A stretch of 64,000 bases of DNA from Spirochaetia bacterium (lineage in GTDB: Bacteria > Spirochaetota > Spirochaetia > CADAEX01): positions 6,201 to 70,200 of the forward strand of contig JAKSTW010000002.1 in the NCBI GenBank assembly GCA_024402405.1. The letters are read 5' to 3'. Numbering within the stretch: the first letter of the stretch is position 1; every line of letters starts with the position of its first letter. Positions 1 to 64,000 of the stretch are shown here, one piece after another. The notes below the pieces were generated by a model. It was given only the letters and a program-made list of their open reading frames with translations, was not told where the DNA came from and ran no database searches. Made by a program: the position numbers and the translations under genes.

Positions 1-129
1 CGGCATTTCCCTGAGGTAGCAGTCGCTGTGTTTCTGCAGCAGCATTTTTATTATCACATGTGAATCGAATATGTTTCCTGACGGTATTTCCATAACTGAA
101 CTGAGGATAGCCTGATCTAAAGTTTCCAT
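1..129 (-). CDS. 5'-partial-in-window hypothetical protein. Its N-terminus (METLDQAILSSVMEIPSGN...) starts at 129 and runs off the left edge
   Basis: An AGGAGA Shine-Dalgarno sequence on the minus strand (reverse complement of 130-140) sits directly before an ATG (reverse complement of 127-129). The reading frame stays open to position 1. It is absent from the ORF track because it is shorter than 60 aa within the window. Confidence 0.3.
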   Translation of the reverse strand, partial: METLDQAILSSVMEIPSGNIFDSHVIIKMLLQKHSDCYLREMP

Positions 130-288
130 AAATATCTCCTGAATTTTGATGAAAACAGTATAACATATAATTCAATAAATTTCATTCTTCTATTGAAAAA
201 AATGCACTGTGGATATATACTAAACTTTAAATATATTGTGCTCTGTATGAGCATGGGGTACTGCTAAATCAGTCTATGAGGGAGAATT

Positions 289-3200
289 ATGGCTGTTAAA
301 CTTTTTAAAAAGGTAATGTCTGCAAACAGAGGTGAGATCGCCATCAGAACATTCAGAGCCTGTGGTGAGCTCGGTTTGAAGACCGTCGCTATTTATTCCA
401 ATGAAGATAGATTGTCACTTTATAGAACAAAAGCTGATGAATCTTATCTCGTAGGTAAGGGAAAGAAACCTGTTGATGCCTACCTTGGAATTGATGAGAT
501 TATTGAACTTGCTAAGAAAAAGCATGTTGACGCTATCCATCCTGGTTATGGATTCCTTTCTGAAAATCCTGAGTTTTCACAGAAATGCGAGGAGAACGGA
601 ATCGTTTTTATCGGACCTACTGCTGAGCAGCAGAGAACACTGGGCGATAAGATAGCTGCCAGAACTGCTGCAAAACTTGCAGGAGTTCCTACTGTTCCTG
701 GAACAGAGAGCGCTATCGAGAAGATAGAAGATGCCCTTATCTTTGCAAAAGGCTGTGGTTTCCCTATCATCATCAAGGCTGCTGCCGGTGGTGGTGGACG
801 TGGAATGAGAGTTGCCAACAATATCCAGGAACTCAAAGAGGGAATCATTGCTGCGAAGAGTGAGGCAAAGGCTGCATTCGGTGACGACACAGTTTTCCTT
901 GAGAAATATCTGGTCAATCCAAAGCACATTGAGATCCAGATCATGGGCGATAACTACGGCAACATCGTTCACTTCTTCGAGAGAGACTGCTCTATCCAGA
1001 GACGTCACCAGAAGGTCGTTGAGTTCGCTCCGTCACTGGCTATTTCTGATGAGCTCAGAAAGAAACTCTGCGAAAGCGCAATCAAGATCGCCAGCCAGGT
1101 AAAATATAGAAATGCCGGAACTGTAGAGTTCCTCGTTGATAAGGAAGAGAATTACTACTTCATCGAGATGAACCCAAGACTCCAGGTAGAGCATACTGTA
1201 ACAGAGCTTATCACAGGATGGGATCTGGTCCGCACACAGCTGCTGGTTGCCCAGGGATATGCACTGACAGATCCTGAGATCGGAATTACCAGCCAGGATC
1301 TGATCACCAAGAGAGGTTATGCTATCCAGTGCCGTATCACAACAGAGGATCCGGAGAACAACTTCGCTCCTGATATGGGAACTATCAAATCCTATAAGTC
1401 ACCTGCCGGATATGGTGTCAGACTGGATGCCGGAAACGCATTCACAGGTTCCACTATCACAGATGCTTATGACTCTCTGCTTGTAAAGGTCTCAACACAT
1501 GCCCTTACATTCAAGAATACTGCAACAGTAATGAAGAGAGCTTTGGGAGAGTTCAAGATCAGAGGTGTCAAGACAAATATTCCATTCCTTGAGAATGTTG
1601 TCACACATCCTATTTTCCTTGAGGGAAAATGTGATACATCCTTCATCCAGGATCATCCTGAGCTGAAGATCGTAAAACAGTACAGGGACAGAGCTTCCAG
1701 ACTCATGAACTTCCTGGCAAATACAGTTGTCAATGGAAATGAGATCATCAAGACTCCTAGAAAGGCTACTGAATTCAGAGAGCCTCCTGTTCCTGAACTG
1801 AACAAACTCACTCCTCCTCCTGCCGGAACAAAGCAGCTGCTGGATGAGATGGGACCTGAAAAGTTCAGCAAGTGGATCATGGATCAGAAGAAGCTTCTCA
1901 TCACTGATACAACAATGAGAGATGCTCACCAGTCACTGCTGGCCACAAGATTCAGAACTTACGATCTTTCAAGAATTGCTGATGCCACAGCTTATCTGGC
2001 ACCTAATCTGTTCTCCATGGAGATGTGGGGCGGAGCTACATTCGATGTAGCACTGAGATTCCTGAAGGAATGTCCATGGGCAAGACTGGAGAAGCTGAGA
2101 GAGGCTGTTCCGAACATCCTGTTCCAGATGCTGCTCCGTTCTTCTAATGCTGTAGGTTATACAAACTATCCTGACAATGTCATCTATAAGTTTGTTGAAG
2201 AGTCTGCAAAGGGCGGAATCGACCTGTTCAGAGTATTCGACTGTCTGAACAACACAAAGGGTCTTTCAGTTCCTATTGATGCAGTACTGAAGACAGGCAA
2301 GCTCTGTGAGGCAACAATGTGCTACACAGGCGATATTGATGATCCAAAGAGAGATAAATATCCTCTGAAATATTATGTAAGCGTAGCAAAAGAGCTGGAA
2401 AGAATGGGTACACATATTCTTGGTATCAAGGATATGGCCGGACTTATCAAGCCTTATGCCGCTACAAAGCTTATCAAGGCACTGAAGGAAGAGCTTTCAA
2501 TTCCTGTTCATCTGCATACACATGACACATCTGGAAACGGTGTTGCAACATTGCTGAGAGCTGCTGATGCCGGAGTTGATATTGTTGATACAGCAATTTC
2601 CGCAGTTTCCGGTGTGACATCACAGCCTAGCCTTAATGCAGTTGTGGCTGCTCTCAAAGGTCAGGAAAGAGATACAGGCATTGATATCAGCGGTCTCAAC
2701 CCACTGGCTAACTACTGGGAAGTTGTCCGCACATATTATTCCGGATTCGAGAGTGACCTTAAGACAGGTACAGCAGAAGTTTACTACAACGAGATTCCTG
2801 GCGGTCAGTATTCAAACTACAAGCCACAGGTCGCAGGTCTTGGTCTTATCGACAAATGGGAAGAGTGCAAGAAGATGTACCACGATGTCAATGAGCTTTT
2901 CGGAGATGTCATCAAAGTTACACCTTCCTCCAAGATCGTTGCTGATATGGCAATGTTCCTTGTTCAGAATGGTCTGACAACAAAGGATGTCATCGCAAAG
3001 GCCAACGAGCTCACATTCCCACAGTCTGTTATCGACTTCATGAAAGGTATGGTAGGTCAGCCATATCAGGGATTCCCTGCTGATGTTCAGAAGGCTATCC
3101 TGAAGGGTGAGGAGCCTATCAACTGCCGTCCTGGCGAGCTGCTCCAGCCTGTTGATCTGGCAAAAGAGAAGAAGACTGTTGAGGATGCCATCGAGCGCCA

Positions 3201-3735
3201 TATCGATGACCAGCAGCTTATGTCCTATATCATGTATCCACATGTTTTCATGGACTATATCAAGCACAGAAAGAACTATTTCGATGTATCTCTGCTTCCT
3301 ACACCTGTATTCTTCTATGGTCTGGAACCAGGTCAGGAAATTACAGTTCAGCTGGATGAGGGAAAGACTCTTATCATCAAACTGATTTCTGTAGGTTCTA
3401 TCAGAGCTGATGGTACAAGAACAGTTTATTTCGAACTGAACGGTCTCCAGAGAACTGTTTCAGTCCGTGATAACTCAGTTCAGACAGCTGTCAAGGTAAG
3501 AGAGAAGGCTGATAAGTTCAACAAGCACCATGTTGGCGCTCCAATGCCTGGAAAGGTATTCAAGATGCTGGTAAAGCAGGGTGACAAGGTTGAGGAAGGC
3601 GATGTTCTCCTGGTAACTGAGGCTATGAAGATGGAAACCAACATCAAGTCTGCCATTGCCGGAACAGTAAAGGATATTCTTTACGATGTAGGCGAGACAG
3701 TTGAGAAGGGTGACCTTATCATCGTACTTGAGTGA
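289..3735 (+). CDS. pyc: Pyruvate carboxylase, single-chain (biotin carboxylase + carboxyltransferase + biotinyl domain)
   Basis: The 1148-aa protein has an N-terminal ATP-grasp biotin carboxylase region (GGGGRGMR). Its middle region is a HMGL-like carboxyltransferase. The C-terminus carries the biotin attachment motif EAMKM. Confidence 0.9.
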   Translation: MAVKLFKKVMSANRGEIAIRTFRACGELGLKTVAIYSNEDRLSLYRTKADESYLVGKGKKPVDAYLGIDEIIELAKKKHVDAIHPGYGFLSENPEFSQKCEENGIVFIGPTAEQQRTLGDKIAARTAAKLAGVPTVPGTESAIEKIEDALIFAKGCGFPIIIKAAAGGGGRGMRVANNIQELKEGIIAAKSEAKAAFGDDTVFLEKYLVNPKHIEIQIMGDNYGNIVHFFERDCSIQRRHQKVVEFAPSLAISDELRKKLCESAIKIASQVKYRNAGTVEFLVDKEENYYFIEMNPRLQVEHTVTELITGWDLVRTQLLVAQGYALTDPEIGITSQDLITKRGYAIQCRITTEDPENNFAPDMGTIKSYKSPAGYGVRLDAGNAFTGSTITDAYDSLLVKVSTHALTFKNTATVMKRALGEFKIRGVKTNIPFLENVVTHPIFLEGKCDTSFIQDHPELKIVKQYRDRASRLMNFLANTVVNGNEIIKTPRKATEFREPPVPELNKLTPPPAGTKQLLDEMGPEKFSKWIMDQKKLLITDTTMRDAHQSLLATRFRTYDLSRIADATAYLAPNLFSMEMWGGATFDVALRFLKECPWARLEKLREAVPNILFQMLLRSSNAVGYTNYPDNVIYKFVEESAKGGIDLFRVFDCLNNTKGLSVPIDAVLKTGKLCEATMCYTGDIDDPKRDKYPLKYYVSVAKELERMGTHILGIKDMAGLIKPYAATKLIKALKEELSIPVHLHTHDTSGNGVATLLRAADAGVDIVDTAISAVSGVTSQPSLNAVVAALKGQERDTGIDISGLNPLANYWEVVRTYYSGFESDLKTGTAEVYYNEIPGGQYSNYKPQVAGLGLIDKWEECKKMYHDVNELFGDVIKVTPSSKIVADMAMFLVQNGLTTKDVIAKANELTFPQSVIDFMKGMVGQPYQGFPADVQKAILKGEEPINCRPGELLQPVDLAKEKKTVEDAIERHIDDQQLMSYIMYPHVFMDYIKHRKNYFDVSLLPTPVFFYGLEPGQEITVQLDEGKTLIIKLISVGSIRADGTRTVYFELNGLQRTVSVRDNSVQTAVKVREKADKFNKHHVGAPMPGKVFKMLVKQGDKVEEGDVLLVTEAMKMETNIKSAIAGTVKDILYDVGETVEKGDLIIVLE

Positions 3736-3754
3736 TCCTGTATAAGGGTTAAAT

Positions 3755-3788
3755 AAAAAGGCGGTCAGAAATGACCGCCTTTTTTTAT
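3755..3788. terminator. Bidirectional Rho-independent terminator between convergent pyc and the downstream minus-strand gene
   Basis: The hairpin is GGCGGTCA-gaaa-TGACCGCC. It has an A-run before it and a T8 run after it. Confidence 0.6.
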
Positions 3789-3830
3789 GGCCGGTAAGTA
3801 TATTTTTTCATACCGGCTCAGTTTGATATT

Positions 3831-5495
3831 TTACAGCTCGTAGGATACATGGGCTGCAATCTCGAAGTCATTGATAGTCTTGCCGCCGATGTTATGGTAG
3901 TTGTCAATGTTTATATAGTACGCATCAGCTCCCACCTTGAAGCTTCTGTTCAGCCTTTTCTCTCCGTGAAGTCCGATGACCAGCTCTCTGGCAACATCGT
4001 CTCCGGTAGGTGATATCCTGTTTCTTGCTCCGTTGTATGAGAATGGATCTGAAAGTGAGTCATTCAGCTCTCCCAGAAATTTCATGGTGACTTCAGCACC
4101 CAGTTTCAGATCATCTGGTATTCTGTATTCTCCTGCCAGGTAGAAGACCATGGCATCAGGACCATGTTCATATCCTGTAGGCTTGTCTACATACATATAT
4201 CCGTCCTCGATGTATGACCAGTAGCGGCGTCTGTTGGTGTATCGTGTCAGAGGATGCCACCTGTTGTAAAGATACGGATCGGTCTTGGCTCCTTCCAGTT
4301 TCAGAGTCAGAAATCCTGTGCTTACAGGCATCACATATCTGGCTCCCAGCATATATCCCAGTGCTGTCGGTCTGGAAGAATCGCTCTCAATGGCCAGCTT
4401 GCACTCATCCATGGCAAACTGTGCATAAATGTCCAGTCCTCTGCACGGAGCATAATCTGCTTCCAGTGACATCAGCGAATTGCTACACTCCGGGGCGAAT
4501 ACACTGTGAAATATTGTGACAGGGTTTATATTGCTGAGTTCCGGGTATTTGTTTCCGAAAATAATTGCCTCAGTTGCGGCTACACTGACCTTATCTGTTA
4601 TTCTGGCCTCCAGTCTGTGCGCCATAAGGGCCTTGTACCGTTCCCTGAAGTTATCATAGTTGCCCTGAGTCAGTCCGGGATCGGTCTTGTCTATCTCTTT
4701 TTCTTCCTTGGTGAGATGTGATTCCATGCCGGCATATATTGTGGTGAATTTCAGCACTTTCCAGTAGGTGGTGAATTTTATTACATTGTAGAAATCTGAA
4801 TAGTCAGACAGGACCAGATTGCCGGTCTCGCCATTTCCCCAGCTGAGCTTGTCACGGCCGAACTGAACATTCCAGTGATTCCCTCCGGCTGACATGAATG
4901 CTCTGAACGGAATGGTAGGATCCAGATTCTGGATTTTTTCCGGCACATTGCAGTAGTCGTAGTCGCAGTCTGTGACCACATCATGGGCCTCGCGCAGTGT
5001 CAGGTTGAAGTCAATGTAGAAATTATCCCACAGAAAGAATTCAAATGGAATGTCCACGAGGGGAAGACGTTCCTCATATCCGTGCTCCCATTCATCCCTG
5101 TCGTCATCGGTCTTTACATAACCTTCAAGATTGGCTTTGAGTTTTATGGCCACACCGGCTTGCTCCTCTTTGCCCAGCAGGATCCTTTTCTGGAATGATT
5201 TTATTATGTTGTCATAAGCCAGTTTCTCGGCTCCCTCCAGGTGGTCAGGATCCAGTTTCGACAGGATCATGTCGATCTCATCCTCGCTCCACGGACGTGC
5301 ATAGGATGGTGGTGTGAGTCCCTTTATCAGATAAAGGGTGTCAATATCCTTGTAGATCTCGCTGTCCAACGGTACGATCCGCTGCCTGTTGCCATCACCG
5401 AAACATGGAAATGCCAGTATGGATATAAATGCTGTCAGACAGATAAACCTCAGTATGCCTGCCATTTTGCGCCCAGTGCCAGTATTCCTCTCCAT
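3831..5495 (-). CDS. Secreted outer-membrane protein, putative Wzi-like capsule-assembly family (tandem paralog A)
   Basis: It has a signal peptide. The N-terminal pattern Y..D.L...KGL...P..RPWSEDEI and the conserved block FGRDKLSWGNGETGNL are shared with the adjacent ORF. An alternative start (MAGILRF) lies at 5465. Assignment to the Wzi family is from memory of that family's N-terminal motif and is not verified. Confidence 0.45.
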   Translation of the reverse strand: MERNTGTGRKMAGILRFICLTAFISILAFPCFGDGNRQRIVPLDSEIYKDIDTLYLIKGLTPPSYARPWSEDEIDMILSKLDPDHLEGAEKLAYDNIIKSFQKRILLGKEEQAGVAIKLKANLEGYVKTDDDRDEWEHGYEERLPLVDIPFEFFLWDNFYIDFNLTLREAHDVVTDCDYDYCNVPEKIQNLDPTIPFRAFMSAGGNHWNVQFGRDKLSWGNGETGNLVLSDYSDFYNVIKFTTYWKVLKFTTIYAGMESHLTKEEKEIDKTDPGLTQGNYDNFRERYKALMAHRLEARITDKVSVAATEAIIFGNKYPELSNINPVTIFHSVFAPECSNSLMSLEADYAPCRGLDIYAQFAMDECKLAIESDSSRPTALGYMLGARYVMPVSTGFLTLKLEGAKTDPYLYNRWHPLTRYTNRRRYWSYIEDGYMYVDKPTGYEHGPDAMVFYLAGEYRIPDDLKLGAEVTMKFLGELNDSLSDPFSYNGARNRISPTGDDVARELVIGLHGEKRLNRSFKVGADAYYINIDNYHNIGGKTINDFEIAAHVSYEL

Positions 5496-7123
5496 TCGTC
5501 CTCTCCTTTTATATTGCCTTTATTCTTTGTGTAATCCAGTGAAAATGCTGCATTGAGCTTGACACCGTAATATGGAATTCTGTATTCGCCGTGAAGTGTG
5601 AAGTCCAGATTTGATTCCTTGTGGATGCCCGATATGCCGTGATCCAGGAACTTGTACTCGTCATCCCAGTCTTTGTATGCACCGCCGATATCCCAGCCGA
5701 TGCCATCGTCATGAGCATGGGTATTTATGTTTCCGAATCCGTGCTGTGTGTACATGAAAGAAAGTCCTCCCTTCCATTCCGGAGATGCATTGTAGGTGAT
5801 GTCAGCATATACCAGCTGTGAGTTCGGAGGCAGAAAATGTCCTGCACTGCTTCCATAGTGGGAATAACTGTTTCTCTTGTCTCCTGAGAAGAGCTTGTGA
5901 GTGTACATCCAGTGAGACAGGTATGTGTATTCCAGTGTCAGGTCAAGTTTTGGGACAACATCATAGAATTTGTATCCTGCTGTGAGACCTGCGATATTAT
6001 GAAAGTAATTTATGTTGAACATCTTGTCGAAATCCCAGTCATCCATGTAAAGAGAAAGGTAGAGCTTTGTGGCACAGAATCTGAATACAAAGTCCATTCC
6101 TCCGAATTTGTTGTCTCTGTCTCCGCCGAACACCTCGCTGATGTAATAGAGTGAGAATGGGTTGATATAACCGGGGGCAAAACGCTGTGAGTATATTACA
6201 GTCTCATATACAGAGAACATGAACCATTTCCATGGCTGGAATTCAAACCGGTGGGAAGATATCATCTTGTCCTGATCCTCAGTGGCTCCGAATTCTTCCA
6301 CATCCCGCAGGAATCCTGTCATCCAGCTGTAGTACATTTTCCCGCCGATAGGAAAGTCGAAGAACAGATATTCATAAGGCTTTGATGTCTTTGAGAGTGA
6401 CAGTGATGCCAGCTCTCCCGGACCCCAGTTCAGAGCATTTCTTCCTGCTGATATATGGGTGAATGGCAGATCTGCTGAAAACTGGTTGATCTGATCCATT
6501 CTGAGTGAAAGCTCTGTGTCTCCCACAGACCTTTCGGCATGATGATTGAAACCCTTGTCCTTTGTGTCCAGGTTGTATGTGTACATATTGAAGTCAGGTT
6601 TCAGCGGGTCCTGATAAAGTCTGTAAGGGGCTGTCTCCCAGTTGTCCAGAACTGCGTATATATCGCTTCTGACTCCCAGGTACACATTCTTGCCGGCATA
6701 CAGATCCAGAATGAAATCACTTCCGACAGATGAGCTGTTATCCTGGAGATCTCCCAGATCCGCATTGAGGCCTGCATGCGGTGCCAGGTTGGCATCTGCC
6801 CCGAAATGCTCTCCTCTGTAGCTGAACAGATTGAACTTATCCCCTTTGAGCCTGTCGATATAGTGATAAAGCTGCTCCTTCTCTGAATCTGTCAGACTGT
6901 CTGGATTTTCCAGAACCAGAGCCTTCACCTCATTGAGATATTGCAGAGCCCTTTTCTCTGTGTATGGCTTTACGTCCGGCATATAATAGATCCAGCCTTT
7001 TGAATAAGCCTTATCAAGAAATTCATATACAGGGTCATCATAGACCAGGTTCTTGGCTGACTGAGCCGCTGCCGGTATTGCTGCCAGCGTTACGATAAGC
7101 AGGATGAATGCAAGTTTTTTCAT
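5450..7123 (-). CDS. Secreted outer-membrane protein, putative Wzi-like capsule-assembly family (tandem paralog B)
   Basis: The signal peptide is MKKLAFILLIVTLAAIPAAAQS. The motifs VYEFLDKAYSKGWI and AGRNALNWGPGELASL are homologous to the corresponding blocks in paralog A. The protein ends in an aromatic residue (WQAY). Confidence 0.45.
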   Translation of the reverse strand: MKKLAFILLIVTLAAIPAAAQSAKNLVYDDPVYEFLDKAYSKGWIYYMPDVKPYTEKRALQYLNEVKALVLENPDSLTDSEKEQLYHYIDRLKGDKFNLFSYRGEHFGADANLAPHAGLNADLGDLQDNSSSVGSDFILDLYAGKNVYLGVRSDIYAVLDNWETAPYRLYQDPLKPDFNMYTYNLDTKDKGFNHHAERSVGDTELSLRMDQINQFSADLPFTHISAGRNALNWGPGELASLSLSKTSKPYEYLFFDFPIGGKMYYSWMTGFLRDVEEFGATEDQDKMISSHRFEFQPWKWFMFSVYETVIYSQRFAPGYINPFSLYYISEVFGGDRDNKFGGMDFVFRFCATKLYLSLYMDDWDFDKMFNINYFHNIAGLTAGYKFYDVVPKLDLTLEYTYLSHWMYTHKLFSGDKRNSYSHYGSSAGHFLPPNSQLVYADITYNASPEWKGGLSFMYTQHGFGNINTHAHDDGIGWDIGGAYKDWDDEYKFLDHGISGIHKESNLDFTLHGEYRIPYYGVKLNAAFSLDYTKNKGNIKGEDEWRGILALGAKWQAY

Positions 7124-8241
7124 ATAAGTCCTCTTACTTTATCCATGGCCGACTTTATTGCCTGATCCATGTTGTAATATTTATATTCTGCCAGACGGCC
7201 TGTGAAGATGAAATGTCCGGTTTCCTCCAGCTTTCTGACCTCTTCCATGTACTGCTCCCGTTTTGCCATGTTTTCCTTTGTCATCACCACATAATATGGA
7301 TGACCGGTCTGCTTCGGATATTCCATGCAGATCACAGTCTTGTCTGAGGTCTCGCCTGTCATGTGCTTGAATTCTGTGATTCTGGTGAAGTCATAATCGT
7401 TAGGGTAGTTCACCACAGCTGCATCCTGATAGAATTCTCTGTCGATGGTTCTGAACTGGATGTCCACAGACCTGTATTCCAGCGGACCGTATTTGCAGTC
7501 AAAGAACTTATCCAGTGCACCGGTGTATACTGTGATACCTTTCTTTGGATCGAACATGGATGAGAGATTTTTCTTCAGCTGGAAATAGTCGCATCCTGTC
7601 ATAAGTGTGATATTGGGATGATCCAGCATTTTTTCTGTCATCTTTGTGTATCCGCCTATAGGTATGCCCTGATATTTATCTGCAAAGTAGCGGCTGTCCC
7701 TGCTGGAACGCACAGGAATTCTGGCTGCCACAGCGGCTGAGAGTTCCTTTGGATCCCGTCCCCACTGTTTGATGGTGTAATTCTTGAAGAAAAGCTCATA
7801 AAGCCTCTGTCCAACCTGTCCTATCACAGCATCCTGAAAGTTTTCAGCCGGAGTGGCGAAAGATGCCTTGGCTTTCTCTCTTTCCAGGAATGCAGGCACA
7901 TCCTCTGTGTTTATGTTCTCACCGAAGACCTGGTTTATGGTGTCTCTGTTGATCGGGAAAGGCACTGTCATTCCATGGACATAGCTCAGGACTTTATGCT
8001 GGAACAGTCTGAACTGGCTGAACCTGGAGACAAAATCCCATACATCCCTGAAATTTGTGTGGAAAATATGGGGCCCATGGGTGTGAACTGTGATTCCCGC
8101 CTCTGAAAGATAATCATGGCAGTTTCCTGCTATATATCTGTTCTGCTCGATTACCAGAACTTTTTTTCCTGCCTCTGCAAGCAGTCTGGCAGCTGTACTT
8201 CCTGACAGACCTGCACCTATGACCAGACAGTTGAATTTCAT
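7120..8241 (-). CDS. glf: UDP-galactopyranose mutase
   Basis: An N-terminal FAD Rossmann motif (VIGAGLSGSTAARLL) is followed by the Glf-typical NRYIAGNCHDY...HTHGPHIFHT. Confidence 0.8.
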   Translation of the reverse strand: MKFNCLVIGAGLSGSTAARLLAEAGKKVLVIEQNRYIAGNCHDYLSEAGITVHTHGPHIFHTNFRDVWDFVSRFSQFRLFQHKVLSYVHGMTVPFPINRDTINQVFGENINTEDVPAFLEREKAKASFATPAENFQDAVIGQVGQRLYELFFKNYTIKQWGRDPKELSAAVAARIPVRSSRDSRYFADKYQGIPIGGYTKMTEKMLDHPNITLMTGCDYFQLKKNLSSMFDPKKGITVYTGALDKFFDCKYGPLEYRSVDIQFRTIDREFYQDAAVVNYPNDYDFTRITEFKHMTGETSDKTVICMEYPKQTGHPYYVVMTKENMAKREQYMEEVRKLEETGHFIFTGRLAEYKYYNMDQAIKSAMDKVRGLI

Positions 8242-8255
8242 ATTTCCTCCGAAAA

Positions 8256-10280
8256 TTATATTACTTCATTTATTTCCAATATTGATGGAATATTTTTTAT
8301 TTCTTTCAAAGCAGGAATAAAATCTTTTTTTCTGTCCATCTCTATTGTTATAAAACCACTCAGCTTTTTGCCATCTTCTTCCATAAGCTGACCGTCAACG
8401 ATATGTCCTTTCAATGACTTTATGGCGCCCTCGATCTCAGTGAGCAGGTCAGGGACGATCTCTGCTTCCAGCTTATAACGCTTCACATGTTTCTGGGATA
8501 TATGCGCCCATTCGATGTTTATCTTGCGCAGATTTATATTGTTTATATTCTTTACATTAGGGCAGTCTTTCTTGTGTACGATTATTCCGCGTCCCACAGA
8601 GACATATCCTATTATCTCATCGCCTTTTGCCGGAGAACAGCATTTTGCGAAATTGACCATCATGTGCTGCTCATCACCAAGCTTGAGCTTGACTTTATCC
8701 TTATCGATGGCTTCCCGCAGTATTGTTTTTGCATCTTCTGTAAGTTTCACGAATCTGCTGGATTTCTTAAAATCAGGATTTCTCAGCTGATCTCTGCTTT
8801 CAATTACAATGCTTTTGGATATCAGCAGTGATTTATCGTATTTGTTGATCCAGCTTCTGATTTTGGAACGGGCTCTGGAAGTTCTGGCTATCCTGAGCCA
8901 GTAGAGGTTAGGATGTGCAGAACTGCTGGTTATTATCTCGACGCACTGATCGTTCAGCAGCTCTTTTCCCAATGGAACCAGTGTGCCGTTTATCTTTGCT
9001 GCTTTGCAGTGATTGCCGACTTCTGAATGTATGTAATATGCGAAATCAATGGGGGTGGAACCCTTGGGCATTTCAATGACATCGCCGTTGGGTGTGAAGA
9101 CGAAGATAGTGTCTTTCAGGATATCTTCCTTCAGGTCATCAAGGAAATAGGCCTTGTCCACATTGAATCTGGTCCAGCTTTTCAGCCTGTTTATGAGGGC
9201 TATATCTTTTGGTTTGAAAGTCCCTGCGAATTTTCCGCTTTTGTAAAGCCAGTGTGCGGCAATTCCATATTCTGCTGTCATATGCATGGCATAAGTTCTG
9301 ATCTGCACTTCCAGAAACTTGCCGTTGCTGGCAGATACGGTTGTATGAAGACTCTGATATCCGTTTGGTTTAGGAATGGAGATATAATCTTTCAGCCGGT
9401 TCTCCACCGGAGCCCACATTTTATGGACAATTCCCAGCATGGCATAACATTCTGTGACTGTCTGGCAGAAAACCCTGACGCCAATAAGATCATACAGCTC
9501 ACTTGGCTCCACATCATATTTCAGCATTTTCTGATAAATCGAATAGATGTGCTTGGCTCTGGCCTCTGTCTTTATTTCTATTCCCTCTTTTCTGGCGGCA
9601 TCTTTGAGTATTTCCTGCTGCTCTTCCAGATAGGTCTCTATTTTGGTCCGTTTGTATGTGACATAATGCCTGATTTTCTTGTATGCCGCAGGATTCAGAT
9701 ATTTAAGTGACAGATCCTCAAGCTCGCCCTTTATCTCTGAAAGTCCCAGCTGACCTGCCAGCTGTGCATATATTTCAAGGCTTTCCTTTGCCATGGCTTT
9801 CTGTCTGTCCGGGCTGAGGAAATCCAAGGTCCTCATGTTGTGCAGTCTGTCGGCCAGTTTGATGAATATGACACGTATATCCTTTGCCATGGCTATGACT
9901 ATTTTTCTGATGGTCTCAATGGACTGGTTGGATTTGTTCTTGGCTTTCATCAGACTGATCTTGGTGACACCATCCACCAGAGTTGCAACTACAGGCCCAA
10001 ACTGCTGTGATATGAAATCCAGCGTTATATCAGTATCTTCAACTGTGTCATGGAGAAGTGCTGCGATGATCGTCTCATAGTCAAGATTCAGATCTATGAG
10101 TATGGATGCCACCTGTATGGGATGAATGAAATATGGTTCACCGCTGGCCCGCTTCTGACCGTCATGCCATATTTTGCCGAATCCTGCGGCACGCATTATC
10201 CGGTATACGTCTTCACGGCAGTAATCACCGTTTATGAGTTTTTTTTCTAATATTTCCAGCTCTTTATCAATTCTTGCCAT
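8256..10280 (-). CDS. Bifunctional (p)ppGpp synthetase/hydrolase, RelA/SpoT (Rsh) family
   Basis: It has an HD hydrolase domain (HPIQVA...HDTVEDT), a synthetase domain and TGS/ACT-like C-terminal regions. Length is 674 aa. Confidence 0.85.
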   Translation of the reverse strand: MARIDKELEILEKKLINGDYCREDVYRIMRAAGFGKIWHDGQKRASGEPYFIHPIQVASILIDLNLDYETIIAALLHDTVEDTDITLDFISQQFGPVVATLVDGVTKISLMKAKNKSNQSIETIRKIVIAMAKDIRVIFIKLADRLHNMRTLDFLSPDRQKAMAKESLEIYAQLAGQLGLSEIKGELEDLSLKYLNPAAYKKIRHYVTYKRTKIETYLEEQQEILKDAARKEGIEIKTEARAKHIYSIYQKMLKYDVEPSELYDLIGVRVFCQTVTECYAMLGIVHKMWAPVENRLKDYISIPKPNGYQSLHTTVSASNGKFLEVQIRTYAMHMTAEYGIAAHWLYKSGKFAGTFKPKDIALINRLKSWTRFNVDKAYFLDDLKEDILKDTIFVFTPNGDVIEMPKGSTPIDFAYYIHSEVGNHCKAAKINGTLVPLGKELLNDQCVEIITSSSAHPNLYWLRIARTSRARSKIRSWINKYDKSLLISKSIVIESRDQLRNPDFKKSSRFVKLTEDAKTILREAIDKDKVKLKLGDEQHMMVNFAKCCSPAKGDEIIGYVSVGRGIIVHKKDCPNVKNINNINLRKINIEWAHISQKHVKRYKLEAEIVPDLLTEIEGAIKSLKGHIVDGQLMEEDGKKLSGFITIEMDRKKDFIPALKEIKNIPSILEINEVI

Positions 10281-11133
10281 ATATCAGCTTTCCTGTTATG
10301 ACCCTGTCTCTGCCGGCCAGATCTTTTATTATTAATATATCAGAAAAATAATTATTTTCCATCACTGATCGTATCTCTTTCATCTGTGCCGGATCTGCCT
10401 CAAAAAAGATGGAACCTCCCGGCAGAAGATTCCTGTGTGCCTGCTTTATTATGATCCTGATGAAGTCCAGCCCGTCAGCTCCTCCGTCCAGTGCCAGTGC
10501 AGGTTCAGGCCATCTGCTTTCTTTCATCGTTGTTGTCTCTGCCGTAGTGAGATATGGGGGATTGGATACGATTATATTGAATTTTTCATCAATGCCTGCA
10601 AAAAGGTCAGTCCTGATAAATGTTATCTTGTCTGAGCTGTCCAATAGTGTGTTCTGGTTCATCCTGGCCACATCAAGTGCTTCGGCTGAAATGTCAGAAG
10701 CCCAGATATCGCATTGCGGAATGCTGTGTTTCAATGATATTGCAATGCAGCCGCTTCCGGTGCAGAGGTCAAGAATTTTTGGAGTGCAGCTGGATGACAA
10801 TGTTTCCTCTGCTGTTCTCTGCACCGCCTCAACCAGTATTTCTGTATCTGCCCTTGGTGTGAGGACTCTTGCATCAACATGAAAATCCAGTCCGTAAAAT
10901 TCTTTCATCTCTGTGATATATGCCACCGGACTGCCGGCAGCCCTCTGTGCCGCTTTTTCCATGAATATCTGATGATTATCATCTGATAATGGTTCAGGAT
11001 AAGATGCCAGGAGCTTTTCCCGGGAGACTCCAAGTACTGATGCCAGTATGACGGAAGAATCCAGCCATGGGGTCTCATCCCATCTTTTTGAGATAACTGC
11101 TGCTCCCTGTGATATTGCTTCCCGTACTGTCAT
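10267..11133 (-). CDS. prmC: Release-factor glutamine N5-methyltransferase
   Basis: It carries the NPPY motif (IVSNPPY). It lies immediately upstream of prfA in the direction of transcription, which is the classic prfA-prmC arrangement. Confidence 0.8.
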   Translation of the reverse strand: MTVREAISQGAAVISKRWDETPWLDSSVILASVLGVSREKLLASYPEPLSDDNHQIFMEKAAQRAAGSPVAYITEMKEFYGLDFHVDARVLTPRADTEILVEAVQRTAEETLSSSCTPKILDLCTGSGCIAISLKHSIPQCDIWASDISAEALDVARMNQNTLLDSSDKITFIRTDLFAGIDEKFNIIVSNPPYLTTAETTTMKESRWPEPALALDGGADGLDFIRIIIKQAHRNLLPGGSIFFEADPAQMKEIRSVMENNYFSDILIIKDLAGRDRVITGKLIYGKN

Positions 11134-11135
11134 TT

Positions 11136-12206
11136 TTAAAGTTCATGTTCCTTCAGCTGCTGTTCCCTGTATTCCAGTTTCAGTGCTTCCAGAAGTTCAT
11201 CCAGTGCTCCGTTTATTATCATGTCAAGTTTATATAAGGTCAGGTTGATCCTGTGATCTGTCAGTCTGTTCTGAGGAAAGTTGTATGTCCTGATCTTCAC
11301 AGATCTGTCTCCGGAACCGACCTGATTTTTTCTGGTCTCTGATCTTTCTTTCTGCTTCTTGGTCTCTTCTATCTCATAAAGTCTGGCACGCAGAACTCTG
11401 ATGGCCTTGGCCTTGTTCTTTATCTGGGATTTCTCGTCCTGGCAGATCACCACCAGCCCTGTAGGAATGTGTGTGACCCTGACTGCGGAATCTGTAGTGT
11501 TGACACTCTGTCCGCCAGGTCCTGAAGAACGGTATACATCTATCTTCAGATCTTCCGGATTTATCTGGATATCTGTCTCCTCGGCCTCCGGAAGCACAGC
11601 TACAGTGACCGCTGATGTATGGATCCTGCCGCCTGATTCTGTCTCGGGAATACGCTGCACCCTGTGGACTCCGCTCTCATATTTCATGCTCTCAAATACA
11701 TTCTTGCCGGACACTGAGAAGATTATCTCCTTGATTCCTCCCAGACCGCCATCATGGGATGACATGATTTCTATCTTCCATTTCCGGAGTTCCGCATATT
11801 TTGAGTACATCCGGTACAGATCTGCTGCGAAAAGCCCTGCCTCATCACCGCCTGTACCGGCCCTGATCTCCATGATGATATTCTTCATGTCCATAGGATC
11901 TTTCGGAATCAGCAATGTGCGGAGAAGCTTGGTCTGCTCTTCTTTCTTGGCTTCCAGCTGCTGGATCTCTTCCCTGGCCATCTCTTTCAGGTCTGGATCT
12001 TCTTCGCTTTCAGAGAGTTCCTGAGCCTCTTTCAGCTGTGAGACAAGGGTCTTGTAGATAGCATAGTTGTCTGTGATTTCTTTGGTGGCTGCATGTTCTT
12101 TCATGAGTTCACCATATTTTTTCATATCCTGCATGACAGAACTGTCTGCCAGTTGTTTTTCCAGTTCGAGAAATTTCTTTTCTATACTATCCAGCTTATC
12201 AAACAT
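11136..12206 (-). CDS. prfA: Peptide chain release factor 1
   Basis: It has the GGQ motif ([12 protein letters not shown]) and a PxT-type region, and is 356 aa long. Confidence 0.9.
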
Positions 12207-12282
12207 AGGTTGATTCTATCAATAAAATTTCCTTCTTGCAATATTTGGATTATGTTGGTTACTATATATACGAGAGGTATTT

Positions 12283-12546
12283 ATGTTAAATTTTCTGATC
12301 AGATCTTATAAGAAAATCATGGAGGCTGCCGCATGGCTCTTCCTGATCGCTGGCGGTATCTATGGATTTGTCCAGGGATATGATGCAGGGGGCAATTTTA
12401 TTATGGGACTTATGGGTGTCGTTATCGGGCTTGTGTTTGCTCTTGTCCTTGAACTGATATGTTTTCCACCTCTTATGATCCTTTTCTCGATTAATTCAAA
12501 GCTGGACAATATAGAGAAGATGATGGGAGATAAGAATAATGGATGA
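12283..12546 (+). CDS. Small hypothetical membrane protein
   Basis: It has two predicted hydrophobic helices. It overlaps the start of the downstream gene by 8 nt. Confidence 0.35.
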   Translation: MLNFLIRSYKKIMEAAAWLFLIAGGIYGFVQGYDAGGNFIMGLMGVVIGLVFALVLELICFPPLMILFSINSKLDNIEKMMGDKNNG

Positions 12547-13636
12547 GAGACTTGAAAGAAGCGCGGAGATAACTGTACGCGATATCATAAAGGGAAAAGC
12601 CGGGGAGAGGGCACTGATAATAACCAATCCTGATACTGAGTCTTATAATATTTCACTGGCACTTTTCCGTGCGTTCCAGAATATTCAGGTGGCACCTGTA
12701 ATTGCAGTGCAGCCGGTGAAGACCCAGTTTGATTATGCTGAGCCTGCTGTGATCTCAGCTCTGAAAAGTGAGCCTGAGATCATACTTTCCATAAGTAAGA
12801 ACAAGATGGGCAAGGATAAGGCTGCCATTGAGAAGCCATATATGCTGGATGGCAAGGAAATTGACAATACTTTCCACTATCTGCTTCAGACTGGAAAATC
12901 CAGATCGTTCTGGTCTCCAGGAATAACTGAGGATATGTTCATCAGAACTGTTCCCATAAGTTACAGTCAGCTTAAGGCAGATTGCATCAGGCTGAAGGTA
13001 CTGCTGGACAGGGCTGACCGGATGCATATTTCTGCGCCTGGGGGAACAGATCTGGATGTTGGACTGAGAGGAAGAAAAGGCTTTGAGGACAACGGAGATT
13101 TCTCGGCTCCCGGCGCAGGCGGAAACGTTCCTGCCGGTGAGGTTTTCATCTCTCCTGAATTGGGAACTGCCAACGGTACGATCGTGTTTGACGGCAGCAT
13201 TTCTGTAAGGTCAGGGGACATTGTCATCCATGAGCCTATCAGGGTGCAGGTGGAGAATGGATTTGCCGTCAGTATCAACAGCAATGAGTCTGCTGATGCT
13301 GCTGTTCTTGAGGATACCATAACCTGCGGTGAGCGCCAGGCTGTGAGAATGGAGACTGAAGGACGTCTTCCTGCCGGGCTGGGAACAGTTTATGCAAAAA
13401 ATGCCAGAAACCTGGGGGAGGTAGGAATAGGTCTGAATCCTGCCGCTGAGATCACCGGTAATATGCTGGAAGACGAAAAAGCTTTCAGAACATGTCATAT
13501 TGCCATAGGATGCAATTATGATGAGGATGCCCCGGCTCTGATCCATCTGGATGGACTTGTCAGAAATCCTACAATAGAGCTGTTCAATCCTGATGGAACT
13601 TCAGTGATGATAATGAAGGATGGTATTATTTCCTGA
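12539..13636 (+). CDS. Putative aminopeptidase (M29/AmpS-like)
   Basis: The assignment rests on overall resemblance to thermophilic-metalloprotease-type aminopeptidases (PAGEVFISPE...IHLDG). The family call is tentative. Confidence 0.45.
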   Translation: MDERLERSAEITVRDIIKGKAGERALIITNPDTESYNISLALFRAFQNIQVAPVIAVQPVKTQFDYAEPAVISALKSEPEIILSISKNKMGKDKAAIEKPYMLDGKEIDNTFHYLLQTGKSRSFWSPGITEDMFIRTVPISYSQLKADCIRLKVLLDRADRMHISAPGGTDLDVGLRGRKGFEDNGDFSAPGAGGNVPAGEVFISPELGTANGTIVFDGSISVRSGDIVIHEPIRVQVENGFAVSINSNESADAAVLEDTITCGERQAVRMETEGRLPAGLGTVYAKNARNLGEVGIGLNPAAEITGNMLEDEKAFRTCHIAIGCNYDEDAPALIHLDGLVRNPTIELFNPDGTSVMIMKDGIIS

Positions 13637-14864
13637 TGAATTTTATTCTCAGGATCTGTCTTTCTGATACTTCTTCGATCGTAAATGTGTATTCCCCCAG
13701 CTGGACTGTCTCTCCGGCTGCCGGAATGCGCTGCAGTTCTTTGATTATAAGTCCACCGATAGTGCGCACACTGTTATCCCACGGCAGCTGAATTTTCAGC
13801 CGTTCACACACATTGAATACAGGTGCCTCACCTGCAATGATATATTCTGTATCAGAAACCTTGTCGATTTTTTCAGTCTCAGGGATGGCCTCTTCTTTTT
13901 CCTGCATGGCTCCCAGAATTTCTTCAATTATGTCAGTCAGAGTCACTATGCCTGCCAGTCCGCCATACTCATCCACGACCACAGCAAAATGATCTCCTGT
14001 TTTTTTCATCTGCTTGAAGACATGATCCAGTTTCTTGGTTTCCTGTATGAAGACAGGCTTTGATGCCAGCTCCTTCAGTTTGATATGGAGGTTGTTTTTC
14101 TTTACTTCCATAAGAAGCTGGTTGTAACGGACAACTCCGGTTATATTCTCTGGATTTTCATGGTAGATAGGAATCTTTGAGTGGGATTCCCTGAGAATGG
14201 CATCTATTGCATCTGACAGCTCCAGATTTTCATCCATACTGAACACATCTGTTCTGTGTGTCATGACATTGCGCAGGGTGCTCTGTCTCATTATGAACAG
14301 TCCGTTCAGCATACGCCGCTCATAATCTTTCATTATTCCTGCGTTATCCGCACTTTTTATCATATTGTAAAGCATTTCAGCTGTGATCTTTTTCTGCTGC
14401 TTTGGTCCCAGCAGACAGGTTATGAGGGAACTGCAGAAGTTGATTATGGCTATTACAGGACGAAGAATTATGGACAGCACATAGATAATAGGAATCGTAT
14501 ATAATGCGATCTGCTCATTCCAGTTCATGGCGATGTTCTTAGGTGTTATCTCACCGAAAATCAGCAGGAACAGTGTGAGCAGTCCGGTGACAAGTCCAAG
14601 TATATTGCTTCCGCCGGCTTTTATGGTGAAGGTCGTGACAAATGCTGAAAGGCTGACATTCACCAGGTTGTTGCAGATAAGAACTGTTGCTATGAAAATA
14701 TCTGATCTGCTGTACATGGATTTAAGGAGTTTGCCGGCTTTTCCCTTCCGGACTGCCAGATCCTCGACCTGCATTAATGATAGTGATGTGAATGCTGTCT
14801 CGCTTCCGGAGAAGAGAGCCGAAAGCATAAGAAGAACTATTATAATTGCTGCATCTATAAACAT
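13626..14864 (-). CDS. CNNM/HlyC-CorC family membrane protein (DUF21 + CBS pair + CorC_HlyC transporter-associated domain)
   Basis: It has N-terminal transmembrane helices, tandem CBS motifs and a C-terminal CorC-like domain. Confidence 0.75.
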   Translation of the reverse strand: MFIDAAIIIVLLMLSALFSGSETAFTSLSLMQVEDLAVRKGKAGKLLKSMYSRSDIFIATVLICNNLVNVSLSAFVTTFTIKAGGSNILGLVTGLLTLFLLIFGEITPKNIAMNWNEQIALYTIPIIYVLSIILRPVIAIINFCSSLITCLLGPKQQKKITAEMLYNMIKSADNAGIMKDYERRMLNGLFIMRQSTLRNVMTHRTDVFSMDENLELSDAIDAILRESHSKIPIYHENPENITGVVRYNQLLMEVKKNNLHIKLKELASKPVFIQETKKLDHVFKQMKKTGDHFAVVVDEYGGLAGIVTLTDIIEEILGAMQEKEEAIPETEKIDKVSDTEYIIAGEAPVFNVCERLKIQLPWDNSVRTIGGLIIKELQRIPAAGETVQLGEYTFTIEEVSERQILRIKFIRK

Positions 14865-14957
14865 AAATCACATATAAATTAACAGAGAAAATTTAATTCC
14901 GCAATACTATCTTGTAAAATGGTATGCAAACAGAGTAGATTGTATTCAGGAGAAAAT

Positions 14958-16211
14958 ATGACAGAGAAAAAAGTTCCGTTTACAGCTGAACAGATTAAAA
15001 ATATTATAAAGGAGTATCCTACTCCGTTCCATATTTATGATGAGAAGGCTATCAGAGAAAATGCCAGAAGATTTTATAAGGCTTTTTCATGGGTACCTGG
15101 CGGGTTTAAAGATTATTTTGCGGTGAAGGCTCTTCCTAATCCGTATATCATGAAGATCCTGAAGGAGGAGGGGCTGGGTGCTGACTGTTCGTCAATGGCA
15201 GAGCTGGTCCTTTCCGAAAAAGTCGGACTGAAGGGTGAGGATATAATGTTCACTTCCAATGATACCCCGGCGGCAGAATACAAGAAGGCTTATGAGCTGG
15301 GTGCTGTCATCAATCTGGATGATATATCTCATATTCCATTTCTGGAAAAAAGTGCCGGAATTCCTGAGCTTATCTGTTTCCGCTATAATCCGGGGCCGCT
15401 GAAAGAGGGAAATGCTCTTATCGGCAAGCCTGAGGAGGCCAAGTACGGACTGACCAGAGAGCAGCTTTTTGAAGGATACAGGACTATGAAGGCCAAAGGT
15501 GCCAGACGCTTCGGACTGCATACCATGGTGGCTTCCAATGAGCTGAATCCTGACTATTTTGTAGAGACTGCCCGGCTGCTGTTTGATCTGGTGGTGGAGA
15601 TCTCCAGAACTGTGGGAATAACCTTTGAGTTTGTGAATCTGGGAGGCGGTATAGGAATTCCATATAAGCCTGAGCAGACAGCTGTTGACCTGGAGTATGT
15701 TGGAGAGAAGATCCGCCAGGCCTATGAAGATACTGTTGTGAAAGCCGGGCTTCCGCCGCTGAAAGTTGTGATGGAGTGCGGACGTATGATAACAGGTCCT
15801 TACGGTTATCTGGTGGCGACTGCGATTCACACAAAGGATACATATAAAAATTATATCGGTCTGGATGCCTGTATGGCCAATCTGATGCGTCCTGCACTGT
15901 ACGGTGCATACCATCATATAACAGATATGGACAATCTCAGCGGAAAGGCTGAGTTCAAGTATGATGTGACTGGCTCACTGTGCGAGAACAATGATAAGTT
16001 TGCCATTGACAGGATGCTTCCTGAGATCAAAGTAGGTGATATTATTGTGATCCATGACAGCGGTGCCCACGGATATGCCATGGGATTCAACTACAACGGA
16101 AAGCTCCGTTCAGCAGAACTCCTGCTGAAATGTGACGGTACCGTTGAGAAGATCCGCCGTGCAGAGACTCTGGATGATTATTTTGCCACACTGGATCTCA
16201 GCAGACTGTAA
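14958..16211 (+). CDS. PLP-dependent decarboxylase, Orn/DAP/Arg decarboxylase family (diaminopimelate decarboxylase-like)
   Basis: The motifs FAVKALPNPYIMK (PLP-lysine region) and GGGIGIPY match this family. The start is moved to MTEKKVPF; the ORF-track start at 14919 is probably too far upstream. Confidence 0.55.
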   Translation: MTEKKVPFTAEQIKNIIKEYPTPFHIYDEKAIRENARRFYKAFSWVPGGFKDYFAVKALPNPYIMKILKEEGLGADCSSMAELVLSEKVGLKGEDIMFTSNDTPAAEYKKAYELGAVINLDDISHIPFLEKSAGIPELICFRYNPGPLKEGNALIGKPEEAKYGLTREQLFEGYRTMKAKGARRFGLHTMVASNELNPDYFVETARLLFDLVVEISRTVGITFEFVNLGGGIGIPYKPEQTAVDLEYVGEKIRQAYEDTVVKAGLPPLKVVMECGRMITGPYGYLVATAIHTKDTYKNYIGLDACMANLMRPALYGAYHHITDMDNLSGKAEFKYDVTGSLCENNDKFAIDRMLPEIKVGDIIVIHDSGAHGYAMGFNYNGKLRSAELLLKCDGTVEKIRRAETLDDYFATLDLSRL

Positions 16212-16218
16212 TAAGCGG

Positions 16219-17418
16219 TTACATGCTGAATCCGGCACCTGCGGATGTGCGTAATAATCCTGTCTGCACATTGTATGCCGCAAATATGTCTATGGCCGGG
16301 AATGCGATTTTCTTCAGATAGAATTTAAATCCCAGAACCGGTCCATGGGCAAGTATATCATCGGAAAGGACACCGTCTGCCTGACATATCTGGTACTGGG
16401 CATAAATGGATGGTGTTCCAAAAGATGCATTCGTAATTCCCCATTCCAGCCCGGCGCCGGCTCCTGCCGCAGAAGAGATGCGGTAGTTGCTGTTGAGAAG
16501 TGATATGAACATGGCATTCTGATTTCTGGCAAACACAGCAGGAACATCAGGCGCATATAATGCACCTGCATCTGCTATCAGTCTGAGCCGCTGCACCAGA
16601 TGCTTTTCCCAGAGTCCCCTGACTGAAAGCTCATAGAAATCATTGCCCCAGAATGAAAAATTATAAGTGACTTTTGCTGTCAGAAATGTCTCATCCAGAA
16701 AAGTCCCGTCCCAGATCGCATTGCGTGCTGAAAGTGACACTGACACAGGAACAGCCATAGCTGAGCTTGGTTCGCTGTCATCCACATAGCACATATTGAA
16801 TCCGGTCTCAAGTGATGCCTTCAGCCATGGAAGCAATTTCCTGTTTATTCCGGTTGATGCATTCACCATTGTGTTGTCAAAAGTGATGATGGAATCTCTC
16901 TTCTCATTGCGCAGCTTTGTCTTTCCTGTGCCGCTGCTGGCTCCTATGTGCCATCCGAACGGTGCATCGCCTTTCTGGCTGTGGCTGTAGGAAACCATGG
17001 CTCTCCATTTGTCATTGGCTATGAGTCCGCCTATTCCTGCCTGATCCATGATGCCGAAAGCATTGTTGTCCATGAGCATCATCCCGGCTCCGAAAGAATC
17101 TGAAGATGCATAGGCAAAAGGTATTGGCAGCAGTGAAAGTTTTTCTGCCACGGTGATATTCAGTGCTGATCCGTCTGCTGAGACATCTGTCTGGCTGAAC
17201 AGACCGGTCTGCTGGAGTTCGTTCACGACCTGTGAGGTATCAAAGTTTTCAGCCGGAAGTCCCTTGAATTTTTCCAGAAGTTCCATTATTGCCTGTGGTT
17301 TTGTCCTGCTGAGTCCTGTTATGTTTATTTCTGAGATAGTATCTTCGCTGAATGCTGAGGATGCTGATATGAGAAAAAACAGGATAAAAATATAGAACCT
17401 GATGATTCTTGTCTGCAT
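16219..17418 (-). CDS. Outer-membrane beta-barrel with a single N-terminal POTRA-like domain (Omp85/TpsB-like)
   Basis: The signal peptide MQTRIIRFYIFILFFLISASSAFS is followed by a POTRA-like segment (EINITGLSRTKPQAIMELL...) and a barrel that ends in an aromatic residue. The start is trimmed from the ORF-track position at 17505. Confidence 0.5.
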   Translation of the reverse strand: MQTRIIRFYIFILFFLISASSAFSEDTISEINITGLSRTKPQAIMELLEKFKGLPAENFDTSQVVNELQQTGLFSQTDVSADGSALNITVAEKLSLLPIPFAYASSDSFGAGMMLMDNNAFGIMDQAGIGGLIANDKWRAMVSYSHSQKGDAPFGWHIGASSGTGKTKLRNEKRDSIITFDNTMVNASTGINRKLLPWLKASLETGFNMCYVDDSEPSSAMAVPVSVSLSARNAIWDGTFLDETFLTAKVTYNFSFWGNDFYELSVRGLWEKHLVQRLRLIADAGALYAPDVPAVFARNQNAMFISLLNSNYRISSAAGAGAGLEWGITNASFGTPSIYAQYQICQADGVLSDDILAHGPVLGFKFYLKKIAFPAIDIFAAYNVQTGLLRTSAGAGFSM

Positions 17419-17425
17419 AGATGCC

Positions 17426-18181
17426 TCACATGGAGAATTTTTCACCAAGGTATATCTGCTTTGCCTGTTCATTGGCCAGAATGTCATCTTTATTGCCGGA
17501 GACAAGGATCTGTCCTTGATTTATGATATAGGCTCTGTCTGTGATTTCCAGAGTATCCCTGACATTGTGGTCTGTGATGAGCACACCGATGTTTTTCTCT
17601 GCAAATCTTCTGATGATGCTTTTGATCTCGGCCACTGCTATAGGATCGATTCCGGAGAAAGGCTCATCCAGCAGCAGATATTTTGGCTGCATTGAAAGGG
17701 CTCTTGCGATCTCTGTCCTTCTGCGTTCTCCGCCTGAAAGAGTGAAAGCTTTCTGTTTCCGTATATGTCCTATACTGAATTCCTCTATCAGCTGCTCCAG
17801 ATTGTCTTTTTTCTGCTGCTTTGTCAGATCTGACCTGGTCTCCAGTATGGAATAGATATTTTCCTCCACTGTGAGCTTCCTGAAAATTGAGGCTTCCTGC
17901 GGCAGATATGAGATTCCCATCTTGGCTCTCTTGTACATCGGTAAATTTGATATATCCTGGGTTCCCAGGAGGATCTTTCCCTCAGTGGGCTTTATGAATC
18001 CTGCTATCATATAGAATGCTGTGGTTTTTCCGGCTCCGTTGGGTCCCAGAAATCCCACTATCTCACCTTTCCGCATGGAGAGTGTGATTCCTGCCACTGC
18101 AGTTTTTTTGCCGAATACTTTTTTCAGCCCTTCTACTGCCAGATGTTCACCGTCATCATTTAACAGTTCCTGTTCCGTCAT
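17426..18181 (-). CDS. lptB: LPS export ABC transporter ATP-binding protein
   Basis: It has Walker A (GPNGAGKTT), the signature LSGGERRR and Walker B (LLLDEPFSGID). Its position after lptC-lptA supports the assignment. The start is set at MTEQELL. Confidence 0.75.
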   Translation of the reverse strand: MTEQELLNDDGEHLAVEGLKKVFGKKTAVAGITLSMRKGEIVGFLGPNGAGKTTAFYMIAGFIKPTEGKILLGTQDISNLPMYKRAKMGISYLPQEASIFRKLTVEENIYSILETRSDLTKQQKKDNLEQLIEEFSIGHIRKQKAFTLSGGERRRTEIARALSMQPKYLLLDEPFSGIDPIAVAEIKSIIRRFAEKNIGVLITDHNVRDTLEITDRAYIINQGQILVSGNKDDILANEQAKQIYLGEKFSM

Positions 18182-18854
18182 CCAGTTCTCCCTCCTCTCC
18201 GTCAGGCACATCCACAGGGATTTCCTCTTTCTGCTCTTCAGAGAAAATCTTTCCTGAAACCTTTCCCTCCAGGGAAATCTCATCTTTATCTATGTCAATG
18301 ACAATTCTGAGTGCTCTGTATTCATCATCCTTCCAGTAAACTACGGGCATTCCTGACAGCTCCAGTATCTCCTGATTCCTGTCATAGCGGGCAAACTCTG
18401 ATCTGCAGGCCATATCCTCTTTCAGGATCCTGACCCCTATCTGTATAAGGCAGATCTCTTCCTGTTCCAGATATTCCAGAAAATTGCCTTTGACTACCAC
18501 CTTGTTTTTCATGTCTTCCATGATGGCAGAGCCTTCTACCCGGATTATGTCATCTTTTCTGTTGAAGAAAAGTTTGGATGCTTTCAGGGAGATTCCCTTG
18601 TTGTTGTCAAGAACTTCCACATTGCCGGTACATTCCGCATATTCGTTGTCTCCGCCGTAGATCTTTATTATGTCAGCAGATATGACGGTTGATGAGGATG
18701 TGATGCCTGCATTGCCGTCCAGAAGTGTATATTCCTTGCCCTGGGCTCTGACAGATGAGAGCCTGTCTCCGTGGAATGTGAAGTTGTCTGTGGCCCAGCT
18801 GTCTGCGGCCAGCATGAAAAATAAAAGGACTGCCAGTTTAATCTTTATCTTCAT
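18156..18854 (-). CDS. lptA: LptA/OstA-like periplasmic protein
   Basis: It has a signal peptide and OstA-N-like beta-jellyroll repeats, and lies between the lptC-like gene and lptB. Confidence 0.55.
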   Translation of the reverse strand: MKIKIKLAVLLFFMLAADSWATDNFTFHGDRLSSVRAQGKEYTLLDGNAGITSSSTVISADIIKIYGGDNEYAECTGNVEVLDNNKGISLKASKLFFNRKDDIIRVEGSAIMEDMKNKVVVKGNFLEYLEQEEICLIQIGVRILKEDMACRSEFARYDRNQEILELSGMPVVYWKDDEYRALRIVIDIDKDEISLEGKVSGKIFSEEQKEEIPVDVPDGEEGELDDGTGTVK

Positions 18855-19404
18855 CTATGAATTTCCCCTCAGTCTTTTCCAGAAATGTGAAGGATTTGCC
18901 TGATGCGTCGGCGATGAATCCGGTCCCTTCGATCCTGGTGCCATCTCCCTGCTCAATGGAGACCTTTGTGTTATCCAGACTTTTCATGATCTTCTTCTCG
19001 TTGTCCCATTCTATGTAGTCGCTCCGGACTATGAAATCCTGCTTGATGGCATTTATTATAAGCTTTCCGTCAAAGATTATATTGTCATTATTGGTATTGT
19101 AGATTGCTTTTTCTGCGGCGCCCTCTGTGCCGGTCTGACCTTTGTCATCGTATTCTCTGAAAATGATGTTGTCGAAATATGTGATGCCCTGCTGGTCGTA
19201 CAGTGCGGCTCTGTCTGCGGCGATGGAATATGATATGTTTCTGTTCTCCACCACTGTCTGTGAGAAATTGAAGAGCACGCTGTTGGGCAGCTGTTCTGAG
19301 AATGTATCTGAGATGTCTGCTTCCTCATAGTTCAGGGAACATCCTGTGCACATGACTGCGGCGAGAATGATTATTGTTTTTATCAGACTGAGTTTTCTAT
19401 GCAT
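18838..19404 (-). CDS. LptC-like lipoprotein/membrane-anchored protein
   Basis: It has a lipobox (MCTGCS), is of LptC size and sits at the head of the lptA-lptB cluster. Confidence 0.45.
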   Translation of the reverse strand: MHRKLSLIKTIIILAAVMCTGCSLNYEEADISDTFSEQLPNSVLFNFSQTVVENRNISYSIAADRAALYDQQGITYFDNIIFREYDDKGQTGTEGAAEKAIYNTNNDNIIFDGKLIINAIKQDFIVRSDYIEWDNEKKIMKSLDNTKVSIEQGDGTRIEGTGFIADASGKSFTFLEKTEGKFIDEDKD

Positions 19405-19542
19405 ACAAAACCAATTTATATTTTATACATAATCAGCAGGTCAATCAATTGTAATTTGCTTTTTTAATATGAAATTTGATATTTGTATGTTCAGCATTGA
19501 ATATTGTTGACATGTCATTCAGGAGGGGGGTATTGTTTTGTT

Positions 19543-21771
19543 ATGCACAGAAATAATGGGACATTGTTATTTATGATTTGCATAGCAATGATCATGATAA
19601 TTGGTCCTGTGTCTGAAACGCAGGGTGACACTACACTTGATGGTACTCCGGAATCAACTTCTGTTGGTACTGTTTATACAGCCACAGTTAAGCCCGGAGA
19701 AACATATAACCAAGTCTATGGTGTGCACAGCGGTAACACGGATTCCAAATGTTACGGTGTGGTAAACATCGATCAGGGCACTGTCACAGGCACGGTCTAT
19801 GGCAACAGAGCGATCAGCGTGAATGAATTGACCAAGGCCGCATGCAATAGAGTCAATATTGTAGATTCTACTGTCGGAACGGTCTGTGGCGGCTATGCCT
19901 ACGGAGGCAGCGACCAAGCGAGCGTCAGTCAGAACATCGTGAACATCACAGGCGGAAGTGTCACTATGTATGTCTACGGCGGCAACGCCGACGGCAGCAC
20001 GCTTTCCGTCACTGGCAATGAAGTGACCCTTGACCATGTGACTGTAGGCAAGACAGTTTATGGGAGCTGTGCCTTCAATACTGCAAGCTGGCTGGACATG
20101 AGACGCAATACCGTGACCATCAACGGCGGAAGTGTCAATGGCTCGGTTTACGGAGGCTATGCCAGCGGTTCTGCTGCGGTTTCCAACAACAACACCGTCA
20201 TCATCGAAGGCGGAGCCCATATCAAGGGCTCGGTTTACGGCGGCTACGCTCTCAGCAGCAATTCTGATGCAAAATACAACACTGTCTTCATCAAAGACAG
20301 CACTGTGAACAATCACATCTATGGCGGCATCGGACGTAATGCTGTTGGCAATACGGTCGTCCTGTACGGCGGCGGAGATCTGACCCAGGCCGATCTGTAC
20401 GGCTACAGCGACGGACGGAAATCCCACAGTGCAAACACGCTGGAAGTCTGGGGAAGCAACATCAGCATCAGATCCGCACAGAATTTCGAGAACTACTATT
20501 TCATAGTGCCTGATGGTATGGTTAACCAGTCGGATAAGTATATGCTTAAGTCCGCCACGCCGGTAAACCTCTCCGGTACCAATGTCGGTATCGCGATGCA
20601 GAACGGCACAGCTCTTAACATCGGCGACACGATCAACCTCATCGACAAGACTGAAGCTACACCTGCATGGGTGAGTCTTGTGGGCAGGGAGCTGAAGGGT
20701 GGTACGCTATTCACCAACTACGATTTTCAGCTTTCCACGACCGGTGACAGCCATACGCTGGTGGCAACAGTCGCTTCGGAGCCTTACCGGGAGGGAGGTA
20801 TTATTTCCGGACAGAAGCCGGCAGGTCAAGCTATCCCTGAAACTAAGGCACTGGCGGAAGGACAGGCTGCTTCCGTTGCCTTGCTGGGAGAGGGAAGTGA
20901 GCTGGCTGCCGGACAGGCTCTGGCTGATGCGAAGACTGCGGCGGGTATGGCTGCTGCTGAGGGTGAGAATTTGGCTGCTTTTGCAACATTTGGCGGCGGC
21001 GGTTCACGTTATGACACCGGTTCCCATGTGGATATGAGATCCGCCGGTTTTCTTGCTGGCTTGGCTAAGGAGTTTTCTGGGCATAAAGGTGATTTGCTTA
21101 TGGGAATGTTCTTTGAGACAGGGCATGGGGATTATTCGACCCATAACCATTTTGAGGATGGTCTTATAGATGGCGATGGTGATGCGCATTATTACGGCGG
21201 CGGACTGATGTTCCAATGGAACTCATCCGGAGAGAAAGGACTGTATATGCAGGCAATGGGCCGTATGGGCGGTATGAGCAACGATTGGAGCTCTGACGAT
21301 TTCAGCGAGAAAGTTGACTATGACACTTATCATTGTTACTGGGGCACTTCTGTCAGTGTTGGCTATCAGGGCAATGTAGGCAAATACATTGGTTACGATG
21401 TGAATGGCAGATTCATGTGGAACCATCTGGAAGGGGATGATGCTGATGTGAAAGGTGAACAGCTCCATTTCCAGGACATAGATTCTGTGAGGACCCGGAT
21501 AGGCTTGAGAATGAGTTATGAAGGGTTCAGGATCGTGAGACCTTTTATCGGAGGTGCCTGGGAGAGGGAATTTGATGGTGAAGCCAATGCAAAAGTCAAC
21601 GGCTGTAAGATTGACGCTCCTGACCTCAAGGGGAACACAGGACTCCTGGAACTTGGCGTGAGCTGCAAGCCTGGAAATAATGCAGACTGGCGGCTTGATC
21701 TATCAGCTGCAGGTTATATGGGAGTGCGTCGGGGACTGAGCGGATCAGCATACTTTACCTGCAATTTCTGA
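19543..21771 (+). CDS. Type Va autotransporter with tandem ~20-25-aa passenger repeats (G-x-V-Y-G-G core) and a C-terminal beta-barrel translocator
   Basis: Repeated motifs include GTVYGN, VCGGYAYGG, MYVYGGNADG, SVYGGYASG, SVYGGYALS and HIYGGIG. The C-terminal ~280 aa carry autotransporter-beta features and end ...YFTCNF. The probable start is MHRNNG, placed 12 nt after a GGAGG Shine-Dalgarno sequence and G6 tract. Confidence 0.6.
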   Translation: MHRNNGTLLFMICIAMIMIIGPVSETQGDTTLDGTPESTSVGTVYTATVKPGETYNQVYGVHSGNTDSKCYGVVNIDQGTVTGTVYGNRAISVNELTKAACNRVNIVDSTVGTVCGGYAYGGSDQASVSQNIVNITGGSVTMYVYGGNADGSTLSVTGNEVTLDHVTVGKTVYGSCAFNTASWLDMRRNTVTINGGSVNGSVYGGYASGSAAVSNNNTVIIEGGAHIKGSVYGGYALSSNSDAKYNTVFIKDSTVNNHIYGGIGRNAVGNTVVLYGGGDLTQADLYGYSDGRKSHSANTLEVWGSNISIRSAQNFENYYFIVPDGMVNQSDKYMLKSATPVNLSGTNVGIAMQNGTALNIGDTINLIDKTEATPAWVSLVGRELKGGTLFTNYDFQLSTTGDSHTLVATVASEPYREGGIISGQKPAGQAIPETKALAEGQAASVALLGEGSELAAGQALADAKTAAGMAAAEGENLAAFATFGGGGSRYDTGSHVDMRSAGFLAGLAKEFSGHKGDLLMGMFFETGHGDYSTHNHFEDGLIDGDGDAHYYGGGLMFQWNSSGEKGLYMQAMGRMGGMSNDWSSDDFSEKVDYDTYHCYWGTSVSVGYQGNVGKYIGYDVNGRFMWNHLEGDDADVKGEQLHFQDIDSVRTRIGLRMSYEGFRIVRPFIGGAWEREFDGEANAKVNGCKIDAPDLKGNTGLLELGVSCKPGNNADWRLDLSAAGYMGVRRGLSGSAYFTCNF

Positions 21772-22072
21772 ACTGCAATAAGGGAAGGGACACCGCGATA
21801 TAAAAGAGGAAGGACACCCCCGTTTCGACCGGTGGTTTCCTCCCTCTTTGGATTTCTCTTCTTCCTTCGGACGACTCAGGGCTGCGCCGCCCTGGACCCA
21901 AGAGAAACAACTTCTGCAAAAAATCAGCAATCACAGAAGAATTATCCCCAAAGGGACAGTAATTTATAAAACTATCTGCTGTTGCCGCTGAATAGCGTGT
22001 ATGCTTTCTGGGAAATATAATCATTATAGCCCGCAAGACTGGATTCGAAATAATGATGTTTTTTGCTGACTT

Positions 22073-22100
22073 CCGGCTCTGCCGGGCGGGGCTTTTTTTT
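22073..22100 (+). terminator. Terminator-like hairpin plus T8 at the end of a 390-bp non-coding stretch
   Basis: The hairpin is CCGGC-tct-GCCGG, followed by GCGGGGC and TTTTTTTT. It lies 300 nt downstream of the autotransporter stop and 60 nt upstream of djlA. Confidence 0.4.
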
Positions 22101-22161
22101 ATTCCGTTAATCCCTTGAAATATCCACTTTCTTAAAATATACTCTATTAAATGGAGTAAAA

Positions 22162-23010
22162 ATGAGCGTTTTCGGCAAATGTATAGGCGGTGCGTTAGGA
22201 TGGGCTATCGGCGGCCCTTTGGGTGGTATCATAGGTGTTGCCATCGGACATGAATTTGACAGAAAAAAGAAACCGATTCAGAAAATTGAGTCTGATTCCG
22301 GAATGAATAATGGCAGTTCTCCTCAGCGGCAGATGACATTCTTTGTGGCTGTCTTCTCAATGCTGGGCAAAATGGCCAATGCTGATGGAAAGATAACTGA
22401 GGATGAGAGTCGGGCAGTGGAGAATTTCATAGAGAATGAACTGAAGCTCTCAAAGCCTGACCACGATTTTGCCATGAGAATATTTTATGCGGCAGCCTCA
22501 TCTGCGGAAGAATTCGACAAGTTCGCCTCCCAGTTCTATGAGTGCTTCCGGCATGACTTCCAGATGATAGAGATGATGATGGATATTCTTGTCCGTCTGG
22601 CATATGCGGATAATGTGCTGAGTTCTGCTGAGGAACAGTTCATTGCCAGAGCAGCCATGTGTTTCTCATATCCTGCTGCCAATGTGGCCGCGCTGAAGAC
22701 AAAATACAGACAGAGTGCCAGCCAGCAGGGATATACCGGACAGCAGTCATACCAGGATTCTTCATACCATGACAACCATGCTGCGGGGAACAGCAGCGAA
22801 TCTCTGGAAGTGGCATATTCTATTCTGGGCTGCAATATCGGGGATCCTGACGATGTCATCAAGTCAAAATATAAGAAACTGGTGAAGGAATATCATCCTG
22901 ATGTTATAGCCTCCAAGGGATTGCCCGAGGAGTTCGCTGAGTTTGCCAACAATAAGTTCAGACAGATTCAGAGTGCTTATGAGACTGTGAAGAAAGCCCG
23001 CGGCTTGTGA
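22162..23010 (+). CDS. djlA: DjlA-type membrane co-chaperone (TerB-like domain + C-terminal J domain)
   Basis: The N-terminus MSVFGKCIGGALGWAIGGPLGGIIGVAIGHEFD matches the E. coli DjlA transmembrane/Gly-rich start. The C-terminal J domain carries HPD (KEYHPDV). Confidence 0.75.
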   Translation: MSVFGKCIGGALGWAIGGPLGGIIGVAIGHEFDRKKKPIQKIESDSGMNNGSSPQRQMTFFVAVFSMLGKMANADGKITEDESRAVENFIENELKLSKPDHDFAMRIFYAAASSAEEFDKFASQFYECFRHDFQMIEMMMDILVRLAYADNVLSSAEEQFIARAAMCFSYPAANVAALKTKYRQSASQQGYTGQQSYQDSSYHDNHAAGNSSESLEVAYSILGCNIGDPDDVIKSKYKKLVKEYHPDVIASKGLPEEFAEFANNKFRQIQSAYETVKKARGL

Positions 23011-23014
23011 TATA

Positions 23015-23638
23015 TTGATTTATTCGGAGGATCGAATGGAAGCTGTTACACGTATTTCTATTGTGAGACACGGTGAGACTGAATGGAATATTGATGACAG
23101 AATGCAGGGTATCAAAGACAGCCCTCTGACTGACAAGGGTATAAAACTGGCAAAGGAGCTGGGCGAAAAGCTTTCAGACATGAAATTTTCCAGAATCTAT
23201 ACCAGCGACCTGGGAAGAGCTTTTGATACTGCAAAATATATAAATGAGAGACTTGATCTGGAGATCGTCCCGGAGAAGCTGCTCCGTGAGCGCAATATGG
23301 GAATTTTCGAGGGATACAGCTGGGCTTATGTAAAGGAGCATTATCCTGAGGAGTTCAGAAAGACTGTCTCCGATGACATGGAGTACCGTATCCCTGGGGG
23401 ACAGAGCAAACAGGATTATGTGGACCAGATTGCGGATTTCATGAAATTCATCACTGAAAAGCATCCGGGAGAGAATATTCTGGCTGTGACACACCGTGGT
23501 TTCATCGACTTTTTCATGCGCCAGGTTATGGGCATATCTGTGAATGCCAGAAGATGCTTCAAGGTTGGTAATACCAGCCTTAATGTATTCTCATTTGAGA
23601 AAGGACGCTGGGTGCTGGAACATTTCGGAGATATCTGA
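23015..23638 (+). CDS. Histidine phosphatase family protein (phosphoglycerate mutase-like)
   Basis: It has the RHGETEWN catalytic motif. The start may be the M at 23036. Confidence 0.7.
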   Translation: MIYSEDRMEAVTRISIVRHGETEWNIDDRMQGIKDSPLTDKGIKLAKELGEKLSDMKFSRIYTSDLGRAFDTAKYINERLDLEIVPEKLLRERNMGIFEGYSWAYVKEHYPEEFRKTVSDDMEYRIPGGQSKQDYVDQIADFMKFITEKHPGENILAVTHRGFIDFFMRQVMGISVNARRCFKVGNTSLNVFSFEKGRWVLEHFGDI

Positions 23639-23868
23639 TGTTCTTTGTGGGTATCATGGGTGTCGACAGCAGAGATAACATGCTCCGGGAACTGCCGGAA
23701 GAGAAATGCCATGTCTGCGGAAAGACCGGCGGCTGCACACTTTATCAGCTTTACAGCAGTTTTTCCCTTTTTTTTATCCCTGTATTCAACTGGGGCTCAC
23801 GATATGTGGTGCGGTGCAGTCACTGCGATTCAGTTTACAGCGTAGCGGAAGAAGAGTATGAGCGATAA
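23638..23868 (+). CDS. Small zinc-ribbon protein (hypothetical)
   Basis: CxxC...CxxC pairs (CHVCGK...CSHCDS) flank a hydrophobic segment. Its start and stop overlap the flanking genes. Confidence 0.35.
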   Translation: MFFVGIMGVDSRDNMLRELPEEKCHVCGKTGGCTLYQLYSSFSLFFIPVFNWGSRYVVRCSHCDSVYSVAEEEYER

Positions 23869-25657
23869 GAAGATTCAGGATTATGACGAGAGCAAGATAC
23901 AGACATTAAGCTCACTGGAACATATAAGAATGAGAAGCGGTATGTATATCGGCAGGCTGGGCAACGGATCCCATCCTGATGACGGTATATATATTCTTCT
24001 GAAAGAAGTCATAGACAACAGCATTGATGAATATATCATGGGTTTCGGCAAGAAGATCCTGATCAGTATTCAGGATAAGACCGTGACAGTCCGGGACTAT
24101 GGCAGAGGAATTCCTCTGGGCAAGGTGACTGAATGTGTCTCTGTGATAAATACCGGAGCCAAATACAATGACGATGTTTTCCAGTTCTCTGTGGGATTGA
24201 ACGGAGTGGGAACCAAGGCTGTGAATGCCCTTTCTTCATATTTCCGTGTCAGATCAGTCCGTGACGGTCGGTATCAGGAGGCAGTATTCCAGAAGGGAAA
24301 GCTGGTTTCCGAGAATGGCGGAGAATGCGAGAAAGAAAAGAACGGCGTTCTCATTGAATTCATTCCCGACCAGGAGATTTTCGGCAGTTATGAATACAGC
24401 ATGGATTTCGTCAGAAAAAGGCTGTGGAACTATGCATATCTGAACCAGGGACTGACACTGATGCTGGGCAGGGAATCCTTTGTATCTGCCCAGGGACTTC
24501 ATGACCTGCTTCTTGCTGAAGTTGGGGATGATAACCATTATGATGTGGTCTATATCAGAGCTGAACATCTGGAGGCCGCATTCACACATACAAGAAATTA
24601 TGGCGAGACTTATTTCTCTTTCGTCAACGGACAGTTCACCAGTGATGGCGGTACCCATCTCAGTGCTTTCAAGGAAGGCCTGCTGAAGGGAATCAACGAG
24701 TATTTCAAGACCAATTATTCCGGCCAGGATGTCCGGGAGGGCATTGCGGGCTGTATATCCATCAAGCTGAAGGATCCTGTCTTCGAGAGTCAGACCAAGA
24801 ACAAGCTGGGCAACACTGAGATCCGCAGCTGGATAGTGAATGAGATAAAGAACGGCGTTGAGGATTATCTGCATAAGAATGTGGATGAGGCTCATAAGCT
24901 GGAAGATATAATCATCAGGAATGAGAAGCTGCGCAAGGAGCTGAACCTGGTTAAGAAAGAGGCCAAGGAAGCGGCGAAGAAAATTGCCCTGAAGATTCCC
25001 AAACTGAAGGACTGCAAATATCATCTGACAGATGGACCAAAGGGTGAGAATTCCATGATATTCCTGACTGAGGGTGATTCTGCTTCCGGCTCAATGGTCT
25101 CTTCCCGTGATGTGCTGACCCAGGCTATATTCTCCCTGCGTGGAAAGCCTCTGAATGTGTTCGGAAAAGAACGCACCGAAATATATAAGAACGAAGAGTT
25201 CTATAATATGACTATGGCTCTTGGTGTTGAAAACAGCATGGAAAATCTGCGGTATGGCAAGATCGTCATAGCCACTGATGCAGATAACGACGGATTTCAT
25301 ATCAGAAATCTGCTGCTGACTTTTTTCCTCAGTTTTTATGAAGAGCTGGTACTTTCAGGGAGAGTCTACATTCTGGAGACTCCGCTTTTCCGTGTCAGGA
25401 ACAAACAGGAGATCAGATACTGTTACAGCGAGCAGGAGCGTGATGCTGCGGCTAAAGTCATATCATCACCGGAGATCACCAGATTCAAGGGACTTGGAGA
25501 GATCTCACCTAAGGAATTCGGACAGTTCATCGGTTCTGGCATCAAACTGGTGCAGGTGAGTGTGCAGAATCTGAAGAGCATTCCTGAGATCCTGGATTTC
25601 TATATGGGAAACAATACCCCTAAACGCAAAGATTTTATTATGGAGAATCTGATCTGA
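23858..25657 (+). CDS. parE: Type IIA topoisomerase ATPase subunit, topoisomerase IV ParE-like (short GyrB paralog)
   Basis: It has a GHKL ATPase region (IDNSIDE, GLNGVG) and a Toprim domain (EGDSA). Its 599 aa and its pairing with a short ParC resemble spirochaete ParE. Confidence 0.75.
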   Translation: MSDKKIQDYDESKIQTLSSLEHIRMRSGMYIGRLGNGSHPDDGIYILLKEVIDNSIDEYIMGFGKKILISIQDKTVTVRDYGRGIPLGKVTECVSVINTGAKYNDDVFQFSVGLNGVGTKAVNALSSYFRVRSVRDGRYQEAVFQKGKLVSENGGECEKEKNGVLIEFIPDQEIFGSYEYSMDFVRKRLWNYAYLNQGLTLMLGRESFVSAQGLHDLLLAEVGDDNHYDVVYIRAEHLEAAFTHTRNYGETYFSFVNGQFTSDGGTHLSAFKEGLLKGINEYFKTNYSGQDVREGIAGCISIKLKDPVFESQTKNKLGNTEIRSWIVNEIKNGVEDYLHKNVDEAHKLEDIIIRNEKLRKELNLVKKEAKEAAKKIALKIPKLKDCKYHLTDGPKGENSMIFLTEGDSASGSMVSSRDVLTQAIFSLRGKPLNVFGKERTEIYKNEEFYNMTMALGVENSMENLRYGKIVIATDADNDGFHIRNLLLTFFLSFYEELVLSGRVYILETPLFRVRNKQEIRYCYSEQERDAAAKVISSPEITRFKGLGEISPKEFGQFIGSGIKLVQVSVQNLKSIPEILDFYMGNNTPKRKDFIMENLI

Positions 25658-27612
25658 TGGCATCATATTATATAGATACCCTTTTCAACCAGAACTTTCT
25701 GGAATATGCATCATATGTGATCAAGGACCGGGCTATCCCTCATCTTAATGATGGTCTGAAACCTGTGCAGCGGCGTATCCTCCATTCTCTCTTCGAGCGG
25801 GATGACGGAAAATTCATCAAGGTGGCCAATATCGTGGGACACTGCATGCAGTATCATCCTCACGGAGATGCCTCTATCTGCAGTGCGCTGGTGGTGCTGG
25901 CCAACAAGGATATGTTCATTGAGAAACAGGGCAACTTCGGAAATATGTATACTGGCGATGAGGCTTCTGCTGCCAGATATATTGAGTGCCGTCTGCTGCC
26001 TTTGGCCCGCGATGTGCTTTATAATCCTGAGCTGACAGAATATGAGCCATCCTATGACGGACGCAGCAAGGAGCCTGTGTTCTTCCCTGCCAAGATTCCA
26101 GTGGTGCTGATCATGGGAGCCGAGGGCATTGCCGTAGGTATGTCCACTAAGATCCTGCCGCATAATTTCAATGAGGTGCTGGATGCCATGGTGCAGTCAC
26201 TTCAGGGTGAGGTTCCTGTCATTTATCCTGATTTCCCTACCGGAGGACTCATAGATGTGTCCGGCTACGAGGATGGAAACGGCAGGGTGCTGTGCCGTGC
26301 GAAACTTGATATTTCAGATCCAAAAAAAATCGTCATACGGGAGCTTCCTTTCGGGCAGACCACAGAGACTCTCATTGACTCCATAGAAAAGGCTGTCAAG
26401 AAAGGCAAATTCAAGGTTGCCTCCATAAATGATTTTACGACAGATAAGGTCGAGATAGAGATAAAGCTGCCCCGTGGTGTTCAGGCTGCGGATGTGGCAG
26501 ATTCCCTGTATGCCTTCACCGAGTGTGAGAGCTCTATTTCCGTGAATCTTCTGGTCATAAAAGATAAAAAACCTGTGCAGATGTCAGTTGCGGAGGTCAT
26601 CAGATATCAGTCTGAACAGCTGCTGTCGATCTTGGAACGGGAACTTCTGCTGGAACAGTCAAAGTTGCTGGAAAAACTTTATGCCAGAACTCTTGAGCGG
26701 ATCTTTATCGAGGAGCGCATTTACAAGGCTATTGAGACCATGAAGACCAGGGAGACGGTCAACAGAGCGGTGAAGGACGGATTCATACCGTTTGCAGCTG
26801 AACTGGCCAGACCTCTCACAGATGATGATGTGGAGATGCTTCTGAAGATTCCTATCAGGCGTATTTCTCTGTACGATATGAACAAAGCCAAGAAGGAAAT
26901 TGCCGAAATCAATGCACGGCTCAGGCAGATAAAGGCATTGCTGAAGAATCTTACCGGTTATGCCATTGATTTTATCCGCGGGCTGAAGGAAAAATACGGC
27001 GGGCTTTATCCACGCAGGACTGAGATCACCAGATACAGTCAGGTGGATGTGCGTGAGGTTGCACAGAAGAACCTGAAACTGCGGTATGATGCAGAGACCG
27101 GTTATCTGGGGTATGGACTGCAGAACGGAGATGTGCTTCTTGAAATGTCAGATTATGACAAGATCCTCTTTATGAAAAAAAATGGCACATACACAATAGT
27201 GAATGCACCGGAGAAAATTTTTGTGGATAAGGGACTCCTGCATTGCAGCCTTGTTGACAAGGACAGCATGGCAGACACCATATACACACTTGTTTATCAG
27301 ACTCCGGACAAAAAGCATGTCTGCATCAAGCGGTTCACAGTGGAGAAGTTCATAATTGACAAGAGTTATCTTTTCCTGCCGGACGGGTGCAAGATCCTTC
27401 TTTTCACTGACCGACAGAGCGGATTCATATCTGTGAACTACAAGCCGCAGCCTAAGATGAGAGTTCTGGAAGAGACTTTCAATATTGAGGATTATCATGT
27501 GAAAGGATATAAGGCTGCCGGTGTCCGGATGACTTCAAAGGCAATTAAAAACATAAAATTTTCTCTGAAAAAAAAGGAGAAAACGCCTGAGGAAGAGGGG
27601 CTGCTTTTCTGA
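25657..27612 (+). CDS. parC: Type IIA topoisomerase subunit A, topoisomerase IV ParC-like (short, C-terminal domain largely absent)
   Basis: It has a GyrA/ParC N-terminal breakage-reunion domain whose active-site Tyr lies in the region ...AARYIECRL. At 651 aa it is much shorter than GyrA. Its start overlaps the parE stop (TGATG). Confidence 0.75.
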   Translation: MASYYIDTLFNQNFLEYASYVIKDRAIPHLNDGLKPVQRRILHSLFERDDGKFIKVANIVGHCMQYHPHGDASICSALVVLANKDMFIEKQGNFGNMYTGDEASAARYIECRLLPLARDVLYNPELTEYEPSYDGRSKEPVFFPAKIPVVLIMGAEGIAVGMSTKILPHNFNEVLDAMVQSLQGEVPVIYPDFPTGGLIDVSGYEDGNGRVLCRAKLDISDPKKIVIRELPFGQTTETLIDSIEKAVKKGKFKVASINDFTTDKVEIEIKLPRGVQAADVADSLYAFTECESSISVNLLVIKDKKPVQMSVAEVIRYQSEQLLSILERELLLEQSKLLEKLYARTLERIFIEERIYKAIETMKTRETVNRAVKDGFIPFAAELARPLTDDDVEMLLKIPIRRISLYDMNKAKKEIAEINARLRQIKALLKNLTGYAIDFIRGLKEKYGGLYPRRTEITRYSQVDVREVAQKNLKLRYDAETGYLGYGLQNGDVLLEMSDYDKILFMKKNGTYTIVNAPEKIFVDKGLLHCSLVDKDSMADTIYTLVYQTPDKKHVCIKRFTVEKFIIDKSYLFLPDGCKILLFTDRQSGFISVNYKPQPKMRVLEETFNIEDYHVKGYKAAGVRMTSKAIKNIKFSLKKKEKTPEEEGLLF

Positions 27613-27733
27613 AGAAGTTCAAAATAATTAGTTAGATAAATTAAATAATTCTCATTTTTTCAGTTGACAGATGAAAAAACTTGTTATAGATTTTTCTTTG
27701 TGGTTTTTTGTGGCCACCAAAATGGAGAATTTA

Positions 27734-28960
27734 ATGAAAAAGATAATATGTATGCTGGTGTTTGTTTTTGCAGCCGTGTCGCTTTTTGCCGGTGGTACAG
27801 AAAATAAATTGAACCAAAGCCCTGGATATTCAAGATTCCCGGCAAAAAATACGGAGACCAGGAAACCTGATGCCGTCTTCTTCAATCCGGCTGGAACTGC
27901 CCTGATGGAGGACGGCCTTTATTTTGCCCTGGGAAATCAGTTCATTTACAAAAAATATACAAATGTTTATGCGGGAAAGGATTATGTGACTGATGAGCCT
28001 TCCCTTATCTTCCCTGATCTGGATATTGTCTGGAAGCATGACGATCTGGCTCTTTTCACCGGATTCAATATGTTTGCCGGTGGCGGCGGCCTGGAATGGG
28101 AAGATGGAAATGCCTTTACTGTTCAGAGGCTGGGAGAGATCGGTTCTTCTGTTGGTTTTCCCGAACTGAGAAAGCTGAGACATGATATGACTCTGTTCTC
28201 TGTGGTTTACGGCAATATGACTGGAATGGCGCATACTTTCCTGGATGACAGGCTTTCTGTGGCTGTTGCAGGAAAGATCCTTTATGGATATCAGACTTCC
28301 AAAGTCACCATGAAAGATAAGATTCCTGTCGGTCCGATCTCACAGCTTCTGGGAAATGACAATGTGTTGGCAGATACCAAGGCTACAGGAATGGGATTCG
28401 GAGCTGTTTTCGGCATCGATTACAAACCTGTGCCGGAGTGGACTTTTGCTGCCACATATCATACACAGACAGTAGTCAACTTTGAATATAAAAAGGCTGA
28501 TGGTGTCGGAGCCTCCATGCTGGGTGCAAAGAAAGGGGAAAAATTCGATTATAACATTCCTGCATTCCTTGCTTTGGGTGCCGGATGGCAAGTGTGTGAT
28601 CCTCTGTTCCTGGCCGTTGGAGCCAATTACTATTTCAACAGACAGGCAGATTATGATTATCATGATGCCTGGGAGATCAATTTTGCCGGTGAGTACAGAT
28701 TCAATAAATATATTGCGGCCAGCCTTGGCGGTTTTTACTCTAATGTGGGTACAAACGGAAAGGACAGCGGAAACAATTATTTCAACCCGGTTCTCAACAG
28801 CATGACATACTGCGGCGGTATGGAAGTTGATTTCTGTGACCGCTTCTCAATAGACTTGGGCGGTTTCTATACCCAGTATTTTGCCGAACACTGGCATGGT
28901 GCAAAGATCAAAAAGCTGATCTGGGAAATTTCTTTGGGATTCACATACAAAATGTTCTGA
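27734..28960 (+). CDS. FadL/OmpP1-family outer-membrane transport protein-like
   Basis: The signal peptide is MKKIICMLVFVFAAVSLFAGG. It has an N-terminal NPAG hatch motif (FFNPAGTAL) and ends in an aromatic residue (YKMF). Confidence 0.55.
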   Translation: MKKIICMLVFVFAAVSLFAGGTENKLNQSPGYSRFPAKNTETRKPDAVFFNPAGTALMEDGLYFALGNQFIYKKYTNVYAGKDYVTDEPSLIFPDLDIVWKHDDLALFTGFNMFAGGGGLEWEDGNAFTVQRLGEIGSSVGFPELRKLRHDMTLFSVVYGNMTGMAHTFLDDRLSVAVAGKILYGYQTSKVTMKDKIPVGPISQLLGNDNVLADTKATGMGFGAVFGIDYKPVPEWTFAATYHTQTVVNFEYKKADGVGASMLGAKKGEKFDYNIPAFLALGAGWQVCDPLFLAVGANYYFNRQADYDYHDAWEINFAGEYRFNKYIAASLGGFYSNVGTNGKDSGNNYFNPVLNSMTYCGGMEVDFCDRFSIDLGGFYTQYFAEHWHGAKIKKLIWEISLGFTYKMF

Positions 28961-28977
28961 GCTGACAGTTTCTGTAT

Positions 28978-28991
28978 TGCATAAGTATGCA
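28978..28991. promoter_or_regulatory. Perfect 14-bp palindrome TGCATAagTATGCA immediately upstream of argR; candidate operator (ARG-box-like)
   Basis: The palindrome is seen directly in the sequence and lies 23 bp upstream of the argR ATG. Calling it an operator is an inference from its position. Confidence 0.3.
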
Positions 28992-29013
28992 CACGGTGGT
29001 ATAATTATGCAAT

Positions 29014-29478
29014 ATGGAAAAACAGGCCAGACTTACATTGATCAGACATCTGATCGCAGACAACAACATCCAGAATCAGGAGCAGCTTCAGGCTTTACTT
29101 CTGAAACATGATGTGGTCGTCACTCAGGCCACACTGTCCAGAGATCTTAAATTTCTGAAGGTAGGGAAAGTGCACCGTCCGTCGGGATATTGCTATTCTG
29201 TCAATGAGGATGAGTTGCGGAGATCTTCTGCCGAATATTTCATCAATGATATAAGCCGCGGATTCCTGTCCATGGATTTCTCAGGCAATATGGGGGTCAT
29301 CAGGACTCTGCCGGGATATGCCAACACTGTGGCTGTGGCGTTCGACAATCTGGAGCTGGAGGAGATCCTGGGGACAGTGGCTGGAGATGACACTGTTATT
29401 TTCGTTATAAAAGAAGGAATTACAAAAGAAAAACTCAGGGAAATTTTCAAGGAGAAATTTCCTTCATTGGATATTTAA
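29014..29478 (+). CDS. argR: Arginine repressor
   Basis: It has an N-terminal winged helix with the TQATLSRDLK motif and a C-terminal oligomerisation domain. Confidence 0.85.
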   Translation: MEKQARLTLIRHLIADNNIQNQEQLQALLLKHDVVVTQATLSRDLKFLKVGKVHRPSGYCYSVNEDELRRSSAEYFINDISRGFLSMDFSGNMGVIRTLPGYANTVAVAFDNLELEEILGTVAGDDTVIFVIKEGITKEKLREIFKEKFPSLDI

Positions 29479-29501
29479 TCAAGATATAATTTGGAGTAGT
29501 T

Positions 29502-30539
29502 ATGAAAGCAGTTATTTTGGGAACAACCGGATATACAGGAATGCTTCTGCTGAGACTTCTGGCAGATCATCCTGATGTGGATGAGATCATTCCTGTATCA
29601 TCATCAAAATATGGCAATCCTGCAGCATCAGTGGATCCTGGTATCGGAAAATCCATTCAGTCCAAGACTGGGCTGGTGAACGGCAAGCTGGTGACTCTGG
29701 AAGAGGCTGTGGCATTGAAGCCCGATGTAGTATTTGCCGGACTTCCTCATCTGGAATCAGCAAAGATATGTGAGCCTTTTTTCGGAAAAAGTGTGGTCAT
29801 CGACCTTTCTGCTGATTTCAGGATCAAGGATCATGAGCTTTTTGCCAGAGCTTATGGACAGAATCCTCCTCGTCCTGACCTGCTGCCTCAGAGCGTGTAT
29901 GGTCTGTGCGAGATCTATCCTGAGGATATAAAGAGAGCCGACATCATAGCAAATCCTGGATGTTATCCTACATGTACACTGCTGCCGATCATTCCGCTGG
30001 CAAAGAACGGTCTGCTGAAGGGCAAGATCATTGCAAATGCACTGTCAGGCATCTCAGGATCCGGACGCAAAGCCAAACTTCAGAGTCTTTTCTGCGAGCG
30101 TACTGAGAATACCTGTGCATATCTGCCTGGTCAGACTCACCGCCATTTTACAGAGATATTGAGTCAGATCTCAAACTTTGACTCATCACTGGATCTGTTC
30201 TTCACTCCGCACTTGGTTCCTTTGAAGCGCGGTATGGAGGTGACAACTGTGATCGAACTGGCAAAACCTGTGACAGAAGCAGAGATCGGAAAGATATATG
30301 AAGATTTCTACGGAGACAAACCATTTGTGAATCTGGTTCCTGGCACATTGCCTGAAAGTAAGAATGTGTGGGGTTCCAACCGCTGTGATATCGGCTGGCA
30401 GGTTCAGGGCAGCACGATCCTGCTGTTCTCTGTCATTGATAATCTGGTGAAGGGTGCTTCCGGCCAGGCTGTTCAGAATATGAACATCCGTTTCGGTTTT
30501 AAGGAGACTGCCGGTCTCTCACTGTATGGGGAACTCTGA
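29502..30539 (+). CDS. argC: N-acetyl-gamma-glutamyl-phosphate reductase
   Basis: It has the active-site Cys region GCYPT, and its N-terminus matches the ArgC NAD-binding fold. Confidence 0.85.
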   Translation: MKAVILGTTGYTGMLLLRLLADHPDVDEIIPVSSSKYGNPAASVDPGIGKSIQSKTGLVNGKLVTLEEAVALKPDVVFAGLPHLESAKICEPFFGKSVVIDLSADFRIKDHELFARAYGQNPPRPDLLPQSVYGLCEIYPEDIKRADIIANPGCYPTCTLLPIIPLAKNGLLKGKIIANALSGISGSGRKAKLQSLFCERTENTCAYLPGQTHRHFTEILSQISNFDSSLDLFFTPHLVPLKRGMEVTTVIELAKPVTEAEIGKIYEDFYGDKPFVNLVPGTLPESKNVWGSNRCDIGWQVQGSTILLFSVIDNLVKGASGQAVQNMNIRFGFKETAGLSLYGEL

Positions 30540-31303
30540 TGAAAGATATAGTTGTTGTCAAAACCGGAGGAAAAGCTGCCTCTGATACAGCCTCCATGGC
30601 TGCTCTCTTCAGAGAGATGAAAGCTCTGGGAGATAAATATTCCTTTATCCTGGTGCATGGCGGCGGAGCTGAGCTGACCAGAATCAGCAAGATATTCAAT
30701 CTGGAGCCTGTGTTCAAAGACGGTGTCAGACTGACCACACCTCCTGAGATGGAAGTGGCTGATATGGTGCTGGCTGGCAAGATGAACAAAGAGCTGGTTC
30801 GGCTGGGAAATATTTCTGGCTGCAAGGCTGTCGGTATGTGTGGCTGTGATGGCATGATCTTCACCGGCAGGGCAGTAAGTGAGATTTCCCATACAGGAAA
30901 GGTTTCAGGTGTGGATCCTTCTCTGCTGGCACTGCTGCTGGAAAATGGATATCTTCCAGTCGTGTCATCAGTTTCCATGGAGAATGGCGGTAAGGCGCTG
31001 AACATCAATGCAGACGAGGCTGCACTGGCTGTGTCTCAGGCTATGAAGGCTGCCAAACTGTTCTTTATTTCCGATATTCCGGGGGTCATGAAAGATGGGA
31101 AGGTCATCAGCCTGCTGACCAAAAGCCAGTCTGAGACAGAGATCGCATCCGGGGTTATTTCCGGCGGCATGATTCCTAAGGTGAATTCTTCTGTGAAAGC
31201 ACTGGAGAACGGTGTCCGGGAGATCAGTATCGGAGAGTACAAGGCTCAGGGTGACCTGGAGAAGACCATAGAGAGAAAAATAGGAACAAGTATTGTTCTT
31301 TAA
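30539..31303 (+). CDS. argB: Acetylglutamate kinase
   Basis: It has the amino-acid kinase fold with VVKTGG...VHGGG motifs. Its start overlaps the argC stop. Confidence 0.85.
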   Translation: MKDIVVVKTGGKAASDTASMAALFREMKALGDKYSFILVHGGGAELTRISKIFNLEPVFKDGVRLTTPPEMEVADMVLAGKMNKELVRLGNISGCKAVGMCGCDGMIFTGRAVSEISHTGKVSGVDPSLLALLLENGYLPVVSSVSMENGGKALNINADEAALAVSQAMKAAKLFFISDIPGVMKDGKVISLLTKSQSETEIASGVISGGMIPKVNSSVKALENGVREISIGEYKAQGDLEKTIERKIGTSIVL

Positions 31304-31313
31304 GGAGATATAA

Positions 31314-32525
31314 ATGATACCGCAGAATATTATCTACAATGCAGCATACCCAAGAAGCTACGGCAATGAATTCACACTTTTTGACCATGGCGAGGGATGC
31401 TATATATATGATGTTATCGGCAAGAAGTATTTGGATTTCGGTTCTGGAATTGCTGTCAATTCTCTGGGATATGGCAGAGAGGATCTGGCCAAGGCTGCTT
31501 ATGAGCAGATGAAGAAGATCCCGCATACCTCAAATCTGTACACTTCTGAAGCCACACTGCTGCTGGCAGACAAACTCACATCCTTCGGAAATTTCTCAGC
31601 TGTTCATTTCGGAAACAGCGGAACAGAGGCCAATGAGGCTGCCATAAAGTTTGCCCGCCTTTATTCAAAAAGAAAGAAAGGAAACGGAAATCATAAGATC
31701 ATAGCATTCGAGTGCGGATTCCATGGCCGTTCCATGGGTGCTCTTTCCTGCACATACAATCCGCATTACCGTGAGGACTGCGAGCCACTGGTACCTGGCG
31801 TGGAGTTCCTGCCATATAATGACGTGGAGACATTGAAAAAAACAGTGAACAGCACTTATGCTGCCATCATTGTGGAGGTGATCCAGGGGGAGGGCGGTCT
31901 CCGCTGCATGACTCCTGAGTTTGCCGAGGCGCTGAACCAGGTTTGTGCAGCCAATGATGTGCTGCTTATTGCCGATGAGGTTCAGACAGGACTGGCCAGA
32001 ACCGGCTATCCTTTCGCTTCAGGTATGGTGAACCTGAATCCTGATATCATCACACTGGCCAAACCGCTGGGTGGTGGTCTGCCGCTTTCTGCCACACTTA
32101 TTCCGGAGAAAGTCAACGAACTTCTCCAGCCGGGCGATCACGGATCGACTTTCGGAGGAAACCCTGTGGCATGTGCTGTTGCCAACCAGGTGCTGGAAGT
32201 GCTGCTGTTCCCGCCTTTCCTCTTTGAGGTCATGGAGAAGGGAAATTATCTGAAGAAGAAGATCCAGGAGCTGAAGTCAAGATTCAGCTGTATCGGTGAG
32301 CTCAAGGGTGCCGGTATGCTCCAGGGCTTTGAGGTGAACACACCTGCCGGTTATGATGGAGATCTCTCCAAGGATCTGATCAAGAAATGCCGCGAGAACG
32401 GACTTCTTCTGCTCCGCTCTGGTGTGAATGTGATCAGACTGGCCCCTCCGCTGGTGATCTCTGAGAAAGAGCTGGATGAAGGATTTGACATTATCGCAAA
32501 ATGCATGGAAAATAAACTTAAATAA
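31314..32525 (+). CDS. argD: Acetylornithine aminotransferase (class III PLP aminotransferase)
   Basis: The motifs DEVQTGLARTG and LAKPLGGGLP place it in class III. The operon context supports argD. Confidence 0.8.
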   Translation: MIPQNIIYNAAYPRSYGNEFTLFDHGEGCYIYDVIGKKYLDFGSGIAVNSLGYGREDLAKAAYEQMKKIPHTSNLYTSEATLLLADKLTSFGNFSAVHFGNSGTEANEAAIKFARLYSKRKKGNGNHKIIAFECGFHGRSMGALSCTYNPHYREDCEPLVPGVEFLPYNDVETLKKTVNSTYAAIIVEVIQGEGGLRCMTPEFAEALNQVCAANDVLLIADEVQTGLARTGYPFASGMVNLNPDIITLAKPLGGGLPLSATLIPEKVNELLQPGDHGSTFGGNPVACAVANQVLEVLLFPPFLFEVMEKGNYLKKKIQELKSRFSCIGELKGAGMLQGFEVNTPAGYDGDLSKDLIKKCRENGLLLLRSGVNVIRLAPPLVISEKELDEGFDIIAKCMENKLK

Positions 32526-32536
32526 GGAGATATATT

Positions 32537-33826
32537 ATGGCTTGCAATAGATGTAAAAAAAGCAAGAAAGAGAAAATTATTCTTGCATATTCCGGTGGAC
32601 TTGATACAACAGTTATCATTCCATGGCTGAAAGAGAATTATGATTATGATGTCATTGCTGTCTGCATTGATGTGGGACAGGGCGACAACTGGCCTGTTAT
32701 CAAGGAAAGAGCTCTGAAGACAGGTGCTTCCGCATGTTATGTCGTGGATGCCCGCCAGGAATATATTGAGGAATATATCTGGCCTGCACTGAAGGCTAAC
32801 TGCGTTTATGAGGATCAGTATCTGCTGGGAACATCAACAGCACGTCCGCTTATCGGAAAGATTCTTGTTGAATATGCACGCCAGGAAGGAGCTGTTGCGA
32901 TCTGTCACGGAGCTACCGGAAAGGGAAATGACCAGATCCGTTTTGAGCTGGCGATCAAAGCATTCGCTCCTGACCTGAAAGTGATCGCAGCATGGAGAGA
33001 TGACAAATGGAACATGGACAGCCGCGATGCTGAGATCAAGTTCCTTGAGGACAGAGGACTGGAAGTTCCTATGAAGAAGGATCAGTCATACAGCCGTGAT
33101 GAGAATATCTGGCACCTGTCACATGAGGGACTGGAACTGGAGAAGACAGAGAACGAGCCTAACTATAAGCATATGCTGCAGAACACAGTTTGCCCGGAAG
33201 AGGCACCTGAGGCTGGCGAATATGTCAAGATCGAGTTTGAGAAGGGTATTCCTGTAAGTGTCAACGGAGTAAGAATGAACGGTCTGGATCTGATGCTGGA
33301 ACTGAACAAGATCGGCGGAAGAAACGGTGTTGGACTGGTGGATATCTGTGAGAACCGCTGTGTAGGAATGAAGAGCCGCGGCGTTTATGAGACACCGGGT
33401 GGAGCGATCCTTTATGCCGCACACGAAATGATTGATCATCTGTGCCTTGACAGGGACACATACCATTATAAGCAGCAGATTTCCCTGAGAATGAGCGAGC
33501 TTATCTATGACGGCAAGTGGTTCACAACATTGATGGACGCATGTATGGCATTCATTGACAAGACACAGGAGACATGCACAGGCTGGGTGAATCTGAAACT
33601 GTACAAAGGCTCCATCCGCGGTGCAGGCTCATACTCAAAGTACAGTCTGTACAATGAGAGCATTGCATCTTTCACAACCGGAGAACTCTATAACCACAAG
33701 GATGCACAGGGCTTCATCACACTGTTCGGTCTGCCTCTGAAAGTGCGCGCACTTATGGAACAGCAGAACGGAGAAGGTCAGGCTATCCTGAAGAACAAGA
33801 ACTTTAAGAAGAGACCTACTGAGTGA
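32537..33826 (+). CDS. argG: Argininosuccinate synthase
   Basis: It has the N-terminal PP-loop AYSGGLDTT and matches ArgG-family sequence throughout. Confidence 0.9.
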   Translation: MACNRCKKSKKEKIILAYSGGLDTTVIIPWLKENYDYDVIAVCIDVGQGDNWPVIKERALKTGASACYVVDARQEYIEEYIWPALKANCVYEDQYLLGTSTARPLIGKILVEYARQEGAVAICHGATGKGNDQIRFELAIKAFAPDLKVIAAWRDDKWNMDSRDAEIKFLEDRGLEVPMKKDQSYSRDENIWHLSHEGLELEKTENEPNYKHMLQNTVCPEEAPEAGEYVKIEFEKGIPVSVNGVRMNGLDLMLELNKIGGRNGVGLVDICENRCVGMKSRGVYETPGGAILYAAHEMIDHLCLDRDTYHYKQQISLRMSELIYDGKWFTTLMDACMAFIDKTQETCTGWVNLKLYKGSIRGAGSYSKYSLYNESIASFTTGELYNHKDAQGFITLFGLPLKVRALMEQQNGEGQAILKNKNFKKRPTE

Positions 33827-33854
33827 TAATGCCACTCTGATCGTTGTTTGAAAA

Positions 33855-33884
33855 GGCTTCTCTGAAAAGGGAAGCCCTTTTATT
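33855..33884 (+). terminator. Weak Rho-independent terminator after argG
   Basis: The hairpin is GGCTTC...GAAGCC, followed by CTTTTATT. Confidence 0.35.
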
Positions 33885-33935
33885 GGCAGATTTCAACTTG
33901 AAAAAATAAGCAGACAGTACCTAGATCATACAGGA

Positions 33936-34715
33936 GTGAAATTTATGCATATCCGTCTTGAATCACTTATACACACATATGGTGATGTGCATGCGGTTCA
34001 GAATGTCAGCCTTGATATACCTTCTAATGCTATTTTCGGTATTATCGGAAGGAGCGGTTCCGGCAAGTCAGTTCTTATCCGCCTGATAAGCCTGCTGGAA
34101 AAGCCTGATGATGGAGCTGTCTACTACGATGATGAACGGGTGGATGATCTTCCCGATGATGAGCTTATCCTGCGCCGCCGCAGAATAGGTATTGTCTTTC
34201 AGAATATCAACCTGTTCAACTCACGTACTGCTGCGAAAAATATTGCATATCCACTTGAGATATGTGGGATGCCGAAAGACAGGATAAAAGCGCGTGTTGC
34301 AGAACTGCTTGAACTTGTCGGGCTTGCAGACCGTGGCAATGCCCAGATCAGCACGCTTTCAGGAGGGCAGAAACAGCGTATCGCAATTGCTCGTGCTCTG
34401 GCAAACAACCCAGATATACTGTTCTGTGATGAGGCTACCAGTGCGCTTGATCCGCAGACGAGCCGTTCGATCTTTGAACTGATATGTGATATCCAGAAAA
34501 AAATGAATCTCACGGTTGTTCTGGTCACTCATAAGATGGCGGTCGTCCGTGATGTCTGCTCGTATGTAGCGGTCATTGATTCTGGCAAGGTTGTGGAGTG
34601 TGGTTCTGTCGTCGGTATTTTCGCTCATCCTAAGGCAGATATAACCAAAGATTTCATCGCTGATCTTCCTGCAAGACCAGATCCAAAAGATACAGGGAGA
34701 ACTGAGAATGTCTGA
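33936..34715 (+). CDS. metN: Methionine/D-methionine ABC transporter ATP-binding protein
   Basis: It has a Walker A motif (GRSGSGKS) and the signature LSGGQKQR. A NIL-like C-terminal domain and the MetI/MetQ genes downstream support the assignment. Confidence 0.8.
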   Translation: MKFMHIRLESLIHTYGDVHAVQNVSLDIPSNAIFGIIGRSGSGKSVLIRLISLLEKPDDGAVYYDDERVDDLPDDELILRRRRIGIVFQNINLFNSRTAAKNIAYPLEICGMPKDRIKARVAELLELVGLADRGNAQISTLSGGQKQRIAIARALANNPDILFCDEATSALDPQTSRSIFELICDIQKKMNLTVVLVTHKMAVVRDVCSYVAVIDSGKVVECGSVVGIFAHPKADITKDFIADLPARPDPKDTGRTENV

Positions 34716-35373
34716 TATTCAGATGATCGTCTCGCTGGTTGGTGCTGCGACTGTACAGACTATTGTTATGGTTTTCTTTTCAATGGTATTCTCACTTATT
34801 CTGGGATTGCCGCTGGGAATTCTGCTCTGTGTGACTGATCCAGCCGTAGGTATCATGCCGAAGCCAGTACTTAACCAGATACTGACCCGTATTGTCAATG
34901 TCCTGCGTTCATTTCCGTTTATTATTCTTATGATCCTTCTGTTCCCTCTGTCCCGTATCATCGTAGGAACCAGTATCGGAACAGGAGCTGCTATTGTGCC
35001 GCTGTCAATTGCTGCAGTGCCATTCGTAGCCCGTGTCATTGAGACGGCACTGAAAGAGGTGAATCCGGAAGTAGTTCAGGCGGCGCGTGCGATGGGTTCT
35101 ACAAATATGCAGATAATAATTAAGGTCCTGCTGCCTGAGAGTATGCCTTCACTGGTGGCTGGCATTACATTGACTGTCATCAATCTGATAGGATATTCTG
35201 CTATGGCAGGAGCCATCGGCGGAGGTGGTCTGGGTGATCTGGCCATACGGTATGGTTATCAGCGGTTCCGTACAGATATTATGATCGTTGCGGTCATCGT
35301 TATTCTTGTTATGGTTGAAGCCATACAGATAATAGGCACCAAAATAAGTACAGATTTTATGAACCACCGCTGA
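34708..35373 (+). CDS. metI: Methionine ABC transporter permease
   Basis: It is a 5-transmembrane permease with an EAA-like loop and sits in the metNIQ order. Confidence 0.8.
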   Translation: MSDIQMIVSLVGAATVQTIVMVFFSMVFSLILGLPLGILLCVTDPAVGIMPKPVLNQILTRIVNVLRSFPFIILMILLFPLSRIIVGTSIGTGAAIVPLSIAAVPFVARVIETALKEVNPEVVQAARAMGSTNMQIIIKVLLPESMPSLVAGITLTVINLIGYSAMAGAIGGGGLGDLAIRYGYQRFRTDIMIVAVIVILVMVEAIQIIGTKISTDFMNHR

Positions 35374-35383
35374 CAAAGGAGAT

Positions 35384-36184
35384 GTGATGAGACGATTTTT
35401 TCTTATAAGTGTGATTTTTCTGATGACGATGGTTTTTCTTGCATGTGGAAAGAAGGCTGATTCCAATGTTCTGACAGTCGGTGCGACACCGGAACCCCAT
35501 GCTGCTATGCTTAAACTTATTGCTGATGATCTTAAGGCTGAGGGCATCACACTCAAGATCGTTGAATTCACCGATTATGTCACACCGAACAGAGCTCTTG
35601 AGGATGGACAGCTTGATGCCAACTTCTTCCAGCATCTTCCGTATATGAAGGATCAGAACCGGGAAATGGGATATCATCTGGTGAATGCAGGCAGTACTCA
35701 TATCGAGCCTATTGCTCTATATTCAAAGAAGATAAGCAGTCTTGCTGACCTGGCTGACGGTGCAACGATTGTGATTCCTAACGATCCGACCAATGAGGGG
35801 CGTGCGTTGCTTCTGCTGCAGAGTGCCGGTCTGATCACAATGGATCCATCGGCCAATATCATGTCAACTTCTTTTGACATTGTCTCCAATCCTAAAAAAC
35901 TGAAGTTCTCTGAAATTGAAGCTGCTTCCCTGCCGCGTATCCTTCCTGATGTGGATGCTGCCATCATCAACGGAAACTATGCTATTCCTGCAGGATTGAG
36001 TGTGCGGAATGACAGCCTGTTTGTGGAAGATTCCAGTTCCCCGTTCGTGAACATTGTTGCAGTCAGGGAAGAAAAGGCGAATGATCCGCGCATTCTGGCA
36101 CTGGTAAATGCCCTCAGAAGTCAGAAAATCAGAGATTATATCTCCAGAACATATCCTGACGGAGAAGTTGTTCCGGCATTCTGA
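35384..36184 (+). CDS. metQ: MetQ/NlpA-family lipoprotein (methionine-binding)
   Basis: It has a lipobox (FLACG) and matches the NlpA family. Confidence 0.8.
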   Translation: MMRRFFLISVIFLMTMVFLACGKKADSNVLTVGATPEPHAAMLKLIADDLKAEGITLKIVEFTDYVTPNRALEDGQLDANFFQHLPYMKDQNREMGYHLVNAGSTHIEPIALYSKKISSLADLADGATIVIPNDPTNEGRALLLLQSAGLITMDPSANIMSTSFDIVSNPKKLKFSEIEAASLPRILPDVDAAIINGNYAIPAGLSVRNDSLFVEDSSSPFVNIVAVREEKANDPRILALVNALRSQKIRDYISRTYPDGEVVPAF

Positions 36185-36366
36185 TCTGTCTCTGTCGTTG
36201 ACAGCCGCGGCGATATTTATAAATGATTACTGTCTGATATCAGAATATATGTCGTTTCAATTCCTGGTAAAATTTTCCATAAAAGATGGTTTGAGAATCC
36301 TGAATAATAGGGAAATAATTGAACTGGTTGCGAAGTATTGCCTGTAAGCCAATGATTATTATATGT

Positions 36367-37758
36367 TCACTTTGCCTGTTTTCTCCCGGCTTGTACAGGA
36401 TCTGGTTTTATAAGGCTGACTGCTACGAAAACAACGGCTCCTACTATGCATGGAAATAATCCTCCTACCGATGGAACCGGAACTCCCAGACAGTCAAGTG
36501 TCACACATATTATACCAGCAACAGATGAGGCGGAAGCTCCCAGGGCTGAGGCTTTTCTGAACAGGATTCCGCCGATGAAAGGCACGAAGCAGGCTGCCGC
36601 AAGAAAGCTGTAGAATATATTCAGTACATCGAGAATTGCTGTTGCATGCAGTGCCATGATCACGGCCAGAACTGTGATTCCGGCATTCATAGCCAGAGAC
36701 ATTGCCTGCAGCTGTTTTTCCCGGAAGTTCTTTTTGCATGTCTTCTGGAGAAAATCACATATTATGACAGTATCTATTGTAGAATAACAGCATGCTATTG
36801 TGGACATGACTGCGGCCAGGACAGCAACGACTATTGATGCTGATATCAGCTTGGGAAGTTCAGTAAGGACTACAGAAAAGAATACCATGTCATTGGATAT
36901 TCCGTATTTTACGGCTCCATACACACCGATGAAGGCAGGCATGACGGCAAGAGGTATCATGATGAAAAATGATATCAGGTGAGAGACTTTGACAGCTTCC
37001 GCACTTTTCGCAGTTCCTATGCGGACAAACATTTCCTGACTGGTGACCATGCTCAGCAGCAGTGGGGTCACCATGGCCAGAAAGCCCATCATGCTCAGTC
37101 CGCTGAAATCAAGAGCACCTGCCGGGGCTGTTCCTGCTGCGATTCCAGCCCTGATGACATCTATGCCGTTATTGGCGATTATAACGATTGTTGTCAGTAC
37201 CAACCCTATTATGATTATGACTATCTGTACTGCTGAAGTTGCATATGCTCCCCATATACCTGCAAACTGTGCGTAGAAGAATACTACCACGGCAATTATG
37301 ATAGTTCCTATGGTACTGTTCAGGCCAAGTACATCAAACAGCGCCTTGCCTGCTATGAGCTGCACTCCGAAGATTCCCACATATGAGAACATGGTGGCAA
37401 TGACATAGATCACACCGGGAACCTCGCTGTGATATCTTTCTTTTGTGTACTCAGCCAGAGATCCGTACTTATGCTTATAAATAAAACTTGCCAGAAATAC
37501 TGTCACCAGTGCAGTGCATGCACATGACAATCCGTATGCTGAACCGGCCAGTCCTACCAATGAACCTTTGCCTGCCCCGCCGACGACGAAACCATTTCCG
37601 ATATTGGAACCGATACAGCTTCCCGCAAGCAGAATGATACCTCCACGTTTTCCCATATCAATGGAACTGCTGAAGTCCTTTGAATAGCGGTGGCCGAATA
37701 CTCCGATTCCGATCATGAAAAGGAGGTATACACTGAGCATTATCATTATTAATTGCAT
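36367..37758 (-). CDS. Sodium:solute symporter family (SSF) transporter
   Basis: It is a polytopic membrane protein of 463 aa with SSF-like helices. The substrate is unknown. Confidence 0.65.
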   Translation of the reverse strand: MQLIMIMLSVYLLFMIGIGVFGHRYSKDFSSSIDMGKRGGIILLAGSCIGSNIGNGFVVGGAGKGSLVGLAGSAYGLSCACTALVTVFLASFIYKHKYGSLAEYTKERYHSEVPGVIYVIATMFSYVGIFGVQLIAGKALFDVLGLNSTIGTIIIAVVVFFYAQFAGIWGAYATSAVQIVIIIIGLVLTTIVIIANNGIDVIRAGIAAGTAPAGALDFSGLSMMGFLAMVTPLLLSMVTSQEMFVRIGTAKSAEAVKVSHLISFFIMIPLAVMPAFIGVYGAVKYGISNDMVFFSVVLTELPKLISASIVVAVLAAVMSTIACCYSTIDTVIICDFLQKTCKKNFREKQLQAMSLAMNAGITVLAVIMALHATAILDVLNIFYSFLAAACFVPFIGGILFRKASALGASASSVAGIICVTLDCLGVPVPSVGGLFPCIVGAVVFVAVSLIKPDPVQAGRKQAK

Positions 37759-37828
37759 GACAGTACTTCTCCGATAAGAATTAAATTCATTTCATATTAA
37801 CATATTATCATTGTTATTTCTATAAATA

Positions 37829-38110
37829 TTATTGAATTGAGAGTATGAACAACCCATACAGGTCATCGGCTCCCTGTATGCGCGGATGGTTCTCACCGCC
37901 GCCGTTGGTGCTGCGGCACATTTCCGCATAGGCTTCCTCGCCTGCCATTATGAGATCAAATGGTGCTATGGGATATCCGTATTCTGTGCTGATGCGGCAG
38001 AAGTCTGATACTGAGTTGTCGCTGTCCTTTGTTGCCAGCAGTTTCTGTCTCAATGCCCCGTCTTTTTTTACCAGCTCATACAGCCTGTCAAGTGTTTCCT
38101 GTGGTGTCAT
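37829..38110 (-). CDS. Small Nif11-domain-like protein
   Basis: The N-terminal 50 aa (LDRLYELVKKDGALRQKLLATKD...DFCRISTEYGYPIAPFDL) fit the Nif11 pattern. A GGG motif and a short tail follow. Confidence 0.4.
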   Translation of the reverse strand: MTPQETLDRLYELVKKDGALRQKLLATKDSDNSVSDFCRISTEYGYPIAPFDLIMAGEEAYAEMCRSTNGGGENHPRIQGADDLYGLFILSIQ

Positions 38111-38192
38111 GTCCTAACAATATGGCACTTCTGTATTTTTTGCAAGGGTATGATCAGAATGGGTTTTCAGGATGTTATTTATTTAATAAGAT

Positions 38193-39041
38193 ATGACTAT
38201 GAAGAATAGATTTGTTCAGCTTGTGCTTCTGACTTCTGTGATTTTCATCTTTTGGGTGGGGGGCTGTTCGAACAGCTGTGATGAAGGGCAGTGTCATGCA
38301 TTGACTGTTTATACATTGCAGCCATGGTATGATGAGCTGACTGAATTTCGTGATGATGTGATTCCCCTGCCTGGCGGGATAGAGAATGATTCAGAACTTC
38401 CTGTTGTTGCCGGAGAATTTCTTGCTGATGTGATACCGGACTGTGTATATCCGGATAAAATGGCTGTCAAAAATGAAGTTCTCACAAAAGAACATTTTAA
38501 AGCCATGGGAAGGAATCAGATCGTAATGTTCCAGGGGCATGGTTCTTATGAGGAGGGGATCGGCTCTGTACTATGGAATAAGAACTGGTGGGACTGGAAC
38601 AAAGAGGAAAGTGATCCTGCCTTCAGGCGTGAGGTGGAAGCGGGACGTATCGTGAATTCTGAATTTAATGAGGCATATACAGAGAAATTCATCCGAAAAT
38701 ACTGTGGCAATTTGAAAGGTTCCATCATATATATGGGACAGTGTCTCAGCTGTAAGGATGAGATACTTGCCCAGGCTTTTCTGGATAAGGGTGCTGTGGC
38801 TGTCATAGGAAATACTGATGCTATCCAGACCCGTTATGGAGATATAATGCAGTATACGGTGATAACTAGTCTGGCGCATATCAATCCGGTCACAAAGGAT
38901 TATTATACAATAGGTGAGGCACTTAAGGAGGCTCAGCGGATATATGGTGAAGATGAACTGGAACGGTATCCTTTTGCCAATGGTGCCAAACCTGTGATCT
39001 ATGGAAATGCTTCATACAGGATCGCAACAGTCAGAAAATAA
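38193..39041 (+). CDS. Lipoprotein, possible clan-CD (caspase/gingipain/clostripain-like) cysteine peptidase fold
   Basis: It has a lipobox (WVGGCSN). A candidate His-Gly pair (FQGHGS) and a Gln-Cys motif (MGQCLSC) are spaced as in clan CD peptidases. The family call is tentative. Confidence 0.35.
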   Translation: MTMKNRFVQLVLLTSVIFIFWVGGCSNSCDEGQCHALTVYTLQPWYDELTEFRDDVIPLPGGIENDSELPVVAGEFLADVIPDCVYPDKMAVKNEVLTKEHFKAMGRNQIVMFQGHGSYEEGIGSVLWNKNWWDWNKEESDPAFRREVEAGRIVNSEFNEAYTEKFIRKYCGNLKGSIIYMGQCLSCKDEILAQAFLDKGAVAVIGNTDAIQTRYGDIMQYTVITSLAHINPVTKDYYTIGEALKEAQRIYGEDELERYPFANGAKPVIYGNASYRIATVRK

Positions 39042-39101
39042 TGAAATTTTTTTATCTGTAGCATTATTTGACACACCATATGTGCTATACTTATTTTACT
39101 G

Positions 39102-39632
39102 ATGCAGAATCAGCACGAGGGGACGGAATTGGCTGTAGTACTTGATGATGAGAAAGAACGTCGGAGAAAATTAGCTGTCAGCGTGCTTCTTGAATATGAC
39201 GGAAACAAGATCGCAGCCATAAAGCGCTTTATGGAACGGTTCGATGTGGATATAGATAAAGCGCGGGAATATATAAACTGGGCTGAGGCTAAGATCCTCG
39301 GACAGCCTATGCCGCCAACTCCCGATATGATGTCTTCTTATGATGAGACTGACGAACCAGACAATGAGACCGCTGTCAGTGTAGATCCGGATATGACACC
39401 AGCTGTGAGAATCGATGCTCAGAAAAGCAAGCAAACCGGTGGTGGCTTTGATGAGACTGCTAGATGTTTTGGTTCCATTATCAGATTTTGTTTCAAAGCT
39501 TTTCTCTTGTTCTGTAAGGTTGGATTTTTTCTTTTATTGCTGCCATTCAGGGTGATTTTGGCGTTCATACTCGTTGATAGGCTGGACAACCACTTTAACA
39601 AAAAACAGGATGACTGGTGGAACTGGCTTTAG
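39102..39632 (+). CDS. Hypothetical membrane-anchored protein with ribosomal L7/L12 C-terminal-domain-like segment
   Basis: The segment NKIAAIKRFMERFDVDIDKAREYI resembles the L7/L12 C-terminal motif. A C-terminal hydrophobic helix follows. Confidence 0.35.
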   Translation: MQNQHEGTELAVVLDDEKERRRKLAVSVLLEYDGNKIAAIKRFMERFDVDIDKAREYINWAEAKILGQPMPPTPDMMSSYDETDEPDNETAVSVDPDMTPAVRIDAQKSKQTGGGFDETARCFGSIIRFCFKAFLLFCKVGFFLLLLPFRVILAFILVDRLDNHFNKKQDDWWNWL

Positions 39633-39640
39633 TGTATATT

Positions 39641-41422
39641 TCAGCGGATCAATGCCTTGGGTGATCTGCCTATAAGATCCCTGCGTCCTGCCAGGATCAG
39701 TGCTTTGCGTACTTTTTCCCTGTTCTCCGGCTTGTGGAAATGGAGCAGAGCACGCTGCATATTCTTCTCCTCCTCTGTCCCCGGCACATATACTTTCTTC
39801 ATTGTCAGCGGATCATAACCGGTATAATACATGCAGGTGGAAACAGTTCCTGGGGTAGGATAGAAATCCTGCACCTGGTCTGGTATGAACTTCTCATCCC
39901 GGAGGAATTCTGCCAGTTCTATTGCTGCCTTCAGGTCGCTGCCGGGATGTGAGGATATGAGGTATGGGATAAGATATTGTTTTTTCCCTATCCGCTCATT
40001 TTCCTCTTTGAACATCTTCTCAAATTTTCTGTAGACTTCCGGCCGTGGCTTGCCCATCAGATCCAGCACTCTGGCGCAGATATGTTCCGGTGCTATCTTC
40101 AGCTGTCCGCTTATGTGGTGTTGGCACAGCTCATGGAAAAATTCCTGGCTGCTGTCGGAGAGCAGATAATCAAAACGGATTCCAGACTTGATGAATACTT
40201 TTTTTATTCCAGGTATTGCCTTGAGCTTTCTGAGCAGTTCCAGATAATCCTCATGGCTTACCTTCATGTTTGGGCATGGCTTGGGAAAAAGGCATCTTCT
40301 GTCCTGACATGCTCCTGATTTCAGCTGCTTGTCGCAGGCAGGCTGCCGGAAATTGGCTGTAGGACCTCCCACGTCATTTATGTATCCCTTGAAATTCGGT
40401 TTCTTTGTCAGCCTGATTGCCTCGTCTATTATTGATTGATGGCTTCTGGCCTGAATGATCCTTCCCTGGTGGAATGTAAGGGCACAGAAATTGCAGCTGC
40501 CGAAACAGCCTCTGGCACTTATGAGACTGAATTCCACTTCCTTTATGGCCGGTACACCTCCATCTTTCTCATAGCATGGATGATATGTGCCCATATATGG
40601 CAGTGCATATACTCTGTCCATTTCCTCTGTTGTGAGGATTTTTGCGGGAGGGTTCTGGATCATATACTGGGTACCGGTTTTCTCAACCAGCATCTTGGCT
40701 GAGAATGGGTCTGTATTTCTGTACTGGATCGCAAAGCTCTTGGCAAAAGTTTTTTTGTCTGCCAGATCTTCCTCATATGATGGCAATGTTATGAGATCAC
40801 CTTCCGGGAGCTGTGAGCTTTTGACCACTGTCCCCCGGATGTCTTTCATATTTTTTATCTCCTCTCCTGCTTTGATGCGGCGGGAGATCTCCCAGAAAGG
40901 ATTCTCACCCATGCCATAGATCAGCATGTCTGCCTTGGAATCTGTCAGTATGGATCGGCGGAGTGAATCTGACCAGTAGTCGTAGTGGGAGAGTCTCCGG
41001 AGAGATGCTTCGATTCCTCCGATGATGATAGGGATGCCCTTGTATGCCTGCTTGGCCAAGGATGTATATACGATGATGGCTCTGTCCGGTCTCTTTCCTG
41101 CTATACCGCCAGGTGAGTACTGGTCTTTGCTACGGCGCTTGCTCTTTGATGAGAAATTTGCCACCATGGAATCCACATTTCCTGCATTTATCAGAAATGC
41201 CAGCTTCGGACGTCCCAGTGTCTTCACTGACTCAGGATCCTTCCAGTCAGGCTGAGGTATGATTCCTACCCTGAAACCTTCTGCTTCCAGCACTCTGGAT
41301 ACAATGGCAGTTCCGAAAGAAGGGTGATCCACATAGGCATCACCTGTAATTATGGCAAAATCAACAGAATCCCATCCTCTATTATGCATGTCTTCTTCTG
41401 AAATCGGCAGAAAATCTCTCAT
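39641..41422 (-). CDS. ygiQ: YgiQ-family (UPF0313) radical SAM protein
   Basis: It has a CxxxCxxC cluster (CFGSCNFC) and matches the YgiQ family N- and C-terminally. Length is 593 aa. Confidence 0.8.
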   Translation of the reverse strand: MRDFLPISEEDMHNRGWDSVDFAIITGDAYVDHPSFGTAIVSRVLEAEGFRVGIIPQPDWKDPESVKTLGRPKLAFLINAGNVDSMVANFSSKSKRRSKDQYSPGGIAGKRPDRAIIVYTSLAKQAYKGIPIIIGGIEASLRRLSHYDYWSDSLRRSILTDSKADMLIYGMGENPFWEISRRIKAGEEIKNMKDIRGTVVKSSQLPEGDLITLPSYEEDLADKKTFAKSFAIQYRNTDPFSAKMLVEKTGTQYMIQNPPAKILTTEEMDRVYALPYMGTYHPCYEKDGGVPAIKEVEFSLISARGCFGSCNFCALTFHQGRIIQARSHQSIIDEAIRLTKKPNFKGYINDVGGPTANFRQPACDKQLKSGACQDRRCLFPKPCPNMKVSHEDYLELLRKLKAIPGIKKVFIKSGIRFDYLLSDSSQEFFHELCQHHISGQLKIAPEHICARVLDLMGKPRPEVYRKFEKMFKEENERIGKKQYLIPYLISSHPGSDLKAAIELAEFLRDEKFIPDQVQDFYPTPGTVSTCMYYTGYDPLTMKKVYVPGTEEEKNMQRALLHFHKPENREKVRKALILAGRRDLIGRSPKALIR

Positions 41423-41516
41423 ATTGTCACCTGTTGAAAATCTATATCACTTTCAGAACAATGGCAACTGTTGTTTCAGGGTTGATTTACACTTCTGTTG
41501 ATTGTAGAATGGAACC

Positions 41517-41936
41517 ATGAGTTTAGAAATTACCCATCAGACATTTGCTGACAGACCTGATGCTGCTGAGATCGATCTGACCGGAACCATGGAGATTGCC
41601 GATGTGGAGTTCTTCCAGAGCCAGATCATGGATTTTATCAATGATGGCCATGTCCATCTGATCTTTGACTGTGCGGCTCTTGAGTCCATGGACAGCATGG
41701 GACTGGGATCCATGGCTTATATCCGGAAAACTCTTGATGTGAAAGGTGGCGATATGAAATTTCAGAACCTGTCTGATTCCATAAAGAATATGTTCATCAA
41801 TCTTGGATTCGGTGATTTTCTTGATGAGTCTGCCTTTCCTATGGCTGTGGTGTGCCTGCAGTGCGGCAGAAAGCTGAAATGCCCCGGGCATGGCAGATTC
41901 CGCTGCCCGGAGTGTAAGAATATACTGGTTATTTAG
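41517..41936 (+). CDS. STAS-domain (anti-sigma-factor antagonist-like) protein fused to C-terminal zinc ribbon
   Basis: It has a SpoIIAA-like STAS core and C-terminal CLQCG...CPECK. Confidence 0.55.
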   Translation: MSLEITHQTFADRPDAAEIDLTGTMEIADVEFFQSQIMDFINDGHVHLIFDCAALESMDSMGLGSMAYIRKTLDVKGGDMKFQNLSDSIKNMFINLGFGDFLDESAFPMAVVCLQCGRKLKCPGHGRFRCPECKNILVI

Positions 41937-42444
41937 TCTCTTTCTCTTCGTCTTCTTTCTGAAGAGGGAAGCCCTGAACCATCTCGTCGCTGTATGCTTC
42001 TCTGATATCTGTGACTTTGATGTCAAAGAAAAGAGGTTTGCCTGCCAGCGGATGATTGGCGTCGACTACAACTGAATTTTCTTTTATTTCTTTTACTGTA
42101 AGGATATATGATACATCATCAACTACTGTCTCAAATTCCATTCCAACTTTGATGTCAGCCTTGTTCTCCTCTGTGCCGTTGGTGAAATTTTCTTTCGGAA
42201 GTGAAAAAATCATGTTCTCATCCCTGTTTCCGTAACCTTTTTCCGGTGGAACTGCCACAGAAAGTGTGTCTCCTACTTTCTTGCCCTCCAGTGCTTCTTC
42301 CAGACCTGGCACCAGATTCTTGAATCCGTGGAGGTATGTCAGTGACATGTTCTGGTCGAGGATGTCACCTGTCTCATTTTTCAATGTGTATTCAATTGTG
42401 ACTACTTTTTTTCTCTCAATGATCTTTGTATTTGTATTTTCCAT
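41929..42444 (-). CDS. FKBP-type peptidyl-prolyl cis-trans isomerase (SlyD/FkpB-like)
   Basis: It has an FKBP fold with an insert-in-flap arrangement and an acidic C-terminal tail. Confidence 0.7.
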   Translation of the reverse strand: MENTNTKIIERKKVVTIEYTLKNETGDILDQNMSLTYLHGFKNLVPGLEEALEGKKVGDTLSVAVPPEKGYGNRDENMIFSLPKENFTNGTEENKADIKVGMEFETVVDDVSYILTVKEIKENSVVVDANHPLAGKPLFFDIKVTDIREAYSDEMVQGFPLQKEDEEKETK

Positions 42445-42461
42445 AATTGTCTCCTGAATTA

Positions 42462-43460
42462 TTATCTTTTAAGTGCCATTGCACAGATTTTCTCGCACAG
42501 ATCTCCGAAAGAGATTCCCATTTTTGCCGCAGACTGGGGGAGCAGACTGGTGGCTGTCATACCTGGCAGAGTATTGATCTCCAGCACATAAATCTCGCCT
42601 TCCGGTGTCATCCTCAGATCGACTCTGCAGTAATTCTCGATTTTTGCTGCTTTGGCTGCAGCCAGTGCTATGGAACGCATTCTGTCTGATACAGCACTGC
42701 TGAGAGGTGCCGGGAAGATCTCCTCTGCTCCGCCTGGCATATATTTGCTCTGGAAGTCAAAGATCTCTGAAAGCTTAGGAATTATCTCACCGACTGCCAG
42801 CGCCTGTCCGTCCAGGATGCCGACTGTGAATTCCCTGCCTGGAATGAACTTTTCAAGCATGACCTCTGTATCATATTTACAGGCTGTTTCCACAGCTTTC
42901 TGCAGATCCTCCTGTTTCTTCACAACAGTGAGTCCTACTGTGGAGCCCTCTTTGTTAGGCTTGACGATAAGAGGAAGGCCCAGTTTCCGGACTGCTGCAT
43001 CCAGATCTGTGGGCATCATCAGCCATTCCGGAGTCGGAACTCCGTTTCTGACGAACATCATCTTTGAGATGTCCTTATCCATGCAGCATGCGCTCGGTGT
43101 GTGGGACGGACCTGTGTATGGAATGCCCATTATGTCCAGGAATCCCTGCATGGCACCATTTTCTCCCTTGCCGCCGTGAAGTGCCAGAAAGCATACATCT
43201 ATATTTTTAAAGATTCCCTGTGCTATAAGCGGCAGAAGTCCTCCTGTCATCATCTTCAGGCTGTCTGTGTCCGGTGGCAGCGGCGGCACCTTGCTGCTGA
43301 GAAATGCCTCCTCGTCCTGTGGCTTTATAAGGCCGGTTGCGGTATCTATGGCAATGACATTGTGTCCTCTGTCCCTCAGAACTTTGAAAACCTGGGCAGC
43401 ACTGGCGATGGAGACATCACGCTCTGAGCTCTGTCCCCCGAAAAGTACAGCTATATTCAT
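42462..43460 (-). CDS. ddl: D-alanine--D-alanine ligase
   Basis: It has the N-terminal motif VLFGGQSSERDVS and an ATP-grasp domain. Length is 332 aa. Confidence 0.85.
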   Translation of the reverse strand: MNIAVLFGGQSSERDVSIASAAQVFKVLRDRGHNVIAIDTATGLIKPQDEEAFLSSKVPPLPPDTDSLKMMTGGLLPLIAQGIFKNIDVCFLALHGGKGENGAMQGFLDIMGIPYTGPSHTPSACCMDKDISKMMFVRNGVPTPEWLMMPTDLDAAVRKLGLPLIVKPNKEGSTVGLTVVKKQEDLQKAVETACKYDTEVMLEKFIPGREFTVGILDGQALAVGEIIPKLSEIFDFQSKYMPGGAEEIFPAPLSSAVSDRMRSIALAAAKAAKIENYCRVDLRMTPEGEIYVLEINTLPGMTATSLLPQSAAKMGISFGDLCEKICAMALKR

Positions 43461-43609
43461 TTCTTTATTCCCTCAACATATATCTTTTATGTTTAAAGTG
43501 AATGTATCAGATTTTTTTAATTCTGTTAATTACTTGCTAAAATATAAATTGAAAGATGTTTCTTATTATGATAGTCTCATAGAAGTAATTTTTTAAAATA
43601 GAGGTAAAT

Positions 43610-44794
43610 ATGGCTGTTTCTTCTCAGATAATCGAATCCATGAAAAATTCATCATGGATCCGCAAGATGTTTGAGGCAGGAGCCGAACTGGCAGCAAAAG
43701 TTGGTGCTGAGAATGTTTTCGACTTCACTCTGGGTAATCCTAATATAGAACCACCGGAGGAATTCCGGCAGAAGATCATTGATTATATCAATGCTCCCGG
43801 AAAGGGAAAGTTCGGATATATGGCTAATGCCGGATATGCTGATGTCCGTGAGAAAGTTGCCGCTTATGTGGGTGGCATAGAGAATGTGAAGATCCCGGCA
43901 GGGAATGTTATCATGACATGCGGTGCCGCAGGTGGAATGAACTCGATCCTGAAGACGATCCTAAATCCTGGCGACAATGTTATTGTAAGTGCTCCTTTCT
44001 TTGCTGAGTATACCGCTTATGTTGCCAACCACTGCGGAAAGCTGGTTGCTGTACCTTGCAAGGCAGATCTGGATCTGGATGTGGATGGATTGGAAAAGGC
44101 TATCAGCGGCAAGACTGTGGCAATGATAATGAATTCCCCGAACAACCCTTCCGGACGTGTCTATCCGGCAGAGACAGTCAGAAAGCTTGCAGCCATGCTG
44201 AGAAGAAAAAGTGCTGAGATCGGTCATGCGATTTATCTTATCAGCGATGAGCCATACAAGAAGATTATTTTTGACGGAAGGACAGTCCCTGGAACTTTTG
44301 CAGAATATGAGAATGCCATTATCTGTACATCTTTCTCCAAAGATCTTTCTATTCCTGGTCAGAGAATCGGATATACTGTAGTCAATCCGAAAGCTGAGGA
44401 TGTTGAGACACTGATAAATGGAATCGTTCTCTGCACAAGAATTCTGGGATATGTCAATGCCCCTGCAATAATGCAGAAAGTTGTGGCAGATATGCTTGGA
44501 AAGAGTGTGGATATCAGTTTCTATGAGAAGAAGAGAGACAGAATATGTGAGATCCTGGGGAAGATCGGATATGAGTTTGTAAAGCCTGAGGGTGCTTTCT
44601 ATCTGTTCCCTAAGGCTCCTGATGGAGATGATCTGAAGGCTGTGGAAGCTTTGAGAAATGAAAATATTCTGGTAGTTCCTGGCCGCGGATTCGGATGTCC
44701 TGGATATTTCAGGATCGCATTCTGTGTTTCCGATGCTGTGATCGAAGGTTCAGCTGCTGGCTTTGAGAGAGCTTTCAAAGCCATGAATAAATAA
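43610..44794 (+). CDS. Class I/II PLP-dependent aminotransferase (aspartate/aromatic type)
   Basis: It has the SFSKD PLP-lysine motif and a conserved Asn-Pro region. It is located just upstream of iorAB. Confidence 0.75.
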   Translation: MAVSSQIIESMKNSSWIRKMFEAGAELAAKVGAENVFDFTLGNPNIEPPEEFRQKIIDYINAPGKGKFGYMANAGYADVREKVAAYVGGIENVKIPAGNVIMTCGAAGGMNSILKTILNPGDNVIVSAPFFAEYTAYVANHCGKLVAVPCKADLDLDVDGLEKAISGKTVAMIMNSPNNPSGRVYPAETVRKLAAMLRRKSAEIGHAIYLISDEPYKKIIFDGRTVPGTFAEYENAIICTSFSKDLSIPGQRIGYTVVNPKAEDVETLINGIVLCTRILGYVNAPAIMQKVVADMLGKSVDISFYEKKRDRICEILGKIGYEFVKPEGAFYLFPKAPDGDDLKAVEALRNENILVVPGRGFGCPGYFRIAFCVSDAVIEGSAAGFERAFKAMNK

Positions 44795-44818
44795 TTTGGA
44801 TATATAAGGAGTTGTCAA

Positions 44819-46426
44819 ATGTCTGAATTGGTATTGTTGGGAGATGAGGCAGTTGCTCTGGGTGCCATCCATGCCGGACTTTCCGGTGCCTATGGTTATC
44901 CTGGAACACCATCATCTGAGATACTTGAATATCTTATAAATGAAGCAGAGAAGACAAAGGCTTTCCATGCTTCCTGGTGCAGCAATGAGAAGACTGCTTA
45001 TGAGGATGCTCTTGGAACTTCTTTCGCAGGAAAGAGAGCAATTGTAACAATGAAGCATGTTGGTCTTAATGTGGCGGCTGATCCGTTCATGAACTCAGCA
45101 CTGCTGAAGATCAATGGCGGTCTGGTTATCGTTGTGGCTGATGACCCTGGTATGCACTCATCACAGGGTGAGCAGGATTCTCGTTTCTTCGCTGATTTTG
45201 CCAAGGTTCCATGTTTCGAACCTACCAACCAGCAGGAAGCTTATGAGATGACCCGCGAGGCTTTCGATATTTCTGAAAAATACAAGGTGCCTGTGCTTAT
45301 GAGAATGGTGACAAGACTGGCTCATTCCAGGGCTGTTATCACACCATGGGATAAGGTGAGGGCACAGAATCCGGTGAAACGTCCTGAAGATACAAAGGGA
45401 TGGAGACTGCTTCCTGCCCTGGCACAGAAACTCTGGGTTGAACTGCTGGAGACAAACAAGGAGTTTGCAGCATATTCTGAACAGACACCATTCAATAAAC
45501 TTACAATAAATCCTGACTGCAAGAAACTGGGTATCATCACAACAGGGCTGGGAAAGAACTATTTTGAAGAGAACCTGCCTGATATGGACTGCAAGCCTTC
45601 TCATCTGCATATCGGTTTCTATCCTGCTCCTGTGGAGAAGATCAGAAAACTGGCAGAAAATGTTGATAAGATTCTGGTTATAGAAGAAGGCTACCCTGTA
45701 ATTGAAACAAGACTCCGCGGTATTCTGCCACAGAATATTGCCATTGAGGGAAAACTTGACGGTAAGGTTCCTATGACCGGAGAGCTGGATCCGGATGTTG
45801 TCAGACCTGCTCTTGGACTGAGCAGAATTCCTAGCCGGAAAGTTGAAGGTCTTCCTGGACGTCCTCCACAGCTGTGCCAGGGCTGTCCTCATGTTGATTC
45901 CTATGAGGCTATCAATCTGGCTGTCAAGGACTATCCGCAGCACATTGTGGCTTCTGATATCGGATGCTATTCACTTGGTGCCCTGCCACCATATTGTGCC
46001 ATCGAGACGATCATCTGCATGGGTGCGTCCATCGGAACAGCACAGGGAGCTGCTGAAGCTGGTCTGAAACCTGCACTGGCTGTGATCGGTGACAGCACAT
46101 TCTATCATTCCGGTCTTACAGGACTGGTCAATGCAGTTGCTGCCAATGCACCTATGACAGTCATTATCCTGGATAACTCAACTGTGGCTATGACCGGGGG
46201 ACAGAGCACAATACTGCCATCCAGCAAACTGTATAATCTGGTCATCGGTCTTGGTGCTGATCCTGAGCATGTCAAAACTATTGTTCCTCTCAAGAAGAAT
46301 CTGGAGGAGAATGCGGCCATAATCAAGAAAGAAATGGAATATGAGGGATTGTCTGTCATCATTTCTGTAAGGGAATGTCTGGAAGAGGCAAAACGCCGTA
46401 TGAAAAGGGAGAGCTTGAAAAAATGA
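44819..46426 (+). CDS. iorA: Indolepyruvate:ferredoxin oxidoreductase alpha subunit
   Basis: It has a TPP-binding domain and ferredoxin-type Cys motifs (CQGCPH), followed by iorB. Confidence 0.8.
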   Translation: MSELVLLGDEAVALGAIHAGLSGAYGYPGTPSSEILEYLINEAEKTKAFHASWCSNEKTAYEDALGTSFAGKRAIVTMKHVGLNVAADPFMNSALLKINGGLVIVVADDPGMHSSQGEQDSRFFADFAKVPCFEPTNQQEAYEMTREAFDISEKYKVPVLMRMVTRLAHSRAVITPWDKVRAQNPVKRPEDTKGWRLLPALAQKLWVELLETNKEFAAYSEQTPFNKLTINPDCKKLGIITTGLGKNYFEENLPDMDCKPSHLHIGFYPAPVEKIRKLAENVDKILVIEEGYPVIETRLRGILPQNIAIEGKLDGKVPMTGELDPDVVRPALGLSRIPSRKVEGLPGRPPQLCQGCPHVDSYEAINLAVKDYPQHIVASDIGCYSLGALPPYCAIETIICMGASIGTAQGAAEAGLKPALAVIGDSTFYHSGLTGLVNAVAANAPMTVIILDNSTVAMTGGQSTILPSSKLYNLVIGLGADPEHVKTIVPLKKNLEENAAIIKKEMEYEGLSVIISVRECLEEAKRRMKRESLKK

Positions 46427-46989
46427 AATATGATATTATTCTTGCAGGTGTAGGCGGACAGGGAGTGCTTTCACTGGCTGCCATTATTGCCAAGGGTGCA
46501 ATGAAGGATAACCTCCAGGTAAGACAGTCTGAGGTTCACGGAATGTCACAGAGAGGCGGTGCAGTCATGTCTCACCTCAGACTTTCTGATTCCGATATTT
46601 CCAGCGATCTGGTGCGCAAGGGAACTGCCGACCTGATCTTGGGTATGGAACCTATGGAAGTCCTCAGATATTCTGAGTTTCTGGCTCCTGACGGAGTTAT
46701 CATCACAGCGAAAGAGCCATTTGTGAACATCCCTAATTATCCTGATGTTCAGTCAGTTTATGACAAGGTTGCCACATTCAAGGATTCAAGGCTTGTTGAG
46801 TCTGTGGCGCTGGCAAAGGCAGCTGGTAACGCAAAAGCTGTGAATATGGTCGTGATCGGTGCAGCTGCTTCTGTTCTTCCAGTGAAGGCAGAATCCCTTA
46901 AATGGGCTATCAGCGAGCTTTTCGCTGCCAAGGGAGCTGAGACCGTGGCTAAGAACCTGAAGGCTTTTGACTTAGGACTTAAGAAATAA
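46423..46989 (+). CDS. iorB: Indolepyruvate:ferredoxin oxidoreductase beta subunit
   Basis: The MKYDIILAGVGGQG start overlaps the iorA stop (ATGA). It matches the pyruvate:ferredoxin oxidoreductase gamma-like fold. Confidence 0.75.
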   Translation: MKYDIILAGVGGQGVLSLAAIIAKGAMKDNLQVRQSEVHGMSQRGGAVMSHLRLSDSDISSDLVRKGTADLILGMEPMEVLRYSEFLAPDGVIITAKEPFVNIPNYPDVQSVYDKVATFKDSRLVESVALAKAAGNAKAVNMVVIGAAASVLPVKAESLKWAISELFAAKGAETVAKNLKAFDLGLKK

Positions 46990-47014
46990 TTTCTGATCTG
47001 TTTTGTTTATACAG

Positions 47015-47042
47015 GCCGGCACAGGAAGTGCCGGCTTTTTTA
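47015..47042 (+). terminator. Rho-independent terminator after iorB
   Basis: The hairpin is GCCGGCAC-aggaa-GTGCCGGC, followed by T7. Confidence 0.65.
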
Positions 47043-47057
47043 TTTTAAAGATAAGAT

Positions 47058-47178
47058 GCTCTGTCCCCCTTGGAATATTTTATTTATAACATCATAAATA
47101 AAATAAATTATGATATATGAATTTTCCCTTTTCTTTCTTTCATTAGACTGGAAAATTGAATTTTTTGGGGGACAGAGC
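47058..47178. repeat. REPIN-like doublet: perfect 12-bp inverted repeats GCTCTGTCCCCC / GGGGGACAGAGC enclosing a 97-bp AT-rich spacer
   Basis: The inverted repeats are read directly from the sequence. The same core recurs at least 13 more times in the window. Confidence 0.6.
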
Positions 47179-47235
47179 ATGGAATTTTGAATCAAAATCC
47201 TATTTTTTTCACTATATGAAATAATAGGAGGATAT

Positions 47236-47706
47236 ATGAGCAGAAAGTGCAGGGTGATTGTGGATGGTGGTGTTTATCACATTTATAACAAAATAAATGC
47301 ATGTGAGTATCTTCTGGCAGATTCGGAGACAAAAGATTTATTTCTGAAAGTACTGACAGAAGCTAAAAAAATCAAAGAATTCAGATTCAGAATCAAAAAT
47401 CTTACGATCATGAATAATCATATTCATATGCAGGTAAAAATGGATCGCGGTGAAAATCTTTCCAAGGTAATGCAGTGGATATTTTCAGTATTTGCACAGA
47501 GATATAATAGAAAATATAGCAGAAAAGGACATCTGTGGATTGACAGGTTCAAGAGCAAAGTTATTGAAAGCATAACTACATTTGAAAAGGTTTTTGAATA
47601 TATAACAAATAATCCTGTCAAAGCTGGAATTGTCAATCATGCGGAAGATTATGAATATGGAGTGTTTCATATTTCAAGGAAATGGATAGGGCTTATAGAT
47701 TTTTAA
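47236..47706 (+). CDS. REP-associated tyrosine transposase (RAYT) / IS200-like Y1 HUH transposase (COG1943-type)
   Basis: It has the HUH motif HIHMQV, an N-terminal YHIYNK motif, GHLWIDRF and the hallmark C-terminal YITNNPVKAGIV motif. It is flanked by inverted copies of the GGGGACAGAG repeat. Confidence 0.65.
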   Translation: MSRKCRVIVDGGVYHIYNKINACEYLLADSETKDLFLKVLTEAKKIKEFRFRIKNLTIMNNHIHMQVKMDRGENLSKVMQWIFSVFAQRYNRKYSRKGHLWIDRFKSKVIESITTFEKVFEYITNNPVKAGIVNHAEDYEYGVFHISRKWIGLIDF

Positions 47707-47718
47707 TCTTTTTTGCTC

Positions 47719-47728
47719 CTCTGTCCCC
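47719..47728. repeat. Copy of the CTCTGTCCCC repeat (inverted relative to the copy at 47167), 13 nt downstream of the RAYT stop
   Basis: This is an exact 10-mer match. Confidence 0.6.
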
Positions 47729-47756
47729 GATTTATTTTCTATGTTATAATATCTGT

Positions 47757-48926
47757 ATGACCGATATGAATATTCTTAAAGGGCTCGTACATACTATTAT
47801 TCCTGAGATCGTGGAAATACGTCATCAGCTTCATCAGATCCCAGAGATTGCATTCAAAGAATATAAGACCTCAGCAAAAATAAGAGAAATTCTTGAACCT
47901 CTTGGGATGGAATTTTTACCGTCTATTTTTGAAACTGATGTGACTGCTGTTCTGGATAGTGGTAAACCTGGAAAAACTATTCTTCTGCGGAGTGATATCG
48001 ATGCTCTTCCGATAGAAGAGGCATGTTCTGTCCCCTATAGATCCCTGCATCCTGGATTTGCCCACAGTTGCGGTCATGATGGTCATATGGCGATTCTTTT
48101 GGGAACTGCCATGGTCCTTTCCAAAATGAAAGAACAGATAAATGGCAAGGTTAGGTTTTTATTTCAGCCGGGAGAAGAGAGTCTGGCAGGTGCAAAAAGT
48201 ATGGTGGAGGCTGGATATCTTCAGAAGGAGCCGGTTCCTGATGTGGCCTATGCTCTTCATGGATGGCCGGGGACAGAGCACGGATGTATAGAGTGCTGTC
48301 CTGGTCCTATCATGGCGTCCACTGATGATTTTATGATCACTCTTACCGGCGCAGGAGGCCATGGTGCCATGCCTGAGAAAGCTGTTGATCTGCTGGCTGC
48401 TGCTGCCGGGTTTATTCTTGCCATGAAAGAAGCTGTTTCCTGGATCTCAGCTCCATATGATCCGGCTGTGGTTTCTGTCTGTTCTGTTGAGGGAAAAGGC
48501 ACTTTCAATGTATTTGCTGACAGGATCATCCTGAAGGGAACCTCCCGTTATCTGAAAGATTCCACAGGAAATAAGATAAAGAAAACCATGGTGGAGCTTC
48601 TGGATAAATATATTCTTCCTTCAGGGGGGAAGTATGAGATAGTCAGTCCTCTGCCTGATTATGTTTCTGTGAATAATGATCCTGAACTTTATTCCCGTGC
48701 TGCTGAAATTGCTGAAAAGTATCTTGGCCGGGAAAAATGGAATGGCAATGGTATCTGTTCCATGTGTGGCGATGACTTCGGTTTTATCTCCAGAAAGATC
48801 CCAAGCCTTTATTTCCGATTGGGTGCGGGGACAGAGCACGCATCACTCCACAATCCTGCCTATGACTTTGCAGATGACACCATTGAGGACGGCATTCTCA
48901 TGATGTGCGGTCTGGTTCTTGGTTGA
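47757..48926 (+). CDS. M20D-family amidohydrolase (N-acyl-amino-acid amidohydrolase/hippuricase-like)
   Basis: It has the metal-binding motif SCGHDGH. The start is moved to MTDMNILKG; the ORF-track start at 47682 overlaps the RAYT. Confidence 0.7.
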   Translation: MTDMNILKGLVHTIIPEIVEIRHQLHQIPEIAFKEYKTSAKIREILEPLGMEFLPSIFETDVTAVLDSGKPGKTILLRSDIDALPIEEACSVPYRSLHPGFAHSCGHDGHMAILLGTAMVLSKMKEQINGKVRFLFQPGEESLAGAKSMVEAGYLQKEPVPDVAYALHGWPGTEHGCIECCPGPIMASTDDFMITLTGAGGHGAMPEKAVDLLAAAAGFILAMKEAVSWISAPYDPAVVSVCSVEGKGTFNVFADRIILKGTSRYLKDSTGNKIKKTMVELLDKYILPSGGKYEIVSPLPDYVSVNNDPELYSRAAEIAEKYLGREKWNGNGICSMCGDDFGFISRKIPSLYFRLGAGTEHASLHNPAYDFADDTIEDGILMMCGLVLG

Positions 48927-49026
48927 TAAAAATCTTCCAAAAAATTACATATATCATCAATAACCACTCGATTTTTTCCTGTTGATATGATAAATTCTAA
49001 ATTTGGTATAGGAGTCAATCTGAGAT

Positions 49027-52000
49027 ATGAAACGTGATGATATAAATAAAGTCCTTATTATTGGTTCTGGTCCGATCGTAATCGGTCAGGCCTGTGAGTT
49101 TGATTATTCTGGTACTCAGGCCTGCAAGGCTTTGAGGGAGCAGGGATACAAAATTGTTCTGGTCAATTCCAATCCTGCCACAATTATGACAGACCCAGTA
49201 ATGGCTGATGCTACTTATATTGAGCCTCTTAATGTGGAGCGTCTGGCTCAGATTATTGAGAAGGAACGCCCTGATGCACTTCTTCCTAACTTGGGTGGAC
49301 AGACAGGTCTCAATCTTGCCTGTGAGCTTAACAAATCCGGAGTTCTGGATAAATATGGCGTGAAGGTCATCGGTGTCAATCTGGATGCCATTGAGCGCGG
49401 TGAGGACCGTGAGATTTTCAAGGATACCATGAGACAGCTGGGGATCGATACTCCACGTTCTGGAATCTGCCATACAGTTCAGGAAGCAGAGGCTATTGCC
49501 GCAGAGATCGGATTCCCTGTGGTCGTTCGTCCTGCCTATACTATGGGTGGCCAGGGCGGTGGTTTCTGCTACAATATTGAGGAACTCCGCACTATCACAA
49601 GAAACGGTCTGGAGCTTTCTCTTACCAGCCAGTGTCTTATAGAGGAGTCGATCCTTGGCTGGGAAGAGCTTGAGGTTGAGGTTGTCCGGGATTCAAAGAA
49701 TCAGATGGTTGCCATCTGTTTCATCGAAAATATAGATGCTGTAGGTGTTCACACAGGAGATTCCTTCTGTTCCGCACCATTCCTTACAATAAAGCCTGAA
49801 CTGCAGGAAAAGCTGCAGAAGATGGCATTCAAGATCGTTGAGTCTATCGGTGTCATCGGCGGAACCAATGTTCAGTTTGCGCATGATCCTAAGACAGACA
49901 GAGTTGTTATCATCGAGATCAACCCTCGTACTTCCCGTTCATCTGCACTGGCTTCCAAGGCTACGGGATTTCCTATTGCCCTTATTTCAGCAAAGCTGGC
50001 AGCCGGGCTCACTCTTGATGAGATCCCATACTGGCGTGATAAGACTCTTGACAAATATACTCCGGGGGGAGCTCCTGACGGAGATTATATAGTTCTGAAA
50101 TTTGCCCGCTGGGCTTTCGAGAAGTTCAGGGGTGTTGAGGATTCTCTTGGTACATCCATGAAAGCTGTGGGTGAGGTCATGGCTATCGGACAGACTTTCA
50201 AGGAGACTTTCCAGAAGGCGATTCGCGGTCTTGAGAATGGCCGTGCCGGTCTTGGTTTCGCAAAGGATTTCAACCGCAAAAGTGCTGACGAGCTCTGCGA
50301 GATGCTGAAGACTGCATCCAGCGAGAGATATTTCCAGATCTATGAAGCTCTCCGTAAGGGTGTCAGCGTTGAAAAACTTCATAAGATCACATTTATCAAG
50401 GAATATTTCCTGCAGCAGATGAAAGAACTGGTTGATCTTGAGGAGAAGCTTCTCCAGAATCCTGGACGTGTTCCTGCTGATGATCTGCTCCGTCAGGCAA
50501 AGAAAGATGGTTTCAGTGATAAATATCTTTCAAAGATCCTTAAGGTGGCAGAAAAGGACATCCGTGCCCGCCGCAATGAGCTGGGAATCAGAGAGGCATG
50601 GCTTGCTGTTCCTGTCAGCGGAGTGAAGGGAGCCAACTATTATTATTCAACATATAATGCGAAAGATAAAGCTCCTGCCACAACAAATCCTAAGAAGATC
50701 ATGATTCTGGGTGGCGGCCCTAACAGGATCGGTCAGGGAATTGAGTTCGACTACTGTTGCTGTCATGCTGCGATGCAGCTGAAGGAAATGGGGTATGAGA
50801 CGATCATCGTAAACTGCAACCCTGAGACAGTATCTACAGATTATGATACTTCTGACAAGCTTTATTTCGAGCCTGTCACAACTGAGGATGTGCTCCAGAT
50901 TTATGAGAAGGAGAAGCCGCAGGGAATCATCGTCCAGTTCGGTGGTCAGACTCCGCTGAACATTGCCCGTGAGCTTCAGGAGAACGGTGTCAATATTCTT
51001 GGTACATCCATTGATTCTATTGATATTGCCGAGGACAGAGACCTGTTCCGCCATATGATGGAGAAACTGAATATTCCTATGCCTGAGAGCGGGATGGCCA
51101 TTGACTTTGATGAGGCCAAGGCCTGTGCCGATAAGATCGGATATCCTATTATGATCAGACCTTCCTTCGTTCTTGGCGGACGCGGAATGGAGGTCATCTA
51201 TGATGAGAAGACACTTAAGGAATATGTTGAGAAGGCCGTTGGTGTGACACCTGACCGTCCGCTTCTGATTGACCGTTTCCTGAAGAATGCGCTGGAATGT
51301 GAGGCAGATGCCCTGGCAGACTCCACACATGTATATATTCCTGCTGTAATGGAGCATGTTGAGCTGGCTGGTATCCATTCCGGAGACAGTGCCTGCGTGA
51401 TTCCTCCTGTAAGCATCCCTAAGGATAATCTGGAGACGATCAAGGAATATACTAAGAAAATTGCCGAGAGCCTCCATGTATGCGGTCTTATGAACATGCA
51501 GTATGCCATTGAGGCCGGAAAGGTATATGTGATCGAGGCTAACCCGCGTGCCAGCCGTACAGTTCCGCTGGTTTCAAAAGTCTGTGACACACAGATGGCG
51601 CGTCTTGCCACAAGAATGATGCTGGGTGAGAGCCTTGAGAGTCTTGGACTGAAAGATAAGGTGATTCCATACCATGGAGCTAAGGAGGCTGTGCTTCCTT
51701 GGTCAAGATTCCCTGGTGTGGATCCTATTCTGGGACCGGAGATGCGTTCTACCGGTGAGGTTCTTGGAATGGCTGAGGGTTTCCCTCTGGCATTCTATAA
51801 ATCACAGGAGGCCGCAGGATGTAAGCTTCCTCATGCACCGAGCGCATGGGAGAACAAGAAAGTGCTGATCTCTCTCAGCGACACTCAGAGCCAGATGGAA
51901 CAGGTTCTCGTGATCGGCAACACTCTGAAAGATCTGGGATTCACCATTATGGCAACTGAGGGAACAGCTGATTTCTACGAAAAGCATGGAATCAGGTGCA

Positions 52001-52275
52001 TCAAAGTGAATAAGATCGGCGAGGGACGTCCTGATGTGGTGGATATGATCATGAACAGGGAAGTGTGCCTTGTCATCAACACACCTAAAGCAAAACGCAA
52101 CTATGCTGAGGATAGAAAGACGATCCGCAAGGCATGTCTGAAATACAAGGTCAGCTACATCACCACACTGGCGGGAGGTATGGCTGCTGTCAAGGGAATT
52201 GAGGCAGTCAAGAACGGCAATGGCGGTGAGGGCGGTGTCAAGAGCCTCCAGGAATACCATGCTCTGGTCAGATGA
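49027..52275 (+). CDS. carB: Carbamoyl-phosphate synthase large subunit
   Basis: At 1082 aa it has duplicated ATP-grasp halves and a C-terminal MGS-like domain. Confidence 0.9.
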   Translation: MKRDDINKVLIIGSGPIVIGQACEFDYSGTQACKALREQGYKIVLVNSNPATIMTDPVMADATYIEPLNVERLAQIIEKERPDALLPNLGGQTGLNLACELNKSGVLDKYGVKVIGVNLDAIERGEDREIFKDTMRQLGIDTPRSGICHTVQEAEAIAAEIGFPVVVRPAYTMGGQGGGFCYNIEELRTITRNGLELSLTSQCLIEESILGWEELEVEVVRDSKNQMVAICFIENIDAVGVHTGDSFCSAPFLTIKPELQEKLQKMAFKIVESIGVIGGTNVQFAHDPKTDRVVIIEINPRTSRSSALASKATGFPIALISAKLAAGLTLDEIPYWRDKTLDKYTPGGAPDGDYIVLKFARWAFEKFRGVEDSLGTSMKAVGEVMAIGQTFKETFQKAIRGLENGRAGLGFAKDFNRKSADELCEMLKTASSERYFQIYEALRKGVSVEKLHKITFIKEYFLQQMKELVDLEEKLLQNPGRVPADDLLRQAKKDGFSDKYLSKILKVAEKDIRARRNELGIREAWLAVPVSGVKGANYYYSTYNAKDKAPATTNPKKIMILGGGPNRIGQGIEFDYCCCHAAMQLKEMGYETIIVNCNPETVSTDYDTSDKLYFEPVTTEDVLQIYEKEKPQGIIVQFGGQTPLNIARELQENGVNILGTSIDSIDIAEDRDLFRHMMEKLNIPMPESGMAIDFDEAKACADKIGYPIMIRPSFVLGGRGMEVIYDEKTLKEYVEKAVGVTPDRPLLIDRFLKNALECEADALADSTHVYIPAVMEHVELAGIHSGDSACVIPPVSIPKDNLETIKEYTKKIAESLHVCGLMNMQYAIEAGKVYVIEANPRASRTVPLVSKVCDTQMARLATRMMLGESLESLGLKDKVIPYHGAKEAVLPWSRFPGVDPILGPEMRSTGEVLGMAEGFPLAFYKSQEAAGCKLPHAPSAWENKKVLISLSDTQSQMEQVLVIGNTLKDLGFTIMATEGTADFYEKHGIRCIKVNKIGEGRPDVVDMIMNREVCLVINTPKAKRNYAEDRKTIRKACLKYKVSYITTLAGGMAAVKGIEAVKNGNGGEGGVKSLQEYHALVR

Positions 52276-52312
52276 TTTCTGTGAACTGAAATGATATGAT
52301 AAGCTCATCGGG

Positions 52313-52322
52313 CTCTGTCCCC
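52313..52322. repeat. Copy of the CTCTGTCCCC repeat in the carB 3' flank, followed by GGTGGGCTTTTT
   Basis: This is an exact 10-mer match. Confidence 0.55.
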
Positions 52323-52350
52323 GGTGGGCTTTTTATTTGGAGGTGATCTT

Positions 52351-53040
52351 ATGAATGATGAATGTCTTATCTGCGGAAGACCGCTGGAGTATCTGGAATC
52401 AGATATTGTGATGGAATGTGCTGTGTGCCACAGGAAAGAGGCCAGCAGGACTCGGTGTGTCAGCGGTCATTATGTGTGCAATGAATGCCATGTCCGTGGC
52501 ATGGACGGTGTGATCGGCATTTGTATGAATGAATCTTCCAAAGATCCTGCTGCTGTGCTGGAAAAGCTTATGGCTCTTCCTTTCTGCCATATGCATGGTC
52601 CTGAACATCATGTGATGGTGGGAGCTGCTCTTCTGACTGCGTACAGAAATGCCGGCGGTGAGATAGATCTTGAGTCTGCTCTGCTGGAGATGATGCGGCG
52701 CGGCAAACAGGTTCCGGGCGGTGCGTGCGGATTCTGGGGGGCATGTGGGGCCGGTATAAGTACCGGTATGTTTATATCGATTATTTCCGGTTCGACTCCG
52801 CTGGCAGGAAAATCATGGGGACTGTCAAATCTCATGACATCCGGAGCTTTGGAAAAAATAGGTTCAGTCGGTGGTCCTCGCTGCTGTAAACGGGATTCTT
52901 ATCTGGCGATTCTGGCTGCTGTAGATTTTGTCAGAGAGAATTTTAGTGTCGCCATGGAAAAGTCTGATATAAAATGTTCCCGTTCCGGACAGAATAATCA
53001 GTGCATAGGTATCCGATGTCCTTTCAATAAGCATTGCTAA
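52351..53040 (+). CDS. Cys-rich hypothetical protein (multiple CxxC pairs; possible metal-binding)
   Basis: The N-terminus has CLICG...CAVCH...CNECH. A GGACGFWGACG motif and a C-terminal CIGIRCPFNKHC follow. The start is set at MNDECLICG with a GGAGG Shine-Dalgarno sequence. Confidence 0.5.
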   Translation: MNDECLICGRPLEYLESDIVMECAVCHRKEASRTRCVSGHYVCNECHVRGMDGVIGICMNESSKDPAAVLEKLMALPFCHMHGPEHHVMVGAALLTAYRNAGGEIDLESALLEMMRRGKQVPGGACGFWGACGAGISTGMFISIISGSTPLAGKSWGLSNLMTSGALEKIGSVGGPRCCKRDSYLAILAAVDFVRENFSVAMEKSDIKCSRSGQNNQCIGIRCPFNKHC

Positions 53041-53069
53041 TAAATGCAAAATGTGCAATAATTTTTTTC

Positions 53070-54383
53070 ATGGAAAAAAAATCTAATCCTAAAGCCTTAT
53101 TACCGATCGGCATTTATCTTATTCTTTATCTTGGTGTAGGAATTACTTTTGAATATATTCTGAAAATTCCTATGGGATTTTATAATGTCCCGATAATTGT
53201 TTTCTTCCTTGTTGCCCTCCTTATTGCCTGTCTTCAGAACAGATCAGTTTCTTTTGACAAAAAATTTGAGATCATGGGAAGAGGTGTGGGTGATAAAAAT
53301 ATCATCATCATGATCCTCATATTTCTTGAGGCCGGCATCTTTGTGGGCGTTGTTGGACGCGGTTCTGCCTCCAGTGTGGCATACTTCATGCTCTCGCTTA
53401 TTCCTGTTCAGTATGCTGTGGTCATACTTTTTGTTGTCTCATGCTTTGTATCACTTGCCATGGGAACTTCTGTGGGTACCATCACGCTCCTGACTCCTAT
53501 TGCTTCTGCGGTGGCCCAGAGCGCGGGATTTCCTGCTGCCTTCTGCATCGGTTCTGTAGTTGGCGGTGCCATGTTCGGCGACAACCTTTCATTTATCAGC
53601 GATACGACTATTGCCGTCTGCAATGGCCAGGGATGCAATATGAGGGATAAATTCCGGGAGAATTTCAAGATCGTAGTTCCTGCTGCCATAGTCTCAGTAG
53701 GCATAATATGGATCATATCAATGAAATGCAGTGTGGACGGATATATCAATAACGAATATGACCTTCTCCAGATAATACCTTATATACTTGTTCTTGTGTG
53801 CAGCCTGCTGGGAATGAGCGTGTTCCTGGCTCTTCTTATAGGAATTTTATGCGGTACTTTTATCCTGCTGGTCACAGGCAATATGAATATCGTGCAGATC
53901 ATGACCAATATGGGAAGCGGTGCTGCCGGTATGTTTGATACCAGTATGGTTGCCATACTTGTAAGTGCCATATGTGCCCTTATCAGTGAGAATGGAGGAT
54001 TTCAGGCTCTTCTCAATGGTATCAGAAAGGTGTTCAAGGGTTCCAGAGGCGGTCAGCTGGGCATGGGGCTTATGGTAGTGGCCATGGATATCGCCACTGC
54101 TAATAATACGGTTGCCATCGTCATGGCCAATCCTATTGCCAGGGAAATGTCTGAATTGTATGGAATAAGCAGCAAAAAGACAGCATCTATTCTGGATTCT
54201 TTCTCATGTGTCGCACAGGGAATCATTCCTTATGGTGCACAGATACTGGTGGCTATATCTGCTGCGGAGGGAATGGGTATCCGGATCTCTGCTTTTGATA
54301 TTATGCCATATCTTATTTATCCTTATCTGCTGTGTCTCAGTTATATCCTGTTTATTTTCCTTGCTTCTGAAAGAAAAAAATGA
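53070..54383 (+). CDS. NhaC-family Na+/H+ antiporter-like membrane protein
   Basis: It is a polytopic membrane protein with the NhaC-like segment MGTSVGTITLLTPIA. The start is set at MEKKSNPK. Confidence 0.65.
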   Translation: MEKKSNPKALLPIGIYLILYLGVGITFEYILKIPMGFYNVPIIVFFLVALLIACLQNRSVSFDKKFEIMGRGVGDKNIIIMILIFLEAGIFVGVVGRGSASSVAYFMLSLIPVQYAVVILFVVSCFVSLAMGTSVGTITLLTPIASAVAQSAGFPAAFCIGSVVGGAMFGDNLSFISDTTIAVCNGQGCNMRDKFRENFKIVVPAAIVSVGIIWIISMKCSVDGYINNEYDLLQIIPYILVLVCSLLGMSVFLALLIGILCGTFILLVTGNMNIVQIMTNMGSGAAGMFDTSMVAILVSAICALISENGGFQALLNGIRKVFKGSRGGQLGMGLMVVAMDIATANNTVAIVMANPIAREMSELYGISSKKTASILDSFSCVAQGIIPYGAQILVAISAAEGMGIRISAFDIMPYLIYPYLLCLSYILFIFLASERKK

Positions 54384-55624
54384 TGAAAGGGAAGAGAGTG
54401 GTCATTACCGGGTTGGGTACTGTAAATCCGCTTGGTAACAATGTGTCTGAATTCTGGCAGGGACTGATGGATGCCAGATGCGGTATTGGTCTGATTACCA
54501 GATATGATGTCTCAGATTCAGAAGTTAAGATCGCAGGTGAGGTGAGGGATTTTGATCCTTCTTCTGTTATTGACAGAAAAACTGCCAGACGGATGGATCT
54601 TTTCTCCCAGTATGCCGTATATGCTTCTGCAGAGGCAATAAAGGATGCTTCCTTTGAGGAGAAATTCTGGGATGGGGACAGAGCAGGACTGGTGCTGGGG
54701 GTCGGTACCCTTGGCTGGACATCTGCTGAAGAAGGCTACGGAAAAATATTTTCTGGCGGTGAATCACGTGTTCCTGTTTTTACTATTCCTAAGATTATTC
54801 CTAATCTTGGTGCTGGAAATGCGGCCATGGCACTGCAGCTGCATGGTCCGTGCTTCTCTCTTTCCACTGCCTGTGCGTCAGGTGCTGATGCCATAGGAAA
54901 TGCGGCCAGGCTGATTGAATCAGGATATTGTGATGTGATGCTGGCAGGGGGGACAGAGGCGGGAATATCCAGACTGTGTATGGGCGGATTTGCCGCTATA
55001 CAGGCCCTGACGATGACTCATAATGATTCTCCTGAGATCTCAAGCCGTCCTTTTGACAGAGACCGGGATGGTTTTGTCATGGGGGAGGGAGCTGGAATGC
55101 TGGTGCTGGAGGATTATGAACATGCTGTCCGACGTGGGGCCAGGATTTATTGTGAGGTCGCTGGTTACGGCTCCACATGTGATGCTTATCATATGACGGC
55201 TCCTGAGCCTGACGGAAAATATTCGGTGAAAGCTATGAGCCGGGCATTGGAAAATGCAGGTATGGGGACAGAGGATATACAGTATATCAATGCCCATGGT
55301 ACTTCCACTGTATTAAATGACAGAATGGAGACCCGTGCTATAAAAAATATGTTCGGAGAGCAGGCATACAGGCTGAAAGTCTCATCGATAAAGTCCATGC
55401 TGGGACACTGTATCGGAGCTGCCGGAGCCATAGAGGCAATTTCATCGGCCCTGACACTGTATCATCAGTGGATACCTCCTACGATCAATTATGAAAATCC
55501 TGATCCTGAATGTGACCTTGATTATGTCCCGGGCAGGGGAATATCTGCAGAGGTCAGCGGTGTCATGTCAAATTCTTTCGGATTTGGCGGTCATAATTCA
55601 GTTTTGGTATTCCGCAGGATATAG
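54380..55624 (+). CDS. fabF: 3-oxoacyl-ACP synthase II
   Basis: It has the active-site Cys in ...LSTACASGADAIG, and His motifs (AHGTST, GHCIGAAGA). Confidence 0.85.
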   Translation: MMKGKRVVITGLGTVNPLGNNVSEFWQGLMDARCGIGLITRYDVSDSEVKIAGEVRDFDPSSVIDRKTARRMDLFSQYAVYASAEAIKDASFEEKFWDGDRAGLVLGVGTLGWTSAEEGYGKIFSGGESRVPVFTIPKIIPNLGAGNAAMALQLHGPCFSLSTACASGADAIGNAARLIESGYCDVMLAGGTEAGISRLCMGGFAAIQALTMTHNDSPEISSRPFDRDRDGFVMGEGAGMLVLEDYEHAVRRGARIYCEVAGYGSTCDAYHMTAPEPDGKYSVKAMSRALENAGMGTEDIQYINAHGTSTVLNDRMETRAIKNMFGEQAYRLKVSSIKSMLGHCIGAAGAIEAISSALTLYHQWIPPTINYENPDPECDLDYVPGRGISAEVSGVMSNSFGFGGHNSVLVFRRI

Positions 55625-56388
55625 GCAGACCAGCAGTAAGCTGCTATTCCGAAAGCTACTCCCACATTGATGGATTTTTTAACTCCGAAAAGTGGGATCG
55701 ATACTACTCCTCCGCTGCTTCTTGCTATTTCCAATGTCTCCGGACTGACCCCTGTTTCTTCCGAGCCAAGTATCATGATTCCATTTTCAGGAAATTTGAA
55801 TTCTTCTATGGGTGTACCATCTGTCTCCAGTGCAAATATGCTCTGTCCCCGGTGTGCGGCTTCCTTGAGTTCTGACAGTTCTGCCTGTCTCCAGCTGATC
55901 TTCTCCTCTGTCCCCATGGCGCTGCGTTTTGCTCTTGGCTGTTCTGGAGTTGGTGTTGCCGGAGAAAGCAATACTTCTGAAAAACAGAACGATTCTGCTG
56001 TCCTGAAGATTGAACCCACATTGAATGGAGACCGTAGATTCTCCAGATATACAGAAATCGGAAGTAGTCTGCGGCTGTCTCCGGCTGCATCAGTGTCCAG
56101 CATATCCCAGTCAGCGTACTGTATTCCGGCTTTATCCAGAATCTTATATTTCAGACTGTCCGCAGCCCATAGTGCTTCCGGACCATCAAGGCGGACTGCC
56201 AGATCTTCGATTTCTTCCTGAAACCTCTGTCCCCCTGATATAGCTGCTGCATTCAGGATCATCCGGAGATACTGAACATCTATTTCTTTTCCTTCTTTCA
56301 GTTGTTTTTCCGCATCTTTCAGTATAAGTGCCGCTTTCCTGTATTGAAGTCTGGGATCCAGTGATCTGAATTTTTTTTCTGTAAACAT
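55591..56388 (-). CDS. SpoU/TrmH-family RNA 2'-O-methyltransferase with N-terminal extension
   Basis: It has SPOUT motifs (NVGSIFRTAESF...ILGSEETGVS...INVGVAFGIAAY). Confidence 0.65.
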   Translation of the reverse strand: MFTEKKFRSLDPRLQYRKAALILKDAEKQLKEGKEIDVQYLRMILNAAAISGGQRFQEEIEDLAVRLDGPEALWAADSLKYKILDKAGIQYADWDMLDTDAAGDSRRLLPISVYLENLRSPFNVGSIFRTAESFCFSEVLLSPATPTPEQPRAKRSAMGTEEKISWRQAELSELKEAAHRGQSIFALETDGTPIEEFKFPENGIMILGSEETGVSPETLEIARSSGGVVSIPLFGVKKSINVGVAFGIAAYCWSAYILRNTKTEL

Positions 56389-56413
56389 AAATCAGCCTGC
56401 ATGTCTGTAAGTA

Positions 56414-56443
56414 TAAAAAAAGCAGAGAATTTGATTTCTCTGC
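56414..56443 (-). terminator. Rho-independent terminator downstream of flgM (minus strand)
   Basis: On the minus strand the hairpin is GCAGAGAA-atcaaa-TTCTCTGC, followed by T8. Confidence 0.55.
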
Positions 56444-56465
56444 TTAAATTCGGTATTTCGTGACC

Positions 56466-56750
56466 TCATACTCCGAACATATCTGCAATCTTGTCAGCTA
56501 CACTGTTTATCACAGCCTGATTGATATAGTTCGGATCCTGAAGCTTCTGAATTGCAGCCTCAACCTTATCCATTCTGATGTCAGGAATGGTATGCAAATC
56601 TTCGGAAATAGCATAAACTTCTCCCATAGCTTTTGCTTCCGATGACACTGATATTGAGTCTGCCTCACTGATTCTTACCGACTGAACCGATTTTTCTATG
56701 CTGGTGCAGCCCTCTATCTGGGACACCCCGCCTAGACTGTTGATGGTCAT
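56466..56750 (-). CDS. flgM: Anti-sigma-28 factor FlgM-like
   Basis: It is a 94-aa protein. Its C-terminus (RMDKVEAAIQKLQDPNY) matches the conserved FlgM C-terminal helix. Confidence 0.6.
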   Translation of the reverse strand: MTINSLGGVSQIEGCTSIEKSVQSVRISEADSISVSSEAKAMGEVYAISEDLHTIPDIRMDKVEAAIQKLQDPNYINQAVINSVADKIADMFGV

Positions 56751-56798
56751 CGTTTTACCTTCCTTATTAAACTATATCGACATAAACATTTACAAAAT

Positions 56799-57485
56799 TT
56801 AATTATTATTTCCATAAATGCAGACTGCGAACTCACCCTGTATTTTATCTCTCTCAGCCAGATTGTCAAGGACTTCCTTAGCTGTACCGGTTATGAATTC
56901 TTCATACAGCTTGGTCATTTCCCTTCCTGCCACCACATAGCGTTCGGGATCTACACTGCAGATGTCAGTCATGGTCTTCACTATACGGAAAGGGGATTCA
57001 TATATTATGAAACTTTCTTCTTTGGCCATAAGCTCGGCGATTCTTGATGCGCGGCGTCCTGGCTTCGGGGAGAGAAAACCTTCGAATGTGATGGACTTTC
57101 CCTGGACTCCGCTGACACTTATAAGCGTGGTGAGCGCTGATGCCCCGGGTATTGGAGTTATTTTGTATCCTGCTTCCCTGGCAGCCCTTACCAGCGAGCT
57201 TCCGGGATCACTGACTCCAGGTGTGCCTGCATCACTGACATAAGCCACATCCTTATCCTGTTCCAGCAAATGCAGTATTTTAGCAATGCCGGGTTTCTCA
57301 TCAGCCGCATAATAACTTATGAGCGGTTTCCTGATCTCCAGTCTGTTCAGCAGTTTTATAGTGTGTCTGGTATCCTCGCAGGCAATGGTGTCCACTTTCT
57401 TCAGTGTCTCAATTGCCCTCAGTGTTATATCATCCAGATTCCCTATTGGTGTTGCAACGATAAATAATTCAGCCATATTCACCAT
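56799..57485 (-). CDS. rsmI: 16S rRNA (cytidine1402-2'-O)-methyltransferase
   Basis: It has a tetrapyrrole-methylase fold and the RsmI N-terminus LFIVATPIGNLDDIT...ACEDTR. Confidence 0.8.
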   Translation of the reverse strand: MVNMAELFIVATPIGNLDDITLRAIETLKKVDTIACEDTRHTIKLLNRLEIRKPLISYYAADEKPGIAKILHLLEQDKDVAYVSDAGTPGVSDPGSSLVRAAREAGYKITPIPGASALTTLISVSGVQGKSITFEGFLSPKPGRRASRIAELMAKEESFIIYESPFRIVKTMTDICSVDPERYVVAGREMTKLYEEFITGTAKEVLDNLAERDKIQGEFAVCIYGNNN

Positions 57486-57516
57486 AATGATAATGTAAAT
57501 TTATGCAAAACGCAAG

Positions 57517-57798
57517 TCAGCACAGATTCTGAAACTCTTTTACCAATTCTGAAATGATGGCTACCTGCTTTGAAGTGAGACCTGAAACATCTACGACATG
57601 ATTTGATTTTACGGAAAGAAGGTAATCGGTGGAAACCTTGAAAATAGTGGCAAGTTCAATAAGGTACTGGGTACTTGGAACTGATATTCCCTGCTCCCAG
57701 GCATTTACACTGGCTCTGGTTATTCCCAGCTTTTTTGCAAGGGCATTCTGTGTCAGATCACTGGCCTCTCTGAGATCTTTAATTTTATCAGCAATCAT
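57517..57798 (-). CDS. XRE-family helix-turn-helix transcriptional regulator
   Basis: It has an HTH_3 motif (LTQNALAKKLGITRASVNAWE). It is divergent from the downstream lipoprotein gene. Confidence 0.6.
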   Translation of the reverse strand: MIADKIKDLREASDLTQNALAKKLGITRASVNAWEQGISVPSTQYLIELATIFKVSTDYLLSVKSNHVVDVSGLTSKQVAIISELVKEFQNLC

Positions 57799-57918
57799 AA
57801 TTAAATAATATATAATGGTCAAAATGATATTTCATTATCAAAATGATGTTTATAATTGACATTATTTTTTAATATTTGTATTCTCCTAGGTACAAATTAT
57901 TATAAAAGGAGAGGAAAA

Positions 57919-59787
57919 ATGAAAAAGTATTTTTTGCTGGCAGTGATGGCCGCACTGCTGGTAATGGCGGTATTTACTGGCTGCGACAATGGATCAAGCA
58001 GTCCTGAATCTAAATACATGGTAACCTTTGACCTGAACTGGTATGGTTCAGATCCGGCAGGAATGGGAGATGTAAAAGCCCCGAAGTCGGTGCGGTTTAG
58101 TGATGCTGATCAGATGATAACATTGCCTCAGGTACTGGACAGTGACGGTAATATTTATTTAACAGAGAATGGATATTATGTAGGCACATGGTATAAGGAT
58201 GCGGATCTTACCCAGAGTGCAGGAAGTGCACTTACAGGTGAAGCACAGTTTGCTCCTGGAGGAAACTGCATTCTGTATGCAGGCTGGTCAACCAAGACAG
58301 TGACCCTGGCATGGGATCTGAACTACCCTGCGGGGGTAAGTGCTCCTGAAAATCCAGCAAAATCAAGAGTTACAGCAGGAGCTGTAGTAACATCCGCAAA
58401 AGTGCCGACAGCAGATGCACTTCCTGACGGAACAGTGTTTGCCGGCTGGTTCGACAGTCCTGTGAACGGCGAGGGAAATCAGCTTGTTGCAGGCGAAACC
58501 AAGGCTCCGTTCAACGGCCTTACTTACTATGCACAGTGGAAGTACCCTGTAAAGGTTAAATACTTGCTCCCTGACGGAACAGAGTATATGACAGTGGATC
58601 AGAAGGCATATGATGCAGTGGAGATGCCGGCCGATCCAGTGCTTGATCCATGCTTTGCAGGCTGGTTCGACCAGGACGGTAAGATGCTCACAGCCGATGT
58701 AATCATAAAGAAGGATGCAGTCTACACAGCAAAGGCAGGCTACACGCTCGTCATAAACAAGACCACAGGACAGACAGACGGAGAGGCAGGAGTTGAAGTT
58801 GGCTCCGCCGCGCTCACAATCATAACAGAGCCTGATGACCATGCAAACGGAAAGTATGTAGAAGGCTATTATGCTGATGAGCCATGCACAACCAAGGTTG
58901 CATACAATGACGGAAAGCTTCTGCCGAACGTAACAGGCTATACAGATGCGGACGGAAAATGGGCAGGAGACAGCTCCAAAGTGCTTTATGCAAAGTGGAA
59001 GAAGCTCAGCAACATCGGAAGCACTCTTGTGTTCTACATCGACAAGACAAACGGTCGTGCTGCAAAGAACTACAAGTTCTATGATGCAAGTAACAACCTG
59101 CTCACAGCAGAAGAGGCAGCCGACAACGATTACGGCATAACCTTCAGCGGCACACCTGCTAAATATGCATACTACGGCGAGGGCAGGGACAGGTACTATG
59201 TAGTCAACGACACGCTGGACGAGGAGAAGACAGCATATACATGGGCATATTACACAGATGCAAGCACTTACAAGCAGGAAGAACTCTGTGTAGGAACATC
59301 ATATCAGGCAATCGGCAGTGGAAGAGCAAACACAGCCGAGATAATGGCAAAGGATGGAGGCAAGTATATCAGCGACAACAGCATAACAAGAGTATTAGGT
59401 GGCGCAAATAAGTCTGCTACAATCTGGTATGCGCTTGATGATTTGAATAAGCTGGCTGACGCTGAAACTGTAAGTACTGTCAGCGGTGGTAAGAACTTAG
59501 GCTGTACCGACTGGTTCGTGCCGTCGCTTAATGAGCTTCTGAAGATGACACGTCTTGTAGATAAGCTGACATGGAACGGTGGAGACAAGACAAAAACAGA
59601 AGAAGCTCCATATGCTTCAGACCCTGCATGGGCAGATCTCAAGGATTATGTTGCAGCCGGTTCCGAGTGGTCAAGTTCCGGCTACTCTGCTGCGGCTGCG
59701 TACGTATGGCGCTTCACTACGGGCCTGAGCATTTATTACGATAAGACTAATACGGCAGGCCGCTTAGATGCAGTGAGGGCTTTCTAA
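57919..59787 (+). CDS. Surface lipoprotein with Listeria-Bacteroides (InlB B-type) repeats and C-terminal DUF1566/Lcl-C-like domain
   Basis: It has a lipobox (VFTGCDNGSSS). Repeated F/Y-x-G-W-F/Y-D motifs include VGTWYKD, FAGWFDSPVNGEG and FAGWFDQDG. The C-terminus carries LGCTDWFVPSLNELL. The start is set at MKKYFLL with an AAGGAGAGG Shine-Dalgarno sequence. Confidence 0.65.
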   Translation: MKKYFLLAVMAALLVMAVFTGCDNGSSSPESKYMVTFDLNWYGSDPAGMGDVKAPKSVRFSDADQMITLPQVLDSDGNIYLTENGYYVGTWYKDADLTQSAGSALTGEAQFAPGGNCILYAGWSTKTVTLAWDLNYPAGVSAPENPAKSRVTAGAVVTSAKVPTADALPDGTVFAGWFDSPVNGEGNQLVAGETKAPFNGLTYYAQWKYPVKVKYLLPDGTEYMTVDQKAYDAVEMPADPVLDPCFAGWFDQDGKMLTADVIIKKDAVYTAKAGYTLVINKTTGQTDGEAGVEVGSAALTIITEPDDHANGKYVEGYYADEPCTTKVAYNDGKLLPNVTGYTDADGKWAGDSSKVLYAKWKKLSNIGSTLVFYIDKTNGRAAKNYKFYDASNNLLTAEEAADNDYGITFSGTPAKYAYYGEGRDRYYVVNDTLDEEKTAYTWAYYTDASTYKQEELCVGTSYQAIGSGRANTAEIMAKDGGKYISDNSITRVLGGANKSATIWYALDDLNKLADAETVSTVSGGKNLGCTDWFVPSLNELLKMTRLVDKLTWNGGDKTKTEEAPYASDPAWADLKDYVAAGSEWSSSGYSAAAAYVWRFTTGLSIYYDKTNTAGRLDAVRAF

Positions 59788-59838
59788 GCCAGTTCAGATT
59801 TTGAGTTTTAACACAGACATCCTATGCCGGGTGCCTGT

Positions 59839-59875
59839 GCTCTGTCCACCAACTGCGGTGGACAGAGCTTTTATT
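59839..59875 (+). terminator. Rho-independent terminator whose stem is a variant of the window-wide repeat (GCTCTGTCCACC-aactgc-GGTGGACAGAGC + TTTTATT)
   Basis: It is a perfect 12-bp stem located 52 nt after the lipoprotein stop. Confidence 0.6.
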
Positions 59876-59892
59876 CAGAAAAGAGGATATTT

Positions 59893-60156
59893 ATGAAACA
59901 TTACACTGATGAGTTCAAGCGGAAGGCTGTGGTACTGTCCGAGGAGATAGGATGCCGGGATGCAGCTGAACAGCTGGGCGTGTCGTATTATACCCTCTCA
60001 GACTGGCGGCGGAGAAAGAACATAAGACCAGAAGAATCGCAGCAGAGGGAAGAATATCTGCCAGATGCAGAACTTCTCCATGAGGTGCATTATCTCCGTG
60101 AAGCCAACGCCCTATTACAGCGCACTGTGGATTACCTCCTGAAACAACAGGTCTGA
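59893..60156 (+). mobile_element. IS3-family transposase OrfA (HTH + leucine-zipper part) with no OrfB: probable IS remnant
   Basis: The 88-aa product (MKHYTDEFKRKAVVLSEEIG...LREANALLQRTVDYLLKQ) matches IS3/IS911 OrfA. The next gene starts 15 nt later on the opposite strand, so there is no orfB and no inverted-repeat end. Confidence 0.55.
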
Positions 60157-60170
60157 AGTTCTGCGTCAGG

Positions 60171-61394
60171 TCACTCCAGCATCAGGTGTGCCATCACCTT
60201 GGCATCGACAGCCAGGCTCTCTATGGTCGTGTTCTCATCAGGCATATGGCATGTCTCGTCTATTGTTGACCAGACCGCAGCATTTATCCCTTTGTTCCTC
60301 AGATATGCGGCTACGGTTCCTCCTCCTATTCCTATGAGACGGACCTCTTTTCCTGTCACTGCGGTTATGGCTTTTTTCAGTCTGCTGACGATCTGACAAT
60401 CTTTATCTGTTGCTTTTGACACTGATTTCTGCACTGTAGTTATGGTAATGCTGACTCCATATTTCTGTTCAACATGGACACATATATCATTTATGCGCTG
60501 GAAGACTGACTCTATATCGACAGACGGAAGTATCCTGCAGTCCAGATAGAATATATCTTCTCCCGGTATTGTATTGACATTAGGAATATTATTCTCTTTC
60601 TTTGTAGGGGCAAAAGTCGAATATGGCGGATCGAATAGTGCATCCTGGTAGACTTTGAACTCATTCTCCAGCTCTGCCAGATTCAGTATCAGACGGCTGG
60701 CTGCCACCATGGCATTTTTCCCCAGGGCCGGCATGGATGCATGACACTGAACTCCCCTGGTTGTGAATTTCAGCCAGAGCATGGATTTCTCTGCTATTTC
60801 TATTTCTGTTCCATCAGAAGAACCTGAGTCAGGGATAAGTATCAGATCTTCTTTTCTGAACATATCAGGATATTCCCTCAGTATATAGTTGAGACCGTAT
60901 ACTGAGCCGATTTCCTCATCTGCTATAAACATAAGCTTCACTGTATATTCAGGAATCAGATCATTCTCTTTGAGGGCAAGTGCGGCCATGACAGATGAGA
61001 CTATTCCATGCTGGTTGTCTTCCACACCTCTTCCGTACAGTCTTCCGTCTCTGACCACGACTTTATATGGATCGCTGTGCCAAAGAGACAGATCTCCGGG
61101 AGGAACCACATCAACATGGCTTATGATCCATATGGTTCTGTCATCTTTTTCCCCAGGTATTGTAAGGATCAGGCTTGGACGCACTCCATGAGATGCTTTG
61201 GCATCAGGAGCATTTATATATTCAAAGTTTTCAAAACCTCTGTCCCTCAGCCATTTTTCCAGTGCATGGGCTTTTCTGTATTCTCCCTCACCACCGGAAA
61301 GTGGAGAAATTGCCGGAATGGATGAGAGCAGGGTCTCCAGCTCGATGATAGTATCCAGATTGCTGTCAATGAATTTGGTTATAGCAGTTTTCAT
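60171..61394 (-). CDS. M20-family metallopeptidase/deacylase (ArgE/DapE/PepV-like)
   Basis: It has the motifs HVDVVP, GRGVEDNQHG and the Asp-Glu motif IADEE. Confidence 0.65.
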   Translation of the reverse strand: MKTAITKFIDSNLDTIIELETLLSSIPAISPLSGGEGEYRKAHALEKWLRDRGFENFEYINAPDAKASHGVRPSLILTIPGEKDDRTIWIISHVDVVPPGDLSLWHSDPYKVVVRDGRLYGRGVEDNQHGIVSSVMAALALKENDLIPEYTVKLMFIADEEIGSVYGLNYILREYPDMFRKEDLILIPDSGSSDGTEIEIAEKSMLWLKFTTRGVQCHASMPALGKNAMVAASRLILNLAELENEFKVYQDALFDPPYSTFAPTKKENNIPNVNTIPGEDIFYLDCRILPSVDIESVFQRINDICVHVEQKYGVSITITTVQKSVSKATDKDCQIVSRLKKAITAVTGKEVRLIGIGGGTVAAYLRNKGINAAVWSTIDETCHMPDENTTIESLAVDAKVMAHLMLE

Positions 61395-61480
61395 AATTTC
61401 TCCTGCGGATATTCAAAATTTTTTCTGTTTTATATATACTGCTTTTTTAGATAAAAGTATATCATTTTAACGGAGAGATT

Positions 61481-62770
61481 ATGCGACTTCTTAGAATTTT
61501 GATTTATATCCCTGTCTGCCTGCTGCTTTTGGCTGGCTGTGGATCCCGTATGGGATATTTTGTCATGATCTGGCCTGATGATAATTCTGACATTGAGAAT
61601 GGAACTGTTTTTCCTGTTAAAGGTGAGTCAAATCTCAGACAGACATATATTGTTGATATGGGCAATAAGACATACGTTGAGATTGATAAATTCAGGGGAC
61701 AGTTCTTCAAGACCCTCAAAGAGGCTCAGAATTATGGCGAGGCATTTCTTCCATACAAGGATATGTTCGCATCTGTCAACAGGAAGACACCTGTAAGAGA
61801 AGCTGCTGATGAGCACAGTTCCAGGATCTATATTCTCAGGGAAGGACAGATAGTAAAAATAGTTGGCCGCGGCGAGTCAAAAGTTGTGATAGACAACAGG
61901 TTCGAGGGTTACTGGTATCAGATCGTGACAGATGACGGTGTTTCCGGTTATTGCTTTGACAGAAATCTCTCAGTTTTTGACAGTACTGACAAACTGGTTT
62001 CAGAATATGCCACCAGCAATGATGTCAACATGCACAATTTCATGAATGCCAGATGGTATCCGATGGCATACAGGGAGACACTGGACAGTGAATACCCGCA
62101 GCTGAATATTCTCAGAAGCGGAGAGGTCCTTTTTGCTGATCCAGAGAAAAAAGAGATCAGACTCAGAACACCGGAGGAAGAGATCATATTCCGTTACACA
62201 TCCATGGTGCAGACTGCTGATAACCGTGTCTCATTCAATGGTACTCCGCTGGAGCTCCAGTTCTATCCGGATGGCAGAATATTTATACGGTATTCATATA
62301 ACGGATTGGACTGCTCTGGTTTTTATATGACTCTGGATAAGGATATAACAGAATATATTGCAGAGATAAATGAACAGAAGGAGAATGAATATTCCGAACT
62401 GTTTGGTCGTGTTCAGTCTTTTGGAAGCACAGATTATGGAACCATCACTTTTCAGCCTGACAAGAAGTTTTACTGGACTGATTATGATGGGATCAGCTAT
62501 CTGATTCCTGCTGAGTCTGGAATTTCAGGTCTTGTTGATAATGATAAATATGTGTCAAATGTGATCAGGACAAGGTTTAAATGCGATGCCCTTCTGTCTC
62601 TGACTTTTGCGAAGAATGCGAGGGAAGTCAGCTTCATCTGCAGAAAAGAGAAAAATGGCAATCTGCAGCTGATTTTTATTCCGAAGGAAGATCTGGCTAC
62701 AGGAGTTCTCACAAGGATTCCTGCTGAACCTGTCATGCTTATATTCTCACCATTGAAGGATAACGAATAA
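61481..62770 (+). CDS. Hypothetical lipoprotein
   Basis: It has a lipobox (LLLAGCGS). No family was recognised. Confidence 0.5.
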   Translation: MRLLRILIYIPVCLLLLAGCGSRMGYFVMIWPDDNSDIENGTVFPVKGESNLRQTYIVDMGNKTYVEIDKFRGQFFKTLKEAQNYGEAFLPYKDMFASVNRKTPVREAADEHSSRIYILREGQIVKIVGRGESKVVIDNRFEGYWYQIVTDDGVSGYCFDRNLSVFDSTDKLVSEYATSNDVNMHNFMNARWYPMAYRETLDSEYPQLNILRSGEVLFADPEKKEIRLRTPEEEIIFRYTSMVQTADNRVSFNGTPLELQFYPDGRIFIRYSYNGLDCSGFYMTLDKDITEYIAEINEQKENEYSELFGRVQSFGSTDYGTITFQPDKKFYWTDYDGISYLIPAESGISGLVDNDKYVSNVIRTRFKCDALLSLTFAKNAREVSFICRKEKNGNLQLIFIPKEDLATGVLTRIPAEPVMLIFSPLKDNE

Positions 62771-64000
62771 TGGCTTTTGTAAATCTTACCGGAGTTTCTC
62801 TGGCCTTCGGGGACAGAGATGTGCTTAAGGATGTGAATCTGAATATCTGCACTACTACCAGGGCTGCTATCACCGGAGCCAACGGCAGCGGCAAGACCAC
62901 ATTCCTGAAAATTATGGCTGGGAAGCTGTCACCTGACAAGGGTTCAACTATTATTCAGAAAGGGACACGTATCAGTTATCTGCCCCAGACAGGTCTTACT
63001 CATGCAGGCTCCACACTTATGGAAGAGGTGGAGAAATCATTCTCTTTTTTCCATACTCTCATAGCACGCAAGGAAGAAGTCGGGCGCCGTCTTGAGAATT
63101 ATATGCAGGAGACCAAGGAGGAGACCCAGCGTCTTCTGGAGGAAGATCATGATATCCAGGAAACTTTGCTGAACAGCGGATTTTATGACCGTAAGATAGT
63201 TAAGGAGAAAGTTCTGCTGGGACTTGGTTTTTCCAGAAATGACTTTGAAAAGAAGACCGAGGCTTTTTCCGGCGGATGGCAGATGCGCATAGCTCTGGCC
63301 AAGATTCTGCTGGAGAACCCTGATATCATGCTGCTGGACGAGCCTACCAACTACCTTGATCTGGAGGCCCGGCTATGGCTGGAGGATTTCATCAGTTCTT
63401 TCCATGGCGGAGTGGTTCTGGTTTCCCATGACCGATCTTTTCTTGATTCGACTGTAAATGAGATATATGAGCTGTTCGGCGGTACAATGAACCGTTATAA
63501 AGGTAATTACTCTGAATATGAGAAGCGGCGCAGCCAGGAGCTTGAGTCCCTGGTGAACCGTTATAAGCAGCAGCAGGATGAGATTGCCAAAGTCGAGCTT
63601 TTTATCCGCCGTTTCCGCTATCAGGCTACCAAAGCCAAACAGGTGCAGAGCCGTATAAAATATCTGGAGGGGCTTGAGCGCATTGAGATTCCTGAGAGCC
63701 TTAAAAAGATGCATTTCTCTTTTCCTGAGCCTCCACATTCCGGCAATGATGTTTTGATCCTGGAGGATCTGAGCAAGGCTTATGGCGATAACCATGTCAT
63801 AAATCATCTGGATTTCTTTGCCGCGAAAGGAGAGAAGATAGTCTTTGCCGGAAAAAACGGTGCCGGAAAATCTACCCTTATGCGTATAATCGCAGGAAAA
63901 GACAAGAATTATACCGGACTTGTGAAATATGGCAAGGATGTGAAGATAGAATATTTCTCCCAGGATTTTGAGGCCACACTGGATGATTCCAAGACAGTGG
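62770..64000 (+). CDS. ABC-F family ATPase (two tandem ABC domains), 3'-truncated by window end
   Basis: The first domain has Walker A GANGSGKTT, the signature FSGGWQMR and LLLDEPTNYLD. The second Walker A is GKNGAGKST. The start ATG overlaps the upstream stop (TAATG). The reading frame is open to the window end. Confidence 0.75.
   Translation, partial: MAFVNLTGVSLAFGDRDVLKDVNLNICTTTRAAITGANGSGKTTFLKIMAGKLSPDKGSTIIQKGTRISYLPQTGLTHAGSTLMEEVEKSFSFFHTLIARKEEVGRRLENYMQETKEETQRLLEEDHDIQETLLNSGFYDRKIVKEKVLLGLGFSRNDFEKKTEAFSGGWQMRIALAKILLENPDIMLLDEPTNYLDLEARLWLEDFISSFHGGVVLVSHDRSFLDSTVNEIYELFGGTMNRYKGNYSEYEKRRSQELESLVNRYKQQQDEIAKVELFIRRFRYQATKAKQVQSRIKYLEGLERIEIPESLKKMHFSFPEPPHSGNDVLILEDLSKAYGDNHVINHLDFFAAKGEKIVFAGKNGAGKSTLMRIIAGKDKNYTGLVKYGKDVKIEYFSQDFEATLDDSKTV

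Follow-up and report, generated by a model that had tools for sequence, protein, structure and literature searches.

The 10-mer GGGGACAGAG, with the wider consensus S-GGGGACAGAG-S-A, is probably (at roughly 0.8) the cognate DNA repeat of an HUH/Y1 transposase of the RAYT/TIRYT type encoded at 47236-47706 of the window, i.e., the whole 64-kb stretch of DNA analyzed here, and it likely serves this enzyme as REPs or terminal inverted repeats serve other RAYTs. It is unusual that most copies in the source lineage lie inside ordinary or housekeeping genes and are restricted to the neighborhood of the RAYT gene.

Seventeen exact copies of GGGGACAGAG are present in the window when both strands are counted, which makes it by far the most over-represented 10-mer of this stretch, against an expectation of about 0.1 (0.09 by dinucleotide shuffles of the window, 0.10-0.13 under Markov models of orders 1-4, and 0.84 under order 5). 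The over-representation described in the initial annotation and its expectation of ~0.1 copies per 64 kb both stand, also under the higher-order Markov comparison that it had proposed (17 versus 0.84, run on the window), but its count of 15 overlooked the copies at 46197(+) and 54949(+), and two of its starts, 43428 and 47167, were off by one (43429 and 47168). The near-copies it listed are all present (1684, 40826, and the hairpin at 59840/59858), as are its two extended sub-families, GGGGACAGAGCACG, seen twice, and GGGGACAGAGGAG, seen three times. A tally of the flanking bases over the window copies gives S-GGGGACAGAG-S-A as the effective motif: 14 of the 17 copies are preceded by G or C, and the second base past the word is A in 9 of the 13 copies located in coding sequences (CDSs). 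All but one of the copies (16 of 17) lie within 39.7-62.8 kb, with just one in 1-39 kb and none in 1-23 kb, and the local density is as high as ~1 copy per 1.4 kb. The transposase gene, the exact copies, and one near-copy hairpin are as follows.

47236..47706, plus strand: RAYT gene, predicted HUH/Y1 transposase of 156 aa (NCBIfam, Pfam, PDB match, conserved motifs)
47168..47177, plus strand: proximal upstream copy GGGGGACAGAGCA, putative left terminal repeat, 58 nt before the RAYT ATG
47059..47068, minus strand: distal upstream copy, in the opposite orientation to 47168, with which it forms a REPIN-like doublet
47719..47728, minus strand: downstream copy, putative right terminal repeat, inverted relative to 47168, intergenic, 12 nt past the RAYT stop codon
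52313..52322, minus strand: intergenic copy within the carB terminator hairpin, in its loop and 3' arm (12-bp stem, then T-run; z = -3.3)
23397..23406, plus strand: histidine phosphatase CDS copy (PGGQSK), the sole copy far from the RAYT gene (-24 kb)
39773..39782, minus strand: YgiQ-like radical SAM CDS copy (VPGTEE), sense
43429..43438, minus strand: ddl CDS copy (FGGQSS), sense-oriented, coinciding with the conserved N-terminal GGxS motif
46197..46206, plus strand: 2-oxoacid:ferredoxin oxidoreductase alpha-like CDS copy (TGGQST), in place relative to a relative
48269..48278, plus strand: M20 peptidase CDS copy (WPGTEH), in place, length unchanged
48827..48836, plus strand: M20 peptidase CDS copy (GAGTEH), in place, sharing the 14-mer GGGGACAGAGCACG with the 48269 copy
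54674..54683, plus strand: fabF CDS copy (DGDRAG), in a variable region, beside a site where the L085 ortholog differs in length by one codon
54949..54958, plus strand: fabF CDS copy (AGGTEA), in place at the conserved GG(V/T)E motif
55264..55273, plus strand: fabF CDS copy (GMGTED), in place relative to a relative
55841..55850, minus strand: TrmH-family methyltransferase CDS copy (HRGQSI), adjoining a lineage-specific 5-aa insertion
55906..55915, minus strand: TrmH CDS copy (AMGTEE), in place at the invariant MGT motif
56225..56234, minus strand: TrmH CDS copy (SGGQRF), within a lineage-specific variable or inserted segment
62809..62818, plus strand: ABC-F CDS copy (FGDRDV), at the N-terminus, kept in strain L084
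59839..59868, no strand assigned: near-copy hairpin GCTCTGTCCACC-6 nt-GGTGGACAGAGC, then T-run; a single substitution is mirrored between the arms

The ORF at 47236-47706 is, as judged from its sequence, a REP-associated tyrosine transposase (RAYT) of the HUH/Y1 kind. The protein matches Pfam Y1_Tnp (3.4e-13) and scores 81.1 bits against NCBIfam NF047646, barely above the cut-off of 80, and 4ER8 (E. coli TnpA_REP) is the one PDB entry that it matches. Its HuH motif is NHIH and its Y motif is YITNNP, accompanied by an LWIDRF motif, and the HuH histidines and the catalytic tyrosine are invariant among RAYT homologs. The 64 kb contain one RAYT gene, and a second paralog in the same MAG is merely 62% identical; low copy number with divergent paralogs, instead of identical IS copies, is the pattern of RAYT/TnpA_REP genes.

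Of the four intergenic copies, all but 52313(-) bracket the RAYT gene in inverted orientation, either at most 180 nt upstream or 12 nt downstream. The downstream copy, 47719(-), lies in the intergenic spacer and would belong to the M20 gene only if that gene were drawn as the longest ORF. The two upstream copies, 47059(-) and 47168(+), close a 14-bp stem (ATGCTCTGTCCCCC / GGGGGACAGAGCAT), whose DNA folding z-scores are -4.8 on one strand and -5.6 on the other, and the counterpart of this doublet in the RAYT-homolog locus L173 is a perfect 18-bp hairpin. The layout of L173 is alike, with a copy directly after the RAYT stop codon, as is that of L089, where 11 exact copies were found in 9.4 kb, and a TTGAAGCA-like box follows the proximal upstream copy in many loci with RAYT homologs. 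Elsewhere in the window, the near-copy hairpin at 59839..59868 folds as a 12-bp stem (z = -3.9), and strain L084 is without the 2.7-kb segment that contains it.

The motif was also sought in 80 unrelated metagenomic loci encoding RAYT homologs (40-53% identical; GC 25-67%). In most of the loci of at least 7 kb, the top 10-mer is a variant of this motif, GGGAC[AG]GA[GC], and the core motif has 713 matches in the 0.57 Mb of these loci versus 23 in 1.30 Mb of control loci. About half of the 80 loci have a '+' copy at a distance of 55-100 nt on the upstream side of the gene, and in most of the remaining ones the upstream copy is more distant or inverted; the inverted flanking layout recurs in many of them, with a variable downstream distance. 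Across this GC range, the motif variant tracks the RAYT protein clusters and not host GC, and some lineages have just two copies, those flanking the RAYT gene.

The motif might instead be the site of a host DNA-binding protein (nucleoid-associated, regulatory, or Chi/KOPS-like), with the RAYT gene as one of its targets, since the upstream copy adjoins promoter-like boxes and regionally clustered binding sites such as matS and parS exist. However, across phyla the motif changes together with the RAYT protein clusters, an indication that the RAYT is its reader, and a density of up to 1 copy per 0.4-1.4 kb in essential genes is far above that of known macrodomain sites. Both orientations occur in the one window, and this lack of strand polarity argues against Chi or KOPS; a polar motif of that type was rejected, as nine '+' and eight '-' copies are interleaved across 23 kb while the cumulative GC skew rises monotonically. 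A host-protein site is consequently considered highly improbable.

A somewhat less improbable, yet still unlikely, explanation is that the motif was already abundant in the host and served as the insertion target of the RAYT gene, which would then have followed the motif, similar to IS200/IS605 elements, which insert 3' of a fixed short target. The same-orientation upstream copy at the near-constant distance of 55-100 nt in about half of the loci resembles such a left-flank target, and compared with L081, a relative in which the RAYT gene is missing from the syntenic site, the window has the RAYT cassette as an insertion. On the other hand, relatives without the RAYT are also without the motif (no exact GGGGACAGAG copies in 20.7 kb of L081), there is an inverted copy downstream as well as an inverted doublet upstream, the motif variant goes with the RAYT clade and not with the host, and no independent reason is known why hosts so unlike one another should all be rich in the same core. 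Regional confinement of the copies is likewise not predicted unless they clump for another reason.

This confinement is evident at several scales. Of the 17 window copies, 15 are no farther than 9 kb from the RAYT gene (p = 6e-7), with the caveat that the RAYT gene is itself flanked by copies and that conditioning on it would inflate the nearby density if copies are clumped for some other reason. In 24 full-length flanks of RAYT-homolog loci, cluster-collapsed counts per 2-kb bin decay with distance from the gene (53, 43, 39, 28, and 13; chi-square p = 2.4e-5). In a complete Acetoanaerobium replicon, all cognate copies (34/34) are located between -80 and +1.3 kb of a distant RAYT homolog, a span of 81 kb, and 250 kb sampled elsewhere on this replicon contained no cognate copies. 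Extra copies build up in the kilobases around the RAYT gene and not genome-wide, a pattern that for the source genome is read from 68 kb, the 10-kb metagenomic decay, and one distant complete-genome analog.

The pointer to a RAYT in the initial annotation was the decisive lead. Another of its suggestions, a DUS/USS-like or otherwise genome-wide signal, is contradicted by the clustering of the copies around that gene. Such a signal would have been spread by uptake or recombination drive, with the RAYT gene being among the copies by chance, and it would account for a locally dense word of 10-12 nt, for CDS copies in all frames by in-place substitution, for inverted pairs at terminators, and for lineage-specific variants. 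It does not account for the lack of copies in 1-23 kb and the single copy in 1-39 kb of the same contig, the decay in density away from the RAYT gene, the motif family accompanying RAYT homologs in the 80 loci across GC 25-67% with a variant that matches the RAYT clade, the lineages with just two gene-flanking copies, or the 81-kb confinement in the Acetoanaerobium replicon, and very little credence is left for it.

Inside genes, the motif is a nucleotide-level signal. The 13 intragenic copies of the 17 are all sense-oriented and use all three frames, as the initial annotation had stated for the twelve exact or near-exact copies that it counted in genes, and are translated as G-T-E (six), G-Q-S/R (five), and G-D-R (two). 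A null model that fixes the protein sequence and the per-gene codon usage expects 0.28 sense copies versus the 13 observed, and GGG accounts for only 8% of Gly codons; the earlier view that this is not a peptide motif is thereby supported. The exactness of the CDS copies is kept up, with 13 exact and 11 one-mismatch sense copies versus 0.06 and 2.4 expected under the null.

The sense-strand bias, by contrast, is largely compositional. A codon-permuted null already places 69-75% of copies in the sense orientation because the word is purine-rich, and thus the 13/13 sense copies give a p of only ~0.014. The initial annotation had also raised recognition at the RNA level; a site read by an RNA-binding protein, a nuclease, an sRNA, or the ribosome would explain the mRNA-sense placement of all 13 exact CDS copies and the Shine-Dalgarno-like GGGG and GAGG held in the word. 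However, most of the bias is explained once codon composition is modeled (sense fraction of 0.69-0.75), and related RAYT-homolog loci contain 177 sense versus 149 antisense copies, the latter including four within one POR gene and several within Mur ligase genes. Intergenic copies in the window also lie both ways relative to transcription, and Rfam yielded no matches in the window, making an RNA-level site extremely improbable.

Comparison of 11 CDS copies with homologous genes indicated that ~8 or 9 are length-neutral rewrites of already existing near-cognate, glycine-rich codon runs, and two are associated with short in-frame insertions. At 46197, where the gene product is 92% identical to the protein of a relative, the relative has ACA GGC GGT CAG GCA and the window ACC GGG GGA CAG AGC. 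The M20 gene has PGTEHG for PGIPFG, at equal length (48269), and GAGTEHA for GMGEESP (48827), while fabF has GGG GGG ACA GAG for GGC GGC GTG GAG (54949) and ATG GGG ACA GAG for CTT AAG CCG GAG (55264). In the TrmH gene, ATG GGA ACC GAT of the relative corresponds to ATG GGG ACA GAG (55906), a site where the L083 lineage (61% identical) has the motif as well, and the 55841 copy is polymorphic, with CAG in strain L084 versus CGG in the window (Q versus R), which abolishes the exact match. Gap-free alignments were obtained between FGGQSSE of the ddl copy (43429) and FGGSSEE of PDB 8EVX, and between the histidine phosphatase copy (23397) and GGES in PDB homologs. Some copies in the POR gene of L168 and the window TrmH gene coincide with in-frame insertions of 5-10 aa.

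E. coli TnpA_REP is established to cleave its cognate single-stranded DNA and to carry out strand transfer on it (PMC8266576, PMC3479197), and for this reason a similar mode of action may be proposed for the RAYT, with single-stranded GGGGACAGAGSA as the candidate substrate to be bound or cleaved, as E. coli TnpA_REP does with its own REP. The enzyme would recognize the motif when it is single-stranded, likely at the replication fork, and may act preferentially close to its own gene, creating or maintaining exact copies nearby, of which purifying selection would spare only those that keep the frame with tolerated residues (G-T-E, G-Q-S, G-D-R). The in-place copies could arise by templated short-patch conversion or by stepwise substitutions fixed by local drive. 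Two observations run against a cognate repeat. The motif is not a hairpin, while characterized TnpA_REP enzymes require a folded REP: motif logos have 10-14 informative positions without dyad symmetry, and inverted partners near solo copies are no more frequent than expected by chance, which, together with the predominance of CDS copies, agrees with the initial remark that the motif is unlike classical REPs. In addition, simple HUH cut-and-paste adds DNA, leaving the length-neutral rewriting of conserved codons unexplained. A more speculative and rather doubtful extension is that this RAYT clade is a local genome editor, acting in cis on single-stranded DNA close to its own gene by templated, length-neutral patch conversion of near-cognate sequences into the 10-14-nt word, including in essential genes. 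If true, a few codons would be rewritten at a time, and repeats would be disseminated in a manner distinct from insertion-type transposition.

Among known systems, Neisseria DUS, Pasteurellaceae USS, and cyanobacterial HIP1 are genome-wide words not tied to a transposase gene. The motif resembles them as a short, exact, over-represented word found in CDSs in all frames by substitution, with lineage variants and with inverted pairs that act as terminators, but unlike the evenly distributed DUS and USS it is RAYT-anchored and regionally confined. With IS200/IS605 it shares the HUH/Y1 catalytic core and a repeat-gene-repeat unit of ~560 nt, like a minimal IS; however, the Y motif is Y---NP (YITNNP) instead of Y---Q, and there are neither multiple identical copies nor one-strand subterminal hairpins. 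Membership in IS200/IS605 was rejected, the NCBIfam IS200 score being 28.8 bits versus a cut-off of 55. Intragenic REPs and Rickettsia palindromic elements (RPE) are insertions that add ~7 to 50 residues, and they too are short repeats tolerated in functional protein-coding genes; some window copies are likewise associated with in-frame insertions, although most replace codons with length unchanged, even at GGTE, GGQS, and MGTE.

REPs are imperfect palindromes of 20-40 bp with a 5' GT[AG]G tag (GTAG) and are extragenic and dispersed across the genome. Their REPtrons are reportedly treated by Nunvar 2010, Bertels & Rainey 2011, and Ton-Hoang 2012. A REPtron consists of a RAYT (TnpA_REP) and REP/REPIN/BIME sequences (Corneloup 2021, PMC8266576), and the window has a low-copy HUH/Y1 gene with divergent paralogs, flanked in inverted orientation by its own over-represented repeat, as well as inverted doublets and co-variation of protein and repeat. 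The HUH/Y1 core, HuH motif, and Y---NP tyrosine motif are those of RAYT/TnpA_REP proteins of TnpA_Y1 class 2. The repeat differs in being a non-palindromic word of 10-14 nt without GTAG, with 13 of 17 copies in CDSs and concentrated near the RAYT gene.

The closest known kind is the TIRtron, in which inverted repeats with GGGGWSAS flank RAYT-like genes. In the original description, a RAYT-like Y1 gene (TIRYT) is flanked by inverted repeats that share GGGGWSAS at a near-constant distance (Di Nocera et al. 2013, PMC3733652), and the repeat families are moderately abundant, occurring as single copies, dimers, and clusters (PMC3733652, PMC6006769). Correspondingly, GGGGACAG fits GGGGWSAS exactly, and about half of the loci have a proximal copy 55-100 nt ahead of the gene. 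The TIRYTs, as presented by Quentin et al. 2018 (PMC6006769), form TnpA_Y1 subclass 2.1 and are mostly ~238 aa, with a C-terminal helix-turn-helix and Y[IV]HLNP or YIELNP, whereas the RAYT of the window has 156 aa, no C-terminal domain, and YITNNP plus LWIDRF, and its 250-aa relatives that carry an HTH tail share just 33-38% identity with it. The available parts of both sources do not describe intragenic in-place copies or regional confinement for TIR families (PMC3733652, PMC6006769), and the system described here is set apart from the TIRtron by its short non-palindromic unit, its copies, which are mainly intragenic and arose mainly by in-place codon replacement, and its regional confinement.

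The word GGGGACAGAG is the top over-represented 10-mer of the window, with 17 exact copies in 64 kb (9 on the plus strand and 8 on the minus strand), whereas only 0.09 copies are expected from dinucleotide shuffles, 0.10–0.13 from Markov models of order 1 to 4, and 0.84 from order 5. These counts bear out the over-representation reported in the initial annotation, which had found 15 of the 17 copies, missing those at 46197 and 54949 and placing two starts off by one. Allowing one mismatch brings just 14 more sites, so GGGGACAGAG is a sharply defined word, and flanking bases widen the motif to S-GGGGACAGAG-S-A. Thirteen copies lie within coding sequences (CDSs), all in sense orientation and spread over three frames (six G-T-E, five G-Q-S/R, and two G-D-R). 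Within-gene shuffling of synonymous codons, which keeps the proteins and codon usage, predicts 0.28 sense copies, and GGG is a rare glycine codon in the window (8%); the signal therefore sits in the DNA; the initial annotation had proposed a signal in DNA or RNA rather than in a peptide. Literature string searches for the 10-mer returned unrelated primers only. Another word, the 12-mer GATGATCGTCTC, occurs in four different genes (10065 and 34722 on the plus strand, 46004 and 50797 on the minus strand), with approximately 0.01 copies expected under a Markov model of order 3, and three of the four copies encode E-T-I-I.

Three of the four intergenic copies flank a gene for a REP-associated tyrosine transposase (RAYT), which retains an intact HuH motif (NHIH) and tyrosine motif (YITNNP) and whose sole PDB relative is TnpA_REP of E. 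coli.

RAYT gene and its flanking copies in the window
47236–47706 (+): RAYT, 156 aa; NCBIfam NF047646, 81.1 bits (cut-off 80); Pfam Y1_Tnp, 3.4e-13
47059: GCTCTGTCCCCC, upstream of RAYT
47168: GGGGGACAGAGC, 58 nt 5' of the RAYT ATG
47719: CCTCTGTCCCCG, 12 nt 3' of the RAYT stop codon

The copies at 47059 and 47168 close a 14-bp stem that resembles a REPIN doublet, and those at 47168 and 47719 bracket the RAYT as terminal inverted repeats. In a relative (L081), the 777-nt RAYT cassette is absent from the syntenic junction between the M20 gene and the 2-oxoacid:ferredoxin oxidoreductase (POR) genes, and no exact motif copy occurs in 20.7 kb of this locus. The metagenome-assembled genome (MAG) of the window has a second RAYT paralogue (MCQ2604293.1, on a 45-kb contig), which is 62% identical to the first, and the motif sub-families with C or G after the 10-mer might each be tied to one paralogue.

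The association of gene and repeat recurs at other loci. At a different locus of a related organism (L089), the 9.4 kb around a 62%-identical RAYT contain 11 exact copies: a pair upstream of the gene, an inverted one downstream, and two that form a perfect terminator hairpin, among others. At a third RAYT locus (L173), two upstream copies form a perfect 18-bp hairpin and another copy directly follows the stop codon; a sense copy also occurs within the RAYT coding sequence itself (524–533, LLGTED). A metagenome scan with the RAYT alignment retrieved 80 loci, several of them near-duplicates, with homologues of 40–53% identity on contigs of 25–67% GC. Among the loci of 7 kb or more, most have a variant of this word as their commonest 10-mer (GGGACAGAGC, GGGACAGAGG, GGGACGGAGG, or GGGACAGACC). 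The core GGGAC[AG]GA[GC] occurs 713 times in the 0.57 Mb of the 80 RAYT loci, and unrelated controls totalling 1.30 Mb contain it 23 times. These controls came from a fabF scan of contigs whose listed matches were approximately 50% identical and from other phyla. Approximately half of the 80 loci have a plus-strand copy 55–100 nt upstream of the RAYT homologue, often followed by a TTGAAGCA-like box. Protein and repeat also co-vary, as the A/G variant at the sixth core position tracks RAYT protein clusters and not host GC. A more distant RAYT relative of 252 aa is flanked by GGGACG(T/G)TTCC repeats.

Motif logos have 11–14 informative positions and no dyad symmetry. A hidden palindrome was ruled out because inverted partners near solo copies are not above chance. 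Head-to-tail tandem arrays of the motif with periods of approximately 18–40 nt were observed in three metagenomic loci (L146, 4170–4266; L118, 3119–3231 and 12366–12435; L172, 15584–15762 and 16965–17081), and none were seen in the window. In a distant lineage (L168, GC 37%), the RAYT again adjoins the same pair of POR alpha and gamma genes, on the opposite side.

POR/RAYT neighborhoods compared
6399–9306: L168
44819–47706: window

The copies have a regional footprint around the RAYT. Within the window, 15 of the 17 copies lie no more than 9 kb from the gene (p = 6e-7), and positions 1–23 kb contain no copy of GGGGACAGAG. Across 24 flanks of 9.5 kb or longer, cluster-collapsed counts per 2-kb bin outward from the RAYT are 53, 43, 39, 28, and 13 (chi-square p = 2.4e-5), a density measured from a gene that is itself flanked by copies and hence overstated nearby if copies clump for another reason. 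Acetoanaerobium noterae NZ_CP154629.1 (complete, 2.63 Mb; labelled a plasmid, but probably a chromosome given its size) encodes a 37%-identical RAYT homologue with the cognate unit AATCAnnnGGGACGGTTCTTTTTGATT, a REP-like hairpin with GGGACGG in its loop. All 34 copies of this unit fall in an 81-kb region (342–423 kb; L175, L180, and L181) that runs from −80 kb to +1.3 kb relative to the RAYT homologue; 32 of them lie upstream of it, and nearly all are intergenic. The repeat was absent from 250 kb sampled elsewhere in the replicon, as was the 7-mer GGGACGG from 200 kb sampled outside the copy region. Some RAYT lineages have two flanking copies alone, so local proliferation is lineage-dependent. 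A DNA-uptake-like or other genome-wide signal, as the initial annotation had proposed to explain the excess of copies, is contradicted by this confinement and by a variant that follows the RAYT protein clusters, and a Chi- or KOPS-like reading was also rejected, as copies in both orientations are mixed within the window without polarity.

Codon alignments with motif-free orthologs and comparison with PDB homologues show that most CDS copies replace near-cognate, glycine-rich codons with no change in length.

Peptides at motif copies (relative or PDB homologue, then window)
POR: TGGQA, TGGQS
M20 (48269): PGIPFG, PGTEHG
M20 (48827): GMGEESP, GAGTEHA
FabF (54949): GGVE, GGTE
FabF (55264): LKPE, MGTE
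TrmH (55906): MGTD, MGTE
Ddl: GGSSEE, GGQSSE
His phosphatase: GGES, GGQS

These alignments rule out a pure insertion model for most CDS copies, and insertion is kept for a minority, since lineage-specific insertions coincide with two TrmH copies. Both modes, in place and insertion-associated, are found in the POR gene of L168, which has two in-place copies and two inside insertions of 8–10 aa. Motif-bearing host genes elsewhere are true housekeeping genes, namely PolA, FabD, ABC-F, and MurD/MurE-type ligases that each carry five or six copies. Exact copies exceed one-mismatch copies far beyond expectation, which argues that something maintains or regenerates exactness.

The sense orientation emphasized in the initial annotation holds for the window, where all 13 CDS copies are sense (p ~0.014 against a codon-permuted null), but it is largely expected: the word is purine-rich, and the same null places 69–75% of matches on the sense strand. 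Related loci have 177 sense, 149 antisense, and 174 intergenic copies by crude longest-ORF gene calls, including runs of antisense copies within single genes. The bias is thus not intrinsic to the system. A recognition site in RNA, to which the window's 13 sense copies had seemed to point, does not fit the antisense runs, the 177:149 ratio, or a sense share set by composition, and no Rfam family matches in the window.

TrmH-family and CarB homologues assign the window to a Treponema-like MAG of the Spirochaetia from gut or rumen (GCA_024500545.1), although CarB is too conserved to rank relatives, with all matches approximately 90% identical. The motif copies recur in three assemblies of this species made independently from different samples (L084, L091, and L092; ~99.4% identical), with the one exception of that at 55841, which excludes an assembly or adaptor artifact. 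The copy at 55841 is broken by a single SNP (window 55850 versus L084 9531; CGG/CAG, Arg/Gln in TrmH), one of 37 SNPs across the 6.6 kb compared, which makes or removes an exact motif copy. The fabF gene and the TrmH-family gene converge and share 34 nt at their 3' ends (55591–55624), identically in L084 and similarly in another locus (L085). A 2.7-kb segment of the window (57479–60172) is missing from L084.

Features inside the segment without a counterpart in L084
57856–59787: 643-aa ORF without a Pfam match
59839–59868: near-motif terminator hairpin
59824–60156: 110-aa HTH_Tnp_1 transposase-like ORF

TnpA_REP cleaves its cognate single-stranded DNA and performs strand transfer on it (PMC8266576, PMC3479197). 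By analogy with this biochemistry, we infer that the RAYT protein acts on motif DNA: it may recognize the word on single-stranded DNA, favor the surroundings of its own gene, and generate or maintain the copies nearby. Selection would then keep frame-preserving, tolerated codings, and in-place copies may arise by templated short-patch conversion or by substitutions fixed through local drive. To our knowledge, in vitro work on RAYTs has been limited to hairpin REPs with a GTAG tag.

How RAYTs disseminate repeats, and what role they play for the cell, has been a standing question since their description. The clade described here offers a simpler substrate, a linear word of 10–14 nt, and the mechanism is made testable both by the distance-dependent footprint, which predicts action in cis, and by length-neutral copies in conserved codons, which insertion-type transposition cannot generate. 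This clade is widespread among the retrieved metagenomic contigs over a wide GC range and appears to have altered housekeeping protein sequences (Mur ligases, FabF, Ddl, PolA, and POR). A search for uptake sequences or regulatory motifs, or a screen for horizontal transfer, could be misdirected by such motif clusters.

Among known systems, the element is filed as a variant of the RAYT/TIRtron kind. Classical REPtrons differ in that the window repeat has neither a GTAG tag nor a hairpin, is mostly intragenic in the window lineage, and is regionally confined. The REPs and RPEs known from within genes are insertions. TIRtrons are RAYT-like genes (TIRYTs) with inverted repeats that share GGGGWSAS at a similar distance, and their repeat families are moderately abundant and occur as dimers or clusters (Di Nocera et al., 2013, PMC3733652). 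Most TIRYTs belong to TnpA_Y1 subclass 2.1, with the consensus GGGG[AT][CG]A[CG], according to a later classification (Quentin et al., 2018, PMC6006769). Compared with subclass 2.1, the window RAYT lacks the C-terminal HTH and has the tyrosine motif YIxNNP, whereas the repeat itself, as GGGGACAG, matches GGGG[AT][CG]A[CG] exactly.

Follow-up and report, generated by a model that had tools for sequence, protein, structure and literature searches.

How is a RAYT-type transposase gene connected to the short word repeated around it, and by what process has that word become so abundant? The role of RAYTs and the spread of the associated repeats have been a question since 2010-2011, and the RAYT loci described here link it to a second and older one, the origin of very short, highly abundant words such as DUS, USS and HIP1. 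We analyzed a 64-kb stretch of spirochaete DNA that carries such a gene (the whole stretch is referred to as the window) and compared it with ~110 homologous spirochaete loci. An earlier note on the same DNA had read the locus as an active REP/RAYT (REPIN) system.

The gene at 47236-47706 on the plus strand encodes a RAYT-class Y1 HUH nuclease/transposase of 156 aa. The ORF is intact and its translation contains NHIHMQV, GHLWIDRF and YITNNPVKAGIV; the HUH corresponds to H62-I-H64 and the catalytic tyrosine to Y122, in the motif YITNNPVKAG (class 2 form, Y---NP), and both the HUH and the tyrosine were invariant in an alignment of homologues. The Pfam model Y1_Tnp matched residues 32-126 (E 3e-13) and was the sole domain found, a C-terminal HTH domain being absent from this search. 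The NCBIfam REP_Tyr_transpos cutoff was barely passed (81.1 bits, cutoff 80) and the score for the NCBIfam IS200 model was under its cutoff (28.8 bits, cutoff 55). E. coli TnpA-REP (4ER8) was the top PDB match of both the sequence (E 0.003) and the predicted fold (E 6e-9). Thus, Pfam, NCBIfam, alignment and fold agree with the earlier identification of a RAYT-type Y1 ORF: the protein truly falls in the RAYT class of Y1 HUH enzymes, and its catalytic residues are intact. It belongs to a RAYT/TIRYT-type clade that is found almost only in Spirochaetota. Its nearest non-spirochaete relatives (P0010-P0015) share 33-37% identity, are ~250 aa long and carry a C-terminal extension, in which weak, sub-threshold HTH matches were seen in three of the five proteins scanned. 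With IS200/IS605 elements the protein shares the Y1 HUH fold and, probably, single-stranded and strand-specific recognition; it differs from them in having Y---NP instead of Y---Q, in the lack of tnpB and of subterminal hairpins at the locus, and in the divergence of its paralogues, which are 47-94% identical at the protein level inside one genome as opposed to ~99%. A recent IS burst was rejected on the basis of this divergence.

The word itself, GGGGACAGAG, is the top 10-mer of the window, with 17 exact copies versus 0.09 expected (0 of 100 shuffles reached 17) and versus 14 for all thirty one-mismatch neighbours summed. The repeat is an 11-12-nt non-palindromic word with a core that is not self-complementary. 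Over 1,337 copies, information content was limited to positions -1 to +10; conservation covered only ~12 nt and no hairpin, palindrome or GT[AG]G head was found at the word. Likewise, the flanks of the 17 window copies were unrelated, and neither a longer shared element nor a hairpin surrounded the core. ORFs contain 13 of the 17 copies, in agreement with the earlier note, which had described a spread of the core into coding sequence. The word is present at about 1-2 per kb in many loci; ~65% of the copies in related loci are in coding sequence, and the word is enriched ~4-fold in intergenic DNA. Among 1,464 copies, pairs within 60 nt of each other were direct in 231 cases versus 42 inverted. 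Lineage variants of the word (ACGGAG, ACAGAG, ACAGAC, GTCAGAC and TGCCAGAC) cluster on the RAYT tree.

The earlier note had placed three copies around the ORF, and all three are in the sequence. The copy GGGGGACAGAGC (47167-47178, plus) is on the same strand as the RAYT gene, is separated from the ATG at 47236 by 57 nt, and occupies a position that is conserved in the family. A second copy in the opposite orientation (47058-47069, minus; the plus strand reads GCTCTGTCCCCC) makes up the other half of an inverted doublet of 121 bp, with arms of 14 perfect nt, ATGCTCTGTCCCCC / GGGGGACAGAGCAT. The third, CTCTGTCCCC (47719-47728, minus), has 12 nt between itself and the RAYT stop codon, which ends at 47706, is inverted relative to the upstream copy and is intergenic, because the M20 peptidase gene truly starts near 47757-47766. 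The intrinsic terminator of iorB (47013-47037, plus) forms the left edge of the ~770-bp insert that holds these features, and no known RNA family matched at gathering score in the 46.5-48.2 kb region. The doublet, which had been described as REPIN-like, is real and folds as single-stranded DNA with z = -5.0 versus shuffles; however, it is not conserved, as the nearest homologues (62% identical) have two direct copies instead. Two further sites in the window involve hairpins: a minus-strand intergenic copy at 52313-52322 lies inside a hairpin-plus-T-run just past carB (read directly from the sequence), and at 59839-59868 two inverted copies of a variant with one mismatch, GCTCTGTCCACC-6 nt-GGTGGACAGAGC, are followed by a T-run, giving a terminator-like hairpin made from the word.

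The association between word and gene extends to the homologous loci. In the genome set of 43 motif-rich loci, a same-strand copy was present within 150 nt upstream of the RAYT gene in 37 loci, compared to 37 of 518 other genes (7%; Fisher p 6e-31), and this was replicated in a second, independent set of metagenome loci (47 of 67). The upstream copies are located 40-120 nt ahead of the start codon, in some loci as arrays of 2-5, and an unbiased search for the commonest flanking 9-mer recovered the word in 20 of 31 loci. RAYT ORFs themselves are nearly free of it (0.05 per kb versus 1.6 per kb in the flanks), and in about one third of the loci with a RAYT homologue no motif is abundant. Flanking by inverted cognate repeats, which had been taken as a RAYT trait, is not general here: a downstream inverted copy was found at 3 of 43 and 4 of 60 loci in the genome and metagenome sets, respectively, which equals the background frequency, and inverted copies on both sides of the gene were found in the window (47167+, 47719-), L004 and L012. 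Together, these data show that the word is truly linked to the RAYT gene family.

Relatives without the gene point in the same direction. The ~770-bp insert, comprising terminator, motifs and RAYT gene, is missing between iorB and the M20 peptidase gene in relatives, and the ddl-iorAB-M20-carB regions without RAYT (L086-L090) contain 0 copies of the word in 14-21 kb (6 kb for L088). Similarly, SecDF-tRNA-DUF2400 regions without RAYT (L173, L174) contain 0 copies; the RAYT-bearing loci L172 and L004 contain 12 and 11, and the same genes carry 9-12 copies with RAYT versus 0 without. The word is thus absent from RAYT-less syntenic relatives at two independent loci, RAYT absence here applying to the sampled regions of 10-21 kb, and the proposal that the word should track RAYT presence in relatives holds at both. 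The co-occurrence could partly reflect shared ancestry. The RAYT cassette occupies differing intergenic sites by lineage, and empty sites exist, without any word.

These observations bear on the possibility that an IS200-like cassette inserts beside a word that was already abundant, so that the upstream copy would be its target and local enrichment would result from landing in word-dense patches. Insertion of IS200/IS605 elements is strand-specific and takes place 3' of a particular short sequence (PMC6006769), and a conserved same-strand copy on the 5' side of the gene, lineage-specific cassette sites and the existence of empty sites are all as this reading would have it. However, the empty sites of relatives lack the word and hence offer no target, arrays of 2-5 upstream copies are unexpected for a target site, and the origin of the word is left unexplained. 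Moreover, the divergent paralogues are not recent copies, and the class 2 tyrosine motif and the sub-cutoff IS200 score both speak against it. We therefore regard insertion at a pre-existing target as quite unlikely.

The copies within genes indicate how the word was acquired there. All coding copies that could be aligned to orthologues were gap-free, with synonymous and non-synonymous changes, and the amino acids were often altered. In ddl (43429-43438, minus; FGGQSS), a single synonymous change, GGC to GGG, sets the copy apart from RAYT-less orthologues. In iorA (46197-46206, plus), TGGQST replaces the TGGQTT or TGGQAT of orthologues, which use other codons, and in the M20 peptidase gene two plus-strand copies encode WPGTEH (48269-48278; orthologues WPGVPA or WPGLKT) and GAGTEH (48827-48836; orthologues GMGENY or GIGEEH). 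The three plus-strand copies in fabF (54674-55273; GDRA at 54674, GGTE at 54949 and MGTE at 55264) introduce no gaps in an alignment to the KAS II structure 1E5M, and another three, all sense-strand, are found in the minus-strand ORF 55591-56388 (55841-56234; at 55841, 55906 and 56225).

Furthermore, the sites at which the codons permit the word are close to saturated. In the window, 13 of 21 codon-compatible sense sites hold it versus 0.21 expected, with GGG accounting for just 8% of Gly codons. In genomes with the ACGGAG variant, the word occupied 66 of 96 compatible sites in sense and 24 of 47 in antisense orientation (expected 1.9 and 0.55), compared to 1 of 51 for the other variant, used as a control. 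Overall, occupancy of codon-compatible sites is ~60-70% versus ~1-2% expected, and placement follows codon compatibility, not distance from gene starts. In the window, the sense strand carries every one of the 13 coding copies, and in the wider sample ~70% (70:30). This excess arises because codon-compatible sites are about twice as frequent in sense as in antisense orientation, and a sense-strand (RNA-level) function was rejected, both orientations being saturated. Thus, the coding copies arose by substitution, with no mobile unit inserted, and in the neighbouring housekeeping genes of the window almost every protein-tolerated place now carries the word.

This outcome weighs against a classical REP/REPIN-RAYT system, in which non-autonomous mobile doublets would be copied by the RAYT to new extragenic sites via single-strand transposition. 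A REP is an imperfect palindrome of 20-40 nt that bears a GT[AG]G head at its 5' end; it is extragenic and propagates as an inverted doublet. Systems of this kind (E. coli TnpA-REP 4ER8, Pseudomonas REPINs) resemble the locus in the catalytic core and fold of the protein, in the very abundant cognate repeat adjoining the gene, and in within-genome paralogues that are divergent and not IS-like copies. Inverted copies do flank the window gene, the 121-bp doublet folds well, and a few inverted pairs serve as terminator-like hairpins. However, the spirochaete word has no palindrome, hairpin or GT[AG]G and is conserved over only ~12 nt, its close pairs are mostly direct, the downstream inverted copy is at background frequency and the doublet is not shared by the nearest homologues. 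Most copies are intragenic, and the gap-free alignments already contradict this reading for the coding copies. Consequently, what stands of the REP/RAYT (REPIN) interpretation is the class of the protein and the link between word and gene family; the repeat does not have the form, location or pairing of a REP, and active REPIN transposition finds no counterpart in copies that were made by substitution. We consider the classical reading very unlikely.

The copies in the window are also unevenly distributed. Sixteen of the 17 lie between -7.5 and +15.6 kb of the RAYT gene, the left-most of this dense region being a sense-strand copy in ORF 39641-41422 (39773-39782, minus; PGTE) and the right-most a copy near the 5' end of the ORF starting at 62764 (62809-62818, plus; FGDRD), 15.1 kb downstream of RAYT. 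The sole copy in the first 39.7 kb is in a histidine-phosphatase gene (23015-23638; copy at 23397-23406, plus). Exact copies occur at 0.66 per kb in the 39.7-64 kb part versus 0.03 per kb in the 1-39.7 kb part, whereas the two-mismatch background is equal in both (0.74 vs 0.73 per kb), and codon-compatible sites are converted in 12 of 12 cases in the dense part versus 1 of 8 in the poor part (p 1e-4; scan test p ~1e-5). The motif-poor first ~39 kb consists of core genes, including pyc, relA, prmC, prfA, parE and parC. That it is a foreign island was rejected, given these core genes, the same tetranucleotide signature and the same two-mismatch background.

Copies in the window are packed most tightly at 54.6-56.2 kb, in a sub-cluster that is 7-9 kb away from the RAYT gene and does not adjoin it. 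Across 42 genome loci, word density was 0.95 per kb at 0.3-3 kb from RAYT versus 0.61 per kb beyond 3 kb (p 6.6e-4), whereas local enrichment in the metagenome set was not significant (1.34 vs 0.97 per kb, p 0.17), and many loci showed a flat, genome-wide density. Because significance was reached in the genome set alone and not in the independent metagenome loci, a RAYT-centred halo was rejected as a general law; the halo varies among loci.

A short word that accumulates in this way invites comparison with DUS of Neisseria, USS of Pasteurellaceae and cyanobacterial HIP1, which occur at ~1 per kb within and between genes (PMC3630211, PMC2817400, PMC5861425). With these the spirochaete word shares substitution-driven accumulation, reshaped proteins, lineage variants and inverted pairs as terminators (PMC3630211, PMC2817400, PMC5861425). 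It could therefore be a DUS/USS analogue that spreads by biased uptake of word-carrying DNA and recombination, the RAYT gene being merely co-resident and carrying or exploiting the word. A non-palindromic word found at ~1-2 per kb in many loci and mostly in genes, ~4-fold intergenic enrichment, terminators formed by inverted pairs, lineage variants and an accumulation that is synonymous and at times protein-changing all agree with published DUS/USS behaviour (PMC3630211, PMC2817400). However, DUS, USS and HIP1 have no tie to a Y1 nuclease gene and occur throughout the core genome, whereas the spirochaete word is anchored upstream of RAYT, clustered in the window and missing from RAYT-less relatives. 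Biased uptake would leave unexplained why 70-86% of RAYT genes have an upstream copy in one particular orientation, why 39 kb of core genes in the same window are almost free of the word, and why it is denser near RAYT and depleted within RAYT ORFs. Literature searches on the exact words and on spirochaetal RAYT or uptake sequences yielded no relevant paper. We know of no uptake specificity in spirochaetes, which also counts against an uptake analogue, and we hold this explanation to be rather unlikely.

Alternatively, the word might serve the host in regulation, nucleoid organisation or recombination, each copy being under selection, with the RAYT protein as its domesticated reader or autoregulated via the upstream copy. 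A distance of 40-120 nt before the start codon is typical of an operator or activator site, regional distributions are typical of chromosome-architecture motifs, and several RAYT groups resemble vertically inherited housekeeping genes (PMC5581495). In the window, however, there is no strand bias with respect to replication: nine copies are on the plus and eight on the minus strand in a region with uniform positive GC skew, and a replication-oriented signal of the Chi or KOPS type was rejected for this reason. In addition, copies are placed wherever codons allow, unrelated to gene starts, and close relatives are entirely without the word. A host function of this kind is in our view improbable.

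The closest known kind of system is the TIRYT/TIRtron group (Di Nocera et al. 2013, PMC3733652), which corresponds to TnpA-Y1 subclass 2.1 (Quentin et al. 2018, PMC6006769) and to RAYT group 1 of Bertels. There, too, a RAYT-like Y1 HUH gene is flanked by short repeats and not by REP hairpins, and GGGGACAG fits exactly the TIRYT flanking-repeat consensus GGGG[AT][CG]A[CG], i.e. GGGGWSAS (PMC3733652, PMC6006769). The non-spirochaete, Firmicute-like relative L091 has a GGGACGTTTCCT doublet of two direct copies upstream and the one-mismatch GGGACGGTTCCT as two inverted copies downstream, with three more repeat sites within 4 kb (two doublets and one single copy). Terminal inverted repeats on both sides are thus present in L091 and in the window, but absent from most spirochaete homologues. 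In contrast to TIRYT proteins, which are ~240 aa long and carry a C-terminal HTH (Bac_DnaA_C, HTH_23 or HTH_28), the protein here has 156 aa and no HTH. Furthermore, the spirochaete clade has a repeat reduced to 11-12 nt and a conserved flank on one side only (upstream, same strand), and most copies of the repeat are inside genes and were made by substitution. Neither intragenic copies of the substitution type nor saturation of codon-compatible sites was reported in PMC3733652 or PMC6006769.

Taken as a whole, the data are best explained by a RAYT-dependent, gene-proximal drive that accumulates its word by substitution, an explanation that we consider probable, though only modestly so. The word GGGGAC[A/G]GAG (here S-GGGGACAGAG-S-A) would be the cognate recognition word of a RAYT/TIRYT-type single-strand-DNA Y1 HUH nuclease, and a ~770-bp cassette with the word in the 5' flank of the gene would have entered the iorB-M20 peptidase intergenic region. 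Wherever a lineage has the gene, the word would then build up in resident DNA through length-preserving changes, either nucleotide substitution or short-patch conversion; it would fill most protein-tolerated positions and force some amino-acid changes, while intergenic copies would turn into parts of terminators. Accumulation would be strongest near the RAYT gene, as fits a protein acting preferentially in cis, and in some genomes the word may have reached the whole chromosome. The RAYT protein would bind or cleave the word, and its activity, for instance nicking with biased repair or strand exchange, would drive the conversion.

In its strongest form, this explanation makes the Y1 HUH (RAYT-type) nuclease a cis-biased sequence-converting drive, by which near-cognate 10-mers would be rewritten in place, starting from the copies in its own 5' flank, overriding codon usage and amino-acid identity and eventually painting whole genomes; this version we put forward only tentatively. 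Known Y1 enzymes recognise hairpins, and the absence of a hairpin at the word counts against a RAYT-dependent drive, as do the flat density at many loci, the non-significant local enrichment in the metagenome set, the distance of the densest window sub-cluster from the gene and the RAYT homologue loci that have no abundant motif. Moreover, we know of no mechanism by which a Y1 enzyme rewrites 10 nt in place.

Several practical consequences follow for the study of these genomes. Screens based on 16-mers or hairpins overlook such repeats; the 16-mer screens that were used to find REPINs (PMC5581495) would miss a 10-mer without conserved flanks. Gene callers over-extend ORFs across intergenic copies of the word, and analyses of codon usage and selection in spirochaete genomes can be skewed by the word. 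The syntenic regions with and without RAYT provide a direct comparative system for a word that behaves like an uptake sequence, yet is anchored at a gene and clustered around it, and whose spread by point substitution is unlike the behaviour of known REP/RAYT repeat systems. If true, cis-biased conversion would represent a novel route by which a transposase-derived gene propagates a sequence without insertion, and would offer a mechanistic origin for highly abundant words of the DUS/HIP1 type.

The 156-aa product of the ORF at 47236-47706, which opens with ATG, contains NHIHMQV, GHLWIDRF and YITNNPVKAGIV and matches the Pfam family Y1_Tnp (E 3e-13). The NCBIfam model 'REP-associated tyrosine transposase' was matched at 81.1 bits, barely over its cutoff of 80, and the IS200 model failed (28.8 bits vs a cutoff of 55). 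H62 and H64 of the HUH motif and Tyr122 are invariant across the aligned homologues, the sole PDB sequence match is E. coli TnpA-REP (4ER8), and the AlphaFold model (pLDDT 78.7) has 4ER8 as its best fold match, with the transposases of ISDra2 and IS608 next. No C-terminal HTH domain was found in the protein. The earlier note's reading of the ORF as a RAYT-type Y1 transposase is borne out, and these comparisons show a RAYT-class gene with its catalytic residues intact. The gene is carried in an inserted cassette.

The repeat copies around this gene lie where the earlier note had described them: GCTCTGTCCCCC as a minus copy at 47058-47069, GGGGGACAGAGC at 47167-47178 and CTCTGTCCCC at 47719-47728, all read in the sequence. 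The 10-nt repeat GGGGACAGAG, here called the word together with its lineage variants, is the top 10-mer of the 64-kb window, with 17 copies vs 0.09 expected from dinucleotide-preserving shuffles; all thirty of its one-mismatch neighbours together account for only 14 occurrences. The consensus of the 17 copies is S-GGGGACAGAG-S-A, and nothing outside the core is common to them. Four copies are intergenic (47059, 47168, 47719 and 52313) and 13 of 17 lie in ORFs, in agreement with the claim that the core had spread into coding sequence. The copies at 47058 and 47167 form a 121-bp inverted doublet with 14-nt arms (folding z -5). Both this doublet and the inverted flanks are local arrangements; homologues at 62% identity carry two direct copies instead.

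As called, the long M20 peptidase ORF (start region 47682-47766; 414 aa, P0018 in public gene calls) crosses the intergenic copy at 47719; its orthologues have 390 aa and start at the equivalent of about 47757-47766, and the call probably begins too early. At 59839-59868, directly 3' of a gene ending at 59787, two copies of a one-mismatch variant (GCTCTGTCCACC / GGTGGACAGAGC) pair perfectly over 12 nt in inverted orientation around a 6-nt loop, with TTTTATT behind them; the structure looks like an intrinsic terminator made from the motif. An analogous pair follows the rubredoxin gene in two related loci (L004 7204-7238; L172 10973-11006).

Exact matches to the RAYT protein all came from short metagenome contigs of this organism, and homologues at 38-62% identity carry the label Spirochaetia. 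Scanning one genome per species gave 80 loci (genome set), nearly all of them in MAGs of Spirochaetota, and an independent scan gave 80 further loci (metagenome set). In most loci the top 10-mer was the word or a variant of it, GGGGACGGAG being the commonest and the others GGGGACAGAG, GGGACAGACC, GGTGTCAGAG, GGTGCCAGAG and GGGGTCGGAG, at densities of up to about 2.6 copies per kb. The variants cluster on the RAYT tree, where A and G have switched at least twice. Three contigs (L025, L100 and L107) hold both the ACGGAG and ACAGAG variants in abundance throughout, which could reflect two RAYT paralogues of differing specificity or an ongoing variant switch.

In the motif-rich loci of the genome set, 37/43 RAYT genes had a same-strand word copy within 150 nt upstream, often as 2-5 direct copies, and 2/43 had an antisense copy, vs 37/518 (sense) and 39/518 (antisense) at other genes (Fisher p 6e-31). 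A sense copy also preceded RAYT in 47/67 metagenome loci (antisense, 24/67), and a motif-blind check on loci of at least 6 kb returned the word as top 9-mer of the 200 nt upstream in 20/31. The association is therefore specific and conserved, and the earlier idea that gene and repeat belong together is strongly supported. The flanking inverted copies claimed with it were confirmed for the window, L004 and L012 and did not hold as a family trait: downstream inverted copies occurred at only those 3/43 loci and downstream direct copies at 5/43, both at background frequency, and 4/60 metagenome loci had a downstream inverted copy.

Among 1,464 copies, close pairs were direct in 231 cases vs inverted in 42, and neither the 1,199 dispersed nor the 138 RAYT-proximal copies held any sequence information outside -1 to +10. 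Because of this direct pairing, the extent of 11-12 nt and the background level of downstream inverted copies, the repeat is neither REP nor REPIN, and the label the earlier note had given it is wrong.

At five loci, 3-5 direct copies with 10-40-nt spacers stand directly upstream of the RAYT gene (L074 1-110, L084 9640-9830, L078 9850-9960, L064 9600-9960 and L077 6950-7140); the L074 array consists of four repeats of the 23-nt unit GGGGACGGAGGCAGCAAGGCCAG. The RAYT genes of the termite-gut Treponema group have a TATA-like box directly against the ATG, and transcripts there may be leaderless. RAYT ORFs themselves, 111 including that of the window, held 3 word copies in 57.4 kb, with 1.6 copies per kb in the 3 kb on each side, and only 3/13 of their codon-compatible sites were converted, which suggests that RAYT genes avoid their own word.

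We compared RAYT-bearing loci with syntenic regions lacking the gene. In five relatives (L086-L090) the order FKBP-ddl-aminotransferase-iorA-iorB-M20-carB is kept, iorB ends 7 nt ahead of the M20 start, and RAYT is absent; M20 identity to the window is 65% in L086-L088 and 56% in L089 and L090. These regions (14-21 kb each; L088, 6 kb) contained no copy of the word or any variant and no over-represented 10-mer at all, vs nine word copies in the stretch of roughly 10 kb that is orthologous in the window. The ddl site (FGGQSS) differs from the relatives solely by GGC to GGG; the iorA site reads TGGQST vs TGGQ(T/A)T, and the two M20 sites WPGTE vs WPG(VP/LK) and GAGTE vs G(M/I)GE(N/E), with no indels at the ddl, iorA or M20 sites. 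In a sister lineage, RAYT lies between a tRNA gene and DUF2400, with 12 word copies in 20.8 kb (L172) and 11 in 9.4 kb (L004), and the syntenic RAYT-less L173 and L174 had none in 19.4 and 9.5 kb. All seven coding copies of L172 align gap-free with L173, each with 1-3 amino-acid replacements. The word is thus missing where the gene is missing, RAYT absence being shown for these local stretches of the control genomes. From both comparisons, the word tracks the gene, arrives by substitution and can override protein sequence.

The sister-lineage cassette directly follows the tRNA gene and its terminator (L004 5500-5740; L006; L172 9270-9490), and in L173 (9890-10000) the same tRNA and terminator are followed at once by DUF2400, a clean empty site. 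An IS-like cassette with a target-site preference for the word fails as an explanation because empty sites lack any word and RAYT paralogues are old: several genomes hold 2-3, and at 47-94% protein identity they are not IS-like.

Every reading frame is represented among the coding copies, with roughly 70% in sense and 30% in antisense orientation, and about a third of copies are intergenic vs only about 10% of the DNA. The word filled 13/21 sense codon-compatible sites in the window (0.21 expected from codon usage, GGG being only 8% of glycine codons there) and, in ACGGAG genomes, 66/96 sense (1.9 expected) and 24/47 antisense sites (0.55 expected); the other variant, as control, filled 1/51 (0.34 expected). 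Since the sense bias follows the number of available peptide sites, an RNA-level role was dropped as its cause. A host-function signal is possible but not supported by copy positions and orientations. In fabF, three copies lie in gap-free alignment with the KAS II structure 1E5M. Such alignments and site counts show gain of the word by substitution, up to near-saturation.

Copies in the window were clustered around the RAYT gene (scan test p about 1e-5), with 16/17 within 39.7-62.8 kb, or -7.5 to +15.6 kb from it. Exact copies reached 0.66 per kb in this part vs 0.03 in the first 39.7 kb, sequences at two mismatches were equally frequent in the two parts (0.74 vs 0.73 per kb), and codon-compatible sites were converted in 12/12 cases (39.7-64 kb) vs 1/8 (p 1e-4). 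The motif-poor part (1-39700) has one exact copy and seven unconverted sites with 1-3 mismatches (e.g. GCGGACAGAG at 11506 in prfA). It consists of core genes (pyruvate carboxylase, RelA/SpoT, PrmC, RF-1 (prfA), topoisomerase IV (parE/parC) and others) and shares the tetranucleotide signature of the rest (r 0.93-0.96 between segments). Unrelated to the word, two adjacent paralogues at 3831-7123, beside a UDP-galactopyranose mutase gene, weakly match the capsule-assembly protein Wzi.

Across 19 genome loci with full flanks, density was 0.91 per kb within 3 kb of RAYT and about 0.33 beyond (p 6e-4). When the 300 nt adjoining the gene were left out, it was 0.95 per kb at 0.3-3 kb and 0.61 beyond 3 kb in 42 genome loci (p 6.6e-4), and 1.34 near and 0.97 further out in 22 metagenome loci (p 0.17, not significant). 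Some loci are strictly local (e.g. L009, L011, L063, L120, L129 and L172) and others flat at 1-2.7 copies per kb, so we regard local enrichment as genuine in some of the loci, the window among them, and not as universal.

The inferred mechanism is a conversion drive, in which the RAYT protein would recognise the word in single-stranded DNA, and nicking with biased repair or strand exchange would convert near-cognate sites to the word, preferentially close to its own gene. Against it, Y1 enzymes are not known to rewrite sequence in place, those that are known need a hairpin, the local effect lacked significant replication in the metagenome set, and the control genomes are shown to be free of RAYT in the compared regions only. 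DUS/USS (PMC3630211, PMC2817400) and HIP1 (PMC5861425) resemble the word in their variants, substitution-type accumulation, protein effects and terminator pairs. An uptake-type drive spreading the word fails to explain why it is anchored at the RAYT gene and why core genes within the same window are motif-poor.

Di Nocera et al. (PMC3733652) described RAYT-like 'TIRYT' genes with flanking inverted repeats sharing GGGGWSAS, and Quentin et al. (PMC6006769) equated them with TnpA-Y1 subclass 2.1, which has a C-terminal HTH domain and near whose genes REPs were not found. GGGGACAG matches the GGGGWSAS consensus; unlike TIRYT, the spirochaete clade is short and HTH-less, with a repeat of only 11-12 nt. 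Its closest non-spirochaete relatives have about 250 aa, with weak, sub-threshold C-terminal HTH matches in 3/5 scanned. One of them, a 252-aa TIRYT-type homologue on a Firmicute-like contig of 28% G+C (L091, 5922-12490), has two direct copies of GGGACGTTTCCT in a roughly 45-bp doublet upstream and two inverted copies of the one-mismatch variant GGGACGGTTCCT downstream; within 4 kb the repeat is also present at two sites as a doublet and at a third as a single copy, with none further out. Given the consensus fit, these relatives and the L091 repeats, we take the spirochaete clade as an HTH-less offshoot of the TIRYT kind with a contracted 11-12-nt repeat. In the literature searched we found no report of the spirochaete word or its substitution behaviour; the RAYT surveys in print look for 16-mers or hairpins in the flanks (PMC5581495, PMC6006769) and would overlook it. 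The system is a variant of the RAYT/TIRYT kind whose spread by substitution is unexpected.

Follow-up and report, generated by a model that had tools for sequence, protein, structure and literature searches.

A short repeat concentrated around a Y1 tyrosine transposase gene and present within intact neighbouring genes of a Spirochaetia bacterium

RAYT-like Y1 transposases occur in about a quarter of bacterial species, and the activity proposed for them is limited to the groups associated with REPs or REPINs; for the large RAYT groups that lack REPs, the TIRYTs among them, neither a role nor a distribution of substrates is known (PMC5581495, PMC6006769). TIRtrons and TIRYTs were described by Di Nocera, De Gregorio & Rocco (2013, BMC Genomics 14:522; PMC3733652). 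The terminal repeats of TIRtrons have the published consensus GGGGWSAS (Di Nocera 2013, PMC3733652; Quentin 2018, PMC6006769) and in some genomes make up moderately abundant families, often arranged as dimers or clusters (PMC3733652). TIRYTs mostly belong to TnpAY1 subclass 2.1 (Quentin et al. 2018, PMC6006769), which corresponds to RAYT group 1 (Bertels et al. 2017) and comprises proteins of ~238 amino acids with a C-terminal HTH and the signatures NHVH or NH[YF]H and YIELNP or Y[IV]HLNP (PMC6006769). Intragenic REPs and the Rickettsia palindromic elements (RPE) are known as in-frame insertions that add ~20-30 residues to the protein (PMC3733652).

The DNA analysed here is a 64-kb stretch of a metagenome-assembled Spirochaetia contig (hereafter the window), for which an initial annotation had noted an identical 14-mer, GGGGACAGAGCACG, twice in one M20 amidohydrolase gene (47757-48926). 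Exact copies of this 14-mer are indeed present on the plus strand at 48269-48282 and 48827-48840, and no match to it was obtained in 100 dinucleotide-preserving shuffles. The signal is, however, that of a core repeat rather than of the 14-mer: the true repeat unit is the 10-mer GGGGACAGAG(C/G)A, and identity over 14 nt is merely ~2 bases more than the family consensus, GGGGACAGAGCA. The window holds 17 exact copies of the 10-mer core (9 on the plus and 8 on the minus strand) where ~0 are expected, and block shuffles of the window gave none; variants with one mismatch number 14 against 2.8 expected. Overall, the motif is over-represented more than 100 times, in both orientations and in all three codon phases, and coding sequences contain 13 of the 17 exact copies, all on the sense strand.

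Conservation around the copies spans only 11-13 nt. No palindrome or hairpin surrounds them (z about 0), except where copies form part of terminators, and an Rfam search of the window gave no family match. Adjacent copies no more than 60 nt apart are mostly direct (99, versus 17 inverted), and tandem arrays with a period of 18-37 nt occur. Because the flanks of adjacent copies are no more alike than those of non-adjacent copies, the identity of the 14-mers carries no extra meaning, and copy-paste between neighbouring copies was rejected. An RNA-level or strand-specific function was likewise rejected, as pooled loci have 190 sense, 158 antisense and 184 intergenic copies and show no general bias. 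Codon phases in the pooled loci are evenly used (62/64/64), and copy orientation is not biased with respect to the side of the transposase gene described below (left, 100 plus and 98 minus; right, 113 plus and 124 minus).

In the amidohydrolase gene the two copies encode G-T-E-H in the same phase (P-G-T-E-H-G and A-G-T-E-H-A) amid unrelated flanking DNA, as had been stated, and internal duplication of the gene was rejected on the grounds that the flanks are unrelated and orthologues lack the repeat. The first site reads WPGTEHG where the orthologue has WPGVPAG, the second GAGTEHA where it has GMGENYP, neither with an indel; T-E-H is unique to this lineage at both sites and replaces variable residues (WPG-VPA-G and GMG-ENY-P). 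The TrmH/SpoU gene (55591-56388, minus strand) contains the three copies reported for it, here as the 10-mer core GGGGACAGAG, but in two codon phases rather than in three frames: those at 55841-55850 (R-G-Q-S) and 56225-56234 (G-G-Q-R) are alike, while that at 55906-55915 (G-T-E-E) differs (all minus strand). Immediately 5' of the first is a window-specific insertion of five residues (EAAHR); the second falls in a linker that is hypervariable in sequence and equal in length to that of the closest homologue (P0139); the third sits without an indel on a conserved M-G-T that is followed by a variable residue.

Other neighbouring genes present a similar picture. Three plus-strand copies lie in fabF. 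The one at 54674-54683 (G-D-R) occupies a variable position without an indel relative to FabF proteins in the PDB, and that at 55264-55273 (M-G-T-E) gives GMGTEDI in place of GLKPEMV and GIAPEEI, again without an indel. The copy at 54949-54958 lies on GGTEA; the FabF structures 1e5m and 4ls5 show that this peptide is conserved, and codon choice alone therefore sufficed to produce the copy. In iorA, the copy at 46197-46206 (plus strand) encodes T-G-G-Q-S-T, where relatives have TGGQTT and TGGQAT, a difference of three nucleotide changes and no indel. Two minus-strand copies lie in ddl: one at 43429-43438, on the conserved F-G-G-Q-S-S, differs from both relatives by a single synonymous change (GGC to GGG), and a 9-mer copy, AGGGACAGAG, at 43367-43375 gives LRDRGH instead of LKELGH or LKEMGH without an indel.

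Compared with orthologues, protein length is kept at 10 of 11 coding sites, the exception being the copy at 55841 that adjoins the five-residue insertion. This agrees with the earlier suggestion that the motif has been imposed on intact enzymes and goes against its companion, recurrent insertion. Most sites replace variable residues, and three fall on conserved peptides (FGGQSS in Ddl, GGTEA in FabF and MGT in SpoU); the latter needed only synonymous or few changes, whereas other sites required up to 8 nucleotide changes inside enzymes. Since length is preserved and the sites occupy either variable residues or conserved Gly-rich codons compatible with the motif, both insertion and coincidence of codon usage are excluded. 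As judged from the alignments, the coding copies arose in place by length-preserving substitutions, either at variable residues or at Gly-rich peptides (GGxS, GGTE, MGT) whose codons already came close to the motif.

The three conserved-peptide sites are what codon usage might yield by coincidence, an outcome that the initial annotation had regarded as a refutation. It applies to those sites in part and fails in general, given that most sites replace variable residues and that shuffles give no copies. Nor does a chromosomal motif with polarity, of the Chi or KOPS type, fare any better: the cumulative GC skew of the window rises almost monotonically while the strands are used 9:8, and there is therefore no replication polarity. 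Refuted by orthologue comparison and strand counts, respectively, coincidence and polarity together retain a next to negligible probability. A classical mobile REP/REPIN or RPE-like element inserting in frame into genes would account for repeat-family sequences inside intact, functional-looking genes, and the transposase gene at this locus belongs to the RAYT superfamily. Yet the copies have no surrounding palindrome and only 11-13 conserved nucleotides, close pairs are direct and not inverted, and 10 of 11 coding sites add no residues, as opposed to the 20-30 amino acids of known intragenic REPs; we regard such an element as extremely unlikely. A parallel for in-place spread is HIP1 (GCGATCGC) of cyanobacteria, a short motif reported to spread in coding DNA by nucleotide substitution and not by insertion. 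Unlike the present motif, HIP1 is a palindrome spread over the whole genome; methyltransferases have been discussed in connection with it, and it is not centred on a Y1 transposase gene.

The organising feature of the locus, which had gone unrecognised and left the earlier reading incomplete, is a 156-aa Y1 (HUH) tyrosine transposase gene of the RAYT/TIRYT kind at 47236-47706 (plus strand), flanked by the motif. Its product matches Pfam Y1_Tnp (PF01797) with E = 3.4e-13 and narrowly exceeds the cut-off of the NCBIfam model for REP-associated tyrosine transposases (NF047646; 81.1 bits versus 80, a marginal score), for which one homologue (P0124) scores 85.3; on the IS200 model NF033573 it scores 28.8, below the threshold of 55. 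The HUH element N-H62-I-H64 and the segment Y122-I-T-N-N126-P127-V-K-A are invariant in 9 homologues and align with E. coli TnpAREP (entry 4ER8), the sole relative of the protein in the PDB. On these grounds the gene is assigned to the REP-associated/TIR-associated tyrosine (Y1, HUH) transposases. The protein carries NHIH and YITNNP and lacks a C-terminal domain; more distant relatives of 250-290 aa have such an extension.

The gene is part of a plus-strand cassette (46990-47756) between iorB and the amidohydrolase gene, together with the iorB terminator, three copies of the motif and AT-rich spacers. At its left edge is an intrinsic-terminator-like hairpin after iorB (47013-47037, plus strand), detected by scanning as a 10-pair stem followed by a T run. 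A gene-proximal copy, tGGGGGACAGAGCATGg, at 47168-47177 (plus strand) lies 58 nt upstream of the transposase ATG and forms no hairpin (z = 0.28), and a copy inverted relative to it is found at 47719-47728 (minus strand), 13 nt past the stop codon. The two constitute 10-nt arms that are 100% complementary, in a terminal-inverted-repeat arrangement, and the gene-flanking copies have no secondary structure (z = 0.28 to 0.52). The third intergenic copy (47059-47068, minus strand) shares with 47167-47191 25-nt arms that are 80% complementary. The cassette is an insertion into the conserved iorB-amidohydrolase junction: in the syntenic relatives L166-L170, 7 bp lie between the stop codon of iorB and the ATG of the amidohydrolase gene, and the junction holds no transposase gene.

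By sequence and layout, the gene and the inverted copies on either side of it make up what has been published as a TIRtron, that is, a RAYT-like Y1/HUH gene with short inverted flanking repeats at a fairly fixed distance. The published consensus fits the motif of the window, GGGGACAG (W = A, S = C, A, S = G), and that of distant relatives, GGGGTCAG. The locus differs from described TIRtrons in that the dispersed unit is the 10-13-nt core only, that 13 of 17 exact copies are in coding sequences, in place and concentrated within ~8 kb, and that the protein, with its 156 aa, is short, is without the C-terminal HTH of subclass 2.1 and carries motifs (NHIH, YITNNP) that depart from the signatures of that subclass; furthermore, the full inverted-repeat arrangement is present in only 10 of 78 relatives. 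With REP/REPIN-RAYT systems (E. coli TnpAREP, Pseudomonas REPINs) the locus has in common a usually low-copy Y1 gene flanked by its cognate repeat, co-variation of repeat and protein, and dispersal of the repeat from gene-proximal copies. In contrast to those systems, copies in the window have no GT[AG]G foot, hairpin or inverted doublets (the preponderance of direct pairs noted above is the opposite of the inverted hairpin doublet that defines a REPIN), and the motif is found in coding DNA too and is local rather than genome-wide.

The association of motif and gene extends well beyond the window. A dialect of the motif is present no more than 300 bp upstream of the gene in 76 of 78 homologous loci, compared with ~6 expected, at a median distance of 76 nt, and 60 of the 76 nearest upstream copies share the orientation of the gene; a plus copy upstream combined with a minus copy downstream accounts for the 10 loci with terminal inverted repeats. 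In nearly every locus the top 10-mers over 3 kb are motif dialects (GGGACAGAGC, GGGACAGAGG, GGGACAGACC or GGGACGGAGG), 33 of 40 loci share their dialect with the locus whose protein is most closely related, and distant relatives have GGGACGGTT or GGGGTCAGG at the same place. As a control, 80 carB loci of other organisms contain 0.03 copies/kb. The syntenic loci L166-L170, whose IorA and CarB are 90% and 89% identical to those of the window and which have no transposase gene, contain no motif copy in 14-21 kb each (6 kb for the short L168). Across many lineages, then, sequence comparison ties the motif to this transposase family, with lineage-specific dialects.

Copies are also concentrated within ~8 kb of the transposase gene. 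Fifteen of the 17 exact copies in the window fall at 39.8-56.2 kb, around the gene (scan statistic, P < 5e-5), the leftmost of this dense zone being a G-T-E-E copy in a radical-SAM gene (39773-39782, minus strand). The first 39 kb has a single exact copy, G-G-Q-S in a histidine-phosphatase gene (23397-23406, plus strand), and an island effect was rejected because this motif-poor DNA is core housekeeping DNA with pyc, relA/spoT, prmC, prfA, parE/parC and argC/D/G. In 18 independent loci the density is 1.15 copies/kb at 0.3-8 kb from the gene versus 0.33/kb at 8-10 kb, a ratio of 3.5 (bootstrap interval 2.0-8.4). These estimates of local excess draw on one 64-kb window, metagenome-contig flanks of up to 10 kb and one distantly related complete genome, that of Acetoanaerobium, which has 26 copies in the ~62 kb (360.9-423.2 kb) that include its transposase gene; two samples of 50 kb from remote parts of that genome have none. 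The Acetoanaerobium region is lopsided, with 61 kb to the left of the gene and 1.3 kb to the right, and in some loci, e.g. L159, density is undiminished by 10 kb. Outside the dense zone copies occur at ~0.1/kb, so that the action is not strictly local, and one-mismatch copies are ~5 times enriched there.

In its sequence evolution, the motif resembles DNA uptake sequences. The DUS of Neisseria and the USS of Pasteurellaceae are 9-12-nt motifs that build up in situ where codons tolerate them, in either orientation and in every phase, and have lineage dialects; their distribution over core genomes is even, and they are linked to a competence receptor. An uptake sequence of the Neisseria DUS or Haemophilus USS type, accumulated by biased uptake in natural transformation, would explain a motif of 10-12 nt with the over-representation, use of both orientations and all three phases, in-place origin in tolerant codons, lineage dialects and occasional inverted pairs in terminators seen here. 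The present motif instead accompanies a transposase gene (76 of 78 loci), and its distribution is uneven, with 1 exact copy in 39 kb of core genes as against 15 in 17 kb around the gene, and zero in the syntenic relatives and the remote Acetoanaerobium samples. An uptake sequence is accordingly highly improbable.

Recombination tracts of several kb are common, and the dense zone could have been imported, the cassette with ~8 kb of donor DNA per side being recombined from a motif-rich relative with no local making of the motif. The status of the cassette as an insertion relative to relatives and its roughly central position in the dense zone agree with this. However, none of the ~18 sampled lineages has sustained high density, and in most it falls beyond 8 kb; the ~5-fold enrichment of one-mismatch copies extends outside the zone too. 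In addition, syntenic relatives with 72-77% DNA identity have the gene at the same place and some motif sites in common while others are private, which speaks for long residence and turnover, and for a local process that has persisted instead of one import event. Import of the tract is thus unlikely. Close relatives (99.7%) share all motif sites, with no polymorphic gain or loss among them. Origin in place is supported by another clade as well, in which L139 has GGGGACAGAGCT at a site where L146 has CGGAATCTCACT, and the two differ at 6 of 9 core positions versus 2 of 18 flank positions.

Alternatively, the motif could be a selected protein-binding site (for autoregulation, a decoy or titration array, or a centromere- or nucleoid-like cluster) and the transposase-like protein a DNA binder only. 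In most loci a copy lies just upstream of a promoter-like -35/-10 pair, and close copies, being mostly direct and arrayed at 18-37 nt, recall iterons. Selection for each extra site would nevertheless be weak, yet up to 8 nucleotide changes have been accepted inside enzymes; motif positions are not conserved between relatives; and the invariant catalytic HUH and Tyr residues argue for retained nuclease/ligase chemistry. We consider a pure binding site to be quite improbable.

The reading we find most likely, and on balance probable, is that the short dispersed repeat is the cognate motif of the gene at 47236-47706 and has spread by transposase-linked, mainly local conversion of near-matches. 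The transposase would bind, and probably nick, the motif on single-stranded DNA and would act mainly near its own gene (cis preference). Repair or fixation may then be biased towards turning near-matches into perfect ones, in what would be a local "motif drive", with purifying selection on host proteins presumably deciding which copies survive. More tentatively, and with considerable doubt, we suggest that a (semi-)domesticated HUH/Y1 enzyme acts in cis to rewrite near-cognate 10-12-nt patches within ~8 kb while leaving length unchanged; we know of no Y1/HUH reaction that replaces 10-12 nt in place. Association alone does not prove that the enzyme makes the copies, as the cassette could prefer to land in motif-rich DNA. 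A literature search found no description of such motif writing into neighbouring genes, and searches with the motif strings returned unrelated primers only.

Together, the window and ~80 related loci identify one clade of this kind with a clear cognate motif and co-varying dialects. A copy is conserved before the gene, tandem arrays occur, and essential genes are among those touched by the local excess. Should the enzyme be responsible for these in-place substitutions, a mobile-element protein would be shaping coding sequence in a novel manner, through changes that are short, length-preserving and position-dependent, with an outcome like that of uptake-sequence drive but centred on the gene. 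Local motif drive, if true, would also offer a first way into the function of the large RAYT/TIRYT groups still lacking a cognate repeat or role. In practical terms, repeats of this class escape finders that rely on 16-mers or hairpins, and annotation pipelines call such a gene simply "transposase".

Several further copies deserve mention. One exact copy lies within the carB terminator hairpin (52313-52322, minus strand; -8.5 kcal/mol, z = -4.07), which is followed by a T run. At 59839-59868 (plus strand), both arms of a terminator hairpin (-14.3 kcal/mol, z = -5.23) consist of a one-mismatch variant, GCTCTGTCCACC / GGTGGACAGAGC. Outside the dense zone, a copy at 62809-62818 (plus strand) encodes F-G-D-R-D at the start of an ABC-F gene. 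An association with phages was rejected, viral contigs yielding only one distant match, and the same MAG carries at least two further genes of the family.

The unit repeated in the window is shorter than the 14-mer that drew notice in the initial annotation. This 14-mer, GGGGACAGAGCACG, has exactly two matches in the window (48269 and 48827, both on the + strand) and none in any of 100 shuffles; as had been stated, both lie inside one M20 amidohydrolase gene (Pfam Peptidase_M20), in a common codon phase, and encode G-T-E-H. The three copies reported from the TrmH/SpoU gene (55591-56388, - strand) are also there as the motif core, at 55841, 55906 and 56225, encoding R-G-Q-S, G-T-E-E and G-G-Q-R, but in two codon phases instead of three. 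The earlier observation was real, and the intuition drawn from it right in part. By k-mer counting across the window, the true repeat unit is the 10-mer GGGGACAGAG, mostly with C/G and an A after it. No other 10-mer is as frequent in the window: there are 17 exact copies (9 on the + and 8 on the - strand), against none in shuffles of the window sequence, while one-mismatch copies number 14 against 2.8 expected. Set beside these counts, coincidence or polar motifs, fifth and last among the rival explanations, are scarcely credible. Four exact copies are intergenic and 13 are coding, the latter all on the sense strand and with all three codon phases represented.

The initial annotation had overlooked a 156-aa ORF (47236-47706), around which three of the four intergenic copies are grouped. 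Its product matches Pfam Y1_Tnp and scores 81.1 bits (cut-off 80) with the NCBIfam model NF047646, 'REP-associated tyrosine transposase', while the IS200 model fails on it. The HUH motif (H62-I-H64) and Y122-I-x-x-N-P-V-K-A are invariant across its homologues, and among relatives only E. coli TnpAREP has a solved structure (PDB 4ER8). Copies 58 nt upstream of the ATG (47168, + strand) and 13 nt past the stop codon (47719, - strand) are inverted repeats matching perfectly over 10 nt; 47059 (- strand) has a third copy, and none of the three is part of a hairpin. The longest amidohydrolase ORF starts at 47682, within the transposase gene, and gene callers took this start, which masks the intergenic copy at 47719. 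The resulting 25-residue N-terminal extension (47682-47756) is probably an annotation artefact, since it is unconserved and orthologues begin at the Met corresponding to 47757 (MTDMNILKG...).

The closest carB relative in the genome collection comes from a Treponema sp. MAG (89% amino-acid identity), and contigs of run SRR17543905 match the window at 99.99-100% identity. The annotation of the 'Spirochaetia bacterium' MAG GCA_024500545.1 has at least three members of the transposase family: MCQ2603602, with 99% identity to the window's transposase, and MCQ2604196 and MCQ2604293, which do not differ from one another and share 62% identity with the window's. The gene order FKBP, ddl, aminotransferase, iorA, iorB, amidohydrolase, carB is common to the window and two related species (IorA 90-91%, CarB 88-89% and amidohydrolase 56-65% identical). 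In both, the iorB-amidohydrolase gap is 7 bp and the transposase gene is missing; their 14-21 kb (6 kb in the short locus L168) hold no exact 10-mer, against 15 copies in the homologous stretch of the window. These comparisons show that 46990-47756 is an inserted cassette and that the motif load of the genes around it is a derived state.

The motif is associated with this transposase family well beyond the window. A 62% identical homologue lies in another context, between secDF-tRNA and DUF2400, on a 9.4-kb contig with 11 exact motif copies, 2 of them directly upstream of the transposase gene. Scanning metagenomes with an alignment of the transposase protein yielded 80 loci (40-53% identity) from termite guts, sediments and sludge, with G+C of 25 to 67%. 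Dialects of the motif, namely GGGACAGAGC(T), GGGACAGAGG(ATT), GGGGACAGACC or GGGACGGAGG, are the most frequent 10-mers of almost all loci above 3 kb, and the dialect co-varies with the protein: in 33 of 40 loci it matches the one used by the closest relative at the protein level. In 76 of 78 loci (about 6 expected) a copy lies no more than 300 bp 5' of the gene, at a median distance of 76 nt, the nearest copy being oriented like the gene in 60 of the 76, whereas 80 control carB loci (1.4 Mb) carry 0.03 copies per kb. More distant relatives (30-37% identity) have related motifs at the equivalent place: GGGACGGTT, within a short hairpin, in Acetoanaerobium noterae, and GGGGTCAGG(C/T)(C/T)T on a Sporomusa plasmid, a Legionella plasmid and a viral contig.

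The upstream copies sit directly 5' of a -35/-10-like pair, and they do so also where the contig has almost no other copies. A selected array of binding sites, the second-ranked rival, is nevertheless improbable in our judgement. Conservation is limited to 11-13 nt, with no palindromic arms around the copies, and closely spaced copies are direct far more often than inverted (99 versus 17). In termite-gut loci the close copies form tandem arrays of 18-37 nt period whose copy number is altered by indels between relatives; intergenic arrays of dialect GGGGACAGACC occupy 3119-3230 and 7860-8040 of L111, 172-360 of L090 and 4552-4620 of L103. Pooled over 34 loci there are 190 sense, 158 antisense and 184 intergenic copies, with codon phases of 62/64/64, which rules out a general RNA-level or frame explanation. 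The window itself differs from this pool in that 13 of 13 coding exact copies are sense, genes on the - strand included.

The copies are concentrated around the transposase gene. In the window, counts of the 9-mer family per 8 kb are 1, 0, 1, 0, 2, 7, 8 and 3, with the gene at 47.2 kb, and 15 of the 17 exact copies fall within 39.8-56.2 kb (scan statistic, P < 5e-5); the motif-poor 39 kb on the left consists of ordinary core DNA (pyruvate carboxylase, relA/spoT, prmC, prfA, parE/parC, argC/D/G). This dense zone holds 15 perfect and 4 one-mismatch copies, against 2 perfect and 10 one-mismatch copies outside it. Across flanks that extend the full 10 kb, counts by kb of distance from the gene are 42, 34, 28, 33, 28, 37, 28, 22, 6 and 10, and in 18 independent loci density falls from 1.15 per kb at 0.3-8 kb to 0.33 per kb at 8-10 kb (ratio 3.5, bootstrap 95% interval 2.0-8.4). 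A complete Acetoanaerobium record has 26 copies between 360.9 and 423.2 kb, with the transposase gene at 421.9 kb, and none in the 19 kb beyond or in two remote 50-kb samples. Given third rank, an uptake sequence seems a very improbable account of the motif. This Acetoanaerobium noterae record, NZ_CP154629.1 (L171, L173-L175), is labelled as a 2.63-Mb 'plasmid' and bears just 4 annotated features; it has the look of a replicon of chromosome size. Among sampled regions, the repeat AATCAnnA-GGGACGGTT-CTTTTTGATT occurs in this record solely within 360.9-423.2 kb.

Foremost among the rivals is that the dense zone is a recombination tract imported as a whole, which we regard as unlikely. Three syntenic relatives (L139, L146 and L165; 72-77% DNA identity) keep the transposase gene at the same place, with some coding motif sites in common and others differing. 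Between L139 (GGGGACAGAGCT) and L146 (CGGAATCTCACT), a patch of unchanged length differs at 6 of 9 core positions but at 2 of 18 flank positions. Together, these patterns speak for a long-lasting local process over a single import.

Comparison with orthologues indicates how the coding copies arose. In an alignment of 22 amidohydrolases, length is unchanged at both motif sites, each directly after an invariant Gly; the window reads WPG-TEH-G and LGAG-TEH-A where orthologues have WPG-VPx-G and LGMG-Exx-P, and in the DNA about 8 of 12 nt differ from the relatives. In ddl, one synonymous change sufficed for the site on conserved FGGQSS, and a second site turned LKELGH into LRDRGH; the iorA site required three changes. 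Of the three fabF sites, one coincides with the conserved peptide GGTEA and the others with variable residues, all without indels relative to solved FabF proteins. In TrmH/SpoU, one site lies on conserved M-G-T, one within a hypervariable linker of unchanged length, and one is adjoined by a lineage-specific 5-residue insertion. The non-conserved amidohydrolase TEH agrees with the earlier suspicion of a motif newly acquired by coding DNA; the sites on conserved ddl, fabF and SpoU peptides took few or synonymous changes. Length is kept at 10 of the 11 sites compared, so the recurrent insertion previously proposed is excluded, and the orthologue comparison likewise excludes pure codon-usage coincidence on conserved peptides. 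Classical REP insertion, fourth in rank and slightly less probable even than an uptake sequence, conflicts with the same count, known intragenic REPs and RPEs being insertions of 20-30 residues. The motif was instead written in place onto tolerant codons, by preference where Gly-rich peptides already matched partly. The highly conserved carB, in the middle of the dense zone, has no copies.

We consider a short, TIRtron-type repeat linked to the transposase the probable explanation. Di Nocera et al. 2013 (PMC3733652) reported RAYT-like genes whose flanks carry, instead of REPs, terminal inverted repeats sharing GGGGWSAS. They named the elements 'TIRtrons' and the encoded proteins 'TIRYTs', and saw repeat families of moderate abundance in some genomes. 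Quentin et al. 2018 (PMC6006769) placed most TIRYTs in TnpAY1 subclass 2.1, equivalent to Bertels' group 1, and found no REP-like sequences for it, while Bertels et al. 2017 (PMC5581495) reported abundant flanking 16-mers for groups 2 and 3 only. The window's GGGGACAG fits GGGGWSAS exactly, which makes the cassette a TIRtron-like element. Unlike published TIRtrons, its dispersed unit is the 10-13-nt core alone, and the copies lie largely inside housekeeping genes, written in place and concentrated around the transposase gene; the protein (156 aa, no C-terminal HTH, motifs NHIH and YITNNP) is atypical of subclass 2.1. Literature searches with the motif strings gave no relevant match, and in-place colonisation of neighbouring coding DNA by a TIRtron-like repeat is not described in the papers searched. 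The locus opens the function of REP-less RAYT groups to testing.

A mechanism may be added to the association, dialect co-variation, local excess, derived state and in-place origin observed here. TnpAREP recognises GTAG plus a hairpin, and the window's Y1 enzyme would similarly recognise the motif on single-stranded DNA, acting by preference near its own gene. A nick- or repair-linked bias might then convert near-matches to perfect matches, and protein-level selection would afterwards filter the resulting copies. We know of no HUH reaction that performs such a conversion, which makes this step hypothetical.

Motif sequence also occurs in two terminator hairpins. One, 3' of the gene at 57856-59787, has a perfect 12-bp stem (59839-59868; -14.3 kcal/mol, z = -5.2) with the one-mismatch variant GGTGGACAGAGC as both arms; a comparable hairpin in L084 (7204-7238) is made from two exact copies. 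In the carB terminator (52301-52330, z = -4.1) a - strand motif forms the loop and part of the stem. Immediately 3' of carB lie a DUF5714 gene (52324-53040, E = 2.7e-71) and a Na+/H+ antiporter-family gene, in place of which syntenic relatives have Abi_2 and adenosine deaminase genes. CarB from L001 and L006, two short contigs placed in Bacteroidota bins (Sodaliphilus and Muribaculaceae), is 77% and 70% identical to the window's, above most matches, and may reflect mis-binning. Elsewhere in the window, two adjacent paralogous genes (3831-7123; 554 and 557 aa) weakly match the capsule assembly protein Wzi and adjoin a UDP-galactopyranose mutase gene.
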